In this document: positions 1-64,000 of the stretch, in pieces | Layout of the letters: every line of letters starts with the position of its first letter | Position numbering within the stretch: the stretch's first letter is position 1 | NCBI GenBank assembly: GCA_951406725.2 | Contig: OX597824.1 | Span: 64,108,001-64,172,000 of the forward strand | Direction of reading: 5' to 3' | Length of the DNA: 64,000 bases | Source of the DNA: Octopus vulgaris | Lineage: Eukaryota | Translations under genes and position numbers: made by a program | The notes under the pieces: model-generated | The model's input: the letters and a program-made list of their open reading frames with translations, nothing else | The model's database searches: none | What the model was told of the DNA's origin: nothing

Positions 1-40
1 TATACTGTGTACTTTTTGTCATGGTGTGGCTGTGTGGATA

Positions 41-213
41 GGCGTAGGAGTGGCTGTGTGGTAAGTAGCTTGCTAACCAACCACATGGTTCCGGGTTCAG
101 TCCCACTGTGTGGCACCTTGGGTAAGTGTCTGCTACTATAGCCTAGGGCAGACCAAAGCCTTGTGAGTGGATTTGGTAGACAGAAACTGAAAGAAGCCCG
201 TCGTGTATATATA

Positions 214-286
<73 letters not shown>

Positions 287-507
287 ATATGTTTGTGTGT
301 CTGTGTTTGTTCCCCGCTCCCCAACATCACTTGACATCTGATGCTGGTGTGTTTATGTCCCTGTAACTTAGTGGTTCAGCAAAAGAGACTGATAGAATAA
401 GTACTAGGCTTACAAAGAATAAGTCCTGGGGTCGATTTGCTCGACTAAAAGGCAGTGCTCCAGCAAGGCCACAGTCAAATGACTGAAACACGTAAAGAGT
501 AAAGAGC
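41..507 (+). mobile_element. Full-length tRNA-derived SINE (family A) with internal (AT)n
   Basis: A box tggctgtgtggta, B box gggttcagtcc; body gaataagtactagg..ggggtcgat; tail gctccagca.ggcc.cagtcaaatgactgaaac and (gtaaaga) repeats. About 20 copies or fragments in the window. Confidence 0.9.
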
Positions 508-609
508 ACCAGCACCACTGAAGGTGTCCTGCAGTATACAGGACTAAAATCCCCTTTATTTGAGAAGGGATACAGCAAACAGGTAAGTAGCTTTATACTA
601 AGAGATGTT

Positions 610-1135
610 ACTGTAGTGGAGTTAGCTGGCTACTTACATTACAGAAGAGTAAGGGTAACTGGGAAGGCAACTGAAGGGGGGGGGGTAGAAAGTAAGATAA
701 AATAGTGCCAATGAAGTGCCAGGGTAGATCTTGGAGATACAAGAAGGTGAATAAAAGTAGTGACAGAAGAGCAGGAAGTGTGGGTGGGGAGAAGTTGCAA
801 GTGTGCATGGGGAGAGTGAGTGAGGGATGGGGAAGGATTGAGGTGGCAAATATAATGAATGAAGAACAATGGCCAAGGGCCAGCTGCTTATAAATACACA
901 TTGGAAGAAAGATAGGGAAGACTAGGTGACTGTAGAGATTGGGTAGGGTCAAGAGTTTAAAGTATTAAATAGTGAACAGGATGAAGGGGTGATCAATGAT
1001 ATGATTTGGGGTGAGGGAGCTGGGAGAGTGTAGACCATGACTGACAGTACAGAATGGAGTGAAGTGTCCCAGAATAGTAATAATGATAATACAATAAACA
1101 AGGGATATAAAAGGCAAAGCTGACCATGACAGAAT
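610..1135 (-). mobile_element. Highly decayed PLE linker/GIY-YIG relic
   Basis: Fragments IPCLLYYH..LHSIL..SWSTL, PNLYSHLV and WHFIGT echo the PLE motifs IPxVLxYHP..HW..L, PNLRDxLV and YIGxT. Confidence 0.35.
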
Positions 1136-1243
1136 TTAAACTCAGAGTGTAAAGAATCTGAAGAAATACCATTATGCATTTTCTCTGAAGCATTAACGAT
1201 TCTGCTAGTTCACTGGCATAACAATAATAATAATAAATAATAA

Positions 1244-1813
1244 TGTCTTGGTATGAAAGATGGACTACAGCAAATATTCTGCTATATACCACAGATTTGC
1301 TTATCTGTTGCTTGACCATAACCAGTTGAACATGTCCCTTGGTGGCTGACGACATGTGCATCTCTGATCATGTGCAGAAGTAGTGAGGGAGCATCATTGC
1401 CATGTGTTGAGAGGAATTCTTTGGGGTTTAAATAATTCACCTCTAGAAACATGGGTGTTTCAGTCAACATCCTTAAACAACCCTTATTCAGGGGCTTTTT
1501 GAGTGGGTTAGGCTACTCAACCTGAAGAAAATTCTAACTGGACCCCACTTGCAAGATCATGCGCGTTTTATCTTGATATGAAATCACCATGTCACACATA
1601 TATAGTTGTGATGCCGGAGCTTGGTATATCCTTATCAAATGGATAAGGGTATACTGGGCTTCATATATTTTACCTCAATGTCACTTTGATGGCATGCACT
1701 ACCCTCTCATTCAATAATGTGTACCCTTATCAGACGGGTAGTCATGATGGGTATACTGGGCTTCATATATTTTACCCCAGTGTCACTTTGATGGCATGCA
1801 CTGCTCCCTCACT
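1244..1813. mobile_element. Non-autonomous element embedded in (TAA)n, second copy at 25070-25547
   Basis: Clear similarity to 25070-25547; both abut (TAA)n tracts; internal ~95-bp tandem duplication at 1620-1815. Confidence 0.75.
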
Positions 1814-2557
1814 CAATAATAATAATGAGCAAATTACAAAAGATCCTATTTATGGGTACCTCACATATTTCATGTAAATTCCTCTCTAAGTGAAAACAAC
1901 CTTACTCTGAGGTTCTTTTTTTTTTTCTCCAACAGAAATCAGTATTTTCATTTGCATGAGGCCGTTAGCATCTTTAGATGCAAAACCTTGTTGTCCCATG
2001 ATGTCTCTGGTTGAGATTTGGTTGCAACTCATATAGATTAAAGCAAAACCAAAACATTACATAGTAATAATATATTGTGAGGCACTAGTAAGAAAGAAGA
2101 ATTTAGCTGTTGGCTGAATAGATTACAGGAAGGTTTACAACAATGTTCCATACTGATAGCTCTTGGAGTGCCTGAAGATGCACTGAGTCAATGAGAAGAT
2201 AAAGAGCTTTTTAGAGAAAGAAATGAGAATGTGGAAATTAGAACTTACATTTACAAATGAGTCATTAGGAAACTTGAAAATTCGTGTGTGAACCTTCTTG
2301 AGAATCTCTCTACATTACTCTTCATCATTGTGTTATTCCCCCTGACATGTAAACTGAAAAACTCCAGGACTGACTATGAATTTACCAAAACCAAGGTGAA
2401 AATAAAACACTTGCTTTATATGGATGACTGTAAACTATCTACAAAAAGTGAAAAAGACCTGGATTCTCTAATCCAAACAGTAAGAGTATTCAGCAAGGAT
2501 ATTGGAATGCAGTCTGGGATAAATAAAAATAGTGCTAATTATGAAGATAGTCTAGAA

Positions 2558-2867
2558 CAGTTCATCTTTTATGTAAGTACCTGCAATGAGAATTCATTTG
2601 CCTCTGGTATGACATCAGTGTTTGGAACAACTTATGTCTGTGAGCAAACATTTTCAAAACCGAAGTATGTGAAGTCAGCACATCAAACGAGGTTGACTAA
2701 TGATCATTTGAAAGCAATTTTCTTGGTTGGATGTAGCAATACCAAAGCAAATATTGATGATATCTTGAAAGTTAAACACCATTTTCACAAATCTCACTAA
2801 CCTTTTATGCTGTTTAGTTTGTGAGATTTAGATATGTGTGCACTGGGAAAAAGTTTGGTGATCCCTA
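2558..2867 (+). mobile_element. Internally deleted hAT (Charlie/Buster-like) element
   Basis: C-terminal dimerisation motif FGTTYVCEQTFSK..RLTNDHL; perfect 8-bp TSD gtctagaa at 2550-2557 and 2868-2875 (NTCTAGAN preference). Confidence 0.85.
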
Positions 2868-2985
2868 GTCTAGAAGACAAACTTTGATGGTATAAAATTA
2901 CCTCAAGACAATATCATGAGATTGCTGTGGAATAGTGGCAGATACAAATACTTAGGGATAATGGAAAGAGAATGAGAAGGAGAAA

Positions 2986-3216
2986 GGCGGCGAGCTGACA
3001 GAAACATTATCATGCCAGGCAAAGTGCTTAGCAGTATTTCGTCTGCCGCTACGTACTGAGTTCAAATTCTGCCGAAGTCGACTTTGCCTTTCATCCTTTC
3101 GGGGTTGATTAAATAAGAACCAATTATGCACTGGGGTCGATATAATCGACTTAATCCATTTGTCTGTCCTTGTTTGTCACCGTGTGTGTAGCCTCTTGTG
3201 AGCAGTAAAGAAATAG
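2986..3216 (+). mobile_element. tRNA-derived SINE (family C)
   Basis: ggcggcgagctg..gagttcaaattc head; 10-bp TSD gaaggagaaa; younger copy at 50343-50575, fragments at 57770-58220 (-). Confidence 0.85.
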
Positions 3217-5987
3217 GAAGGAGAAATGAGAGAGAAAATTTCCAGAGAGTACAAGAGAATTCAGAAGGTGCTTGAAACAAAATTAAATGGAGGGAATATC
3301 ATTAAAGTAATAAATACAAGGACTATGCCAGCATTAAGACACTCTGCTTCCTTTCTACAATGGACAAAAGTCAAGGTGAAGAACTTGGACAGAAGAACTA
3401 GGACGCTGCTCACAATGCACACCACCTTAAAAGTAATACCAACAGATACCAAAAAAGGAAGGAGATAGGGGATTACTAAATGCAGAAGTCACAGTTAATA
3501 CTGTAATAATGGGATTAACTAGTTATGTTATGCAGATTGAAGAAAGAAAGCTATTTGGCAGCCAGAGATGCACAAAAATTTACTGAAACAATAGAATTCA
3601 GGAACAGAAGATAAAATAACAGAACTAGCAAATGACAAAAACATGGAATTACATGACCAATTCATATAACAAACCAAAGATGCTAGAGGTAAAAAACACT
3701 AGCTATGGCTGATGAGTGGAAACCTGAAACAAGAGACCAAAGTGCTAATTACAGCCACTCAAGAACAAGCTGTTCAGACATATCTGATAAAGCCACATAT
3801 TCTTTGAATGCCTTTAGTACTCTATTGCAAGTATTAAAACCAGAGCCTTTGCTTATAGACAGTCATCTTATATGAATATGTTCTGTCTTGAGGTATGAAT
3901 AACATCAATCTACCAATATAGCAAAGCTTTTAAAGACTGGACAGCAAATGCAGAATCTGCAAGAAAGGAGATGAAAGTATCAATCATCTCTTGAGTGAGT
4001 GCAGTCAGCTAACACAAAAAGAGTACAAGTTCAAGAATATTTGCATAGTATTCAAATACAAGGGACATTTTCCTTGTTTCTGCCTGTCTCTGTCTCTTTT
4101 GTTTACTCTTGTCAGTTCGAGGTCATTGTGAATTCTTGGCAGAGGAGGAGGAGGAAGAACGTAGGACTACAACAACATCTTTATGGCCACAAGGCCCAAG
4201 GATGTTGAGGAAAACACAAAAAAATACAGTATATATAAGAGTGGAGGTTTATATGAAGATATATATATAAAAAGTAACTGCAATAACAACAACAAAATAA
4301 CTGGAGAAATGTCAATCAATGAGCCCCACAAATCTAGATTTGCCCTGAGCCTCTACTAGTTCTCATTTTCAGGCCTACAAGTGCACGATGAGAGTATGTC
4401 CTTTCATTTGGGTCCACCTTTTTCACCTCCAATAAGTTTACTGAAGAGCAGCAGCTTCTATCCTCATCTTTATTCGCAAACAGACCTCAAAAAGGCAGCG
4501 AAGTAGGGTTTTGACTGAAGAGGAAAGTGTCTGCTCTCAAGTCCTTTCTGTACGTTCCTATAAACAGGATTCCAATAAAGTTACTCCAACAGTATCTGGC
4601 ATTTTATTAATTCTGCAATACACTGCTCTCAATATTGCTGTAAGAACAGCAGCAGCTGAAACATTCACAAGTTTCAGAAAATACAATAGGAAAGTAGAGG
4701 ACTGTCTATTCAATACAATGGAACAGTATATGAAAGGAAATACCAATGAATGGAATGTGAAATTTCTGTAAAACTGAGAAGATGCAGCTAGACAATAGCC
4801 ATTCCATTATTCCATTATTCTGAGAGGGGGGAAAACTTTTTAGTATTATTTATCATTTAGCACTGCTAATAACACAAAGGACCAGGTCTTTCAATTTGTC
4901 TATATCACATTCTTGAAAAGGGCATCTGTGGCCTGTTAAAAGGTTTGCTTTCCAGCTACATGATTTTAAGTTCAGTCCTACTGAGTAGCACCTTGGCCAA
5001 GTATTTTCAGTTATAACCCTGGGCCAACCAAATCTGTGTGAGAGACAGAAACTGAAAGAAGTGGATGTTAGTGTTTTTGTGTCTTTTGCTTTCATATCAC
5101 ATGATAGATGTAAATGAGTCACTGTCATACAAATGGAGCGTTTCATTTCCAGACTTCCATGTTCAACCATGGGGAAATATTACTTCACTTGGAAACAGGT
5201 GAAGCGCATCAGATTGTAGAAAATTTATTTTAATGGATTCCATCTGACCCATGCAACCATGAAAAAGTAAATGATGATGATTAGAAACCTAATAGAATCA
5301 AAGCAGAATTATGCTTTGCTTGTTTTGTTTTTTTTCTTGAAGTGAGATTAGAGACATAGACGCTGTGTATGTGTATTTACATAAACACACATACAGATAT
5401 ATATATATATATATATAATACACATGTGTATGCATACATACATATACTAACAAAAACATACATATATATACATACACATACACACATTATGTGTGGGTGT
5501 GTGTGTGTGTGAGTGTGTGTGCGCATACATATACACAGAAATATATACACATACACACACTCACATAGAAAATTATCAGGAAGAACAAAATCACTAGAGC
5601 ATCAAACAAGGAAATGTTTTGTGGAGCCAGACTGTATCTCATCAATTTTTTTCATTACATCCCTTGACAACTAAATCCTCTTCACTATTCTTCTTTCTGA
5701 GATCACTAAGACTAAGTTAAATATCAGGCAGACTATACTGCAAGTGAAGAAGGAATAAAACCCTAGAAGAGAATATTCCCAGAATAGCAAAGTAGCTCAA
5801 AGACTGAAACCAAGCAAAGACTAACAGAATATGAAGAAATTGGTCAAAGAGAGGAATGGTAAGAGTTTTGAACAGCCAGTATCCTGGTTGTTTACTAAAA
5901 TAAATCAACAAAAAAGGTTGTTATCTCAGAAATGCCATGGGACAAAATGAGGAATTTATGGAATTAAAGAAAATTTGAAAGACTCAC

Positions 5988-6077
5988 CTTCATGAGTAAC
6001 TGTGAATGTTGCCAAGTGGTCCACTTCAAAAAACACTGACTGACCCATTGGAGACATTCTGGCATCATAGCTCCGAT
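5988..6077 (-). CDS. EPS8: Coding exon of EPS8-family (arouser-like) adaptor; start of PTB domain
   Basis: Acceptor ttttctttattcactag, donor AAG|gtgagt; 90 nt, phase 1-1; translates (D)RSYDARMSPMGQSVFFEVDHLATFTVTHE(G). FEVDHLATFTV resembles the YxVEHLxTF motif opening the EPS8/arouser PTB domain. No downstream exon found within 1-5987. Confidence 0.85.
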
Positions 6078-6478
6078 CTAGTGAATAAAGAAAATGGATT
6101 GTTTGGGGTTTTGATTGGAAATATATATCACATGCGGGTTAAATAGCAGCAAGAATGGTGAGAAATGCAAATCAGACAGGAGAAATAGATAGACTGTAAG
6201 ACGAAGAGAAAGAAAGAGATGTGGAAAACAAAGGGGGAGAAAGAAAGTAGTCTGGTTACGTAGACAGATATATAAATGCACATATATATCAGTATACAGA
6301 GTAAAATAAATGTGTGCATATATGTATTGTGTGCGTGTGTGTGTGTATAGATAGATAATATACACATGTGTGTGTGTGTGAATATAGTGGAGCTCCAGCA
6401 TGACTGAAGTTGCACACTGAAACAAATAAAAGAATAATATATATATTATCATCATCATTTAACGTCCGTTTTCCATGC

Positions 6479-6510
<32 letters not shown>

Positions 6511-7224
6511 TAGAGTACATGCATTTGGGTATATGTAAGTGCATGAATATGTGTGTGTGTACATGTATATCTCTGTTTGTCTTTAGGTTCAGTTACAATA
6601 AAAACAATTTTACATTATCCCATACTTTTGTAAAATACAAATTTATTATTCTTTAACAAGAATTGAAGTCACTACCAATATTATCCTTGCTAGAGAATAA
6701 TACACACACACATATATAAACATACACACATGCACATACCCAAACACACTCTCCATTTGACCTCTTGTCTTCACATCCATTGGCTGTTTCTTGATCACTC
6801 TTCCATAGAGAACCCTAGTCCATAACACTAGATATTTCCCAGTTTCCACAGCAATTTAACTTAATGATGGGAACAAACACTTTTTGATCATGTGTGTATA
6901 AGTATATATACACATGTTTGTGTGTTATATATTTGTATGTGTATACATGTATGTGTGTGTGCATGCATGTGTGTAAACGAGTAACAACCAATCAAAATGT
7001 GAGAAACCTGCAAAAGAGGAAAACTCCTAAAGTCTAAAGGTGACATGATGGAGAATGATCTCAAGATGACAAACCCTATTTGAACAAGACAAAAAAGGAC
7101 TGTAATAGGTATCAAGATGCTGTACTAGACCAATGCAAAACATGTAAGCATAGTAAAACAAATGTAGAATGATGCAGGTATGATATATATTACACACACA
7201 CACATACATATATATATATACTTA

Positions 7225-7265
<41 letters not shown>

Positions 7266-7337
7266 CTATTTACAATGTATATTAGTGTATACAACAATGC
7301 AAAAATATGTATACAAGCATTTCTATGTAACCAAGAA

Positions 7338-7374
<37 letters not shown>

Positions 7375-7613
7375 AAGGGTAAAATTAATTAATTAATTAA
7401 TAATTTTTCCAAGTAGTTCCATATGTTAAAAGAACCATTATCAGTAAACTTAAACAAAAACTTTATAATTATGAGTATAATTATGATTAGGGTTCAGCAA
7501 AGATTTTCTTATGGTAGTGAAATAGTTAGTTTTAACTGTCATTTCTAAATTTCAGTATGTGGTGAAGCAAATTTTTGCTGAACCCTAATTAGAATTATAC
7601 ACATAATTATAAA

Positions 7614-7648
<35 letters not shown>

Positions 7649-8219
7649 TCTGTGTGCGTATTTCTGTATGTGTGAGTGTTGTCTGATGTGTTTACATTTA
7701 GAAATGAAAATGAGAAAAAGAGTACTCAATCCCTTTAAAGTTGCTTTAAAATGTAGAGTCACTGAATCATTCAGCAGCTACTGTGATTTTTTTTTTTCAT
7801 TTTTTTTTTTTTACTTTATCAAAGTAATTCACTCCAACATAGCCTGAATGCCGACACACCTCATATGAAACTCTGAGTAGCTGTTGTGTGAATCAGAAGT
7901 ATAGCATGAATTAAAATACAATACCTACATATATACGTGCATGTGCATGCATATATGTATCTGTTTATATAACAAGTATATGCGTGTATGGGTATTTGGA
8001 TATGTGTTAGCATTTTTACAGCTGTGTGTATAGCCATGTTTGCCAGTTTAAATGTGTGTGTGTGTGTGTGTGCAAGCGTGTGTGTGCAAGCGTGTACATG
8101 TGTGCAGCAGAGACATGCATTTCTGTACCTATACGCCAAGTGATAGTCTTCCAAAGCCGGTGCAGCATTGCACACATAGTACATTCCCACCCTCTTCAAC
8201 TCTCTTCAAGAGGGATAGT

Positions 8220-8970
8220 GAGAGGAGGAGGAGGAGGGAGATGTAGTGGTGGTGGTGGTGGTGGTGGTAGTGGTAGTAGTAGTAGTGGTGGTGGTGGTAG
8301 TAGTGGTGGTGGTGAGGGTGGTGAGGGGGGTGGTGGTGGTAGTAGTAGTAGTAGTGGTGGTGGTGGTAGTAGTAGTAGTGGTGGTGGTGGTGGTGGTCAC
8401 TATGATTGTTGAGACAGTGGTGGCATGGAGGGGACGCTTAACAGTAGCAATGGTATTGATGATAGTAAATGTTTTTGCTGTCACTATTCTGTAGTGTTAG
8501 AGGTAGTAAGCTCTGCAGGTTGTGGTAGTAATTAGTGGTGGTGATAATTGGTATGATGGTGATGGTGGCAGTGATGATGTTCATTGTTTAGATGGTGGCT
8601 GTGTTACTGGTGGTGACAGAGGTGATTGTGGTAGTGGGAGTAGTAATTGGTATGGTGCCGATGGTGGTGACAACAGTTCTGCAGTTTATAGTAATAATCA
8701 GTGGTTGTGGTGGTGGTGGTGATTATAGTGGTGGTGGTGGTGGTGGTTGCGGAGTTAATAGCTGATGTAATCATGGCTGTAGCAGTGACACTGATGATAG
8801 TAAATGTTGTTGTGGTAGTGATAGTGGTGGTTGTATTAGCAGTGTTTCTGGCTGGTTGTATGGATATAGTTTTGATGGTGTTGGCCATGGTATTGATTAT
8901 GGTGATGGTGGGGGGTTTTCTTTTGGTAAAGATGGTTGTGGTGGTAGTCAGGATTTTGGGAGTGGTATTG
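8220..8970. repeat. Compound (GGT/AGT/GAT)n low-complexity tract
   Basis: Gives poly-G/V/T ORFs in all frames. Confidence 0.9.
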
Positions 8971-9444
8971 CTGCTTAGCAATACCAAGTCAAACCTTTGA
9001 TCAAAGGCATCCATCCACGCCCGTCACATCTTAAACATAGTCTATACTTCTGAATATGTCCCATCTATTTTTAAAAGGTAGTACAATGTCATTTGAGAGG
9101 GATCTGGTTGCCACATCTAGCATGATGAGAGACCAAATAAAAGCTACAACATTTGCTAATCTTGTTGTTGTTGTTACTGATGGTAGTCAGGATGGTGGTT
9201 CTGATGATAATGGTAGTGATGACAACAAAAACTGAAGAGGATGGTTGAAATTTGCTGCAAACTGAGCTATAGTAACACACACCTTGTCCAAATAATGCAT
9301 CTTTAACATCAGGGATTTTCAACCATTTTTTATGGACCCTTTTGATTACTATTTTATTCTGGTAGACCCCCCCATAGCCATTCAATGTTTAAAAAACTAT
9401 TTTTATAGAAACTGTTTTTTCAATATTACTGTTTTGTTTTTCAC

Positions 9445-9921
9445 ATCAAAATCAAATTCGATGACTGGCATCCATGCTAGTGGAGTGCTAAGAGTACCAT
9501 ACGAGTGAGATCGCTGCCAGAGCAACAAGCTGGCCTCCGTGCCGATGTTACGTTAAAAGCACCATTCAAGCGTGATCGTTGCCTGGATCACCTTGCTGGC
9601 ACTTGTGCTGGTAGCACGAGAAAAAACATTCGAGCGAGGTCGTTGCCAATGCAGCTGGACTGGTTCCTGTGCAGGTGGCACATAAAAAGCACCATTTGAG
9701 AGTGGCCGTTGCCAGTACCGCCTGACTAGCCCTCGTGCTGGTGGCACATAAAAGCACCCACTACACTCTCGGAGTGGTTGGCATTAGGAAGACCATCAAG
9801 CTGTAGAAACTCTGCCAGATCAGATTGGAGCCTAGTGTAGCCATCTGGTTCGCCAGACCTCAGTCAAATCGTCCAACCCATGCTAGCATGGAAAGTGGAT
9901 GTTAAACGATGATGATGATGA
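9445..9921 (+). mobile_element. RTE-tailed non-autonomous element with internal ~60-bp aaaagcacc repeats and (GAT)n tail
   Basis: Tail ..ccaacccatgctagcatggaaag.ggacgttaaacgatgatg. Further copies at 25896-26539(+), 53480-53640(+), 56310-56510(+), 11555-11785(-), 22875-23012(-), 35195-35620(-), 36575-36905(-), 46520-46845(-). Confidence 0.85.
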
Positions 9922-10150
9922 CATTAACTTGTGTAGGTTTAACTATACTAAATGTTAGAGAAAGAAACCAAGCTGTTTCTTGTAATAAATACATCTATAG
10001 CAAAAAATTTTCATGGGCCCTTAAAATACTATTGTGGATCCCTGATTTACTATTTTGTTATGTGGATCCCCAAAAATCTTATGTGGACCCTCAGGGCCAT
10101 ATGGATCCTGGTTGAGAACCCCTGATTTACACTCTTTCTCCTTGTTCAAA

Positions 10151-10192
<42 letters not shown>

Positions 10193-10232
10193 GTGGAAAA
10201 TAAAAAAAAAAAAACAAGGGTATAAATATTTT

Positions 10233-10446
10233 GTTCCTACATATGTTTCTCTATTGCAGTTATTTGGAATTCAGCATTGGATTCCAAATGCATTTGGATA
10301 CTAAACTGCAATGGATATTAGATCTCTATAACAGAATGCAATAAGGTGTTCCCCTGATGGCCTATTACAGTTCAGCATTCAAAAACACTTGAAACACCCG
10401 ATGTCAAGTCCCAGACAACTGCAATGGTAATACATAAGTAGGAACT
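10233..10446 (+). mobile_element. Inverted-repeat PLE-type relic with a degenerate long-stem-II hammerhead (10348-10445)
   Basis: Plus: GTTCC c CTGATGg cCTATTACAGTT..AACTGCAATGG taat ACATAAGT A GGAAC. The antisense arm at 10233-10266 keeps AACTGCAATAGA GAAACATATGT A GGAAC. Related copy at 46170-46490. Confidence 0.5.
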
Positions 10447-10497
10447 AAATATCTATGCTGGTGTTTATCTTAATTTTCCTCTACATATGCTCTGTAT

Positions 10498-10744
10498 GTG
10501 GTGGCATGTGACCGCATGGTTAGGCTGTTGCACTCACAATCACTAGATGGTGGGTTTGATTCTCTGTCTGGGCAGCATGTTGGGTTCTTGAATAAAACAC
10601 TTCATTTCATGTTGCTCCAATCCTTTCAATTGAGGGGAATGTGGGCCTGTCTGCCTAGCCAGCGGGTTGACGTCATTTGAAGGCTATGTGACCAATGATG
10701 CATAACAACATCTGATAGCCCAGTCAGTTATGTGATCACATGTG
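10498..10744 (+). mobile_element. tRNA-derived SINE (family D)
   Basis: tRNA-like head; 13-bp TSD atatgctctgtat at 10485-10497 and 10745-10757; its 3' tail recurs inverted at 27977-28090. Confidence 0.8.
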
Positions 10745-10832
10745 ATATGCTCTGTATATCATATCCTGTAACATTATATAGTGGTTGACTAACCACAAAA
10801 CTGAAAGAATACTGGATAATGATAATGTACAT

Positions 10833-11086
10833 CAGTGGTTATCAACCAAGGTCCATATATATGACCCTTGGAGGTCCACATAAGATTTTGTTGTTAAAAT
10901 TTATGTACAACAAACTGGTTATAGATCTCCAATACACAAAATATTTTAACAATTTTTTAAACAATTTCTAATAATATTTGATTATAAAGATAGAAGAGTT
11001 TTTATCAAATGGCTGAGGGTCCAACCAAGTAAAATTGGAATCAAAGGGCTTGATAGGTAAAAAAAAAAAATGATTGAGAAACACTG
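10833..11086. mobile_element. hAT MITE
   Basis: TIRs cagtggttatcaac / gattgagaaacactg; 8-bp TSD atgtacat / atctacat. Relatives at 9309-10124 (split by a retroposon) and 18539-18775. Confidence 0.75.
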
Positions 11087-11160
11087 ATCTACATGGAGCT
11101 CTAACTCATATAGTAGTAGTCATACAACTGACTGTACACATATGTGTGTGTGTGTATATA

Positions 11161-11225
<65 letters not shown>

Positions 11226-11309
11226 TTCTTTTTTGTCATATCATCATCATCATCATCGTTTAGCGTCCGTTTTAAACGATGATGATGATGATGATATGAC
11301 AAAAAAGAA

Positions 11310-11348
<39 letters not shown>

Positions 11349-12084
11349 AACAATTTGACAGTATGATGAAGGTGAGCAAGCTGAAACTTCAAAGTCACAG
11401 TCAACCTTTCCTTATAAACATTTATAAATAGAAATATTAAATTTTGCCTATATGGTTTACACTGCACACAGTTGTCCACATTAATTTTATATATATGCAT
11501 ACACACATGCAATATATACACAAATGTATACATACATGAATACATATATATTACATATCACCATTTAACATTCGTTGTCCATGCTGGCATGGGTTCAACA
11601 GTTTGACCAGGCGCTGCACTAGACTCAGTCTGATTTGGCATGGCTTCTACAGCTGGATGCCCTTTTTAACACCAACCGCTCCAAGAGTGTAATGGGTGCT
11701 TTTATGTGCCACCAGCATGGGTGCTAGTTATGTGACACCAGTATCTGCCACAACTACAATTTTACTTGGCTTGATGGGTCTTCTGTGTATATATACAAGA
11801 TTATATAAAGTTTATATACAAGATTATATAAAGATATTACTATAACATTATTATATATATATATATAATTTTGTTACAAGGATTCTTAAGAATCAAGGCT
11901 CATGAACTTTATAGGGCACCAAACATGGCTAGGTACAATAACACAGAGCTAACAGTAAAATAAACAATATTAAACACGCCAAGTGTTGGCAGGATACTGT
12001 AAATATATATAAGTACCAAATCCAATATAAACCATAGATCCAACTGAGGGGCAGATCTTTGGTGCAGTCTAAGTACAAAATGGT

Positions 12085-12414
12085 GTTTAAAATTTACAAC
12101 AGCTGTTTCGGTAGACTTTTATATAATGCAGTTGTAAAGATTTCATATCCTTGTATTGAATATATAACATAATGAAACTGTGGGGAAGAAAGTATGTACA
12201 CAATGCACTACCATTTCTATTACATGAGGTTCAATACTCTGTATCAAAGGCTCACAGTGACTGCTACCAACACCAACTGTCAATTGCTCATAGTTCTTTA
12301 CTTTATAATGAGTCAGTACACCTTTTAGTCATTTGGTGGGTGGTTGGAATCCTTCCACAACAAAAAGATTACATCATGATATAAAATACACCATCATCAT
12401 GTAAAGTTTTAAAC
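12085..12414 (-). ncRNA. Hammerhead motif with ~275-nt stem II insert (C3 mutated)
   Basis: Minus strand: gtttaaaa-c-TTTAC aTGATGA t GGT ...~275 nt... ACC GAA ACAG CTGT T GTAAA-ttttaaac. 13-bp helix I with one bulge; palindromic helix III ACAGCTGT. Confidence 0.6.
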
Positions 12415-13054
12415 AGACTCCTTATAGTCGAATATCGAGGAGAATTAGATGTGGCTTAAAACTGGAAAATAAGAAACAAAGAGATCGTATAAATATACAA
12501 CCTAAATTCACTTATCTAAATTAGTTTATAGTTTAACAATGAGACCAAATAAGCTGAGAAATCAATAGATGTAGCAGTGCCATGAGTTGTAATTAAAAAG
12601 TCATCAAAACCTTAGTAAATTTATTCTCAGTTAAACAGGAGATATCAAGGAGTTCACTGATCACCAAATTTAAACAGTCAACAACCTTCATCCCTTTCTA
12701 TCAATATGTAGATACAATCGATAAACACACACATATATATTTATAGACAGATGCACACATCACAGTACATAAAAGCATATAAACTGTATGAATACACACA
12801 CACACACATACATATACATGTGTATAAACACACATATATATCACACATTCCTGGCTGATGCACAGTAGTAAAATTTTATAGGCAAAGGCGTGGTTGTGTA
12901 GTAAGAAGCTTACCCCCCAATCACATTGTTCCTAGTTCAGTCCCATACAGTGGCACCATGAGTAAGTGTCTTCTATAGCTTCAGGCTGACCAAAGCTTTG
13001 TGAGTGGATTTGGTAAATGGAAACTGAAAGAAGCCTATCGTGTGTGTGTGTGTA

Positions 13055-13097
<43 letters not shown>

Positions 13098-13394
13098 AGT
13101 AAAGGACAACAGGGAATGGAAAGTAAAACACTGGACTATCAAATATTTCACTAGTAGTTTGAACACAAAAGTTGCTAAAACATTACATTGAGTACATAAT
13201 TAGAGAGAATAAATGAAATAGTGTTACGTGTTCAATGATGGAAAGAGAAATGTAAATGGCAGAAGTAGGTGACTTAACGAGTATAGATATCCAAGATAAT
13301 GTTAAAGTATAAGTCACTCCTATCTTTAAATTAATATTCAAAGGTACAAAAATGAATCAAGTTGACTAAATTAAATTACAAAATATAGGTTTAA

Positions 13395-13610
13395 CCCTTT
13401 CATTACTGTATTTATTTTGAGATGCTCCATGTTTCTTTCAATTAATCTTAAATCTAACAAAGGATTTAGTAAAATAACTTAGTTATCATTAAGCTAGTGT
13501 TAGGAACATTAATTGAGACAAAAGTTTGGTGGAAGATTTTAATTCAAAACTTATGAAAATTGGACATTTGTACTACAGAGCCGGTTTTAGCCAGGTTGGT
13601 AATGAAAAGG
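13395..13610. mobile_element. piggyBac-type MITE
   Basis: TTAA TSDs at 13391 and 13611; TIRs ccctttcattac / gtaatgaaaagg. Confidence 0.75.
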
Positions 13611-13913
13611 TTAAATAAATGCTTATAGGTAAGAGATTAACTACTAAATATTTAAAGTGTTTTAGTTAACAGGTTTAAAATTTTTTTTAAAAGTGTTTCT
13701 AATGTAGTGCAAACATTTTGGCCAAAGTTCACTGAATTTATAAAGGAAGGACATTACCTGAGCACTTTAGGATTTCCAAGAATTCAGCACAGTAAAGTCA
13801 ACACCCATACCAATCGTTTTAGAAGGTCAGGTATGCTTGATTATATTCCAAGTAATAAGGAACTTCACAGTTCTATCTTACGTGTTAACTTTTTATATAT
13901 TTAACTGGTAGGT

Positions 13914-13917
<4 letters not shown>

Positions 13918-13986
<69 letters not shown>
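13918..13986. repeat. (GA)n microsatellite
   Basis: Pure dinucleotide run. Confidence 0.95.
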
Positions 13987-13988
<2 letters not shown>

Positions 13989-15589
13989 TATTATGAGAGG
14001 TGGGGGTGAGCTACATTCAATGACAAATCATTAGCCATGAAAACCAGAAAGCACATCAGGAATGTAAACAAACACCACCATCAAGGCCTACCTAATTTGT
14101 AAACACCTATATCTAATATCATGTGTGTGATCTATATTCACTATAACCGGTGTCTCTTGGGCATGGTGGTGGTGGTCATTACCATCATGGTTGCAGGAGT
14201 GACAGGCTCTGTAGTTGATCCATCAAATGCTAGTGTGAACTACATGAATTATTACAAAACTAGAGTGTTACCCATCAAATGACAAGTAACATTGGAAGCA
14301 TACTTTTACTACCATTAGTATCAAGAATTATAGCATACATACATCACCATCATCAACAATTAATGTTCGTTTTCCAAGCAGGCATGTTGCTGGATGGCTC
14401 AACAGGAACTGGTAAGGCCAGGGGCCACACCAGGTTCCATAGTCTATTCTAGCTTTTCCCATAACTACTCTGGTATTTACTACCTGTCCTCTTCCTATTA
14501 TTTGACTCTTCCTCTCAACACATCCTATACTTCTTATGTTAATTCTCTGAGTATCTCTTACTCCCACTTCTCTCTATACAATGTAAAGCATAACTGCAGA
14601 AATCAACCAACCAACTACCATTTATGTCAACTCTTATTATACAAAGACAATGTTTGTCATTATAAACTTTTGTATTCAGTTTTAATTATTTCATAATAAA
14701 CTGTTTACATACTTTGATAAAGTATGTTGTTGTACCTGCGTACACGTTGGCATATATGTCTGAGTGCATGTGTGAATGTATGCATATGTCTGTGTAACAT
14801 ATATGCAACTGCAAAGACATGCAAGAAGTTGTTTTGATCATAGGATATTGGCCTGATCAGGACTGTGTTGGTCAAAATCTAGTAGTCAACATCCCTCATG
14901 GCCATCTTCAGAAGGCACAAGTTTGGCTGTGTAGTAAGAAGTTTGCTTCACAACCATGCCGTCTTGGGTTCAGTCAAACTGTTCAGCACTTTGGGCAAGT
15001 GTCTTCTACCATAATCCCAGGTTAATCAAAGCATCTGAGTGCATCTTATTCAATCTTTATTGGTTGGGAATAATATAAAGTCAATTAATTAAACCACAAT
15101 GAGTATAGTCCTCCCTTTATCATGAGAGATTCACAATACATTTATTCATCAAGCTTGGACACAAACATAGCTAGATGGTTAAGAAGTTTACTGAACAACC
15201 ATGAGATCCCGGGTTCAATGTAACATCATCATTTAACATCAATATTCAATGTTAGTACCAGGTGAATGGTTCAATAGGATCCAACAGACTTGAGAGCTTC
15301 ATTGGTTCCTGTGTCTGCTTTACCATGGTTTCTATGGATGGATACCCTTCCTGACACCAACCACTTTACAGAGCATACAGGGTACATTTTTCATGGCACC
15401 AGCACTAGTAAGGTTACAAAGTAACTTGCAGGACAAGGATCCTAAACTGAGAATGGGCACAGAATTGCAGAAGATGTTGAGGTGATAAATGAACAGGGAC
15501 AGGTGTCTTGCTAATGAGGAGATACATGGCTATACCAACAGGAAAGAAGAAAGGATGGTTGTGATGAGTTTTCAGAATATCCTCTCAAG

Positions 15590-16140
15590 GTACAAAATAG
15601 TGGATAAAGAGAAAACAGGGCCAATAATCAAGGACGGTTTGGTGGCCAGGTTCACAAGAGTAACAGATGGTAGATGTGAGGGCATAAGTGAATGCAGTAA
15701 ATGGTGAACATGGATGGAGACTTGGAGAATGACAAATTTCAGTTTGAGGAAAAGTAAGGAAAATAGGAGGGAGTCAGAGAGGAAGTGATAGGTAATAATG
15801 CAAAAAGAAGAAGAAAAAAGGTGAGCTGAAGAGCAAGAGTATAGTAAAACCATAGATAGATGAGAAGAGAAATGTTGTGAAGTTTTGGGGAGAAAGTAGA
15901 TGCACAATGACAGAGATAGAGGTCAGAGGCACATAGGGATGGATATATGGGGGATGCATTGATGGCAGATATGAGGTGTTCAGCAGTAAGGTTATTCAAC
16001 AGAAATAAGGTGGTAAGGGATGATGTTGGAATTATGGGATGGATGGCAAAGAAAATAGTTCCAAGGAGAAGGATGACTGGTAGCACAAAAAATGGGATAT
16101 TGAATATATGCAGTTCTGGTCTCATAATTACAGCCACTGC
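15590..16140 (-). mobile_element. Highly decayed PLE reverse transcriptase N-terminal relic
   Basis: AVIMRPE and IYFLPK(L)H-like fragments in a purine-skewed stretch; many frameshifts. Confidence 0.3.
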
Positions 16141-19100
16141 ACAGATCTTGATGCAACATATTTTACAATAACCTCAGGTTGACCAAGTATAATTGGAAAA
16201 TTGAAGACCCTGAAGAAGCTTGTCAGATGAATTTTTACTTGTAATTCAAAAGATCAGCTTATCACATGCAATATCACATGCTATATCCCATTAGTGCAGC
16301 TTGAGAATTATGCTATGAGTGTGTATGTCCATGGTATATTCAGACATATAAATTTAATTTCAGTTCATCAAATAGCTAAATGTTCATTATTAAAACTGGC
16401 AGAGGATCTGACAATCCATCAGACTTGAAGAGAGAGAGAGTGTGTGTGTGTGTACATGCACACATATATATGCATGCACATATATATGTATGATGGACTT
16501 CTTTCAGTTTCAATCCATCAACTCCACTCACAATGCTTTGATTAGCCTGGGATTATGGTGGAAGACACTTGCTCAAGGTGCTGAACAGTTTGACTGAACC
16601 CATGACTGCATGGTTGTGAAGCAAGCTTCTTACCACACAGCCACACATGTGCCTTCTGAAGATGGCCATGGGGGATGTTGACAACTAGATTTTGACCAAC
16701 ACAGTCCTGATCAGGCCAATATTCTATGATCAAAACAGCTCGAGTATGAACAGCCCATCTTTTCCTCCCAAGGTAAATTTTATTTAAGTTGGACTACAAA
16801 CATGTCTCTTTGCCTTAAATAGATTAATAACACAAGGAATACTTGGCTGAGACTCCTTCCATTACTCTTGCATAATATGTAACTAAAAGTGGCAATGTAT
16901 CATATCGTTAGTCCTCTAGGCTTACAAGCAACAGCAGTAGAAGTAAACCCAATCTCAACACAAAACTATTCTGTCTTACAACTTTATACTGGCTTTTTTT
17001 TTTCTTCCAGAGTAATTCAGTGACAAAAATAACAACAACAATAGCAACTGTCATGACAAATTCAAGGTCACAATTATGTTTAACCCTGAACAAGCAAAGC
17101 TGACCCTCCATACTACAAAAAAGTCAGTGAATATATGATGGTGAAGGAGAGAGAGGAGGGAGGGCTTTCTTGGCATATAATTAGTGTTAATCACATAGAT
17201 TCACTCTTGACTATATCCATAGATTTATATTTAGTCAATGTTACTGTCTCATAAAAATAACAAAACTAGTTGCTTAATGAGAGAGAAAATAACATATAAA
17301 TAGCCAATGTTTGTTGTGGACAATAACCATTGCTCCTTGTCATCACCATCCCACATATCCAACTATCAGCAAATTAGGTGCCCTTTTTCTCCAGCCATCA
17401 ACAAATTAGGTGCAATTTGTTGTCTTTCTGCATATTTGCTTGATTGATAGCTGAAATATGATTTGTATTTACTGTTTAATCCAGAAAGAAGCCAAATGTC
17501 TATAATAATGGTAGGGAAGGAGGGAGGAAAATGCAGTCAAACCAGAAAGTTCCCAAGGGACCAAGAAGTAGTGTTGAACCAGAAGGTGTATTAACTCTAC
17601 TGCATAAACAGCCCACAGCTAGATTTGAACTCAGAAGACAAAGAGCCAAAACAAATACTGCAAGGCATTCTGCCTGATCCTCTGCCAACCAATCACCTTA
17701 GATTGATACTTTTTTGTGTTGATTCTGATGGGACGAAACAGAAAGCTGACCTCAGCAGCATTTGAACCCGGAATGCAATGAGTTACAACAAACACCAATA
17801 GGTGTTCTATCTGATGTTCTATCAACTCTGCCAATTCAGAGCCACTTCTACTCCAATACTGAAAATAGCATGCAAGTATCATACATAAACCTTGTGCACA
17901 GCTGCTACCACTTTATCACACATATACAAATACACCATCTAACTAATCTAACCACCAAAAAGTGGTTCACCACTGTTTTCATTTATTTGTTTGATTACTT
18001 AAGTGTTTGTTCATTCCTATATCACAGAAACTGCTGAAGCTAAGAAATCCAAAATGTTCGGTTATTATGGCAACATAATTACATTTTCCTTCCCATTTTG
18101 TATTTTTTAACAAGTTTATTTGGGTATCAAGTACAAGAACCAGCTCTATTTGACATGCTGTATGATAGATGAGGTACAGAAACAAATGTTACAAATGAAA
18201 CAAAATACACCAGAAACAGTTATATGATTTCCACCAAACATTGACAACTAATGATAGATACTAGTTCAAAAAATATTCAAATATTGATCATTTCCAAAGC
18301 TAAAACAGTTTTTTTTATTGCCACTCTTAATATTAGCATTTGATTAAATATTTCTTCTGCAATTATTTAATGAATAACAAAACATCTAACAGTCCTAGAT
18401 GGTATCAAATGCAGTTAAAATACTTGTTACTAATAATGAAATAATTGAATTGACAGTGTACTCCATATCACCTCTAAGAAGGAGAAGGAACACAGTTGAT
18501 AAAATTCAATAGGTTATTTTAAGTGGGTTGCAGTTAAAGCATGGATTATCAACCAGAGTCTATATGGCCCTTGGGGGAATGTCCATATAAGATTTTGTTG
18601 TTGAAATTTATGTGCAATAAATTGGTTCAAAAGTATTTTAACAATTTTTTTATACAGTTTCTAATAACATATAAATATGTAATAAGATTATTTTAACAGT
18701 TTATGGCTGGTTCGAGCATAAAACAAGTAGAATATTAGGGATTTATGTAGCTAACCAGAGCGTTGATAAACATCTGAAATGATCTTGAGCAAAAGGTTGC
18801 TGAATTGCAAGCAAACTGAATTTGGAAGAGAGCAGTGATTTAAGGTTACATCTCCATAATTTCCAGCCAAAAATCGATGCAATAACTAGTATTTTACCAA
18901 TCAGCATTTAAACTGGCAATATTCAGCCCAAATATTCTACCTGTTTATTCTCAAACCAGCTACCCTACCATGTCATTCGAAAAATATGCAATCACATCAA
19001 ACTTTCAAAGCTATGAGATAATGTTTGACTAATTTAAAACAATGTGAATAAATAAGTATTACATTTCATATTAATTTATGTTCCAATTACCAGTTTAATA

Positions 19101-22100
19101 ATGACAAAGTTATTTTACCATATTCTTCCTTATTTTTAAAATTAATAGAAACATATACAATCTGTTTTAACATTGCCAATCTCTCAAAGTGGATGGAACT
19201 TGTGTAAGAGGGAGACAGAGGAAGATGTGGGATGAGGTACTGAAGGACAACTTCAGGATGCTGAAACTGTCAGACAAGATGACAAAGGACAGATATCTGG
19301 CACCTTGTTGAACTAAAGAAAAAACCAACCCTCTACAGTAAAAGTGTTAAGGTCACTTGTCTTGATGAAGAGGATTGGCTTGCAAGGGTCCTATGCCACA
19401 GAGAAAGCACTCATGTCAGTACCATGTAAAAGTATGCATACCAGTGCCATGTTAAAAGCACTCAGCATTAGGAAGGGCATCAAGCTGTAGAAACCATGCC
19501 AAATCAGACTAGTCTGGTGCAGCTCTCCTGCTTGCCAGCTCTGGTCAAACCGTCCAACTCATGCCAACATGGAAAACGGACATTAAAGGATGATGATGAT
19601 GAGGTTAAATATTTTTTAATGCTAACCCTAGTTCTGTAAATCCACAAGATTTTAATGCTAATCCTAATTCTGTAAATCCAACCCAGGGTAACATTAATTA
19701 GGAATGGTACATTCAAATGTACCCAGACCAAATATATTCAGAGGAGTCCTTACATGACCAAAGTAGAGGTAAAAATATGACAGAAAAAACAGAGCAGATA
19801 TGATTAATGATACAAACTTCAATCAGGCAAACAAAAAACAACAACAAAAGAGAAATCAACAAAGCTTGAAACTTGTTCTAAGGAATAGAAGTCTATATGG
19901 CTTCTTGGTGATTACAACAGATCAATTAATAAGTGATGGGAAATCACTATGGCCTGTCCATGTATATGCAAATAGAAGTTCTGACTGAACATTTATTTAG
20001 CTTGTTGTTTTGATAAGAATTTGAATCAACTGATCAGTTCATTAAATTATATTTAGAAATAATCACAGCACAAAAGTTAATTAATTAACCAGTGTGAGAG
20101 ATGGGAGGCATTTTAATTGTTTTATTTTTGTTCTTTATTGTATTGTTTCTAGTTGGTGTATGTGTGTGTGTACGTATATCATCATCATCCTCATTTACTG
20201 ACCCTTTTTCTATGCTGGCATGGGTTGGACAGTTTGACAGGAGCTAGCAAGCCAGAGGGTTGATGATGACGATAGTGACAACGACAACATAAAACAGCCA
20301 GCCATCACCCATAAGTGAGCATGGCTTGGTAACATATACCATGCTTTTGCAATTTGTTTTAGGTGTCAATGTAGTCACAATCAAATATAGAGATCCTTAC
20401 AACTCAGCCACCCTTTGATCAAGGTGTAACATCCAAGATGTAGCAAATGGATGGAGGAAGTTGCACCCATACTTGGCTGGTATTCATTTTCAGTTGAGTA
20501 AATTGGAGCAATGTGAAATAAAGTATATTGCCATCTAATCCAGGAACTGAACTCATAAAGTTATGATCATGAACCAAACACCCTAGCCACTAAGCTGGAT
20601 ATGCAGCTTCACATATACACACATATGTGCCTTGAAGAGGAATTATACAAGTGCAGATGAGCCTCACTTGCAAACACCATCATTATCATCAACCCACATT
20701 GGCATGGATTGGGTGGTTTGACAGAAGTTCAAGGACTAATCATGGTCCAGTGTCAGCTTTGGTATGTCCCACCTAGCACCAACTACTTTACAGCAAATAC
20801 TGGCTACTTTTATTTTCATACTACCAGCACCAGTGAGGTCACCAAGCAGCCTGCAAAATTTTACATTTCTCCTCAATACATTTCAAGTTCATTGCCTTTC
20901 ATTCCTCGGAGAGTCAATAAAATATAGTACTAGTTACATACTGGGGTTGATGTAATCAACTTGCCCTTCTTCCCTCAGCACTGCTGGCCTTGTACCAAAA
21001 TTTGAAATCATTGTTATTATTATTAGATATATTCAGTGAGAACATGAAACAATTACTAATTCTAATATGCCCTTCCTCTTTTTCTGATGCTCGTGTGAAG
21101 TATGAAATGAAGAGTAGTCACTATTTCTAGAAGGTTCAGAAGTGATTAGCTTCATCATAGACAAACTGCAGTCCATGGGATTTCTGAATAGCATGCCAAT
21201 GAAAAAAAAATCACCTTGAATCTTTTTAATGTGATCCATCTAACAATGAACTGTACCTCATGTGGCCCACTTCTCAAAAAAAGGTTAACCATGCCTGGTT
21301 TAGCTCATAGAGTAAGACAGTGCATTGCTCTCACCATCAAAGTGTAGCAAGTTTTGTTTGTTATTTTATAAATAATAAAACTGGCAGCTAATTAAGTGAG
21401 TGGAGCTTTAGGTACCCTTGCTAGACTACATTAGGTTATACTGAAAGATTGTATTTTAAATATATTGGCTAAGATAGAAAGTTTATTGATATCAGAAAGG
21501 AAAGGTAAGTAGACAGCTATGTAGATAGACTGACAGATAAAAAAGTGGGGGTGTAAGTAAATAGTTAAGAAGGTATGCAGATGGATGAATAAATGGACTG
21601 ATGACCCATACCAAGATAGGCAAGACCAGATAGAATAGGTGTTTACATAGAAAGACCTGAGAGACACATAGACATGTATACGCATAATAATGTACATGTA
21701 TATTATAGATAAGAGATATATAGTAATATTATGTTATATAGTAATATTATGTTTACAATTTATTAATATAGTTATATATATAGTTATAATATAGTTATAT
21801 ATATTAGATTAGATATAGGTACGTAGACAGGTAGGTCTGTACTCAAATAGGTGTATAGATAAATAGGTATTCATAGAGATAGGTAAATAGATGGATAGTT
21901 AAGTAGATATAAAGCTAGGTATGTATGTAGACAGCTATGTAGACAAACAAGTAGGTATCTAAATAGATAGGTATTTGTATACAGAGGTGTGTAGACATGG
22001 GTAGAACAATAAACAGCTATGTAGATAAATAGGTTAGTAGCAAATAGATAGGTATGCAAGAAAAAAAAAGAGATTGCTAGGGAAACAAATAGTTATTCAG

Positions 22101-23387
22101 ATAAATAAGAAGGTAGATAAATGGGTGTGAAGATAGAAAGGTGGGTTCATAAATGAATGAAATTTACTGATGAACAGACATACAGGTAGATATATAGGCC
22201 AACAGAGAGATACACAAATAAAGCCAACATGAAAATTGTAGGTAAATTTCTATAAATGATACTTTGAACATTCTCAAATATAAAATATGTATAGAATGTC
22301 AGGTTTGTACTCCTGGTATTTGCAAACATACCACAAGTGTCAACCTATGACATATCTAGATATGTGGGGCAAGGATGGGGGTGAAATAGGAGAGTGAGAC
22401 AGAATAAGAGTGGGATGAATTAATTGAATATGTTAAAGAGAAAGAGAGAGAGTTGGATAAAAGGGGGTTACGGTGGCAATGATAGAGTGAGGAGGTGAAA
22501 GTGAGGAGAGGAGAGTGGTAAGAGGGAGGGAGAGTGAAAGAGTGAAAAACAAAGATTAATGACAACAGAGGGGGTGATAAGAACAGAGAGAAAGAGAAAA
22601 TGGGAACAACAGAAAGAGTGTGTGTGTGTGTGAGCAATACAGGTACAGAAAATGGAGAGACAAACAGACTGACTGATTTATGACAACAGAGTGAAGGAAA
22701 GTGTTAACACAATAGAGAATGGTTTAAAAGAGTATATATATGCACACATCAATGTATGTGTAAGCATGCATCTATATGTATGCATGTGTGTGTGTGTGTG
22801 GCGGTGCCCCAGCATGGCCACAGCTCATGAGCTGAAACTAGATAAAATAAAATAAATAAATAATAAATAAATATATATCATCATCATCATCGTTTAACGT
22901 CAGTTTTCAGCACTAGCACGGGTTGGACAGTTCGAGGGGGGGTCTGGGAAGCCAGGAGGCTGCACCAGGCTCCAGTCTGATCTGGCAGTGTTTCTACAGC
23001 TGGATGCCCTTCCTACATACGTACATAAAAGCTCATCAGTACCTATACACCACACAGAGCAAAACTGCTAACTCTGAGAGACAAACAAATGAACAGATGG
23101 ACAGACAGATAGAAGAATCATCTCCCATTATTTCAGCTGTACTATATTTATCAACACAATAAATATGAAAGGTAAGCTGCTCTCCATGAGATTTGAACTC
23201 AGAACACTGGAACTAATTTGCTTAAGCTGTTATCTCACAGCAGTTGATAAACCAGTACTTTTCAAAGTGAGACTCTTGCGATATTTGTTCTGCACTGTGT
23301 ACAGATACTCCCTTTCGACAAGTGCCATCATAAAAACAGTGAATCAGTGACTGGCCCAGTAGAAACTAGTAACCAATCTCACAATTG

Positions 23388-23453
<66 letters not shown>

Positions 23454-23459
23454 TACATA

Positions 23460-23660
23460 TTCTTTTATTTGTTTCAGTCATTTGACTGTGGCCATGCTGG
23501 AGCATCACCTTTAGTCAAGCAAATCGACCCCAGGACTTATTCTTTGTAAGTCTGGCACTTATTCTATCAGTCTCTTTTGTCGAACTGCTAAGTTACCGGG
23601 ACGTAAACACACCAGCATCAGTTGTCAAGCAATGTTGGGGGTGACAAACACAGACACACA

Positions 23661-23707
<47 letters not shown>

Positions 23708-23940
23708 CATCGGATTTTGGTAATTTGTGCCTTTCGAAACACGTGTAGAATGAAATAAAACGATTTCTGTTCAATCTGCGTTCAGCTCCATTTCTTCAAT
23801 TCACCAATAATGTTCTATATATATATATACATATATATATATATACAACAGGCTTCTTTCAGTTTCTGTTTACCAAATACACTCACAAGGCTTTGGTCGG
23901 CCCAAGGCAATAGTAGAAGACACTTGCCCAAGGTGTCATG
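23460..23940 (-). mobile_element. SINE family A
   Basis: Reverse-complement match to 41-507; 5' truncated. Confidence 0.85.
23704..23815 (+). mobile_element. PLE-type 3' fragment with hammerhead 3' half, inserted in the (AT)n of a SINE
   Basis: cGAA ACAC GTGT A gaat followed by aataaa; no CTGANGA half present. Confidence 0.4.
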
Positions 23941-24252
23941 CATATATATATATATATAAATCTGTTTCCATGTTTTTGTTTTTATGTTTTCGTTTCTCAT
24001 TGTGTTCAATGTTTTTTTGGTGTCCTGTACCCATATATGCATTTATATATACATATAGATGTAGGTATGTACATATATGTATGTATATATGCATATGTTT
24101 TATATATTATTTTGTTATTACATATATTTATATATATATATATATACATATTTTGATAAAAATGGTAAGACAAACAAAAGAATGAAAGAGACCTCGATAA
24201 TATATAAATAGAGGAATTTATCTGTAAAAGTAATATGTGACAATTGTTCGGT

Positions 24253-24327
24253 AGCCATGATAAAACTCCGAGTTTCGGATGCTGGGGTGGAAATCCGCAC
24301 CGCCATCTCTTCAGTTATCGGATGACC
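24253..24327 (-). ncRNA. Type I hammerhead ribozyme motif (PLE-type), core intact
   Basis: Minus strand: ggtcat-cc-GATAA CTGAAGA GATG..CATC C GAA ACTC-G-GAGT T TTATC-atggct. Helix I 5+6 bp, extended helix II, palindromic helix III, GUU cleavage triplet. Confidence 0.7.
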
Positions 24328-24328
24328 A

Positions 24329-24395
24329 GATAACTGAAGAGATGGCAGCATGGATTTCCACCCCAGCATCTGAAACTAGGAGTTTTATCATGGCT
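24329..24395 (+). ncRNA. Inverted twin hammerhead motif (helix III mismatch)
   Basis: GATAA CTGAAGA GATG..CATC tGAAACTAGGAGT T TTATC; right arm of the 24223-24425 palindrome. Confidence 0.6.
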
Positions 24396-25013
24396 ACCGA
24401 ATAATTGTCACATATTACTTTTACACACACACATATCATGAGGAAGTTACTAAACAATATATGTGTGTGTGTGTGTGTGTATATGTAGGCACACACACAC
24501 ACACACAGTTGTAGTATGAGATATGGATTCTGAATATTGTGTGGCTATGAATGTGTGTGTGTGTGTGTGCAAAAAATGTGAAGCAAACCAACAGGAAATG
24601 TGTAAGTAGTAGTCTTGCTATTCATTGCAGAAGAACTGCATTGTAATGATGGTGGAGAGGAAATGAGGTAATAAAAAGAATCATAGGTAGGCTGGTCAGG
24701 TAAGTTGATTTGACAAACAAGTGATAAAAACATTAAGAAAATCTGATGAGAAATTTAATGATAGTGGAAACAAACAAAAAGAGAATAAACAGTTTAAAAA
24801 GGTACACAGTCTAAGTATGACTGACATTAATTAACCAATTTTTTTTTCCACGTGTTTTTAGAAAAACCTGTTTAACTTGAGGAATATGGTGAGAGATAGT
24901 TGAAAGCTATCATTTCCAATATCATTTACCATATTTGGGTATTTGAAAAGACATTCTGCTTCTAACCCTAAATGTCTTTTTTCTTCAACTGAATCTTGAG
25001 GGGGAAAAAAATA

Positions 25014-25069
<56 letters not shown>

Positions 25070-25547
25070 CATTATGCCCTGATGCAGTACTACAGTGGCT
25101 CTCATGGCTTCTGATCTTAACTGATTGGAAGCGTTATCATGTACATTGTTTTGTCGTGGTATGAAAGATGGGCACAGCAAATATTCTGCTCAATACCACA
25201 GATTTGCTTGTCAGTTGTTTGACCTTAACCAGCTGACCATGTCCCTTAGTGGCTGATGATATGTGCATCTCTGATCATGAGCAGAAATAGTGAGGGAGCA
25301 TCATAGCCGTGTGTTGAAAGGAATCCTTAGAGGTTTGGATAATTTACCTTTGGAAACATGGGTGGTTCGTTCAACATCCTTAAACAATCTTCATTCAGGG
25401 ACCTTTTGAGTGGAATGGGCTACTCGACCAGAAGAAAATTCCAACTGGGCTCCACCCGCAAGGTCATGCGCTGTTTATCTTGATATGAGATCACCATGTC
25501 GCACACATATGGTTGTGATGCATGTGCCTGGTGTACCCTTATCAGAC
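25070..25547. mobile_element. Copy of the (TAA)n-associated element
   Basis: Follows (AAT)n at 25012-25070; homologous to 1244-1640. Confidence 0.75.
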
Positions 25548-25895
25548 ATCACAAAGGCAAACATAAGAATCTCAGTTTTCAGTGATACAATATACAGTAA
25601 ATAATGTTTTTATGGTGCTAATATTGACAGTTTTTACCTTCATCTCTTTTACTTGTTTCAGTCATTGGGCTGTAGCTATGCTAGGGAACTGCCAATAAAT
25701 CAATTCCAATACTTTTTTGTTTTAAGTCTAGAGCTTAATCTATTGTTTATATTTTGATGAACCATTAAGTTATAAGGACATAAACAAACCAACACCAGTT
25801 ATCACCAGTATATATACACATACATGATGGGCTTCTACACATTTTGATCTCCCATATTCACTCACAAGGTATTGGTTAGCCTGGGCTTATAATAT

Positions 25896-26539
25896 AGTGA
25901 CCAAGACCTTTGGAAATATGCTGTGCTTGAGAAGACCCAGCAAGCCAAATGAGACCATAAACCATGGCCTATGGCAGGGGTGTAACCAGCCCACTTATGC
26001 ATACCTTTCCTTCACTGGACACTAAACTCTGCTTGCGAAGACCTGTTGAGGCAAGTGAAATGGAAATCAAATTTGATGAATGGCATCCATGCTAGTGGAG
26101 CGCTAAAAGCACCATCAGAGCGTGATCCTTGCCAGAGCAGCTGACTGGCTTCTGTGCCAGTGGCACATAAAAAGCACCATTCAAGTGTGATCGTTACCAC
26201 CATCGCCTTACTAGCACTTGTGCCGGTAGAACATGAAAAAAAAAAGTGCAAGGTCATTGCCAGTGCCGCTAGACTGGCTTCTGTGCAAGTGGTACGTAAA
26301 AAAACACCATTTGAGCGTGGCCGTTGCAGTACCTCCTGACTGGCCCTCGTGCCGGTGGCACGTAAAGGCACCCACTACACTCTTAGAGTGGTTGGCGTTA
26401 GGAAGCGCATCCAGCTGTAGAAACTCTGCCAGATCAAATTGGAGCCTGGTGCAGCCATCTGGTTCGCCAGTCCTCAGTCAAATCATCCAACCCATGCTAG
26501 CATGGAAAGTAGACATTAAATGATAATGATGATGATGAT
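25896..26539 (+). mobile_element. RTE-tailed element inserted into a family A SINE
   Basis: Splits the minus-strand SINE into 25645-25895 and 26540-26622; homologous to 9445-9921. Confidence 0.85.
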
Positions 26540-26989
26540 TTGTCCAAGGTGCCACACAGGGATACTGAACCTGAAACCACGCGGTTGCAATGCAAGCTAA
26601 CCACCACGCTATGCCTGCACCTATAAACATATTATTTTGTGTGCATTAGCAGTGTTATTTTATGGATGAATCAGAAGGAAGGGATTTCTGTGGGCCTAAT
26701 GAGAGTGGAGAGATTGTGGTAGTTATACTCAGCTTGAAAATATGGAACTCAATGTATGTGGGAATATTGAAGTTGAAACAGGAATTCTAGAAGGTTGATG
26801 TTCAGGGGAGAATAGGAGTGGAAGGTAGAATTGGATGAAAAATTGTTGGGAATGGGACACAGTAGATTTGGAGAAAGAAAAATACAAGAAAAAAATTACA
26901 TAGAGTTTAACAAAGTGACAGTGACCACGTCACAGAAGAATGTAAAGTATGTAAGTATATGCATGCATGTGTTACACAAGAAGTTGATT

Positions 26990-27400
26990 TTCTCAAAATC
27001 CTAGAGACCCCCAAAAGGTAGCAGATACTGCTGTTACCTAGGTGATGTGATTAACAGTGGAGAGAGGAAGTTTAGAAAGCTATTACCTCTGTTGGCAACA
27101 AAAGGTTTCTCTCCAAGTGAAAGGTAGAATTTATGGTGTACATAGAGTAAGATTACATGATAGTGAGATAAAGGTCCTGAATGTAGAGGTCATGCAAAAA
27201 TGAGAGAGGAATGAAGCTAGTATTCTCTGCTGGATGTGAAATGTCAGTGTGCATGTACAACAAAGAGTTAATGTATTGTGAGAGAAGTTATGTATAAGAG
27301 CAATCAGATGCAACGTGCATGAGAACAGACTGTGGGTTTGGTCATGAGATGCCTATGAATGAGGATAGTTACATAAAGCAGTGCCAGTGGATTAAAGTGG
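26990..27400 (+). mobile_element. RTE LINE RT C-terminal fragment
   Basis: KFRKLLPLLATKG..VKGRIY..ERNEASIL.W; homologous minus-strand piece at 49440-49875. Confidence 0.7.
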
Positions 27401-27582
27401 ATGTTCAACATATTACAAACAATGTCCTTCATTTCCAATTTTCTACGAAAAGTAGTCAGGCATAGAGAAAAATTAATTTGCCTGGAGGCAGGTGAACTTT
27501 GGCAACAGGAAGTTGGTCAATCTTTTCTTGCAATCATGATGATGAGGAGGAGGGCAAGGAGAGGGAGGAAGAAATGGCTTAC

Positions 27583-27647
27583 TGACTCTGAAGCTTCTTT
27601 ACTGACTGGTTTCAGAGTGTTTCTGCTAAACCTGTCTGAGGTTTCTT
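27583..27647 (-). CDS. Candidate alternative coding exon
   Basis: tgcag acceptor, TCA|gtaagc donor; phase 1-0: (E)ETSDRFSRNTLKPVSKEASES; needs a phase 0-1 partner exon to keep frame. Confidence 0.35.
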
Positions 27648-27704
27648 CTGCATTTTTAATATTATTTTGGTACATAAAACAAAAGCAACATAAAACAGAA
27701 GTAT

Positions 27705-27767
<63 letters not shown>

Positions 27768-28085
27768 TAACTAAATTTGACTGAAATTGATGGGTGAGTG
27801 TTTGACCAATTGGATGTGCAAGGAGGCCTGTAAGCATTCATTTGTGGGTTCGACTCTTCCTGAGGTTAGCTCATTATTTTTCTGTCATTTGTTTGTATTT
27901 AAAAATTGTTGCTTCAAATTGGAGGATAACTATTATTATGATGTATTATTATACAGTTTATATATATATATATATATCACCGTGACCGACCAGGCTATCA
28001 GATGTTGCTACACATCGCTGGTCACAATGTGCTTCGCATTGTCTTAGCCTTCAAATGATGCCACCCTGCTGGCTAAGTGAGCAAG

Positions 28086-28140
<55 letters not shown>

Positions 28141-28351
28141 GAAAAAGCTAAGGGCAATCGCACATGTAACCAACCATGAAGAACAATTCAACAGTACAAA
28201 GAAATAAAATGCCAATCTCTTTAAATCAGTAGCCACATTAACAGTAGCAGAATCACCATCCTACTATATCTATGCATTCAAAGCAATTTGCCAACAGTCC
28301 TTCAGCAACAACACACCTTGATAAACTCAGTGGCCACTACTAAATTCAGGC

Positions 28352-28415
<64 letters not shown>

Positions 28416-28704
28416 GACATATATATATTACAAACTGAAATGAAAGTTAACATAACAGTACATATGTATTTCGAACTGACTGTCCTGACTCTACCATGTT
28501 GCAATTGGTTTAATTTTGACACAGAATCTCAGATCAAATTCCTCACCAAACAAGTACAACTTCACAAACCAACATGGATTATTTAAATGTAAAACTAAAA
28601 TATCAGGTAAAACTCCTTAGAAGTGACAAAAACTACCCAAAGAGCTTATGTGTCAAATTTCCTCATAATCGGTCATCTGATTCAACATAATAAAATAGTC
28701 TTAC

Positions 28705-28794
28705 CATGCGTTACCACATGGATATGTTCACAGAACAGTGCTCTTGCAAATCAGACAAGGAAATGGACCACATTGTATCCTTTCTGCTCTGGAG
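28705..28794 (-). other. Candidate cassette/poison exon, 90 nt, one in-frame TGA
   Basis: Very strong acceptor (tttttttttttaattctttttgtgtctcag) and donor (ATG|gtaaga). In the gene's phase 1: APEQKGYNVVHFLV*FARALFCEHIHVVTH. Confidence 0.45.
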
Positions 28795-28999
28795 CTGAGA
28801 CACAAAAAGAATTAAAAAAAAAAAGACTAAGGTGAGTTGAAAATCATCCTAGTTTCCTAACCATATGGCTTCAGGTTCAGTTCCACCACATGTAGCCTGA
28901 ACAAGTGTTTTCTATTTGGCCTCAGACTCTAACAGGGAATAGATATAAAGGGCAGAGACTATAAGGAGCCCATTGTAAAAAATACATATATACATAGTT

Positions 29000-29340
29000 A
29001 ACTGGTCTGTAGAGGAAATCTATTCTATAGATGTTAAAACCCACAAGATGCTGACATCAACTGGAAATCTCCACAGAAATAGTGATATCAACAAGTTCTA
29101 CTTAAGAAGAGATGAAGGAGATAGAGGTTTGAAATCAGTGCAGACAGCCTTAAAATGTCATACAGTTTACAGTCTCTTTCAGACAGCACTTGCTAAACAA
29201 AAGCAGAAAATATAAATATATTAACTTGGTGCTGAAATGTGAAGAGAACAATATCCATCACAAAGGCAGACTAACAGACCTCAAAGTAGACCTGGATGTG
29301 AAATGCTCAGTGTACTACAAAGAAAAAGGGATATGCAGCA
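29000..29340 (+). mobile_element. R4/RLE-type LINE fragment
   Basis: IDVKTHKMLT..LHRNSDINKFYLRR.EG.RGL resembles the DxKTRKxLT..HPxSDxxRLYLxRxxGGRGL motif. Confidence 0.65.
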
Positions 29341-29430
29341 GCACGTTTCCCAGAGACTTGAAGACAGTAATATCGACATGAAGCATAACTTCTCTTAGAG
29401 CATGGAAAAGTGGATGTCAAATGATGATGG

Positions 29431-29474
<44 letters not shown>

Positions 29475-30399
29475 AAGCATAAGTCAGAAGTATAGTACCC
29501 TCATTTAACCCCATTTCTTAATTTATCTATGTCATACAAAAACATTTCACTAAACTCTGGAACTTCTACCTTTATAAGTAGGCTGTAACATCCTTGGCAC
29601 TTATGTGAATGTTTGCTACTCTGGTAACTATTTATATATTTTTTCTGTTACTTGTACATATTGAAAAAATACACATACATTTATATATACATATATATAT
29701 GCATGTGTATGTATAAATTTGTGTGCATAAGTGTGTGTATGGGTATGTTTCTGTGTGTGCACATGCACTCACAAAAGATACAGAAAGGGAGAGCAAGGGA
29801 CTGTTGGAAATAGAGAGACAGACTAGAGAGGGAGAGGGAGATAAAGAAAGAGACAGTATAAAAGAATAGCAAAGAAAAACTTAGAGTAACAAAAGACAGC
29901 AGACAGGGTAGCAAAACATATGTAGAAAGAGATAAAGGAGGACAAAAAAAAAAGAAACTGATAAAGAATGAGAGAGCAGGTTACCATAATATAAATTAAT
30001 GGCAACAAAGATAGAAAAGGAGGGAAAATGAGAGAGAGAGAGGGCAAGATAACAGAATGATGGGAGAAAGGGAAGGGAGTGTGTGGGAGAAAAGACATGT
30101 AATCTGGGTTAATACCTCATAATAATAACAATAATAATGATGATGATGAAGATGATAAAAATAATAATAGTCATAACGATGATGACAATAACAATGGAAT
30201 TCAGTGCAATCTTAATAAAGAGATTAATTCCTACCTGATATTTCACATGCAGAGTACAGGTGACAACAGACAGATGGGTAAGTATTGTAAGTACATAAGG
30301 CAATATATATGTCAGTTTTACCCCTTTTTACTTGTTTCAGTCATTAGACTGCGACCATGCTGGTGAAACCACCTTGGATATGATCAGAAAGATAGGGTT

Positions 30400-31060
30400 T
30401 GAGTATACAGGGGTGCTAGAAAGAAGTTAGATAATATTATATGTAATGAAACCAGAGGTACCTGCCTTAGATCTTGAAGCAAAGACTGGAATAGAATACA
30501 AAGAGCTTGTGACAAAGCAAACTGGGTGAACACGAGGTATAAAACTGACAAATATCAAGGAGTGATGTTTGTAGAGGCGACAGCCTATGGAGAACTAGCC
30601 TGTAGATTTAGGAAAGCTCTGAAGGAGACTAAACTCAACATTAAGACTGTTGAAAAGGCAGGGAACTCCATCAGATCACAACTATGTAGGACATACCTCT
30701 TTGAGAATACCATATGCACCAATGATAACTGCGTGGTAAGTAGGATTAGCCCTGGCATTAACTGTAGCACTAGCAGAAGATGGATAGAAGGTGCTTGTAA
30801 AGACATGAACATGACATACATAGAGGAGACATCTAGGAGTATTGCAGAATGACTAAATGAGCATCTGAGACAATATGACGACAAAAAAACAGTCCTCCAT
30901 ACTCTGCCAACATGCCAAGGACCAAAATGGAGGCAACCTGGGTCAACTTGACTTCCGCATTTTATCCAAGCACCCAAGGGATCCAACCCTCAGACAAATA
31001 CAGGAGTACGTCCTCATAAATGAAACATCCCCAGTGCTAAATAGGAAATATACGTAGTAG
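30400..31060 (+). mobile_element. Penelope-like element C-terminal linker + GIY-YIG endonuclease, pseudogenised
   Basis: VMFVEATAYGELA..KTVEKAGNSIRSQLCR..C..C..C..CKDMNMTYIEETSRSIAE*LNEH, then after a frameshift HAKDQ..FRILSKH..LRQIQEYVLINETSPVLNRK, typical of PLE GIY-YIG ends. Confidence 0.8.
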
Positions 31061-32065
31061 GTAATCATACCACCATACCCACAGTTTATATTCATATACA
31101 GGTAGAATAGTTAGTGGGCTGTTATGTAGATGTATGTGGATGTGTGTGTGTATATGTATATGCACATGTATGTAGGCAAAAGGATGTGAAAGTAAACAGA
31201 TAGACATATATAATATGAACAGACAAGCACACATACGCAAATGAAGACTAAAACACATGACCGTATACACACACATTCACACAAGGATACATATGGAGAC
31301 ACACACATCCACACATATGGGGATATACATCCATACATAGACACAGTACATAGTCACAAGATCCCATACACACACAGACACACTCAGACATGTACACAGA
31401 CACATGCAAACAAACACACACACATAAAAACACAAAATGACAAACACATAAACACATGAATATGCAGAATACATGCATAAAAACGTACACACATACATAT
31501 ATACACACACACACACATACATGCATGCATACACACTTATATGCATGCATAAATACATACATACATGTGTATGCACATACAGTGACCCCCACACGTGCAC
31601 ACAAACAAACAATAACAATGCAGCTTGGATGATGGGCAGAGTCAACAACTATTGAGAAGGTTGCAAGACACAACGAACATTTTAGAAGAATAAATAAGTA
31701 AATGAGTGGAAACTTTACCAGTGAGTGTGTTAAATTATAAGGCATACTAAAAGAGAATGACTCACCCCCAGACGAAACAGAATATACAATATACATATTA
31801 TCTATAACACATATACAATATATATAGTTCTATATTTAAGAGATGAGGTATTATGTACATTATTTACCTTACTTACATTTGATGGCTATTTATCCTCATC
31901 ATGTTTTCTGTTAACACATTTCAGCTGATATACCCTCTAGCCTTCGGGCGGGGGGGGGGGTGATTTTGGGGTCATGAGGTCTTGGTTATAGCTCTAGTTA
32001 AGATTTTCAAATGCCCAATTCTATCTCACTATTATCATAATATTCTGTCACCAGCAATTTGAGTA

Positions 32066-32105
32066 CTGATGAAGGCTGGAGGGTATATCAGCCGAAACGT
32101 TGTGT
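32066..32105 (+). ncRNA. Minimal hammerhead motif of a PLE-type terminal repeat, 5' helix I strand lost
   Basis: CTGATGA a GGCTG gagggtatat CAGCC GAA AC GT T gtgt; degenerate inverted copy at ~31856-31946. Confidence 0.65.
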
Positions 32106-32213
32106 TAACAACAAACAAGATGAGGACAAGTATCCGTCAAATGTAAATAATGTATATATATCTATATCTTATATATATATATAACACATATACAATATAT
32201 AAAAATATATATA

Positions 32214-32269
<56 letters not shown>

Positions 32270-32479
32270 CATAAACAATATATTCCCCCTCTCACATTCA
32301 TTTATTTAATTTTGTCACAGTTTCGCTGACCAAAAGCTCTTGGTTATAGCTCTAGTTAAGATTTTCAAATGCCCAATACATCTCATTATTATTAATATTC
32401 TCTGACACCAGCAACTTGAGTCCTTGCTGTTTCGCACTGTGCCTGCCCTCCCGCCCCTACCACCTGTACTGGAAATCTC

Positions 32480-33015
32480 TATCCTCTGACCTCTACCGGA
32501 TGTCTCCCATGAACACTTCTAAAGGCTTATGCCCCACCAACCCATCCCTACTTAGGGTATAAGATTTATACATAGGTATAAGATATTCTGGGCAGAGAAC
32601 ACTGATGTGGGCATGGGTATACTTCTTGCAGAGATATAGGTTGATAAGGTAATCGAGATAGTCCGAGTCTGTGATAGAATACTTAAGATTAGATTACTGC
32701 TGCATCATGGGTTAGCAACCATCATCTTGGCCTATGCCCCCAGCCAGGGCTACCTGATGGACAGAAAGACCGATTTTATGGCACCCTCTTGCAGACTACC
32801 TCGTCAATAAATGACAGGGACCTTCTCTTTGAGGCTGGTGACTTCAATGGGCATGATGGACAACATGCAGGGGGATTCCAAGGTGTACATGGAGCCTATG
32901 GTTTCGGTTCCCACAATGAGGAAGGAACCAGGCTGCAGGAATTTTGTGATGCAAATGATCTTATGGTTTGTAACACTATCTTCAGGAAACCTGCCAGTCA
33001 CCTATTCATCTACCG
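32480..33015 (+). mobile_element. RTE-clade LINE APE endonuclease fragment
   Basis: GILLAE..VCDRILKIRL..AYAP..AGDFNGH.G..GVHG.YGFG..NEEGTRL.EFC..NDL.VCNT.FRK. Confidence 0.85.
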
Positions 33016-33183
33016 TACATATGTATATATATATACATGTATGTACATATGTATATATACATACATGTATGTACATATATATGTATGTATATATATATAC
33101 ATACATACATATATATATACATACATATATATATATGTACATGTGTATACATATACATATATACATGTATGATGATGATGATG

Positions 33184-33227
<44 letters not shown>

Positions 33228-33294
33228 CTATATACATGTATATACATATATACACATGTATATACACATATATATACATCTATATATACACACA

Positions 33295-33351
<57 letters not shown>

Positions 33352-34033
33352 CCAATAGTACATCCAGGACCACATTACTGTATACGTCCCTTTTTTCTCT
33401 AAGATGGTTGAAGGATATTTGAGGGATATTTCATTGTGAATGCATAGTATAACAATAAATATTCTTTTCAGTTCCTATTTACTTACATATGACACGGCTG
33501 ACAGATGTCAGTACTCTAATTTTATTCACTGTACTCTAATAGACAAGAAAACTAACTGTCCTCAGTATCTACCTTCATTCATTGTACGCCATACAAAACA
33601 CAAGTGACTACCTTCAATACTCTATTATTAGTCATCATACTTTAAGCAAATCATTGTTAACAATTCTCAGTACTCTATCCTTATCACCACTGATTTCAGT
33701 ATATTTCTCTGTACAATAAACATGCATGTTGTTCCTGTATTTATCAACTATAGGGTGATATGGTAAGATTAACAAATGTACAAATAATAAAAAAATGAGT
33801 CACCTCACCTAAACAAGTGAATGACGTAAATATAGAGACTGCAAAATTATTCTTCAGCCTACATTCATTTGTTCTCACCTGTGAGCAAATAAATGTCAAG
33901 TGAGACACACCCTACTACAGGTGTGTATATTACTGCCTTAATTCAAATGTTATAAGTGAATTAACTTTTTATACCTATAAACTTAAGTGCATAAATGTAT
34001 TTTAAGCTAAACTTATTCCAAGAAAATTCATTG

Positions 34034-34083
<50 letters not shown>

Positions 34084-34322
34084 AACAAACATATACACAC
34101 ATATTCCTATATATACACACACACACAAACAAACATATATATATATATATATACACAGACACACACACAGACAAACATATATATATATATATATACACAC
34201 AGACACACACACAGACAAACATATATATATATATATATATATGTGTGTGTTTGTTTGTGTGTGTGTATATATATATATACACACACACAAACAAACATAT
34301 ATATATATATATATATTATATT

Positions 34323-34378
<56 letters not shown>

Positions 34379-34506
34379 AACAAACATATATATATATATA
34401 TATGGAGGTCTTCCGGGTGGTCTTTTCCGCTCGCGTGGGTACCACTGCACGTCAATCGGGCCACTCCATTATGGCGGAGTACAACTCGAGCGATGAGAGG
34501 CTGCTA

Positions 34507-34549
<43 letters not shown>

Positions 34550-34556
34550 TGTTTGT

Positions 34557-34600
<44 letters not shown>

Positions 34601-34610
34601 GACAGAAACA

Positions 34611-34709
<99 letters not shown>

Positions 34710-34946
34710 TAGCAGCCTCTCATCGCTCGAGTTGTACTCCGCCATAATGGAGTGGCCCGATTGACGTGCAGTGGTACCCACGCGAGCGGAAAAGACCACC
34801 CGGAAGACCACCACGACAGTGGAGCTACGATTTTCGGAGTACAATTGGGATCACGTGGATGAGAAAGATGCGATCTGGAGAGGAGTGGACAGCGTGCTGT
34901 GACCAGCGGTGTCAAATGGACACCTGGCGGACTGGTTGGTCAAGTG

Positions 34947-34984
<38 letters not shown>

Positions 34985-35100
34985 ATATAAATGTATATTT
35001 ATGTATGTATGTTTGTATGTACATATGTATATGCATGTATATAATGTGTATATATATAAGTATATATGTGTATATATTTATGTATATATGTATGTGTGTG

Positions 35101-35131
<31 letters not shown>

Positions 35132-35190
35132 GTATATATGTGTATATATATATATATATGTATGGATATGTGTGCGTATAAGTGTGTGTG
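33015..35190. repeat. Large compound (AT)/(AC)/(GT) microsatellite field, with unique sequence at ~33350-34035
   Basis: Alternating purine-pyrimidine runs, including ~90 nt of pure (AT)n at 34614-34707. Confidence 0.85.
34708..34948 (+). mobile_element. Young RTE LINE 3' end
   Basis: [29 protein letters not shown]; CpG-rich; inverted copy at 34407-34508. Confidence 0.8.
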
Positions 35191-35702
35191 TATATCATCA
35201 TCATTGTTTAACATTCGTTTTCCATGCTGGCATGGATAGGACTGGCAAGCCAGGAGGCCACACCAGGCTCCAATCTAATCTGGCAATGTTTCTACAGCTG
35301 GATGCCCTTCTTAATGCCAACCACTCTGAGAGTGTACTGAGTGTTTTTTACGTGTGCAGCAGATGTACAGGGGCATCTTCAACCTACGGGAGCCCATCAG
35401 ACACCACTGGCAGCAACCCATGTGCCACCAGCACAGGAGCCAGTCAGACAGCACTGGCATTGGCCACAACTACAATTTCCATTTGATTTTGATTTTACTT
35501 GACTCAATATGTCACCTCAAGTATGGCATGTTACCCAATGATTCAAAGGTACTTTTTTAATGGGCTGGATATGCAACACTGGTGTTGGCTACAGCTGTAA
35601 TCTCACATTACTTGCCAGATTAGGGGTCAATTTCTTCAGTTAGAAGCTGGTGCTCCAGCATGACCACACTCAAATTACTGAAACATGTAACTGTGTAAAA
35701 GA

Positions 35703-35735
<33 letters not shown>

Positions 35736-35792
35736 AAAAAAAAAGAAGTTTGAAAACGCCACTATATAAGATAAATTTTAATTTTCTTAGAA

Positions 35793-35841
35793 ATTTTACA
35801 TGTTTCGGTTCTTCTTGAAAAGTCAAACCTTATCAAAAATA
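35793..35841 (-). ncRNA. Degenerate hammerhead motif
   Basis: Minus strand: ATTT tTGATaA GGTT tgacttttcaagaag AACC GAA ACATGT A AAAT; two core substitutions. Confidence 0.5.
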
Positions 35842-36518
35842 TTTTTAAAAGTGTAATAAAAAAGTTCATAATTGTTTCTTACTGGTCTCAACAGAATCCA
35901 CGTGGTGGTTCTTTGTGGGGAGTAAGCATAATAGCTGTCTTATGTGTTCGAATAAAATTAAGGAAATGACCTTATATGAACAGGTCGCAGTCTCAAAGTG
36001 ATGAAAATATTTGACAAATTAAATTTAAATGTTGAAGTGAATTTAACGGTTTTGTGTGTTTCTTAAATGGCTTATAATGGCTGATATATGTACACAGAAA
36101 CTGAAAGAAGACTGGTGTATATTTGTGTATGTGTGTGTGGTTTGTGTTTGTACCCTCATCATTGCTTGAAAACTGATGTTGCTGTGTTTACATTCCCATA
36201 ACTTAGCGGTTCTGCAAAACACACTGATAAAATAAGTACTAGGCTGACAAAAAATAAATCCTGTGGTCAATTTGTTCGACCAATGGCGGTGCTGAAGCAT
36301 GGCCACAGTCACACGACTGAAACAAGTAAAACAATAAAAACAACTATGCCATTTTAATCCCAAAGGCCAGGTATCTCTGCTAGTATATATATATATATAT
36401 ATACTATCATGCCCAAATGATGTTTTTTGCATGCCAGTAAGGCAATGTTGGTAACGATCACACTCAAATTGCGCTATATATATATATATACAAATATACA
36501 TTCGGATAGATAAATGTA

Positions 36519-36572
<54 letters not shown>

Positions 36573-36927
36573 TCATCATCATCATCATCATCGTATAACG
36601 TCCGCTTTCCATACTAGCATGGATTGAACGATTTGACTGAGGACTCGCAAACCAGATGGCTGCACCAAGTTCCAATCTGATCTGGCAGAGTTTCTACAGC
36701 TGGATGCTCTTCCTAACAGCAACCACTCTGAGAGTGTAGTGGGTGCTTTTACATGCCACCGGCACGAGTGCCAGTCAGGCGGTACTGGCAACGGCCATGC
36801 TCAAATGATGTTTTTTACAGCAGCACTGGCAACGACCTTGCTCGAATGTTTTTTCACGTGCCACCAGCACAAGCGCCAGTAAAGCAATGCAGGTAACGAT
36901 CACGCTCAAATTGTGCTATATATACAT

Positions 36928-36970
<43 letters not shown>

Positions 36971-37104
36971 AATATACATTCAGATGGATAAATAGATGGA
37001 CGGATGGATAAATGGATGGACAGATGGATGGAGGGACAGAGAGTGGGAGAGAGAGAGAGATAGGAAAACAGCAAGATAGATAGGTAAGGTAGGCATGCAT
37101 ACAT

Positions 37105-37323
37105 ACAAGCGATAGCTGAAAAGTTCCTGGCTTTAAGGGTATCACAAAAGGCCTGGTTGGAGGCCCAAACTTCTGAGTTCTACTACAGGGTTGAGAAAAA
37201 CTGAACAACCATAGCAATAAGTGTGTGAATCTGAGAGAGGAATATGTTGAAGAAAATCATAATTAACTGATGCTCCTCTATTTTCTTTTACTCAAATCCA
37301 GAAACTTTTCAGCACCCTCTTGT
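37105..37323. mobile_element. mariner-type MITE
   Basis: TIRs gctgaaaagttcctgg / ccagaaacttttcagc. Confidence 0.65.
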
Positions 37324-37359
37324 GAGATAAATTCTATTGAAGTAACATGACCTACATTC

Positions 37360-37770
37360 TTGTACCTGTTTTAGTCGTGTGACTGCAGCCATGCAGGATT
37401 ACCACCTTAAGAGGTTTTAGTCAAACAAATTGACCCCAGGACTTATTCTTTGTAAGCCCAGCGCTTATTCTATCAGTCACTTTTGCCAAACCGCTAAGTT
37501 ATGGGGACATGAACACACCAACACCAGTTGTCAAGCAGTAATGGGGGGACAAACATAAACACAAAGACACACCCACACACATTATATATATATATATATA
37601 TATATATATACAACAGGCTTCTTTCAGTTTCCATCTACTAAATCCACTCACAAGGCTTTGGTCAACCTGAGGTTATAGTAGAAGACACTTACCCAAGGTT
37701 CCATGCAGTGGGACTGAACCCAGAACCCTGTGGTTGGGAAGCAAGCTTCTTACCACACAGCCATGCCTAT
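37360..37770 (-). mobile_element. SINE family A
   Basis: Reverse-complement match to 41-507. Confidence 0.85.
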
Positions 37771-40700
37771 AGAGTGTAACCTATCATATGACTGGTATCT
37801 GTAAAAGTATACTTCTACCTCCTTGGGTGGCATACATACAATAATGATTATTCAACTTCTATTAAATTTCTTGGTTCTTGTACAAAAAAAATGAAGTGAA
37901 TATTAATTTTCAACGAAAAAATATTTATCATCTTAAAATAAAATTAAATAAAGCAAAATCCTCTTTTCTATAACTCCTCCAATAAATATTTTGTCATTTA
38001 CTCCTTCTCCTCTGTCTCTATGATTCTTTCTTTCTTATGGTGTGTGTGCATGTAGTGTACCTTTACTTATTGCCTTCCACCAAGCCAAGTATTGGCACTC
38101 ATCCTGAACTTCCAATCATAACTCTCTCTGTATCTCTCTTTCCCTCTCCCTGTCTCTCTATTCAATATAAAGCACAGCTGGAGAAATCAACCAACCAACA
38201 TTATTATATCAGCTGTTATTACACAGAGATATATTATTGATACACCTATGTAGGTAAATAGGAATTAATGTTCTAAACCACCTTAGTACATTACAGTTAG
38301 AATCTTGAAACAGACATGTCTGTCATTTATTGTAACGATACACTAGATAACTAAGAAAATGAAATTCTTCTCTGATGCACTGACATGAGTTCGGGCATAA
38401 TTCTATGACCATTAACATAAACCAACAATGGATTATGCTAAGTGTAATAGTGAGGAGTTTTAGTTCCTATGGAGGTGAAATTCAATCAAGACACAAACAA
38501 GATTTAAATTTGTTGTCACTAAAGTAGTTGTTGGCAATGAAGTGTGTATTTCGTTATGTGTTGTTAGTTCTTCTCTTTCACTTTCCCATATTTCACATAT
38601 ATATAATTTTTTTTATGATATAAAAATTCAACAACCTAGTCTGTTTTGGTTCAGTTGTCAAAACACCCACTATGATCAATTTCAATTTCATATCCTTGTC
38701 TTGATGTGTCTCTCATTGTCTATCTCTGTTTATAGAAATATATACCTCTAAGCAAGAGACAAACAGACATAGAGAAGAGTTAAATAGTGAAAGAGGACTA
38801 AAAACCAAAAGTTTGACATAACACAAATGTACTGCTGCCATCATCACTATTACTTTCCTCCCTCCCTCTCTATTAAGATATATATATATATCTTGATGTA
38901 GGGCTATCATTCTCTTTCTCTATCTTTCTTTATTGTGCTATTCCCGAGGGAGGATGAAAGGTTAATACAATACACACACACCATCAAACAAGTGAAAATG
39001 CATAAAAGTAATTTCAATATTGTCTGTATATCTTTATTCATACATTCCATTGATAATGAGGTTTTCTTTATTAACACAATATATACTCCTGTAAATACAT
39101 GTGAGAAACATACATAATGTAGATGTATATCAATATATTTATATGTACAAACACACTCCCACATTATGAGTACAACTGATTAAACATACAAATACATATT
39201 CATCAGGAATAATCTCACACCCAAAATACAGAGACTGAACATACATCTTTCTCTCTTTCTCCATCCTCCCCCATGCTATAAACTGTTATATAATAAGCTT
39301 CCCTTAGGAGCTAATGAAAGAGACTATGTAACTACTAGTAACAACAGCTAAATCTTCTTTATATCACACCCTATCATCTTAAAAAAAATGAAAGATATAC
39401 TAGATAACATAGTACAGGATACACTAATTAAGGAGACACAGGATAGTCACAGTTAAAACACTTTTATAAGTCTGCTTCATCAAGACTGACCAAGAGTTAA
39501 AAACAGTGAAAATGTATTCAATGAACACATCACAAAACCATATTCTTACTTCCAATTTACATACATTCATATACTTAACAAAAAATACAATACTTGTATA
39601 CCTGAAGCAAGTCTACTTTGCCCATAAGGTTCCGAGTACAGTCTTACCATACAGTATCTTAGGCAAGTGTCTTATATTTTACTATAACCTCAGATTAGCA
39701 CAAGCCTTATGAGTGAAACTGGGTGGGAACTATATTAAAATGATTTGTTGGTGTTGTGTATGATGTCTTCTTGCAGAATTGTAGAATTGATAATGTTGTA
39801 CAAAATCCAACATAGTATTTACTTATGCATTGATAATTTTGTCCAACAATACCAATGCCACCATTCCACTAGGATACATCTAGAATACATCAACAATTCA
39901 TACAACAATTGCTGGTCAATATTATAACACAACAACACACAGTACTTATTGAAAGTTAAGAGAAGTAATTCCTCAAGCATAAAATATATTCTACTGTTTT
40001 AAGTATCTGTAACAATTAAAGAAATGTGTATTATAGATCAGGTGCAGTGTGGTGGATAGTTAAGCAGTTCGCTTGGCCACTATGTGGTTTTGAGTTCAGT
40101 CCCAAGGCATCGCACTTTGATCAAGTGTTTTTTTTACTACAGCCTTAGATTGATCAATATTTCTAAGTGAAATTAGTTTTCAATAATTTGATAAATTTTC
40201 CAGTAATTTCAATAATTTGTAAATTTTCAGAATAAAACTTCAGTATTTATCTCTGTACATTTGTTTTAAATAATAGGCCCGAGACAAAAGATCCATACAT
40301 TGATTAAAATAACATTATTAGAAATATAAGTTACTATAATAATTATGCTTTAGAATTGGCAGAGTATCATATGAGTACATGTTATTATCGTGGAGTCCTA
40401 ACTAGAGCTCAACATTTAAGCAGACTGATTTTTTGTGTTTTTAATGTTTTCCACAATTTTTTCAAATGTTTTAGAAACTTTATCATTACAAATTTTTTTT
40501 AAAATACATTTATATTTGTCAGGCTTTTAGAATAGCTGTCTTACATAAATCACAATTTCTTTTTTTTATTTCTTTTTTCAAGGTTTTGCCACATTTTATA
40601 GTATCCCATATTTCAAAACACTTGCAAAGCAACTTTTTTTTAAACTTTTTATTCCACATATTTTTAAATATCTACCCATACCATCATCATATTTTTAGAA

Positions 40701-41039
40701 CACTAGCCACATCATGTAGTATTCCACATTTTGAAATATTTATAGTCTATATTTTTATAGAAAAAATTTTGAAAAGGCAATCATGACTGCAGTCAAATGA
40801 CTGAAACAATTAAAGGATAAGAAATAAAAGAATGCATAAATCAAAATTTCTCATTCCTTTGTGGGTTTTTGTTTTGTTTTTTTGTAGGATTTTTATGGTA
40901 GATATTAAAACAAAGAGGTTGAAGTATGAAATTTTTCTCTAAAAATGCATATCACAAGTGTTTCAAATTGTGAAATACTATAACATAACCAAATTTAGCT
41001 TACAATTAGTTGTGTCCCCTTTGTCGAACAATAACAGTA

Positions 41040-42382
41040 TGTTTCTTGTTTATGTTTGTTTTGTTGAAGATTAACATTTGGTTCAAGAGCTATTATTTGT
41101 AAGACAAGAAAAAGCAGGAACTAAAGAGAAGTTAGTATTTCATGTTTGAGCAATAAAGGGGATGCTGCTGCATCAGTTTATTGAAAAAGTTATACTTAGT
41201 ATGTTTGCTGTACTCTGTGTTATCCACAGGCAACATCTGGGTGCAAATAACCTAAATGGTGGACTTAACAAACCATTGATCTCTGTTATCACAGTAGTAA
41301 ATAAAATCAAGGTACATGCATTCAATTCCTCACTGTTTCAATAACTTTACACTGAAAACAATAAGGATTTGGAACATTTGTTGTTGCACACAGAAGTTCA
41401 ATGGCTATTAAAGGGAACTGCCTAGAAGTTTCTATTCCTTTTTTTTTAAAACAATTACTGAATTCTTGTAAGAGTCTTATTCTGTTCTTTGTGATGAACC
41501 AAGAAACATCAAGCATGACATTGCTTATATGACAAGTATATTCACAAAGTTCAATGAAGTTAATTTGTGACAAGGAAATGAAGTAAGATCAGCCCTCTCC
41601 ACATTTCTGTCCAGGTTACAGTTATTCAAATGTAACATAAGCTGTTGTGAGTTCTTCCAGTTTTCAAGCTTCCCTGAACTGGAGAAGGAAAAGCGCATAC
41701 CAGAAAATGACATTCATGTGTACTGTTCACACCTGGATGAGCTGCACAGAGACATGGCTGATAGATTTCAGGAAATCTATTTTTGATTAAAATACCAGTC
41801 TTTGTTGATACCTAGATATCAGTAATAAGAAAACAAGAATAGTGGAAGAACTTGTTTCACTTTAAAATGATCTTGAGCTGAGGCCAAAGTTCAAAAGATT
41901 ATATCATGATTTTGTATTGCAAAAGGACATTTCTGACTGCTACCCTGCACTGTGTAACAAAGTCAAAAATGTACCTTATTGCCTTCCCAACATTATATTT
42001 TGTAGAGCAAGACTTCAGTACAGTTGCCCAGTTTCTCTCTAAACAAAGAAACAGACTGAAAATTGTTGAACGCAGGGATCTAAAACTACTTCTTAGTACT
42101 TTTCAGCCTAATATCAAGAAGCTGATATCCTTGCACAATGTACATCTATCCCAATAAAAATATGAAAACAATGTAATTACAGGTGGGGTGTAAATTTGCT
42201 CTTTCATGCTGTAAAAACAGCAAAATAATGGGTTAACTAGGTTATGCTTTATCTGTGAAGTACAGTTGTTTTGAATTCACAATAGAAGGAGGTTTATGTT
42301 TGTGGTGATGTGTGGCAAGGGCACTATAAATGTGACTAGTGTGCTGGTGGAAGGGGTTCCAAAAGATGTCTGGAAACTGCTG
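41040..42382 (+). mobile_element. hAT Buster/Charlie-like transposase pseudogene, 3' part
   Basis: CVIHRQHL, LLLHTEVQWL.KGNCL, AFPTLYFVEQDFS..SKQRNRL..DLKLLLS..PNIKKL; stops and frameshifts; terminus gaaactgctg. Confidence 0.85.
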
Positions 42383-42539
42383 AACAAGAGCAACAAATAA
42401 GAACAACCACAGTATACAGTCTGAGAAGCTCAGCCTATGGTTTTATAGTTTAAGCATTTTCTGCCTCAGATCAGTGATGTCTGTGTAGTTGATATTTAGT
42501 TTGAACTTATCTTACATAGTCAATATCTTACAATCACAT

Positions 42540-42900
42540 TCTTTATAGGGCAATGTTTGTTGGGAATATCTGGGCAGGGAGAAAGTTCCAGAACACTGGT
42601 AATTCTGGTTCCATTGGACTAGGAGAAGTGTTTGAGGAAGAGTGATAAAAGTAATGGGAGGATGGAGCATGAAGTGAGCTTGAGCAAGTAGGGTATTCAG
42701 GTTGTTCGTTCAGTGATGTAGTAGAGACAGGTGGAGGATATGCAAATTAATTGGCAAATGATTTGTGATTAACAGCTTGGAAACCAGCTGGATGAACTCT
42801 TGTTTTAACAGATTCTAGAACACTAGATCCCAATTCCAGGTCTGAGAACTCATGAGGTTCAATGAAGTAGTACTGGGGGGGGGGTCTTTAGACTGAGTTC
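42540..42900 (-). mobile_element. Decayed PLE GIY-YIG relic
   Basis: CISSTCLYYITERT..LKHF resembles the C..C..YIGET.R..HF motif. Confidence 0.3.
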
Positions 42901-45468
42901 CAAATATGTTGAGTAGAGAGACTTTTCAAAATACTAAAGTCCATAAAAAAATTCATTTAAAGAAAAGGTAGTTTAGCTAGTGAAAAGGCTACCAATCTAA
43001 AATGGTTAAAAATAGTTGATATATTATCTTAAGTATGTGATCTGCATTTTACTGGAGATCTACTGTGCATGTGTGCATACATGTTTGGCTTCAAGCTCTT
43101 GCTTGGTGTGGCTGGGTTCATTCCAAGTTAGTGGTCCCAGAGGTGTCATCATGCATAGAGTTGACCAGGTCCACTAGTGCTCTCCACTGCTGGTGGTCCC
43201 ATACCAACCCCGCTGCATCCTCCAAGGAAGTATTGAGTAGATTTACTTTGTTTGTTACAACACAGTTTGCTACTTACAGACACACCCACTTCATGTTACA
43301 GAACCATAGTGTTCCTAAAAGTCTTGCTGTAGTGTGAACTTCCTGTAAATTTAATTGTATTTTTTTCCCACTGACTCACCAGTTACAGGCAAATCAAATG
43401 AATAAGGAACCAATGAGAAAATATATTTTGCATTAAAACAGAATTTGCAAACATATTATGTTTTTCCTCCATACTGGCCTGAAGGTGTGTGGCCTAGAGG
43501 TTAAGGTGTACCACTCACAATCACAAGATCGTGGTTTCATTTCCTGGACTGGGTGGTGCATTCTACTATGATAATTTTTTTTTTCTTCTGACTACTCACT
43601 TCATCTTTAGTGTTAATTTGCAATATTACATCAACCATAGAGCATGGCTTTTATTTAGCAAGTTACAAGGCAACCCCACCAATACCAGTGCCACTAAAAA
43701 TCATCCACTACTCTCTGTTAGTGGGGGTAAATCAAATCACACAGTGAAAATACAGGTCTTGAGAGCATTCTTTAGTCTTGCTGGTGAAAGGCAACATCTG
43801 TAGTGCTGGTGTCTCGACAATAAATTCACCCAAAACATTTTGTACAGTGATTGGTGTTAGAAGGGACATCCAACCAGTGAAACCATGTCAAAATTGAAAC
43901 ATCAGAGCAAGACAAGGTCTTCTGACTTGAATCCTGTCAAAGGGTCCAACCCATGCATCATCATCATCGTTTTAATATCTGCTTTTGCATGTTTGCATGG
44001 GTCAGATAGAGTTCACTAAAGCAGATTTTCTACCACTGGACACTTTTCCTGTCATCAATACTCATCTGTTTCCACCCCATGATCAGACATGTTTTCACAG
44101 AATATTGGAAATGAGTGACACAGCTTGTATGGCAATGACACATATCTACACATATCAACTGATGTCAAGACAAGGAGACACAAACACATACTTAAACAAA
44201 CACACATATATATACATAAGCAAAGTTTAAGTTAGTTCAAATATATTTGTAACATTTTAACTGCTAAAAAGCAAATTCATTGCAGTTACTATGGAAAAAG
44301 ATTCTCTCATATGGTAAAAAGCTGTAAAACACCATATCTGTCCAGTGTCACCACTTATCATGATTCCCAGGCATGATGTCTCTAGCTCCTTAGTTTTTAT
44401 CAATGAGAAATACTTAAAAGAGCAAGTCTGGATAGACCTTATCAAAGCAGAGCTTCAGATAAGATATAGTCAACAACATTGACTGATTTGCACCAGTAGA
44501 CTGCCATGGTCATGAAAATTACTGTAATATCATCAGTGCTATGCAGTGTTTAGGCATAAGCAAAGTCTAGGTTAGTTAAAATGAGTTTGTGATATTTCAG
44601 CTGCTAAAAGGCATGTTCAATGCAGTTAATCTGGAGAAATATTCTCTCTTATGTAAAAACACCATATCTGTCCAGGCTTCTTTCAGTTTCCATCTACCAA
44701 ATCCACTCACAAGGCTCTGGTCAGCCTGAGACTATGGTAGAAGACACTTGCCTATGGTGGAACTGAACTTAAAACCATGTGGCTCAGAAGTAAACTTTTT
44801 AACAACACAGACACGTCTGCACCTACAGATCCCCACCTGTAGACATTGCTAGCAAGGAAAACAAATCTAAAATAATGAAGATGATGATAATAATTTACAT
44901 CTAAACTACATTACAATTATTTTCATCTCTAATCATCAACAAGTGTCTTACTCATGCATAGTATAACAGTCCCAGGGAGGATTTGAACAACAAATCTATA
45001 TCTTTAAACCAACTGTGAGTGACACTCTTAATCACCTGATCATTAGTGTATGTCCATGGAAATGAAGGATTTTACCTTCACAGATACATATCAATAATTA
45101 CTGGTCTTGAAATTTCAGGCATTTAATCAGTATACAGGTTTGTGTCCAAGTAGCCTTAATAAATTATGCTACAACAAGAAAAGCATATCTTATGAGAAAT
45201 TGCCTTGAACTGTAGTTCTTTGTAGAGATTAAAATCACGTACACCACCCAACCTCTATCTTATCTGATATATCGACAGAAGAACAGTATGAATATGTAAA
45301 CAAGACAGGATGATAAAGAAGCATATATCATGGTTTCGTTAATAGTTTTAGATAACCATGTAGTTGCAAAGAGAGACATACAACTCTTTTATACAAAATC
45401 CATATATATATGTGTGTATGTGTGTGGAGAAATATATGTATGAACATCCATATAAACACACACACACA

Positions 45469-45499
<31 letters not shown>

Positions 45500-45856
45500 A
45501 TTTTTATCTGCTTCAGTCACTGGACTGCGGCCATGCCAGGGCACTGCCTTGAAGGTTTTAGTCGAACACATCAACCGCAGTACACTTTGTTACATCTGGT
45601 ACTAATTCTGTTGGTAAGCCTTTCCAAACTGCTAAGTTACAGGAATGTAAACAAACCAACACCACTCATCAGATGGCAGTCAGGTCTCACTCACACATGC
45701 ACCGCTGTTCGAAAAATAGTTCGTTTCTATGTTTTTGTTTTTATGTTTTCGTTTCTCATTGTGTTCAACATTTTTTTGATGTCCTATACCCATATATGCA
45801 TGTATATATACATATATATGTAGGTATGTACATATATGTATGTGTATATATGCATA

Positions 45857-45898
<42 letters not shown>

Positions 45899-46169
45899 CA
45901 TATATCTATGTATGTATACATATAAATATATATACACATACACACATACAAACATATATATATATACACACACACATATGTATACACATACGTATATATA
46001 CATATAGTATATATAGCATATCTTGTGTGTACATAGATGTATGACTGGTACTGCTGAGTTAGACCTCAACATAGATCATCATCAGCAAGCATGCCACTAG
46101 TATAGTGGTTTGGTCACTACAATACTCAGTAGTATCACCCGTTATGATATACAGAGAAAATGTGGGACA

Positions 46170-46490
46170 AATTATGATAGATACAAATTCATATTTTTTG
46201 TTCCTCACCAAGATTTCAGCATTGTGGTTATTTGCAATGTCAGCATTGGATGTTCGAAATGCAACTGGATCCTGATCCACAACAAATCGTCAAGGGCATG
46301 TACTTTATTGCATTATGTTAGCTCAACTACAAAGATTTGTGTAACATAGTGCAATAAAGTGTTCCCTGATAAATCTATTCAGGTCTAGCATCCTACTCCA
46401 CTTGAAACATACAGCGAAGTGGTTGCAAGTAACCACAACAGTGAAATGTATGCAGAAAACGAATTATATAAATTTGTGTTTGTCATAATT
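46170..46490 (+). mobile_element. Second copy of the 10233-type inverted-repeat PLE relic
   Basis: Terminal inverted repeats aattatgatagatacaaatt / aatttgtgtttgtcataatt; GTTCC CTGATaA ... GAAATGTATGCAGAAAAC; shares cagcattgga, gcaataa.gtgttccc and cacttgaaaca with 10233-10446. Confidence 0.45.
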
Positions 46491-47074
46491 TCACACACAC
46501 ACATGCGTGTGTACACATGTCATCATCATCATCGTTTAACGTCCGCTTTCCATGCTAGCATGGCTTGGGCGGTTCAACCTGAGTCTGGGAAGCCAGGAGG
46601 CTGCACCAGGCTCCAGTCTGATCTGGCAGTGTTTCTACAGCTGGATGCCCTTCCTAACACCAACCACTCCATGAGTGTAGTGGGTGCTTTTTACGTGCCA
46701 CCAGCACAGGTGCCAGGGGAGGCTGGAAACAGCCACAATCGGTTGGTGCTTTTTAAGTGCCACTGGCATGGGGGCCAGACGAGGCAGCGCTGGCATTGGC
46801 CACGTTCGGATGGTGCTTTTTACGTGCCACTGGCGCAGGTATCACAAATTTAGATATATTTATATCATATATGTGTGTGTGTATATGTATATATAGTGGG
46901 AGATAAAAATGATATCAAGTTCAGAAATACATAAAGGAACATGAATTAAGAAGAGAAAATAAAATGAAAAAAAAAAATAGAAAAAATAGAAAAAACAGAA
47001 ACAAATGCATAAAGAATGCAAAAAGAAAAATCACTTTTAAAGTTAGAAAACAAAGAGAATTGCAATTGTCATAC

Positions 47075-47226
47075 CTCCAGAAGATGCATAAGGAACTGGC
47101 CTGGCTGGATTTGGGGCAAAATCATTTCTGAAATTCAAAGAAGAATTATTGCTGTTTAATGGTTGTAACACAGGAACCGCTCCAGGCAGTTGATGTCCAC
47201 GAACACCCATATTTTGTTGGAAGTGT
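47075..47226 (-). CDS. EPS8: Upstream coding exon of the same EPS8-like gene (low-complexity N-terminus)
   Basis: Donor GAG|gtatga; open frame (R)HFQQNMGVRGHQLPGAVPVLQPLNSNNSSLNFRNDFAPNPARPVPYASSG, phase 2-1, joins the 6077 exon in frame (G+AT=Asp). Acceptor is AAG at 47227-47229 (ctaac branch point and pyrimidine tract upstream) or an internal ttcag giving start 47127. Confidence 0.75.
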
Positions 47227-47718
47227 CTTGCAATAATCCAAAGAGTAAGAAGTTAGGAAAATGTTTTCTTTTGAACAAAAACAAAAAATAATGTATGTAC
47301 TGTCAGTTAATTTATGAAGCAAGCTGGGAACTTCAATATAAAGATATATATATATATATATATGAATATGTATATAAATATGTATATAAGTGCGTGTTTA
47401 TGAGTTTGTGTTTACGTGTGTAAGTACTTGAAGCTTTTATGTCTTTGAATTATATTTTTCTCCCTCTGGACAACAGCAGACTCAGTAGGTGTAAAAACAG
47501 GTAAGACAGTCAGAAAATGTAAATAAGAAGTATAATAATGAGTTGGAGGGAATGAAGAGGAAAAGAAGGAGAAGAGGAACAGGTAGAAGGAAGAGATTGA
47601 GAAAGAAAGAAAGAAAAAGAAAAAAGAAGGAAGGAAGGGAAAAGCAGACATCAAATAAAAATGCCATGTGACATTTGAAAAGGAGAGGGAGTAGTAATAA
47701 CAAAAACAAAATGGGTAG

Positions 47719-47783
<65 letters not shown>

Positions 47784-47873
47784 TCTATGAGTTTTTGTTT
47801 CTTTACGTCACTGTGTCTGGTGAAAGGATGTAGTCCTATAATAGAACTGTGTGTGTGTGTGTGTGTGCGTGTA

Positions 47874-47917
<44 letters not shown>

Positions 47918-48544
47918 TGCATTCTGAATAGTGAATTAGCAACAATAGTGAATATTACAAAGGATGCATGTACAGGTGTGTGTGTGTTTAGACACACACA
48001 CACAATACATGCACTCAAGACGGCATTATTTATTGTTTCTATTTCTAGTTTCCATTGTATGGTAACCCACCCATCTGGAACAGTATTCCTTTTTCAAATT
48101 CTATTTAAAAACTATTCAATAATTCTTTTTAACAGTTTTTGAGTGTGCGCAGGCGCGTGTGTGTCCATGCACACACACACACACACACACACTGATGTGG
48201 CTATGTGGTTTTGAGTTCAGTCCCATTGTGTGTCATCTTGGGAAAGTGTCTTCTATTACAGCCCCAAGACAACCAAAGCCTTGTGAGAGGATTTGATAGT
48301 TGGAAACTGAAAGAAGCCTATTGAAAATATGTTTGTGTGTGTGTATGTATGTGTAAGAGTATATGCTTGGATCTCTTTGTCTCAAGACCGATGAATTGAG
48401 GCATTCTGATGAATGGAAAGGTATCCAACTGTGGATAATCAGCCTCAATAATGTTTGTCCAACCCATGCAAGCATGGAAAAGTGGGTATTAAAACAATGA
48501 TGATGATTATATGTACATATATTACACATTTACAAAAACTTACA

Positions 48545-48925
48545 CATGTGGTTCTGGGTTCAGTCTCACTGCATGGCACCTTGGGCAAGTGTTTTTTACA
48601 CTAGCATCAGGTTGACCAAAGCTTTGTGAGTGGATTTGATAGACAAACTGAAAGAAGCCCATCATTTGCATGCGTGTGTGTGTGTGTGTGTGCGTGCGTG
48701 CGTGCGTGTGTGTGTGTCTTTGTGTCTGTCCTGCCATCACCACTTGACAACAAGTGTTGGTGTGTTTACATCCCTGTAACTTAGCAGTTCAGCAAAAGGA
48801 ACCAAATAGAATAAATACCAGGCTTTAAAAAAAAAAAGTCCTGTGGTTGATTTGTTTGACTAAAACCCTTCAAGGCAGTGCAGCAACATGGTTGCAGTCA
48901 AATGACTGAAACAAGTAAAAGAATA
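48545..48925 (+). mobile_element. SINE family A
   Basis: Direct match to 41-507 with internal (GT)n. Confidence 0.85.
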
Positions 48926-48929
48926 TAAG

Positions 48930-49875
48930 TCATCATCATTTTTTAACGCCCATTCTCCATTCTGGCAAGAGTTGGATTGTTTAACAGGGGTTTGGTCAGC
49001 TCGAGGGCTACCCTGGCCCCTGTTGTCTTTCTGCTTTTATGTGGTATCAGCATGGGTGCTTTTATGAGACACTGACATGGATGCTTCTACATGACACCAG
49101 CATGAGCACTTCTATGTGGAAATGGCACAGGCACTTCTATGTGGCACCAGCACGGGCACCTGTATGTGGAACCAGCATGGGCACTTCTACATGGCACTGG
49201 TACAAGCGCTTCTATGTGCACCAGCAAAGGCACTTCTACATGGCACTGGTACAAGCGCTTCTATGTGCACCAGCAAAGGCACTTTTATGAGGCACAGGCA
49301 TAGGTACTTTTACATGGTGCCAGCACCCACAAGCCCACATGACTTGAATCTCTTGGTTGCAAGAAGAGTGTAAAGGATACGCCTGTATGCATGGACAGCA
49401 ATGATTTTACTTAGCTTTGCTGTGTCTTCTCAAGCACAGCAAACCACCTAAAGTCTTGGTCTGTTGTCATGTCCTCCAATGAGACCCAATGTATTGAGAT
49501 CCTTTCTCACCACTTCACCCCACATCTTCCCAGATCTGCTCTTTCCACACTTCCCTCCACAACTAGAGACTGACACTCCTTGATGCGACTGTCGACATCC
49601 ATACCCATCAAGTAACCATATCAGCATGTCTTCTCTCTTGCACACTACATCTGATGCCTCATATACCTGACTTTTTCTCTCAAATCACTTACACTCTAAT
49701 GAACATGCACACTGACATTACCCATCAAGTGGAGCATGCTAGCTTTATTTCTTTCAAGCCTTTACATGTCGTCAGTAGTCACAGCCCATGTCTTACTGCC
49801 ATGTAGCTTAGCTGTTCATATTCAGGTATCATACAATTTGAAGAAGAGGCCCTTTGTTACCAACAAAGGTAGCAG
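48930..49875 (-). mobile_element. RTE LINE 3' end with ~23-bp minisatellite (49040-49330)
   Basis: GSCG.GKSR.GK.W.EVVRKDL..LGL; tandem gtggcaccagcatgggcacttctat units in the 3' UTR. Confidence 0.7.
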
Positions 49876-49894
49876 CTATATAGTTATATCTTTT

Positions 49895-50235
49895 ATCTTT
49901 TATTTGTTTCAGTCATTTTTCTGTAGCCATACTGGGTACCACCTTGAATGAATTAGTCAAACAGACTGACCCCAATGCTTATTTTTATTAAGTTTGATAC
50001 TCATTTACTGGTCTCTTTTGCTGGACTGCTAAGTTATAAGGATGTAAACAAACCCACACCAGTGATGGTGTGGGACAACACACACACACACACACACACA
50101 TAACAGGCTTCTTTCAGTTTCCATCTACCAAATCCACTTACAAGGCTTTAGTCGGCCAGAACTATAGTAGAAGATGATGGCACACAGTGCCATGCAATGA
50201 AACTGAACACAGAATCTTGTGGTTGAGAAGCAAAT
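49895..50235 (-). mobile_element. SINE family A (older copy)
   Basis: Diverged reverse-complement match to 41-507. Confidence 0.75.
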
Positions 50236-50342
50236 TTCTTTCCACAAAGCTATGCTCAATATCTATCTATCTGTCTATCCATCTGTTTGTCTGTATACAT
50301 ACTTACATGCTCATATTTTTTATATTCATATTTTTTATATTA

Positions 50343-50575
50343 AAGGCGGCGAGCTGGCAGAAACGTTAGCACACCGGGCGAAATGCGTAGCCGTATTTCG
50401 TTTGCCGCTACGTTCTGAGTTCTAATTCCGCCGAGGTCGACTTTGCCTTTCATCCTTTCGGGGTCGATAAATTAAGTACCAGTTACACATAGGGGTCGAT
50501 GTAATCGACTTAATTCATTTGTCTGTCTTTGTTTGTCCCCTCTATGTTTAGCCCCTTGTGGGTAGTAAAGAAACA
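50343..50575 (+). mobile_element. tRNA-derived SINE (family C), young
   Basis: Homologous to 2986-3216; CpGs retained. Confidence 0.85.
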
Positions 50576-50694
50576 CATATTTTTTATATACATACACACA
50601 CACACACACACACAACTGGAAAACAGCTCTTAAATTATGATCATCCTGCTGCTGTAGTTTTTCCTGAAAGAAAATCTCTTCCTGTTCTACTCTC

Positions 50695-51100
50695 TCTTTT
50701 ACTCTTTTACTTGTTTCAGTCATTTGACTGCGGCCATGCTGGAGCACCGCCTTTAGTCAAGCAAATCGACCCCGGGACTTATTCTTTGTAAGCCCAGTAC
50801 TTATTCTATCGGTCTCTTTTGCCGAAGTGACGGGGACGTAAACACACCAGCATCGGTTGTCAAGCAATGCTAGGGGGGCAAACACAGACACACAAACAAA
50901 CACACACACATCCATATACATATATATATACATACACGACAGGCTTCTTTCAGTTTCCGTCTACCAAATCCACTCACAAGGCATTGGTCGGCCCGGGGCT
51001 ATAGCACAAGACACTTGCCCAAGATGCCACGCAGTGGGACTGAACCCGGAACCATGTGGCTGGTTAGCAAGCTACCTACCACACAGCCACTCCTGCGCCA
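50695..51100 (-). mobile_element. SINE family A (young, CpG-retaining)
   Basis: Near full-length reverse-complement match to 41-507. Confidence 0.9.
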
Positions 51101-51579
51101 CTCCTGTTCTGTTAAAATGGCAACAAATATCGAAGTGAAATAAACATCATCACAGCAGTGACTAATGGGAGCATTAGACATGTTTTTGCCTTTCTTGAGG
51201 TCATCAATAATATACGCCAATTTGTCACATGCTTGAATGGAATTCACACCTTGATACACAGGAATAGTGAATAACCCTTTCACTGATATTACTGAATGCT
51301 TGCTAGGCTGTAAAAAAGCTCAGCAAACATAACTGAAACAACATTAAATTTAAATAGCCATTTGTATATCATACTAAACATATTTACACCACAGAAAGGT
51401 ATGTATATGAATGCATCCTAATGAGACATGGTTACTAAATGCAGTGATTGTGTGAAGTTTGAAAAGAAATAAAGCAAGTATGCTCTGCTGAATGAGTAAT
51501 TTTAATTTGTTGGTGGTGTTGGTAGAGGTGAAATAAAAATCACATGAAATATTACAAATTAGATTTCACAGCCACTCAC

Positions 51580-51705
51580 CTGGATACTTGCCTTGAGTAA
51601 GTAGGAGCATCAATATGTTGAAAAGTATCAGATTTCATAAAGGCATCTCTTCTCACATCATTGTATCCGAAAGATTCCTCAGATGGCATATAACCATCAT
51701 ATCCA
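51580..51705 (-). CDS. EPS8: Upstream coding exon of the EPS8-like gene
   Basis: Acceptor tttctgtatatgtttcag, donor CAG|gtgagt; 126 nt, only phase 2-2 is open: (S)GYDGYMPSEESFGYNDVRRDAFMKSDTFQHIDAPTYSRQVS(R); joins the 47226/47127 exon in frame. Confidence 0.8.
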
Positions 51706-53171
51706 CTGAAACATATACAGAAATATAAAAGCAATCAGTGTGTTATACAAGACAGCAGAAATGTAGGTGGAATATCAAATAACAAAATAACAATAACAAA
51801 AATACTGAAATGTTACCTTAAAATTATTCAATTAGTTTTCATTATTGAAAATCCTTCCTACACTGGCCCAGTAAGCAAGAAAACTATCACTGAACATTGT
51901 TGCTATTCTTAAATTTTTGTAGGGCTTTCACTGTAAGAATTTCTCAATCACATCAGAAATTTGAGAGTATGAAGAAATACTCTTAGCCCAATATAAAAAT
52001 CATAGAAATATAACTATTACATGAATTAGTATAAAATCTGCTGATACATTATGACAAAAGTGGTGTATTGTTGTTGATCTTTACCTGTTGTCATGTTACT
52101 TTCACCTACCAAAGTAGGTTGAATTTAGTTAAGTTGATTACATGCATTTTCATATATGTATAAGATATTAATTTGTGGGTATTGATTCCCTAACTAAATC
52201 ATTAACAAACAATTATCAACAAATCATTAATAAATAATATCACAGAATTCTAACTCACCACTAAACTTGAAAATCAAAGGGATAAAAATGATCCATAGAA
52301 ATGTACTTCATAAAAAGCAAAAACCTAACCACACATAGTACAAATAGAGAGTTTTGTTAAAGAAAGTTCTTTCTGAAATGAAGCTGAACTGTGTTCTTAG
52401 TTCCAAGCAACACAATTTGAATAGTGGTTTCATGTGGTTTAAGATTTGGCAACAACTGTAGATATCTGCAGTACAGGACTTTAATAGTGGATGCTAAGCA
52501 GGCCTAGAATATCACATTTTTATCTCTTTTCTCAGATACAGTGCAAACAAGATCACACTTTCCAATGTGCTCTCCTTTAAAATGGTAGAGTATGAATTTG
52601 AAGGACAGTCAACAGCTACTTGCAGCAGGCCCAGAATAAATGCTGTCTCATTGTATATGTGGATGGGGGTATCGATTTGAATATGAGTTCTTCAAATATT
52701 TACAATAACATATTACTATATACATCAGTCAGAGAACCATGCAATAAAACTATATTACAGTATATGATGAATATGAGATTTGTAGTTATTCAACCTGACA
52801 AAAAATAGTAGCCCATAGATTTCCTCAAATCACATTCTACAATCTTAAAAATGTGGAAGGACACTTTGGATAATGTCAGTCAAGATACACTGTGTCTAGA
52901 TAAAAGCTGGGATGGTTATGGTTAGAATGCCGGTAGTCACAGATTTATTCAAACAGAATTTAGCAAGGGAAGAACAACAACAATGAAGGTCTTTTGTTTA
53001 TATCTTATCTAACTCAATCTATACAGAAAGGAATTCCCAAAGATTTTTTTCATCTATAAATATGCAGTCTTTAAAATCAATGAGAAAAAATCAATAGCTG
53101 AAAGAAAAAATTCAGAAAAGAAAGCATTTTGACTGCACAAATTTACTTGAAGACAGTAGTTGTGAAGTTAA

Positions 53172-53946
53172 CCATTCTAACATTAACCTGTCTGGGACTA
53201 TAACTGGTTCTATAAAAGAAACTTTCTTTTTAAAGTGAGCTAAATTAAAAACCTTCTCTCAAAACCCCATATTAATTTATGTTCCACCAGCTTAACCCTC
53301 TATCATTTAAACCACCCATATCCAGCCCAAATATTCTTCCTGTTTTATGTTCAAACTGGCCAAGTCTGGCCTCTCTCACATATCCCATAATGACATTCTA
53401 AAAATAAAGTCACATCATTGAAATCTCAAACCTACAAGATAATGCAAGGTTAATTCAAAACTATGTGAATAAATAAGCATACTCTCGGAGTGGTTGACAT
53501 TAGGAAGGGCATCCAGCTGTAGAAACTCAGCCAGATCAAGATTGAAGCCTGGTGCAGCCATCTGGTTCGCCAGCCCTCAGTCAAATCGTCCAACTCATGC
53601 TAGCATGGAAAGTGGATGTTAACAATGATGATGATGATGATTTCATAATGTAATCTGAATGCTAAGGGGTTAATGAGGTCAAAATTATTTTACTAAATTC
53701 TTCATTATTTTTAGTATTAATTCTTTTATTCTTTTATATTCTTTTATTTGTTTCAGTCATCTAACTGTGGCCATGCTGGAGCACCGTCTTTAGTCGAGCA
53801 AATCAACCCCAGGACTTATTCTTTGTAAGCCTAGTACTTATTCTATCGGTCTCTTCTGCCGAACCGCTAAGTGACGGGGACATAAACACACCATCGGTTG
53901 TCAAGCAAAGTTGGGGGCACAAACACAGACACACAAACATATACAT

Positions 53947-53999
<53 letters not shown>

Positions 54000-54196
54000 G
54001 ACAGGCTTCTTTCAGTTTCCGTCTACCAAATCCACTCACAAGGCTTTGGTCAGCCCGAGGCTATAGTAGAAAACACTTGCCCAAGGTACTACACAGTGGG
54101 ACTGAACCCAAAACCATGCGGTTGGTAAGCAAGCTACTTACCACACAGCCACTCCTAAAATCTGTGTATTTCTACTGAAATATGGTAATGAAAGGG
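53172..54196. mobile_element. Nested piggyBac-type MITEs (inner 53296-53669) containing two retroposons
   Basis: TTAA-CC..GG-TTAA ends for both outer and inner elements; the inner family recurs inverted at ~54398-55016. Confidence 0.7.
53735..54157 (-). mobile_element. SINE family A nested in a piggyBac-type MITE
   Basis: Reverse-complement match to 41-507. Confidence 0.9.
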
Positions 54197-54440
54197 TTAA
54201 TGTCTTCAACTGGACTGAGACCACACAGAGGTACCACTTCAAATACCCTAACAATTTCATTCCCACAGCATTGGTCTGCCTCAGGCTATAGATGCCATGT
54301 AGTGGGATTGAAACTAAAACCACATGGTTGCAAAGCAAATTCTTTTTAACTATATAGTCATGCCTGCAACTATAATGCTTGTGTTTTGATTTGTGTAACC
54401 CTTTAACGTTCAGATTTCTTTGTCAAATGTATTACTTATT

Positions 54441-54795
54441 TATTACCTCCGCCATAATGAAGGCAGGGGTATTGTTTTCAGTCGTATTTGTTTGTTTGTC
54501 TGTGGACAAAATATCTCAAGAACCATTGGATGGATTCAGATGAAACTTTCAGGGATGTTTGGCCTTGTGATTAGCACAAACTGATTAAATTTTAGGATCA
54601 ATGTGGTACTGGATTCTGGATTATTTTTCCTGTTTTTACTTAATTTTTGAGAGCAGTTAGGTTCACTTTTAGTATTCTTGTTTGTGAGAGTCGAGTTCAT
54701 TTCAGATATTCTCATTTTAAAAATCATCTCCAGCTAATCATTGAGAGGACACTGATGTTGCCTTGGCAGAGGTTTGTGCTCTCTGAGTGGTCTTG
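54441..54795 (+). mobile_element. Helentron/DINE-1-like (HINE) non-autonomous element
   Basis: Subterminal inverted repeats acctccgcca / tggcagaggt, internal (gttt/gtct) microsatellite and short 3' stem-loop; inserted in a piggyBac-type MITE. Confidence 0.55.
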
Positions 54796-56247
54796 CTCAC
54801 ATAGTTTTCAATTAATCATGCATTATTTTCAAGCTTCAAAATTTCAATGGTGTGTTTGTATATTTTTAAAATGACATCACAGGGTAGGTGTGAGAGACCA
54901 GACCCAGCCAGTTTGAACAGTTTGAATATTTAGGCCATAGCTGGCCTAAATATTCTACCTGTATATATTTAGGTAAAATATTTAGGCCAGCTATGACTGG
55001 ATAAATACTAGAGGGTTAAATACTGCTTATATAATAAGCACTGACAATGATAATAATAGGAACTTCTTAACCACACAGCATTTTCTGCATCAATATTAAC
55101 TGTAATTGGAATCATCTGAATATACTGAATTCAAAATGTAGAGGAACATAATTAAATACAGGCACTTCACCCTTTTTATCACTTAATCAACTTGAAATAC
55201 AGGGTAAGCAAGGGATAATGAGAAACAAGCCTATGTGTAGTCACTCAAACTGCTAGAAATAGCAGCAGCCAAACCTCATCTCTCACACAGGCTAATGTTC
55301 TACATGCACTATTTGTCTATGCCTGGGCTACCAGCTCTATTAGGACCAACTTGAGCCAAACAACAATAGTCTGACTTGCTAGAAATAGCAGACAAATACA
55401 ATTTGGTCTTAATCAAAAAGGAAAAAAGGAAACATTAGAAAATATAATCTTCAGTATACAAAATGACATGAACGTCATGGCTGGGATACCTATGGTCAAA
55501 GGTTTGATGAGGGATGAGTTAGGGCTAAATAAGAACATCAGATATAATAATGAAATAACTGATAGAATTTTATATATTTTACACACAGGCAGGTCTGTAT
55601 CTAAGGATACATACATAACATTCCGTTTTTTTATTATCATTTACTGAATCTGAAGGAAAGAGCAAAGCCCATGATTCTTGTTAGCTCTCTGAGACTAGTT
55701 AGAATGACACCATTAATGGGAATGGTGTAAGGATAGGTCACAGAAATTTAGAGACCTGGTCTTGATGCTTACAACAGAGCAAACTCTGCTAAAGGCACCC
55801 AAGGCTATTTATTATCTTTAACGCACTACACTTCATTAAAACTTCTTTGGTCATTACACTGATAAATTATATTTGAAAAATTTGAAGGTAGCAAAGAGAA
55901 TAAAGGTGGCAGTCACAGAAATGGTAGAACACTGAAAAACCAAGCTCAGCTTTACCTTTCTTCCAGTTTCTGTAGGGCAACTTAATCATATAGTGTCATT
56001 GTTTGACATTAGCTCCCCCAACTACTGTCTGTCCATTTTTACGTATGATGCTGTAAATCAGCATTGTATATAGCCATACCGGAGTTCAAAAGAAATTCGC
56101 TTTCAAACAACAGTGTTTCAGGTTCAGTCCCACTGAATGACACCTTGGATATGTCTTCTACTATAATCCCAGGTCAATCAAAGCCTTGTGAGTTGATTGC
56201 TGACATAAAAACTGGTAAAATCCCATGGTATATCATACACACACACA

Positions 56248-56291
<44 letters not shown>

Positions 56292-56771
56292 CAAGAAGAC
56301 TTATCCACTACAACAGATACTGATGCTGGTACCACATAAAAACCAACCAGTACACTCTGTGGAGTGGTTGGCATAAGAAAGGGTATCTGACCATAGAAAC
56401 CATGCTAGAACAGACAATGGACGCTGGTGTGGCCCTTGGCCTTACAAGCTCTGTTGGTACTGTCCAGCCCATGTCAGCATGAAAAACAGACATTAAATGA
56501 TGATGATGATATATATGCATATACATATGTGTGTGTGAAGGGGTGTTAATAGCCCCTTGTCTTTACATTGCATGACAGTTTTAAATGAATGTCACCATCA
56601 TACAAGCTATGTTCTTTGCTTCCATGAAAACATCTGGATGTATGAAAATATTGACTTGCTTGGAAACAAGTGAGGGTTAGCAGCAGGAAGGGCATCCAGC
56701 CATAGAAAACCTGCCACAACAAATTCTATCTGACTCATGTGAACATGGAAAAGTGGTTGTTAAAATGATAT

Positions 56772-56802
<31 letters not shown>

Positions 56803-57622
56803 GGGGGGGGGCTATCATAGAAGCAGTGTCCTTCATTTCCACTCTTCCAGGAAAACTCATCTAGTCATAAGGAAATATTACCTACTTGAAAACAGGTGAT
56901 GGTTGGTGAGAGGAAGAGTATCCAGCCATAGAAGATCTGCTGTAATGAATGTTCTGATCCATGTAAGAACAGAAAAGTGGACATTAAAACAACGCTGATG
57001 GTTTATTACCTTCAGTTTTAAACCCAGTGACTAAGTTTGTCTTTGACTTATAATGACAGCAACACTAGCTGTCACACTGCATCTTCAATGATTTGATATC
57101 TGGTTTCAACTTTGACCAATTGATACTAAATTTATCAGTAGATACAAATTCAAACCCAGCTAACCAATGTAAGTGTAGTTAGTCTACTGAAAAAATTGTA
57201 TTCTCAACACACAAACAGGATGCATTGTAGATTTATTGACTCAGTAAAATGCATTTCTCTACAACTAGCTGATAGGTCTGTAGACATTGTACCTTTAACA
57301 TAACAATGGGTTGATTCGGTTGTTGTTGCTCTTTAAACCAACTTATAGTTCTATGGAATAGTACATGCTTTCTGTTTAGACTGCCTTCGTTACAACAAAT
57401 TCTATGTATGTAGGACATATTCTAATAGGTATACAAAATTTAGTGCTGCATTTATCTTTTATCTATTTATTCTATCTGTCGGTCTATCTAACTTTGTGCT
57501 TGCTTCTTTGTAAGCCATGAACATGTGCATGCCCAATACACTCACCAACATAGATGCACACACACAAAGTATAAATACTTTGTATTTATAGTAACAAAAG
57601 CCTGACAAAAAACAAGACATAC

Positions 57623-57645
57623 CTGGAGTGAGGAGGGTATGCCAT
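57623..57645 (-). CDS. EPS8: Probable first coding exon (ATG at 57645) of the EPS8-like gene
   Basis: ATG GCA TAC CCT CCT CAC TCC AG|gtatgt (MAYPPHS, phase 2) with a strong donor; phase matches the 51705 exon. The 5' extent (UTR or further coding) is not determinable. Confidence 0.55.
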
Positions 57646-60615
57646 TGATGAAGTAATGAATGGTGATGAAAGAACTTTGACAAACTAGCTGATTGGTTGA
57701 TTCATCAAATGATTAATCAAGCAATCAATTAGTTAATTGGTTAACTAACTGACTAACAATAACTGTTTCAAATTTAGTTACAAGGCCAGTAATTAGGAGG
57801 GAAAAGGATTTAATCAATTATATCAACTCAATACTTGATAAGTACTTTTTTTATCAACACTAAATGGAAACGTTAACCTAAGTAGGATTTGAACTCAGAA
57901 CATAAAGAGTCAAAGCAAATGCTGCAAGGTATTTTTTACCAATGTTCTAACAATTCTGCCAGCTCACTGTTTTTGTTTTATTTTATTTTATTTTGTGAAT
58001 ACAATAATCTTTTTTACAATAGGCACAAATGCTGAAATGTTGGGGTAGGGGGCTAGTCGTATATATCAACACTAGTGTGTAACTGGTACTAATTTCATCG
58101 ATCCCAAAAAGGTGAAAGGCAAAGTCAACCTCAATGGAATTTGAACTCAGAACATAAGGACAGACGAAATGCCACTAAGCATTTTGTCCGGTGTGCTAAC
58201 AATTCTGCCAGCTCACTATGTTTTCTGCCAGATACAATAATAAAAAGAAACTGAGTGCTTCTTATTGGCAAAATTATTCCACCACCACCACCATCCAACA
58301 ATATGTACTTAAAGTCACACATTATCTGAACAGTTATTCATCTATTCAAATATTTTTACCATTCAGCAGAGAGTGAGTACTGAGGATCAGCAAGATTGAC
58401 CATCAAACAAACAAGTCAGTAGTTGAGGTGACAGCCACAGAAAGAGAATTTTCAGCAATTGTCAAGAAGAGAAAGCTGTAGTGTTTTGGTTATGTCATCA
58501 GGACTCAGAACCAATGGGAAATGAGGAAGAGAGAGAGACTAAGATGAGGAAACACTGGATGGACAACCCCCAAAGAATGGACCAGAAGATATCTGGCTGA
58601 AGGCACAACTATGGCCAGAGACAGAAATCAGTGGCGAGAGATGGTGCATGTGTCCATGGTGTCTGCGAATCTGTTATTTTTCATTACTGATATATCAATA
58701 CTGATAAATAACAGCTGTAGTGCATAGCTGTTATTTGTTAATATTTACATTTGCTAGTTATGTCTGCAATATTGCTATTATTTTTCATGCCTGTCACATG
58801 CAATGCTGTTGTTTTTTTCTTGTACCTTAATAATACATAATTTCTTCAGTAAAGCCCAATAAATCTGCTTTAACTTCTTTGATGTCCCTGTTTATTTACT
58901 GGCTTCTGGTACTGAACTACAATCATGCTGAGACCCCAGCTTCGAGGGATTTTTCGTCCCCCCCTCCTCCTCCACTCAATTATATCGATCCCAGTAATTA
59001 ATTTTGGTATTTCTTGCACTGATGCTTATCAGAGATACCAAAGGCAGTAGTGTAAAGGGAGATAACTCAGTCACACATATAATGCAAACTATTTTTGTTT
59101 GAATGTATGAGTTTTTATTCACACAATGTTGATACAAAAGTGTGCATGAGAGTCCTCAGATTAGCGTTTGCCAGTGTGATGCACTTCTTTTATTCCTAAG
59201 TGTACCAAAAAACAATTGCCTAATGTAACTGTGGGATACGGAGATGAATAAACAAAAGTCTACTGTACATAATAATTGTTATTTATAATAAAATATTGAA
59301 AACAAAGCAAAATATCAGACAGTTACCACAAACTTACAAAAAGATTGCCAACATGTTTGCAATTATGTGAAGGAGTCATATCATCTCATTATACCATCTT
59401 CCACAGCAAAAAGAACTCACATCTGATATGTCTTACATTATTTAATGACTGTGTTACCTTTCAGAGATATTTTTTGATTAGCTAAATTAAAATTCTCCTA
59501 GAAAGACAAAATGAATGTTAAACATTCATCTACCTGTCAGTTATTTGTTAAAAACTACAAGCATTACATTTTGTAGAACAATTCTCTTGTCCAAAATATG
59601 AGCTGTACAGTTAATCTGAAAGAAGATTAAACTGAGATATGGTACTTTATATTGGGTTGTCTGGAAAGTTCGTGCCGATTTTTAAAAGAAAGAAAACAGT
59701 CAATAAATACTAGCCTTTACATTTTTAATCAACCAAATATGATGCTAGATGCCCTTCCTAACACCAACCATTTTTCAGAGTGTGCTGGGTGCTTTTAATG
59801 TGGCACAAGTGCATTTATATGGCAGTGGCACAGGTGCTTTTTATGAGGCACCAGAAAAAGGACCAAGATATTTGGTGCCTTGCTGTACTCAAGAAGACCT
59901 GTCATCCACAACAGAAATCTCATATACTTTATTAAAAAAGCAAGTTAAATAAAATACATTTTCTTCAACAAAACAAAATGTATTTTGTTTGACTCATTAT
60001 TTTTAATAATAATTATATATATTTCAAGAAATTGGAGAAGGGTTATTAGATGTGAATGACTAAAGAAAGAAAAAAAAGAATGAGAGAAGGTACAACATAG
60101 ACAAAGAAAGAGTAAGAAGGAAACAAAAAAGGCAGAAGAAAATAAATGCCTGTTACAATAAATGTTGTTAATTAAATATGGTTCTCATGTTAATGGTTTG
60201 TATGTCCACATTCCTACATTCTCAGCATTTGCAGAGTTTGTCTACTTTTATATTTTTCAAAATAATCATAAGTACTATATCTGCATGATAACTAAAAATA
60301 TGAGACTTAAAATGCTATGATTAAGTCTAAATATCTTAAGAAAGACAATACATTAGTGTGAAGTAAAAGCCCACAACTCAACAAAAATATACAGAAACTT
60401 ATTTTAAACCCATTCAAAATTATCCTCTATTTCATGAGCTTCAATATGATTATAAAATGGAGGATCATCAACAGAGCATGATTTAACAACAATAATAGAA
60501 GACCATACATTTTATGTATGCCAGAAACATTCAAAATATTTTCTGGCCAAACTACTTTCATTAATAAAGAATTACTGCATACTGGCACAAAATATACCAA
60601 CCAATAAATACCTTA

Positions 60616-60887
60616 GTGGAAGCACATGGCCTAGTGGTTAGAGCAGCAGACTCACGGTCGAGGGATCGTGGGTTCGAATCTCAGACCGGGCAATGTGTGC
60701 GTTTATGAGCAGGTAATTAAATATTGTTCTCATGTTAATGGTTTGCCACAACATTCTCTCACTCTTTCCTCCTGCATCTAGCAGCTCACCTGCAATTGAC
60801 CGGTGTCCCATCCAGGTGGGAAACCTATATGCCCAGGAAACCAGGAAACCGGTTCTATGGGCCAGGCATGGCCCAAGAAGGAACAAA
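60616..60887 (+). mobile_element. tRNA-derived SINE (family E)
   Basis: A box tggcctagtggtt, B box ggttcgaatc; 14-bp TSD caataaatacctta at 60602-60615 and 60888-60901. Confidence 0.85.
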
Positions 60888-62104
60888 CAATAAATACCTT
60901 ACCAGCAACATTTACACAAACAGATAACATTCATTACTATATCAAGTTCAAATCATTCAATTTAATTCTCCCTAACTCCCCTAGGAAATTAATCTCCCAT
61001 GTCAGACATATATACATTCAACTGTTTATATGCAGACAGTAGAGTATTATCCATAATATGACAGGTAACTCTGGAAGTATGTTTTGCCACTCTGGGTGAT
61101 ATCAGAAAATATGACATAAATACAATTATTTAATTTTTATCAAAATTTTGGTGCTTATACAAAATGGTGAAATGAATACCAATTTTCAAAAGAAAAATAT
61201 TTATTAACCCAAAAGAAAACTAAACTTCTTATTTGTGTAACTCCTCCCATAACTGTCCTGTCTTTTGCTCCCTCTCTTCCCTTTATCGTCTGCCTCTATG
61301 ATGCTTTCTCTCTACTCATCCTGCACCTCTTCTGTTAACTCACTCTATCTCTCCATTACACTTACCCTACCTTTTCAAAGCAATGGAAAACATGACTGGA
61401 GATACCAACCAACTAATATTTATATACAGACATTCAAATTATTATTTCTCAACATGTAAAAATGACAGGCTAGTATAAAAGAGACTAGGCTAATATGTTC
61501 TTTTGTATGATTGTAAAACTAGTATGAATGCTGTATAAACTGAAGTCACTGTATGAATGTTATAGGTTTCAAGGCAGAAAACATTACTCATATTCACACC
61601 ACAAAACTGTCATGTATACAATACTTGGATATTTCTCTTAAACTAGTCAATAATGCATTTTGACACCTACCCACTCATATGTTTACATGTCCTGTTCAGA
61701 TCAATAACATTCATTTTAATGTTAATACAGCTAACATTTAAATGTTTCATTTTATGTTTCTATTTATATACATTATGTCACAACATCTTGTGAGGAAACT
61801 TGGTGGATGAAAACTGTGCAGAAGCCTGTCTAGTGTAGCGTGTGTGTGTGTGTGTGTATCTTATCTTTCATCTTTTACCTGTTTCGGTCATTAGACTGCA
61901 GCCATGCTGGGACGCTGACTTGAATTTTTAGTCAAATGAATTGACCCCAGTACTTCTTTTTTAAGCCTAGTAGTTATTCTATTAGTCTCTTTTGCCAAAC
62001 CACTAAGTTATAGGGATGCAAACACACCAACAGTTGTCAAGCAGTGGTGAAATAGACAAAGAAAGAAAGAAAGAAACCTACACACACACACACACACACA
62101 CACA

Positions 62105-62972
62105 CAGGGTGCAGTGAATAAATTGTCATCTAAATTACACAAAAATTAAAATAACACTGACATCTCATTTTAACAGATATATTTACCAAAATTACATAAA
62201 AATATCTTGAAATACTAAAGAGTAAATTTATTCAATAAAATCGCCATTGGTTTTCAACCATGACCTCCAGACAACATCGGAATCTCCTGCAAATCTTCTG
62301 GACAGTCTCCTTGTTTAAGTTGGTGAACTCTGCCATTAGCCTTGCCCTCAGTTCATCTTTGGCGTTACAAGGAGTTCTGTTGGTCTCTCATTCAACTGCA
62401 CCACACACATAATAATCAAGGGGAGTTAGGTGGGAGATAGGTCTGGGGAGTTAGGTGGCCAGATGTTAGGGGCGATGTGGTTGCAGAAATTGTCTGACAG
62501 CCATGACTGGATTCTCCTGCTTGTGTGGCATGGTGCAGAGTCCTGTTGCCAGACATAGAGCCTTCCAGCAGCCACCCTCTTGACCCAGGGCGGTACTACC
62601 TCCTCCAGGCACTTGATGTTGAATCTGAGGCCGTGTGGGAAGATGAATTGAGGAATAACATCACCATCATTAGTGGTCATTCCAAACACCATGACATTGA
62701 CTGGATATTTGATTTTTATCATTCTTGATACATGTCCTCAGATTGATACCCAAAACTATGAAATGTTCATATTGGAGCTTCTGGCACGAATGCCAAGCAG
62801 TACAGCATTTCATTTCCAAATTTCTGGTAGAATGAATTGTCTCATGGTGCTATTTTTCTCACAGATGGTGCCCAACTGACTTTACTATACTGTGTAGTTG
62901 ACAAAATCAAAACAATGTACATGCGCGAAATTAAAAATAAAAAATGGTGACAATTTACCCATTGCACCCTCT
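62105..62972 (-). mobile_element. Tc1/mariner superfamily, DD37D (maT)-type, internally deleted
   Basis: TIRs cagggtgcagtgaataaattgtca / tgacaatttacccattgcaccct; VMVFG..WQQDSAPCH..WPPNSPDL..PLDY. Spacing of 37 residues once a short local duplication is removed. Confidence 0.8.
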
Positions 62973-62979
62973 GTGTGTG

Positions 62980-63067
<88 letters not shown>

Positions 63068-63218
63068 CATACATACATACATACATACATACACATGAGT
63101 AAGCACACAAATTCAAAACAAAGTGGAAAAAAACAGCCCTCAAATATCAAAGGTAGAGTAATATGCTTTTTTATTAAAGCTGCAAAAACATTACAACTGT
63201 ACCATCACATTCGTTATC

Positions 63219-63254
63219 AACTGCCTGATGAATGTGAAACTCTGAGTAGCAGTT
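63219..63254 (+). ncRNA. Hammerhead motif with collapsed stem II inside an inverted-repeat element (63163-63293)
   Basis: AACTGC CTGATGA atgt GAA ACTC-T-GAGT A GCAGTT; 6-bp helix I, GUA triplet, only 4 nt between the core halves. Confidence 0.6.
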
Positions 63255-64000
63255 TTTCTGTAATGTTTTTGCAGCTTTAATAAAAAAAAGTATGTGTGAG
63301 TGTATATGTATATATATATATATATAAATATACACACACATATATATATGACAGGCTTCTTTCAGTATCTGTCTACCAAATCCACTAACAACGCATTGGC
63401 TGGCCTGAGACTGTAATAGAAAACACTTGACGCAGGTGCTATGCAGTGGGACTGAACCCAGAACCATGTGGTTGGGAAAAAAGCTTCTTACCACCCCGCC
63501 AATATATTTCATTAAAAGCAACAAAACAAAGAAAAATAACAAGTGCTTTTCAAATGAAGTCTTGGCAATATTTGATCCATACTGAGTTTCAAACACTTCT
63601 TTGTCATTCTCTCTCTCTCGGAAATACAGTGAACCAGTGATTGGTTCATTGCAAACTGGTAACCAATTGTGATGCATATATAAACAAAGAAAAAACACTT
63701 TACTATTATTTTGCAATCTCTCTCTCTCTCTCTCACTCCCCTAATTAGTTAATTCCTAATTAGTGTAATGGATTTCTATCATGCTATTAATATAATTTAT
63801 CACCTGTTCAGCAAGGTGAGTTGTGTTGGTTGAGGTAGAATAAGTTACCATCATTAATGAAGCCCTTCATTAAAAATGGCTCTACTCAAAATGGTGATGA
63901 TTTCTTCTCCTCCTGACATATATATTTCATTTTCCGTTTCTTATTGAACTGTTGTTGCAGTTGTTGTTGCTGTTATTATTGTTGTGCTCATTGTTATTTT

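Follow-up and report, generated by a model that had tools for sequence, protein, structure and literature searches.

Hammerhead ribozyme motifs in this stretch of the Octopus vulgaris genome very likely belong to the ends (pLTRs) of several Penelope-like element (PLE) families. Four of these families are linked to coding sequence, and the other three are likely PLE ends as well. In the window, by which we mean the whole 64,000-nucleotide stretch analysed, the copies are short ends, most of them decayed, and premature stops of the reverse transcriptase (RT) likely account for them. The original prediction of ribozyme-bearing, PLE-derived retroelements holds for the type I fold, the palindromic helix III, the many unrelated families, and the PLE link. 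However, the view that the elements are mainly non-autonomous is not supported, because families B, C, F, and G join open reading frames (ORFs).

Hammerhead families in the window

Nine of the ten places where motifs had been named are copies of seven multi-copy families (A to G), in agreement with the proposal of at least six unrelated ones. Family copies were the top-scoring 20 to 30 of each search, not a random draw. The majority sequences, built from 24 to 29 other copies per family, restored a complete type I motif in all seven families. Because they restore parts that the window copies have lost, the motifs are real and not due to chance. The core (C3-U4-G5-A6-N7-G8-A9, G12-A13-A14-A15.1, and U16.1-H17) is retained as predicted, in complete or known variant form. 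It is standard in the majorities of B, C, E, and F, has U3-A8 in G and U4C in A, and is standard with one variable column in D. Such variants may, reportedly, already be listed by Lunse et al. 2017. Helix I has 3 to 6 bp, helix II has 3 to 11 bp, helix III is palindromic, and the open end lies in helix I. Sequences differ across families while the fold is kept, a comparison that is partly built into the descriptor.

We compared the motif density with that of dinucleotide-shuffled sequence, a check set beforehand, and found it higher. A strict type I descriptor gave three hits in the window, whereas 30 block-wise dinucleotide shuffles averaged 0.03; one of the three, at 2172, looks like chance. 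A second descriptor, which requires helix II and allows U3-A8 and U4C cores, gave two versus 0.1. In a 600-kb genome sample there were 23 matches versus 0.9 in shuffled 600 kb. It is scarcely credible that the motifs are all chance matches in AT-rich repeat DNA, even though five of the 23 sample matches look chance-like and single window copies have no folding advantage over shuffles (z between -1.2 and +1.1). Helix III is palindromic in 25 of 29 cluster representatives from the sample, a feature that the descriptor favours, and four clusters carry U3-A8 in place of the C3-G8 pair. The shuffle controls in window and sample, together with the family profile matches, refute the chance reading.

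Most single copies are incomplete, and only three of the ten sites keep all hammerhead parts. Two of these form the family B pair, in which a minus-strand arm (24225 to 24321, complete hammerhead at 24259 to 24319) stands head-to-head with a plus-strand arm (24324 to 24422, near-complete hammerhead at 24329 to 24389 with one change in loop III). The third is the family G end on the minus strand (35772 to 35900), with a complete hammerhead at 35793 to 35840 that has the U3-A8 core swap. Families B and G are young, with 93 to 96% identity among top matches, which explains why these copies are intact. In the older families the whole core is kept in 12 of 29 (A), about 6 of 29 (D, from an imperfect parse), and 9 of 24 copies (E).

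The other sites are relics. The family A copy (63165 to 63277, plus strand; motif at 63219 to 63254) has lost helix II, with 4 nt in place of the family's 10, and has a short inverted remnant upstream. The site at 7839 to 7890 (plus strand) has a deviant core and is only a weak family A-like relic; its 3' half gives a 28-nt match to the family A profile (E 0.001), and a search for a second copy returned one match, the site itself. The two family D relics on the plus strand have damaged 3' halves and decayed cores. The first (10342 to 10459, motif at 10348) has a long stem II, the core CTGATGG, and a decayed 3' GAAA, and the second (46355 to 46474, motif at 46361) has the core CTGATAA. Each has an inverted partner arm on the minus strand, at 10220 to 10316 (3' part only, E 3.6e-16) and at 46186 to 46298. 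The family E relic (12079 to 12412, minus strand; motif at 12093 to 12405) has A in place of C3, and its stem II is split by a 228-bp foreign insert. The insert is an unrelated multi-copy repeat (12136 to 12369, minus strand) flanked by ATCTTT duplications. A query with the whole 366-nt span fetched only this repeat; the 3' flank alone recovered the hammerhead family. The family F end (23706 to 23815, plus strand) holds only the 3' half of a hammerhead (23731 to 23750, named at 23735) and a tail between (TA)n runs. It is the end of a young coding PLE, and all 40 scored candidates were full-length matches of 100% identity. Family C is present as an inverted minus-strand arm truncated inside stem II (31871 to 31946) and a plus-strand arm cut at the core (32066 to 32155, motif at 32066 to 32106), which lacks the 5' strand of helix I and the tRNA-like head described below. 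The nine sites in 64 kb bear out the proposed density of one per 6 to 7 kb for the relics of this window. An Rfam scan of the window gave no hammerhead among the 150 of 274 matches listed, nearly all of which were microsatellite-driven miRNA matches.

The hammerhead fold lies 0.6 to 9 kcal/mol above the monomer minimum free energy in six families. Family D was excluded from the pair counts, because its helix III was parsed one column off. Within the six families, 8 double changes stood against 119 broken pairs among 2,026 cells, as expected under unselected decay. Another reading is that the host retains the ribozymes for cutting or regulating a pre-mRNA transcribed across the window. Three copies are complete and the density is high. 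However, the intact copies belong to young families and both strands are used. None of 142 scanned non-repeat ORFs (of 214) matched Pfam at E<=0.005, a scan that showed no host exon and did not confirm the proposed intron, and the intact-motif density equals that of the genome sample (P 0.57). Host use is thus very unlikely.

The claim that copies are usually left as inverted pairs held in part, as an inverted partner accompanies four of the nine sites in the window and 81 of 195 copies fetched for the families. The family B pair (24222 to 24425) is predicted to form a near-perfect hairpin of -163 kcal/mol. Inverted arms lie on opposite strands, so they cannot supply a dimer partner in cis, and modelling suggests that the pairs fold into long hairpins rather than dimer ribozymes.

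Coding sequence upstream of the hammerheads

RT/GIY-YIG coding sequence lies upstream of the hammerhead, in the same orientation, in B, C, F, and G. Family F has 3,624-bp tandem units, each with an RT plus endonuclease (EN) ORF of up to 899 aa that stops about 600 nt ahead of the hammerhead. ORF sequence is present in 10 of 25 family F loci, and 5' ends range from 34 to more than 1,500 nt. The ORF had no Pfam match at E<=0.005; by eye, we take its motifs to be those of RT and GIY-YIG. Contigs from four runs guessed to be RNA span 30 of 30 bins of the F unit, with no start, end, or circle junction, and are not evidence on expression.

In family C, coding sequence lies upstream in 4 of 30 loci, and a reading frame opens just before the hammerhead as read from the sequence. 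The majority sequence of 25 ORF-seeded C loci has a 519-codon open RT-EN frame; a sense hammerhead lies downstream in 11 of them and an inverted one upstream in 12. Sense GIY-YIG coding sequence lies upstream in 2 of 25 family G loci, and RT/endonuclease homology in 3 of 20 family B loci seeded with the far 5' UTR. Among 30 loci of A, 30 of D, and 25 of E, each taken with 1.5-kb flanks, no link to an ORF appeared, save one weak match (E 0.003). The layout of EN+ PLEs is seen in the F tandems, the 5' truncation, and the inverted truncated partners, with tails on part of the copies. Sequence comparison thus indicates that four of the seven families are ends of coding PLEs. Because B, C, F, and G run upstream into coding sequence of the same orientation, their short copies in the window appear to be 5'-truncated PLE ends, a pattern described in 2014.

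A PLE GIY-YIG relic had been noted in the window (at 30400 to 31060). No link emerged between this broken PLE linker/GIY-YIG relic (30376 to 31048, plus strand) and the seven families. At about 49% identity it resembles a different PLE (L197:6919-7839), whose own Pfam match to GIY-YIG is weak (E 8e-4), and a young copy of this relative has no hammerhead behind its ORF. These results give no support to the relic as the mobiliser. That every family is a non-autonomous, retrozyme-like element spreading via circular RNA with the help of such a PLE is, in our view, unlikely. Most copies are shorter than 400 nt, A, D, and E have no ORF link, and vertebrate retrozymes are reported as PLE derivatives in the available part of one account (10.64898/2026.07.22.740005). 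However, four families are coding-PLE ends, and the relic is only about 31% identical to the family C endonuclease. Short head-to-tail hammerhead tandems were not seen in the window or in 195 family loci, one 245-bp family C duplication (L306/L307) aside.

We suggest that these PLE ends arose as follows. The GIY-YIG domain of the element would nick AT-rich DNA such as (TA)n. RT would begin within the tail that directly follows the hammerhead and in most cases stop after 50 to 600 nt, so that the hammerhead region would be deposited most often. Extension from both strands would give head-to-head pairs. In a full-length tandem element, the palindromic helix III may let two hammerheads cleave as a dimer. 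Lone inserted copies would decay, and a long sense-antisense hairpin would trap those that are paired; most copies would therefore not cut host RNA.

The tRNA-like head of family C

The family C pLTR opens with a tRNA-like head that has A-box-like and B-box-like motifs at tRNA spacing, as judged against the box consensus. This head forms the start of the end repeat, for which transcription by RNA polymerase III (Pol III) is predicted. When the query is excluded, 25 of 29 head-seeded C copies start within a few bases of the first base of the head; 15 of these are fold-backs and 10 have unique flank. With a uniform truncation rate derived from family F, an interval of this size would receive about 2% of starts. 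This sharp 5' end misfits random truncation and counts against reading the C copies simply as truncated PLE ends.

One explanation is that short C copies are a self-propagating, tRNA-headed SINE of about 250 to 400 nt (head, (AAT)n, hammerhead, and tail), in which solo pLTRs would be transcribed by Pol III and then copied in trans by the PLE protein. The shared start and the box spacing favour it, as do a hammerhead within 700 nt of the head in 23 of 30 copies and the presence of TTTT in only 2 of 18 head-to-tail units. However, TTTT is also scarce in family D (4 of 30 copies), and the scarcity of T4 runs in the C ORF is marginal (0 versus 2.7 expected, P about 0.05). Of 29 loci, ARAGORN recognised a tRNA in one, and Rfam found none in locus L076. 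The head also lies within the coding element's own 3' repeat (13 of the 25 ORF-seeded loci), and a full-length RNA that starts in the upstream pLTR would give the same 5' end. In addition, a small hairpin at the junction could set the fold-back points. A non-coding unit distinct from its autonomous partner, as expected of a SINE, was not found, since the whole C unit is the coding element's end repeat. This explanation is possible, but we doubt it. For family C, the non-autonomous idea thus lives on in altered shape. In the explanation that we favour, the template RNA of this PLE likely often began at the tRNA-like Pol III promoter at the head of the pLTR.

Abundance in the genome and comparison with known systems

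Before counting density and families in the 600-kb sample, we dropped by eye the five chance-like matches and 5 of 34 clusters. About 18 intact-looking motifs remained, which extrapolates to 50,000 to 130,000 genome-wide; counting 22 gives 64,000 to 155,000. The sample holds about 30 hammerhead families, with U3-A8 and U4C cores included and the latter common. The window does not stand out from the genome in intact-motif density. Counting just the seven families of the window gave 13 sites in 600 kb versus 9 in the 64-kb window (P 1.5e-5), an excess that reflects ascertainment bias. Adding families found elsewhere gave 40 sites from 21 families, or one per 15 kb as a lower bound.

A broader proposal, to which we give somewhat less than even chances, is that a PLE pLTR captured a tRNA-type Pol III promoter in family C. 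Its thousands of solo ends would be a PLE-mobilised ribozyme SINE, and the coding RNA possibly a Pol III transcript. Genome-wide, intact-looking hammerheads would number on the order of 100,000 and fall into at least 30 families, a natural library of U3-A8 and U4C core and long-stem-II variants. If true, a tRNA-promoter pLTR would let an autonomous PLE give rise directly to a SINE-like element, and roughly 10^5 motifs would be about ten times the reported counts in fish, frog, and schistosome genomes. The class itself is known. About 30 sequence-unrelated hammerheads offer material on dimer cleavage, protein dependence, and tolerated core changes. The genome also offers young, probably active families, given near-identical copies and intact tandems of family F. 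Pre-mRNA would also gain many long hairpins from the head-to-head pairs, which may be relevant in animals with heavy A-to-I editing.

Our search of the open literature, outside subscription journals and Repbase, found no report of a tRNA-promoter pLTR or of cephalopod PLE hammerheads, although supplements may list octopus families. In the available part of an account of PLE hammerheads (PMC4209133), which mentions no cephalopod, the published motifs share with ours the type I topology, palindromic helix III, short helix I, and many families per genome. They also include an extra base after A9 (C and E here) and the U3-A8 core (G here). Both sets are mostly single motifs from truncated PLEs, with opposite-strand pairs 100 to 700 bp apart and few copies in full PLEs; inverted 5'-truncated copies are also described elsewhere (PMC8557442). 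The octopus differs from what is given there in that helix III palindromes are mostly 6 to 9 nt, not 4, stem II regions reach 60 to 100 nt, and U4C cores are common. Our extrapolated 50,000 to 130,000 compares with 2,000 to 9,000 reported in schistosome, coelacanth, and Xenopus, with differing descriptors.

The available text on Poseidon PAc of the green anole (PMC11167929) describes a pLTR hammerhead with a tail behind it, AT-rich targets, nicking and extension of both strands, internal RT start, and protein-dependent cleavage. The first three features resemble the octopus elements, and a further likeness is the family C frame that opens shortly ahead of the hammerhead; a tRNA-like head, as in family C, is not described in that text. 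Metazoan non-LTR retrozymes, as far as the accessible accounts go (PMC7229834, PMC7761336, and 10.64898/2026.07.22.740005), are alike in their type I hammerheads, short non-coding units, and PLE connection. However, retrozymes are by definition head-to-tail tandems in which every unit holds a hammerhead, and they give circular RNA and have no promoters. The octopus copies, in contrast, lie dispersed or head-to-head, and ORFs are present in four families. In the schistosome Sm-alpha/Sj-alpha SINE-like elements a hammerhead follows a Pol III promoter, which is the arrangement suggested for C, but the part of the source available (PMC6765202) presents them as tandem non-coding repeats that free monomers, whereas the C head lies inside a coding PLE's pLTR. 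Helenus/TRIMp3 (Kojima 2024, PMC10886601) likewise has a tRNA-derived Pol III promoter in its terminal repeat. In the accessible portion of that description it is an LTR-type non-autonomous TRIM with PBS/PPT and no ribozyme, and family C would be its PLE parallel.

Hammerhead families represented in the window

The window has a GC content of 36%, with abundant dispersed repeats and (TA)n/(CA)n tracts, and at least 46% of it matched repeats in the retrieved genome loci. None of the 142 longest of its 214 non-repeat ORFs had a Pfam match, a result that speaks neither for nor against the predicted intron. A strict type I hammerhead descriptor matched the window three times, versus 0.03 in shuffled sequence. 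A second descriptor, with helix II obligatory and two known core variants permitted, matched twice versus 0.1. The motif coordinates of the original prediction were accurate on recheck, and the motifs were denser than in shuffled sequence. Because the window copies were mostly incomplete, we searched the genome (2.8 Gb, 227 contigs) with each site as a query. At least six unrelated families had been predicted; seven (A to G) were recovered, with 56 to 1,837 first-look candidates each, which are not copy numbers. Site 7839 matched only itself.

Majority sequences of 24 to 29 other copies per family restored complete hammerheads. This test is not circular where a family supplied a part absent from the window copy: helix I in C, the 5' half in F and C3 in E. 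Family A (63219) has the core CCGAYGA, a 3-bp helix II and the helix III palindrome ACTC-T-GAGT. Family B (24259/24329) combines CTGAAGA with a long helix II and ACTC-G-GAGT, and family C (32066) has CTGATGA plus an extra A, with ACGT. The stem II region of family D (10348, 46361) spans about 70 nt. Family E (12093-12405) carries an extra U and ACAGCTGT, family F (23735) carries ACACGTGT, and family G (35793) has ACATGT and the core TTGATAA, a U3-A8 swap. At 12136-12369, a 228-bp repeat with a 6-bp duplication interrupts the family E stem II; it had 682 first-look candidates at about 80% identity, including three copies about 400 bp apart on one contig (C24).

Pieces of further mobile elements lie at 2261-2800, 32693-33000 and 62429-62737: RVT_1, with an E of 4e-6 and a weak hAT tail, plus APE endonuclease and DDE_3, both weakly matched. 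A common 180-nt SINE-like repeat occurs at 16468, 23823, 37588, 44664, 50095, 50914, 53976 and 63326, and two of these eight copies adjoin hammerhead relics at common (TA)n tracts. Inverted 208-nt arms at 14827-15034 and 16533-16740 (93% complementarity, 1.5 kb spacing) both carry CTGAAGA behind a SINE end, without a GAAA half. Two plus-strand copies of an abundant repeat (1346-1560, 25253-25470) have the order CTGACGA/CTGATGA, GAAAC and a later CTGAAGA. At 34403-34813, a (TA)n tract sits between 144-nt inverted arms (99% complementarity, 123 nt spacing), apparently a head-to-head or TIR insertion of very recent origin.

Density, decay and inverted pairs

Sixty 10-kb stretches, placed over 28 large contigs irrespective of content, gave 23 descriptor matches versus 0.9 in eight shuffles. 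Removing five chance-like matches left 18, or one intact-looking motif per 33 kb, which scales to a genome-wide total of 50,000-133,000 (95% Poisson interval). The two matches in the window are typical of this sample (P 0.57). When relics and intact copies of known clusters were counted together, the density was at least one per 15 kb. The predicted one motif per 6-7 kb fits the window (one per 7 kb) and is of the same order as this genomic lower bound. Across all retrieved DNA, the descriptor gave 150 matches in 34 clusters, of which 29 were kept; as it misses D and F, about 31 families were seen. Helix III was palindromic in 25 of the 29 cluster representatives, four clusters had U3-A8 and nine included U4C.

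Of 2,026 helix cells within six families, 1,805 were unchanged and 119 broken; pairing was preserved by a single change in 71 and by a double change in 8, and 23 were gapped. Core variation in family A matched the prediction from CpG decay of CCGACGA. The fold appears to have been kept across diverged families, a comparison partly built into the descriptor, and deposited copies decay.

Copies had been described as usually left in inverted pairs. We found an upstream inverted partner at four of nine window sites and in the following fractions of family copies: 22/30 in A, 19/30 in B, 12/30 in C, 2/30 in D, 8/25 in E, 9/25 in F and 9/25 in G. The pair at 24222-24425 has a computed hairpin of -163 kcal/mol (z -31). 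Because the arms lie head to head on opposite strands, any transcript combines a single sense hammerhead with the antisense copy, an arrangement that would block the ribozyme instead of supplying a dimer partner.

Coding sequences and the tRNA-like head of family C

The predicted link to Penelope-like elements (PLEs) held for four families, B, C, F and G. All 40 scored family F candidates were full-length matches at 100% identity, and four copies spaced 3,624 bp apart proved on retrieval to be tandem units. Their ORF, at most 899 aa long, carries RT- and GIY-YIG-type motifs and stops about 600 nt upstream of the hammerhead. The family F 5' ends are scattered (34 to >1,500 nt), as expected under random truncation. 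Family C had upstream RT/endonuclease coding sequence in 4 of 30 loci; when that sequence served as the query, 25 loci gave a majority open frame of 519 codons followed by the hammerhead region. Upstream GIY-YIG coding sequence was found in 2 of 25 family G loci. The family B UTR is long and microsatellite-rich; among 20 loci retrieved with its far end, three had RT/endonuclease homology in the same orientation. For A, D and E, one weak match aside, no ORF link was found in flanks of 1.5 kb. These are older families, 72-96% identical to the window copy, and they too are probably PLE ends.

The PLE relic at 30376-31048 shares 49% identity with another PLE and only about 31% with the family C endonuclease. 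In the retrieved locus L197, the copy of that other PLE (6919-8859; RT end and GIY-YIG) is duplicated head to head in inverted orientation and abuts the family F tandem on its upstream side. It terminates in (TA)n about 60 nt past its stop codon, and no canonical hammerhead is visible there. Hammerhead families are also nested, with E followed by the tail of A in L215 and a B pair within a G UTR in L195, consistent with a common target preference.

Family C runs from a stop codon through a 75-nt tRNA-like segment, (AAT)n and about 55 nt to the hammerhead. The segment contains A-box-like and B-box-like motifs. Of 29 head-seeded copies (query excluded), 25 start at the first bases of the head and four extend into the 3' UTR; random truncation at the family F rate would place about 2% of ends within such a short interval. 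The hammerhead lies within 700 nt of the head in 23 of 30 copies, and TTTT is present in just 2 of 18 units. The shared start and the scarcity of TTTT favored a separate tRNA-headed SINE. However, ARAGORN called a tRNA in only 1 of 29 loci, Rfam gave no tRNA match in locus L076, a small hairpin sits at the junction, and family D is likewise poor in T runs. Moreover, the head lies within the end repeat (pLTR) of the coding element itself in 13 of 25 loci. This last result shifts the preferred reading from a separate SINE to a pLTR headed by a putative tRNA-type promoter, which may drive Pol III transcription. Both window copies of family C lack the head. The (AAT)n tract is repeatedly interrupted by LINE-like 3' ends with (AAT)n tails (L062, L065, L067, L069, L070, L072, L074, L290, L301, L312, L313), reflecting either an insertion hotspot or template switching.

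Relation to known elements

Retrozymes require head-to-tail units (PMC7229834; PMC7761336; 10.64898/2026.07.22.740005), and short units of this kind were not seen in the retrieved loci of the present families, one 245-bp duplication in family C aside. This difference and the four ORF links argue against reading the families as mainly retrozyme-like, non-autonomous elements. PLE hammerheads cleave weakly and as dimers (PMC4209133; PMC6765202). The motifs described here may also cleave. U3-A8 and U4C are natural variants, the latter with reduced activity (PMC3088659). For the element PAc, hammerhead cleavage depends on protein, and insertion in vitro does not need the hammerhead; both strands are nicked and extended at AT-rich DNA, and RT starts internally (PMC11167929). 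PLEs typically leave inverted truncated copies and target microsatellites (PMC8557442), and a 2014 paper covers nearly all features of the original prediction, opposite-strand pairs included (PMC4209133). In a recent annotation of octopus repeats, 31 Penelope-like families are classed as recently active (PMC13282606); our literature search for hammerhead and octopus did not return this paper. The octopus motifs thus belong to an already known class, and what sets them apart is their scale and one tRNA-headed variant.

Follow-up and report, generated by a model that had tools for sequence, protein, structure and literature searches.

Penelope-like elements (PLEs) carry minimal type I hammerhead ribozymes. 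PMC4209133 and PMC6765202 describe these as having a helix III that is short and palindromic, one additional base following position 9, and G10.1-C11.1, and as cutting weakly and as dimers. A second relevant system is the discontinuous hammerheads of CLEC2. These are presented in PMC2950038, PMC6765202 and PMC2920678 as active, situated in mRNA 3′ UTRs, recurring across mammals and keeping their tertiary contacts, and they have been sought with inserts in loop 1 or loop 3. The non-LTR retrozymes also combine a type I hammerhead with a PLE origin (bioRxiv 10.64898/2026.07.22.740005).

The locus described below lies in a window of 64,000 nt, by which we mean the whole stretch of DNA analysed, from a 2.8-Gb, microsatellite-rich genome. 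It resembles the hammerheads that Cervera and de la Pena (2014; PMC4209133) described in PLEs, and is a broken member of that kind. It differs from the Schistosoma elements reported there (4-5 bp, 7-8 bp) in having a helix I of 12-13 bp and a stem II region of ~55 nt, and from the PLE hammerheads given there in being interrupted and carrying C3>A. Like the CLEC2 ribozymes, it has two parts on one strand, hundreds of nucleotides apart; unlike them, its insert sits in loop 2 and is an identifiable long terminal repeat (LTR), its core is broken and no host gene was found by Pfam. Nor does the window locus contain tandem units, a difference from the retrozymes. We consider it very probable that we are dealing with a type I hammerhead in the 3′ end of an old PLE copy, with a solo LTR in its stem II loop, and that the arrangement is an inactive accident of nested transposition. 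In the open-access literature searched, we found no paper on this hammerhead family or on transposon-split hammerheads.

The two halves of the hammerhead

Read on the minus strand, the 5′ half (12389-12414) comprises the 5′ strand of helix I at 12414-12401 (gtttaaaa, 12414-12407; a bulged c, 12406; tttac, 12405-12401), the core AUGAUGA (12400-12394), an extra unpaired U (T at 12393) and the 5′ strand of helix II, GGTG (12392-12389). The 3′ half (12085-12113, same strand) supplies the 3′ strand of helix II within TACC (12113-12110), GAAA (12109-12106), ACAGCTGT (12106-12099), T17 at 12098 and the 3′ strand of helix I (gtaaa, 12097-12093; ttttaaac, 12092-12085). Helix I has 5+8 bp with a single bulged C, helix II has 4 bp, one G-U among them, and helix III is the palindrome ACAGCUGU, from which a monomer can form no more than 2 bp and a 4-nt loop. 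Cleavage is predicted after the U at 12098, at the triplet GUU. GAAA, an NUH site and three helices in type I order are all present in the window copy; the core CUGANGA is absent, AUGAUGA standing in its place. An earlier sequence-only reading had reported these halves, a 13-bp helix I with one bulge, the palindromic helix III and C3>A, and we recovered all of them at the same positions. The native arms of stem II follow inwards, both on the minus strand: the left arm (12363-12388) ends in TCTTT (12368-12364) plus one T, the match to the family stopping at 12363, and the right arm (12114-12140) opens with the right target-site copy of TCTTT (12140-12136).

A descriptor with helix I of at least 5 bp, helix II of at least 4 bp and a palindromic helix III within 400 nt, fitted after the match was known, matched once in the window and never in 150 order-2 Markov simulations, both strands included. 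Stronger proof than the simulations comes from sequence comparison: the two halves have their counterparts in a single repeat family, where they form a contiguous unit. Each half, searched alone, finds this same family. The proposal of a type I hammerhead whose halves belong together stands. The prediction that length-limited searches would miss it was also borne out, Rfam giving no match above the gathering score in the whole window. Since the family's stem II of ~55 nt escapes Rfam and short-spacer descriptors, the number of such elements may be underestimated, some of them passing as 'ribozyme-less'.

The family counts given here, of 56 copies or of 61-67 loci, cover the best-scoring matches only and include inverted partners and a few near-duplicates. 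The core CUGANGA occurs in 34 of the 56 copies, and the cleavage triplet is GUC in 30, GUU in 11 and GUA in 5; an intact core is kept in 19, and ATGATGA is seen in just one of these 56 other copies. In an alignment of 52 copies, which left out three with large deletions and one near-duplicate, 89% of cells were paired, against 31-50% for slid partners. Covariation did not exceed that of shuffled alignments (296/500 shuffles reached the score), and the three pairs with two-sided, compensatory change were equalled in 429/500. RNAalifold likewise predicted no consensus pairs. Because the intact core survives in 19/56 copies only and covariation is not above shuffles, we conclude that the hammerhead family is decaying.

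The hammerhead core contains a C3-G8 pair, which C3>A breaks. That C3 and G8 pair agrees with the U3-A8 covariation given in PMC4209133. When the window copy was folded, helix II had a probability of 0.0 and helix I, closing across the insert, 0.80. The hammerhead fold lay 9.6 kcal/mol above the ensemble; eight uninterrupted copies spanned 2.2-9.8, which places the window copy at the edge of their range, and the insertion by itself would not have to abolish the fold. The minimum free energy structure of 12080-12420 had a z of -1.12 and was not a hammerhead, and no second family copy was found within the window. Given the loss of C3, the lack of a predicted helix II and the lack of a second copy in the window, this copy would not be expected to cut, in agreement with the earlier suspicion that it is probably inactive.

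Other hammerhead-like motifs were noticed. At 63219-63250 (+) there is a compact type I hammerhead with an intact CUGAUGA, a 6-bp helix I, a 4-nt stem II region and a GUA site, matching its earlier description as having almost no stem II; similar DNA occurs at one other locus (L192). Positions 10230-10430 and 46200-46440 (+) are two copies of one repeat, with no sequence in common with the split-hammerhead family, in which a hammerhead-like CUGAUGG or CUGAUAA is followed ~30 nt later by GAAAC; a long hairpin lies at about 46300-46360. A stem II loop of ~55 nt had been attributed to these copies (10348/46360), and our scan found no hammerhead match there. Elsewhere in the genome (L211, near 3130, minus strand), a hammerhead that differs in helix I and II shares the GAAACAGCUGU helix III and has a stem II of 20 nt.

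The Penelope-like host element

The hammerhead belongs to a 5′-truncated, decayed PLE 3′ end at 11850-13917 (-), made up of an endonuclease remnant, a 3′ UTR, the hammerhead and a tail, which begins beside a (GA)n/(CT)n run and ends at a (TA)n run. It is collinear with two other loci (L167 and L109) in four DNA blocks of 69-80%, and family coverage extends over 12733-11850. The frameshifted C-terminal remnant of a GIY-YIG-type endonuclease lies at 13765-13871 (-), where tblastn with the remnant of a third locus (L168) gave E values of 0.001 and 0.17; its DNA is 68.5% identical to that of L109, whose frame matches PLE endonucleases at an E of 6e-8. The nearest Atlas cluster of the probe protein is named GIY-YIG (score 0.96). 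L167, L168 and the window each have a remnant of this kind upstream of their hammerhead and in the same orientation. The endonuclease of L103 was rejected as the host's own; it is part of a different young family and was used as a probe only.

Within the element, two insertions are nested: one with terminal inverted repeats, MITE-like, at 13391-13615, a gap relative to L167 with copies in L229, L103 and L145, and a dispersed repeat, SINE-like by look, at 12886-13060, with many matches in both orientations at unrelated loci. A conserved 3′ UTR segment at 12430-12733 (-) has 40 other matches at 68-84%. The tail of ~230 nt (11850-12078, -) is present only in some copies; it has 308 candidates in the genome and comes after the hammerhead at 18 of 61 loci. 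Of these 61, 28 have an inverted piece of the family upstream, and 24 have a microsatellite a short way behind the cut site, compared with 260 of 1609 random windows (16%). Inverted partners, tails and microsatellite neighbours are described for PLE insertions (PMC8557442).

An intact 717-aa PLE protein encoded in the same genome, to which the endonuclease remnants can be aligned, shows RWK, DKT, CxCX5C, CxxC and CxH, and degenerate CxCX5C, CxxC and CxH traces in L167, L168 and L169 align with it. Section 11 of PMC8557442 lists these motifs as marks of the Hydra clade. The host family is therefore likely to be an old Penelope-like one of the Hydra clade, the clade resting on motifs read by eye. 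It resembles the Hydra-clade elements of that source in its C-terminal GIY-YIG-type endonuclease, its degenerate linker/CxxC/CxH traces, its canonical hammerhead, an inverted truncated partner, a one-sided tail and (TA)n neighbours; it differs in the length of the tail, ~230 nt here against 30-40, and no full ORF of it was recovered. Against the assignment, the loci examined yielded no reverse transcriptase (RT) of this family, and RT pieces in L078 and L168 were rejected as host RT, being 81-87% identical to a separate young family. Pfam and PDB gave no name for either full PLE protein, nor Pfam for the endonuclease probe, and the helix III word had no match in the one supplementary table of Craig et al. 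2021 (PMC8557442) that was searched.

Two young PLE families were noticed in the same genome. The one with the 717-aa ORF and Hydra-clade motifs (L224 2490-4640 and 4839, +; L204-L225) has a high copy number, with 13,051 candidates, and includes a tandem array (G000:C3:37224262-37237602). It carries a type I hammerhead ~200 nt after the stop codon, whose core reads CCGANGA (C4) in 25 of 27 pattern matches, one locus being counted twice. The U4C change lowers hammerhead activity in vitro (PMC3088659), and a spreading family with the C4 variant near fixation may be worth an assay. The other (L201 890-3616, +; L203 1004-3703, +) encodes 899-908 aa with a long low-complexity linker and has 16,961 candidates; in a simple scan, no type I hammerhead turned up directly behind its ORF. 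The window also holds LINE-like RT and zf-RVT remnants, below the Pfam cut-off, at 2261-2797 and 3934-4128 (+).

The insert and its history

A genome search with the whole split stretch returned matches to its middle only. This middle, 222 of the 277 nt between the halves (12141-12362, minus strand), corresponds to a solo LTR of Ty3/Gypsy type, with 682 candidates in the genome, the best 40 of which were scored at 78-84% identity. Its boundaries are sharp, with the start at 12362 and the end at 12141, and sister copies flank gag-pol. Among 29 other LTR loci, 10 are followed by a motif resembling a primer-binding site (PBS) or by the start of gag, 5 are preceded by a polypurine tract (PPT), 9 are solo and 5 have no end found. 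An exact 5-bp target-site duplication accompanies 5 of the 9 solo copies and also L104. One 1.8-kb element has L005 and L016 as its LTRs; its duplication, CATAC, is exact, and a gag-like DUF7083 frame lies between the LTRs. Frames beside sister LTRs gave RVT_1, RNase H, Integrase_H2C2 and rve, and an aspartyl protease below the cut-off; the integrase adjoins the 3′ LTR in sister copies and is thus the last pol domain. The window LTR is itself flanked by a near-perfect 5-nt duplication: TCTTT stands at either end, the left copy having an additional T.

LTRs of Ty3/Gypsy elements have TG...CA termini, a PBS and gag after the 5′ LTR and a PPT before the 3′ LTR, with integrase last. The present family agrees in its TG start, PBS-like motif, gag, PPT, 5-bp duplication and terminal integrase, and differs in its 3′ end, which is ...ATAAAA and not CA; an end in ...AAA was seen in nearly all copies whose end was found. 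That the 5-bp duplication comes directly after ...ATAAAA in this family (L002-L030 and window 12141) points to a non-canonical integrase end. We assign the insert to the Ty3/Gypsy-type solo LTRs because of its sharp ends and because sister copies have PBS, PPT and gag-pol neighbours and 5-bp duplications. Three tandem copies of the same LTR, ~390-420 nt apart, were noticed at L105 998-2490 (G000:C24:26873196-26874194).

LTR and hammerhead proved to be independent of each other. None of the 29 other LTR loci has hammerhead halves, none of 67 hammerhead family loci has the LTR, and the host-LTR junction pattern has a single match in the genome, at the window locus. Both halves lie close together in 39 of 63 family loci, the others being truncated or too decayed. 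With 420 nt allowed between the halves, the native spacer was short, 19-52 nt in all 56 two-half copies, with a mode of 45 (15/56). Searching the halves separately, as the sequence-only reading had suggested, thus confirmed that they co-occur in other copies, but at this spacing and not at the ~275 nt of the window copy. Removal of the LTR and the duplication from the window spacer leaves 25+25-5 = 45 nt, the commonest length in the family.

Genome-wide patterns with gaps of up to 500 nt, the reach of which ends at inserts of about 450 nt, gave long forms in 2 of 25 and 2 of 45 matches, at the same two loci; by a hand count of distinct matches, 55 of 57 are uninterrupted. The second split copy (L226 1485-1985, minus strand; G000:C2:180578119-180578599) has an intact CUGAAGA, GAAA and GUC. 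Its stem II holds a different, SINE-like repeat of 386 nt, present in 31 of 236 sequences compared, with a duplication of ~14 nt. The core is intact in both parts of L226 and, owing to C3>A, not in the window copy. The predicted probability of helix II in L226 is 0.56.

Sequencing runs of other organisms bear on the order of events. In an organism D run, one contig spans both LTR junctions, with C3>A present and four other letters different; C3>A also occurs in runs labelled organisms E and A. For the related organism F, three runs from two studies gave a 93%-identical contig across the 5′ LTR junction, and every piece covering 12400 in X15 and X18 reads the intact C of a CUGAUGA core. Since organism F has the LTR junction with C3 intact, the LTR likely predates the split from F, and the insertion is likely to have preceded C3>A. 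No organism F contig bridging the 3′ junction at 12141 was found among those listed, and none of the runs examined showed an empty orthologous site; LTR-skipping joints were rejected as such a site, being short, more diverged pieces that fit paralogues. Another organism F contig, tied to the locus by similarity only, is 94% identical over 11994-12114. Its 7 differences all fall within 12035-12062; the stretch 12063-12114, to which the 3′ half belongs, is free of changes, where about 6-7% is seen in the vicinity (a post hoc result of a single comparison, naive P about 0.03). The unchanged 3′ half is the one hint of constraint, and a weak one; the 5′ half differs from organism F at 3 of 55 places among those listed, like the background.

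On the nested-transposition reading, the incoming PLE would have carried a ribozyme in one piece which, with a helix III of 2 bp capped by a palindrome, would have cut mainly as a dimer, since this is how other PLE hammerheads are described. A full LTR element would then have entered the loop at TCTTT, and its two LTRs would have recombined so that one remained. Finally, C3>A would have arisen in the lineage of the sequenced genome. Several details count against this account: the TCTTT duplication is exact only if one T has slipped, the LTR ends in ...AAA rather than CA, the fold penalty stays within the range of the uninterrupted copies, the 3′ half is unchanged in the organism F contig, the runs examined gave no empty site, and neither a host RT nor a Pfam name for the PLE proteins was found.

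Accident, slot or working ribozyme

The sequence-only reading had suggested that stem II may act as a variable cargo slot, and one might extend this to a family in which long inserts at this position are tolerated or captured and then spread with the element. The stem II region is indeed unusually long, at about 55 nt, its spacer varies from 19 to 52 nt, and the long inserts, in 2 of 57 copies, both lie near the apical loop. However, the inserts come from two mobile repeats unrelated to each other and bounded by separate target duplications, the LTR junction pattern has a single match in the genome, and in the gap searches each long form occurs at a single place. The insert in the window is moreover a solo LTR known from 29 other loci without hammerhead halves, and the stem II differences between 10348/46360, 63219 and the window copy, once offered in favour of a slot, are differences between unrelated repeats and not one slot varying. 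By a rough estimate from the window copy alone, ~0.07 insert is expected per 50-nt loop, and 2/57 is not above this; since that copy contains two further nested insertions in about 1,400 native nt, no special slot is needed, and we judge one highly improbable. A long box C/D snoRNA or scaRNA, with ATGATGA as box C and a terminal stem, would fit RUGAUGA and the pairing of the two ends. Against it are CTGT, not CTGA, before the 3′ stem, the lack of an Rfam match, a family in which the A is a change from C, and the C of organism F; the family state had already refuted this candidate, which can be practically dismissed.

A different question is whether the split, accidental in origin, might work as a CLEC2-like discontinuous ribozyme in a host transcript wherever the core is intact. 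Helix I is predicted to close across the insert, organism F keeps CUGAUGA and an unchanged 3′ half, L226 has all its core elements and a moderate helix II, and one F run, guessed to be RNA, has a contig over the 5′ junction. Runs X11 and X18 are RNA by guess only, and their pieces over the locus, at depth 2-6, were not used as evidence. On the other side, C3>A is shared by the window and the D, E and A runs, helix III needs a partner and none is in the window, PLE hammerheads cut weakly even as dimers (PMC4209133), and the 5′ half has changed like its surroundings. Nor was a host gene found: Pfam searches of 137/137 minus-strand and 150/158 plus-strand filtered frames of at least 45 aa, in which short exons can be missed, gave no host-gene domain above the cut-off, the minus strand yielding two sub-threshold matches only. 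The earlier assumption that minus is the pre-mRNA sense therefore found no confirmation in the open frames. Taken together, a working split of this kind is very unlikely, and an inactive accident of nested transposition remains our preferred reading.

Nested insertions are routine in repeat-rich genomes and PLE hammerheads are known, so on this reading the finding matters little. However, the two split copies with an intact core, L226 and that of organism F, offer a cheap test of whether insertion creates working discontinuous hammerheads. That transposon insertion into a long PLE stem II makes natural discontinuous ribozymes that still cut is a long shot. If it were true, L226 and the organism F orthologue would be origins of CLEC2-like split hammerheads caught in the act, and C3>A in the window copy would be the later silencing of a split ribozyme.
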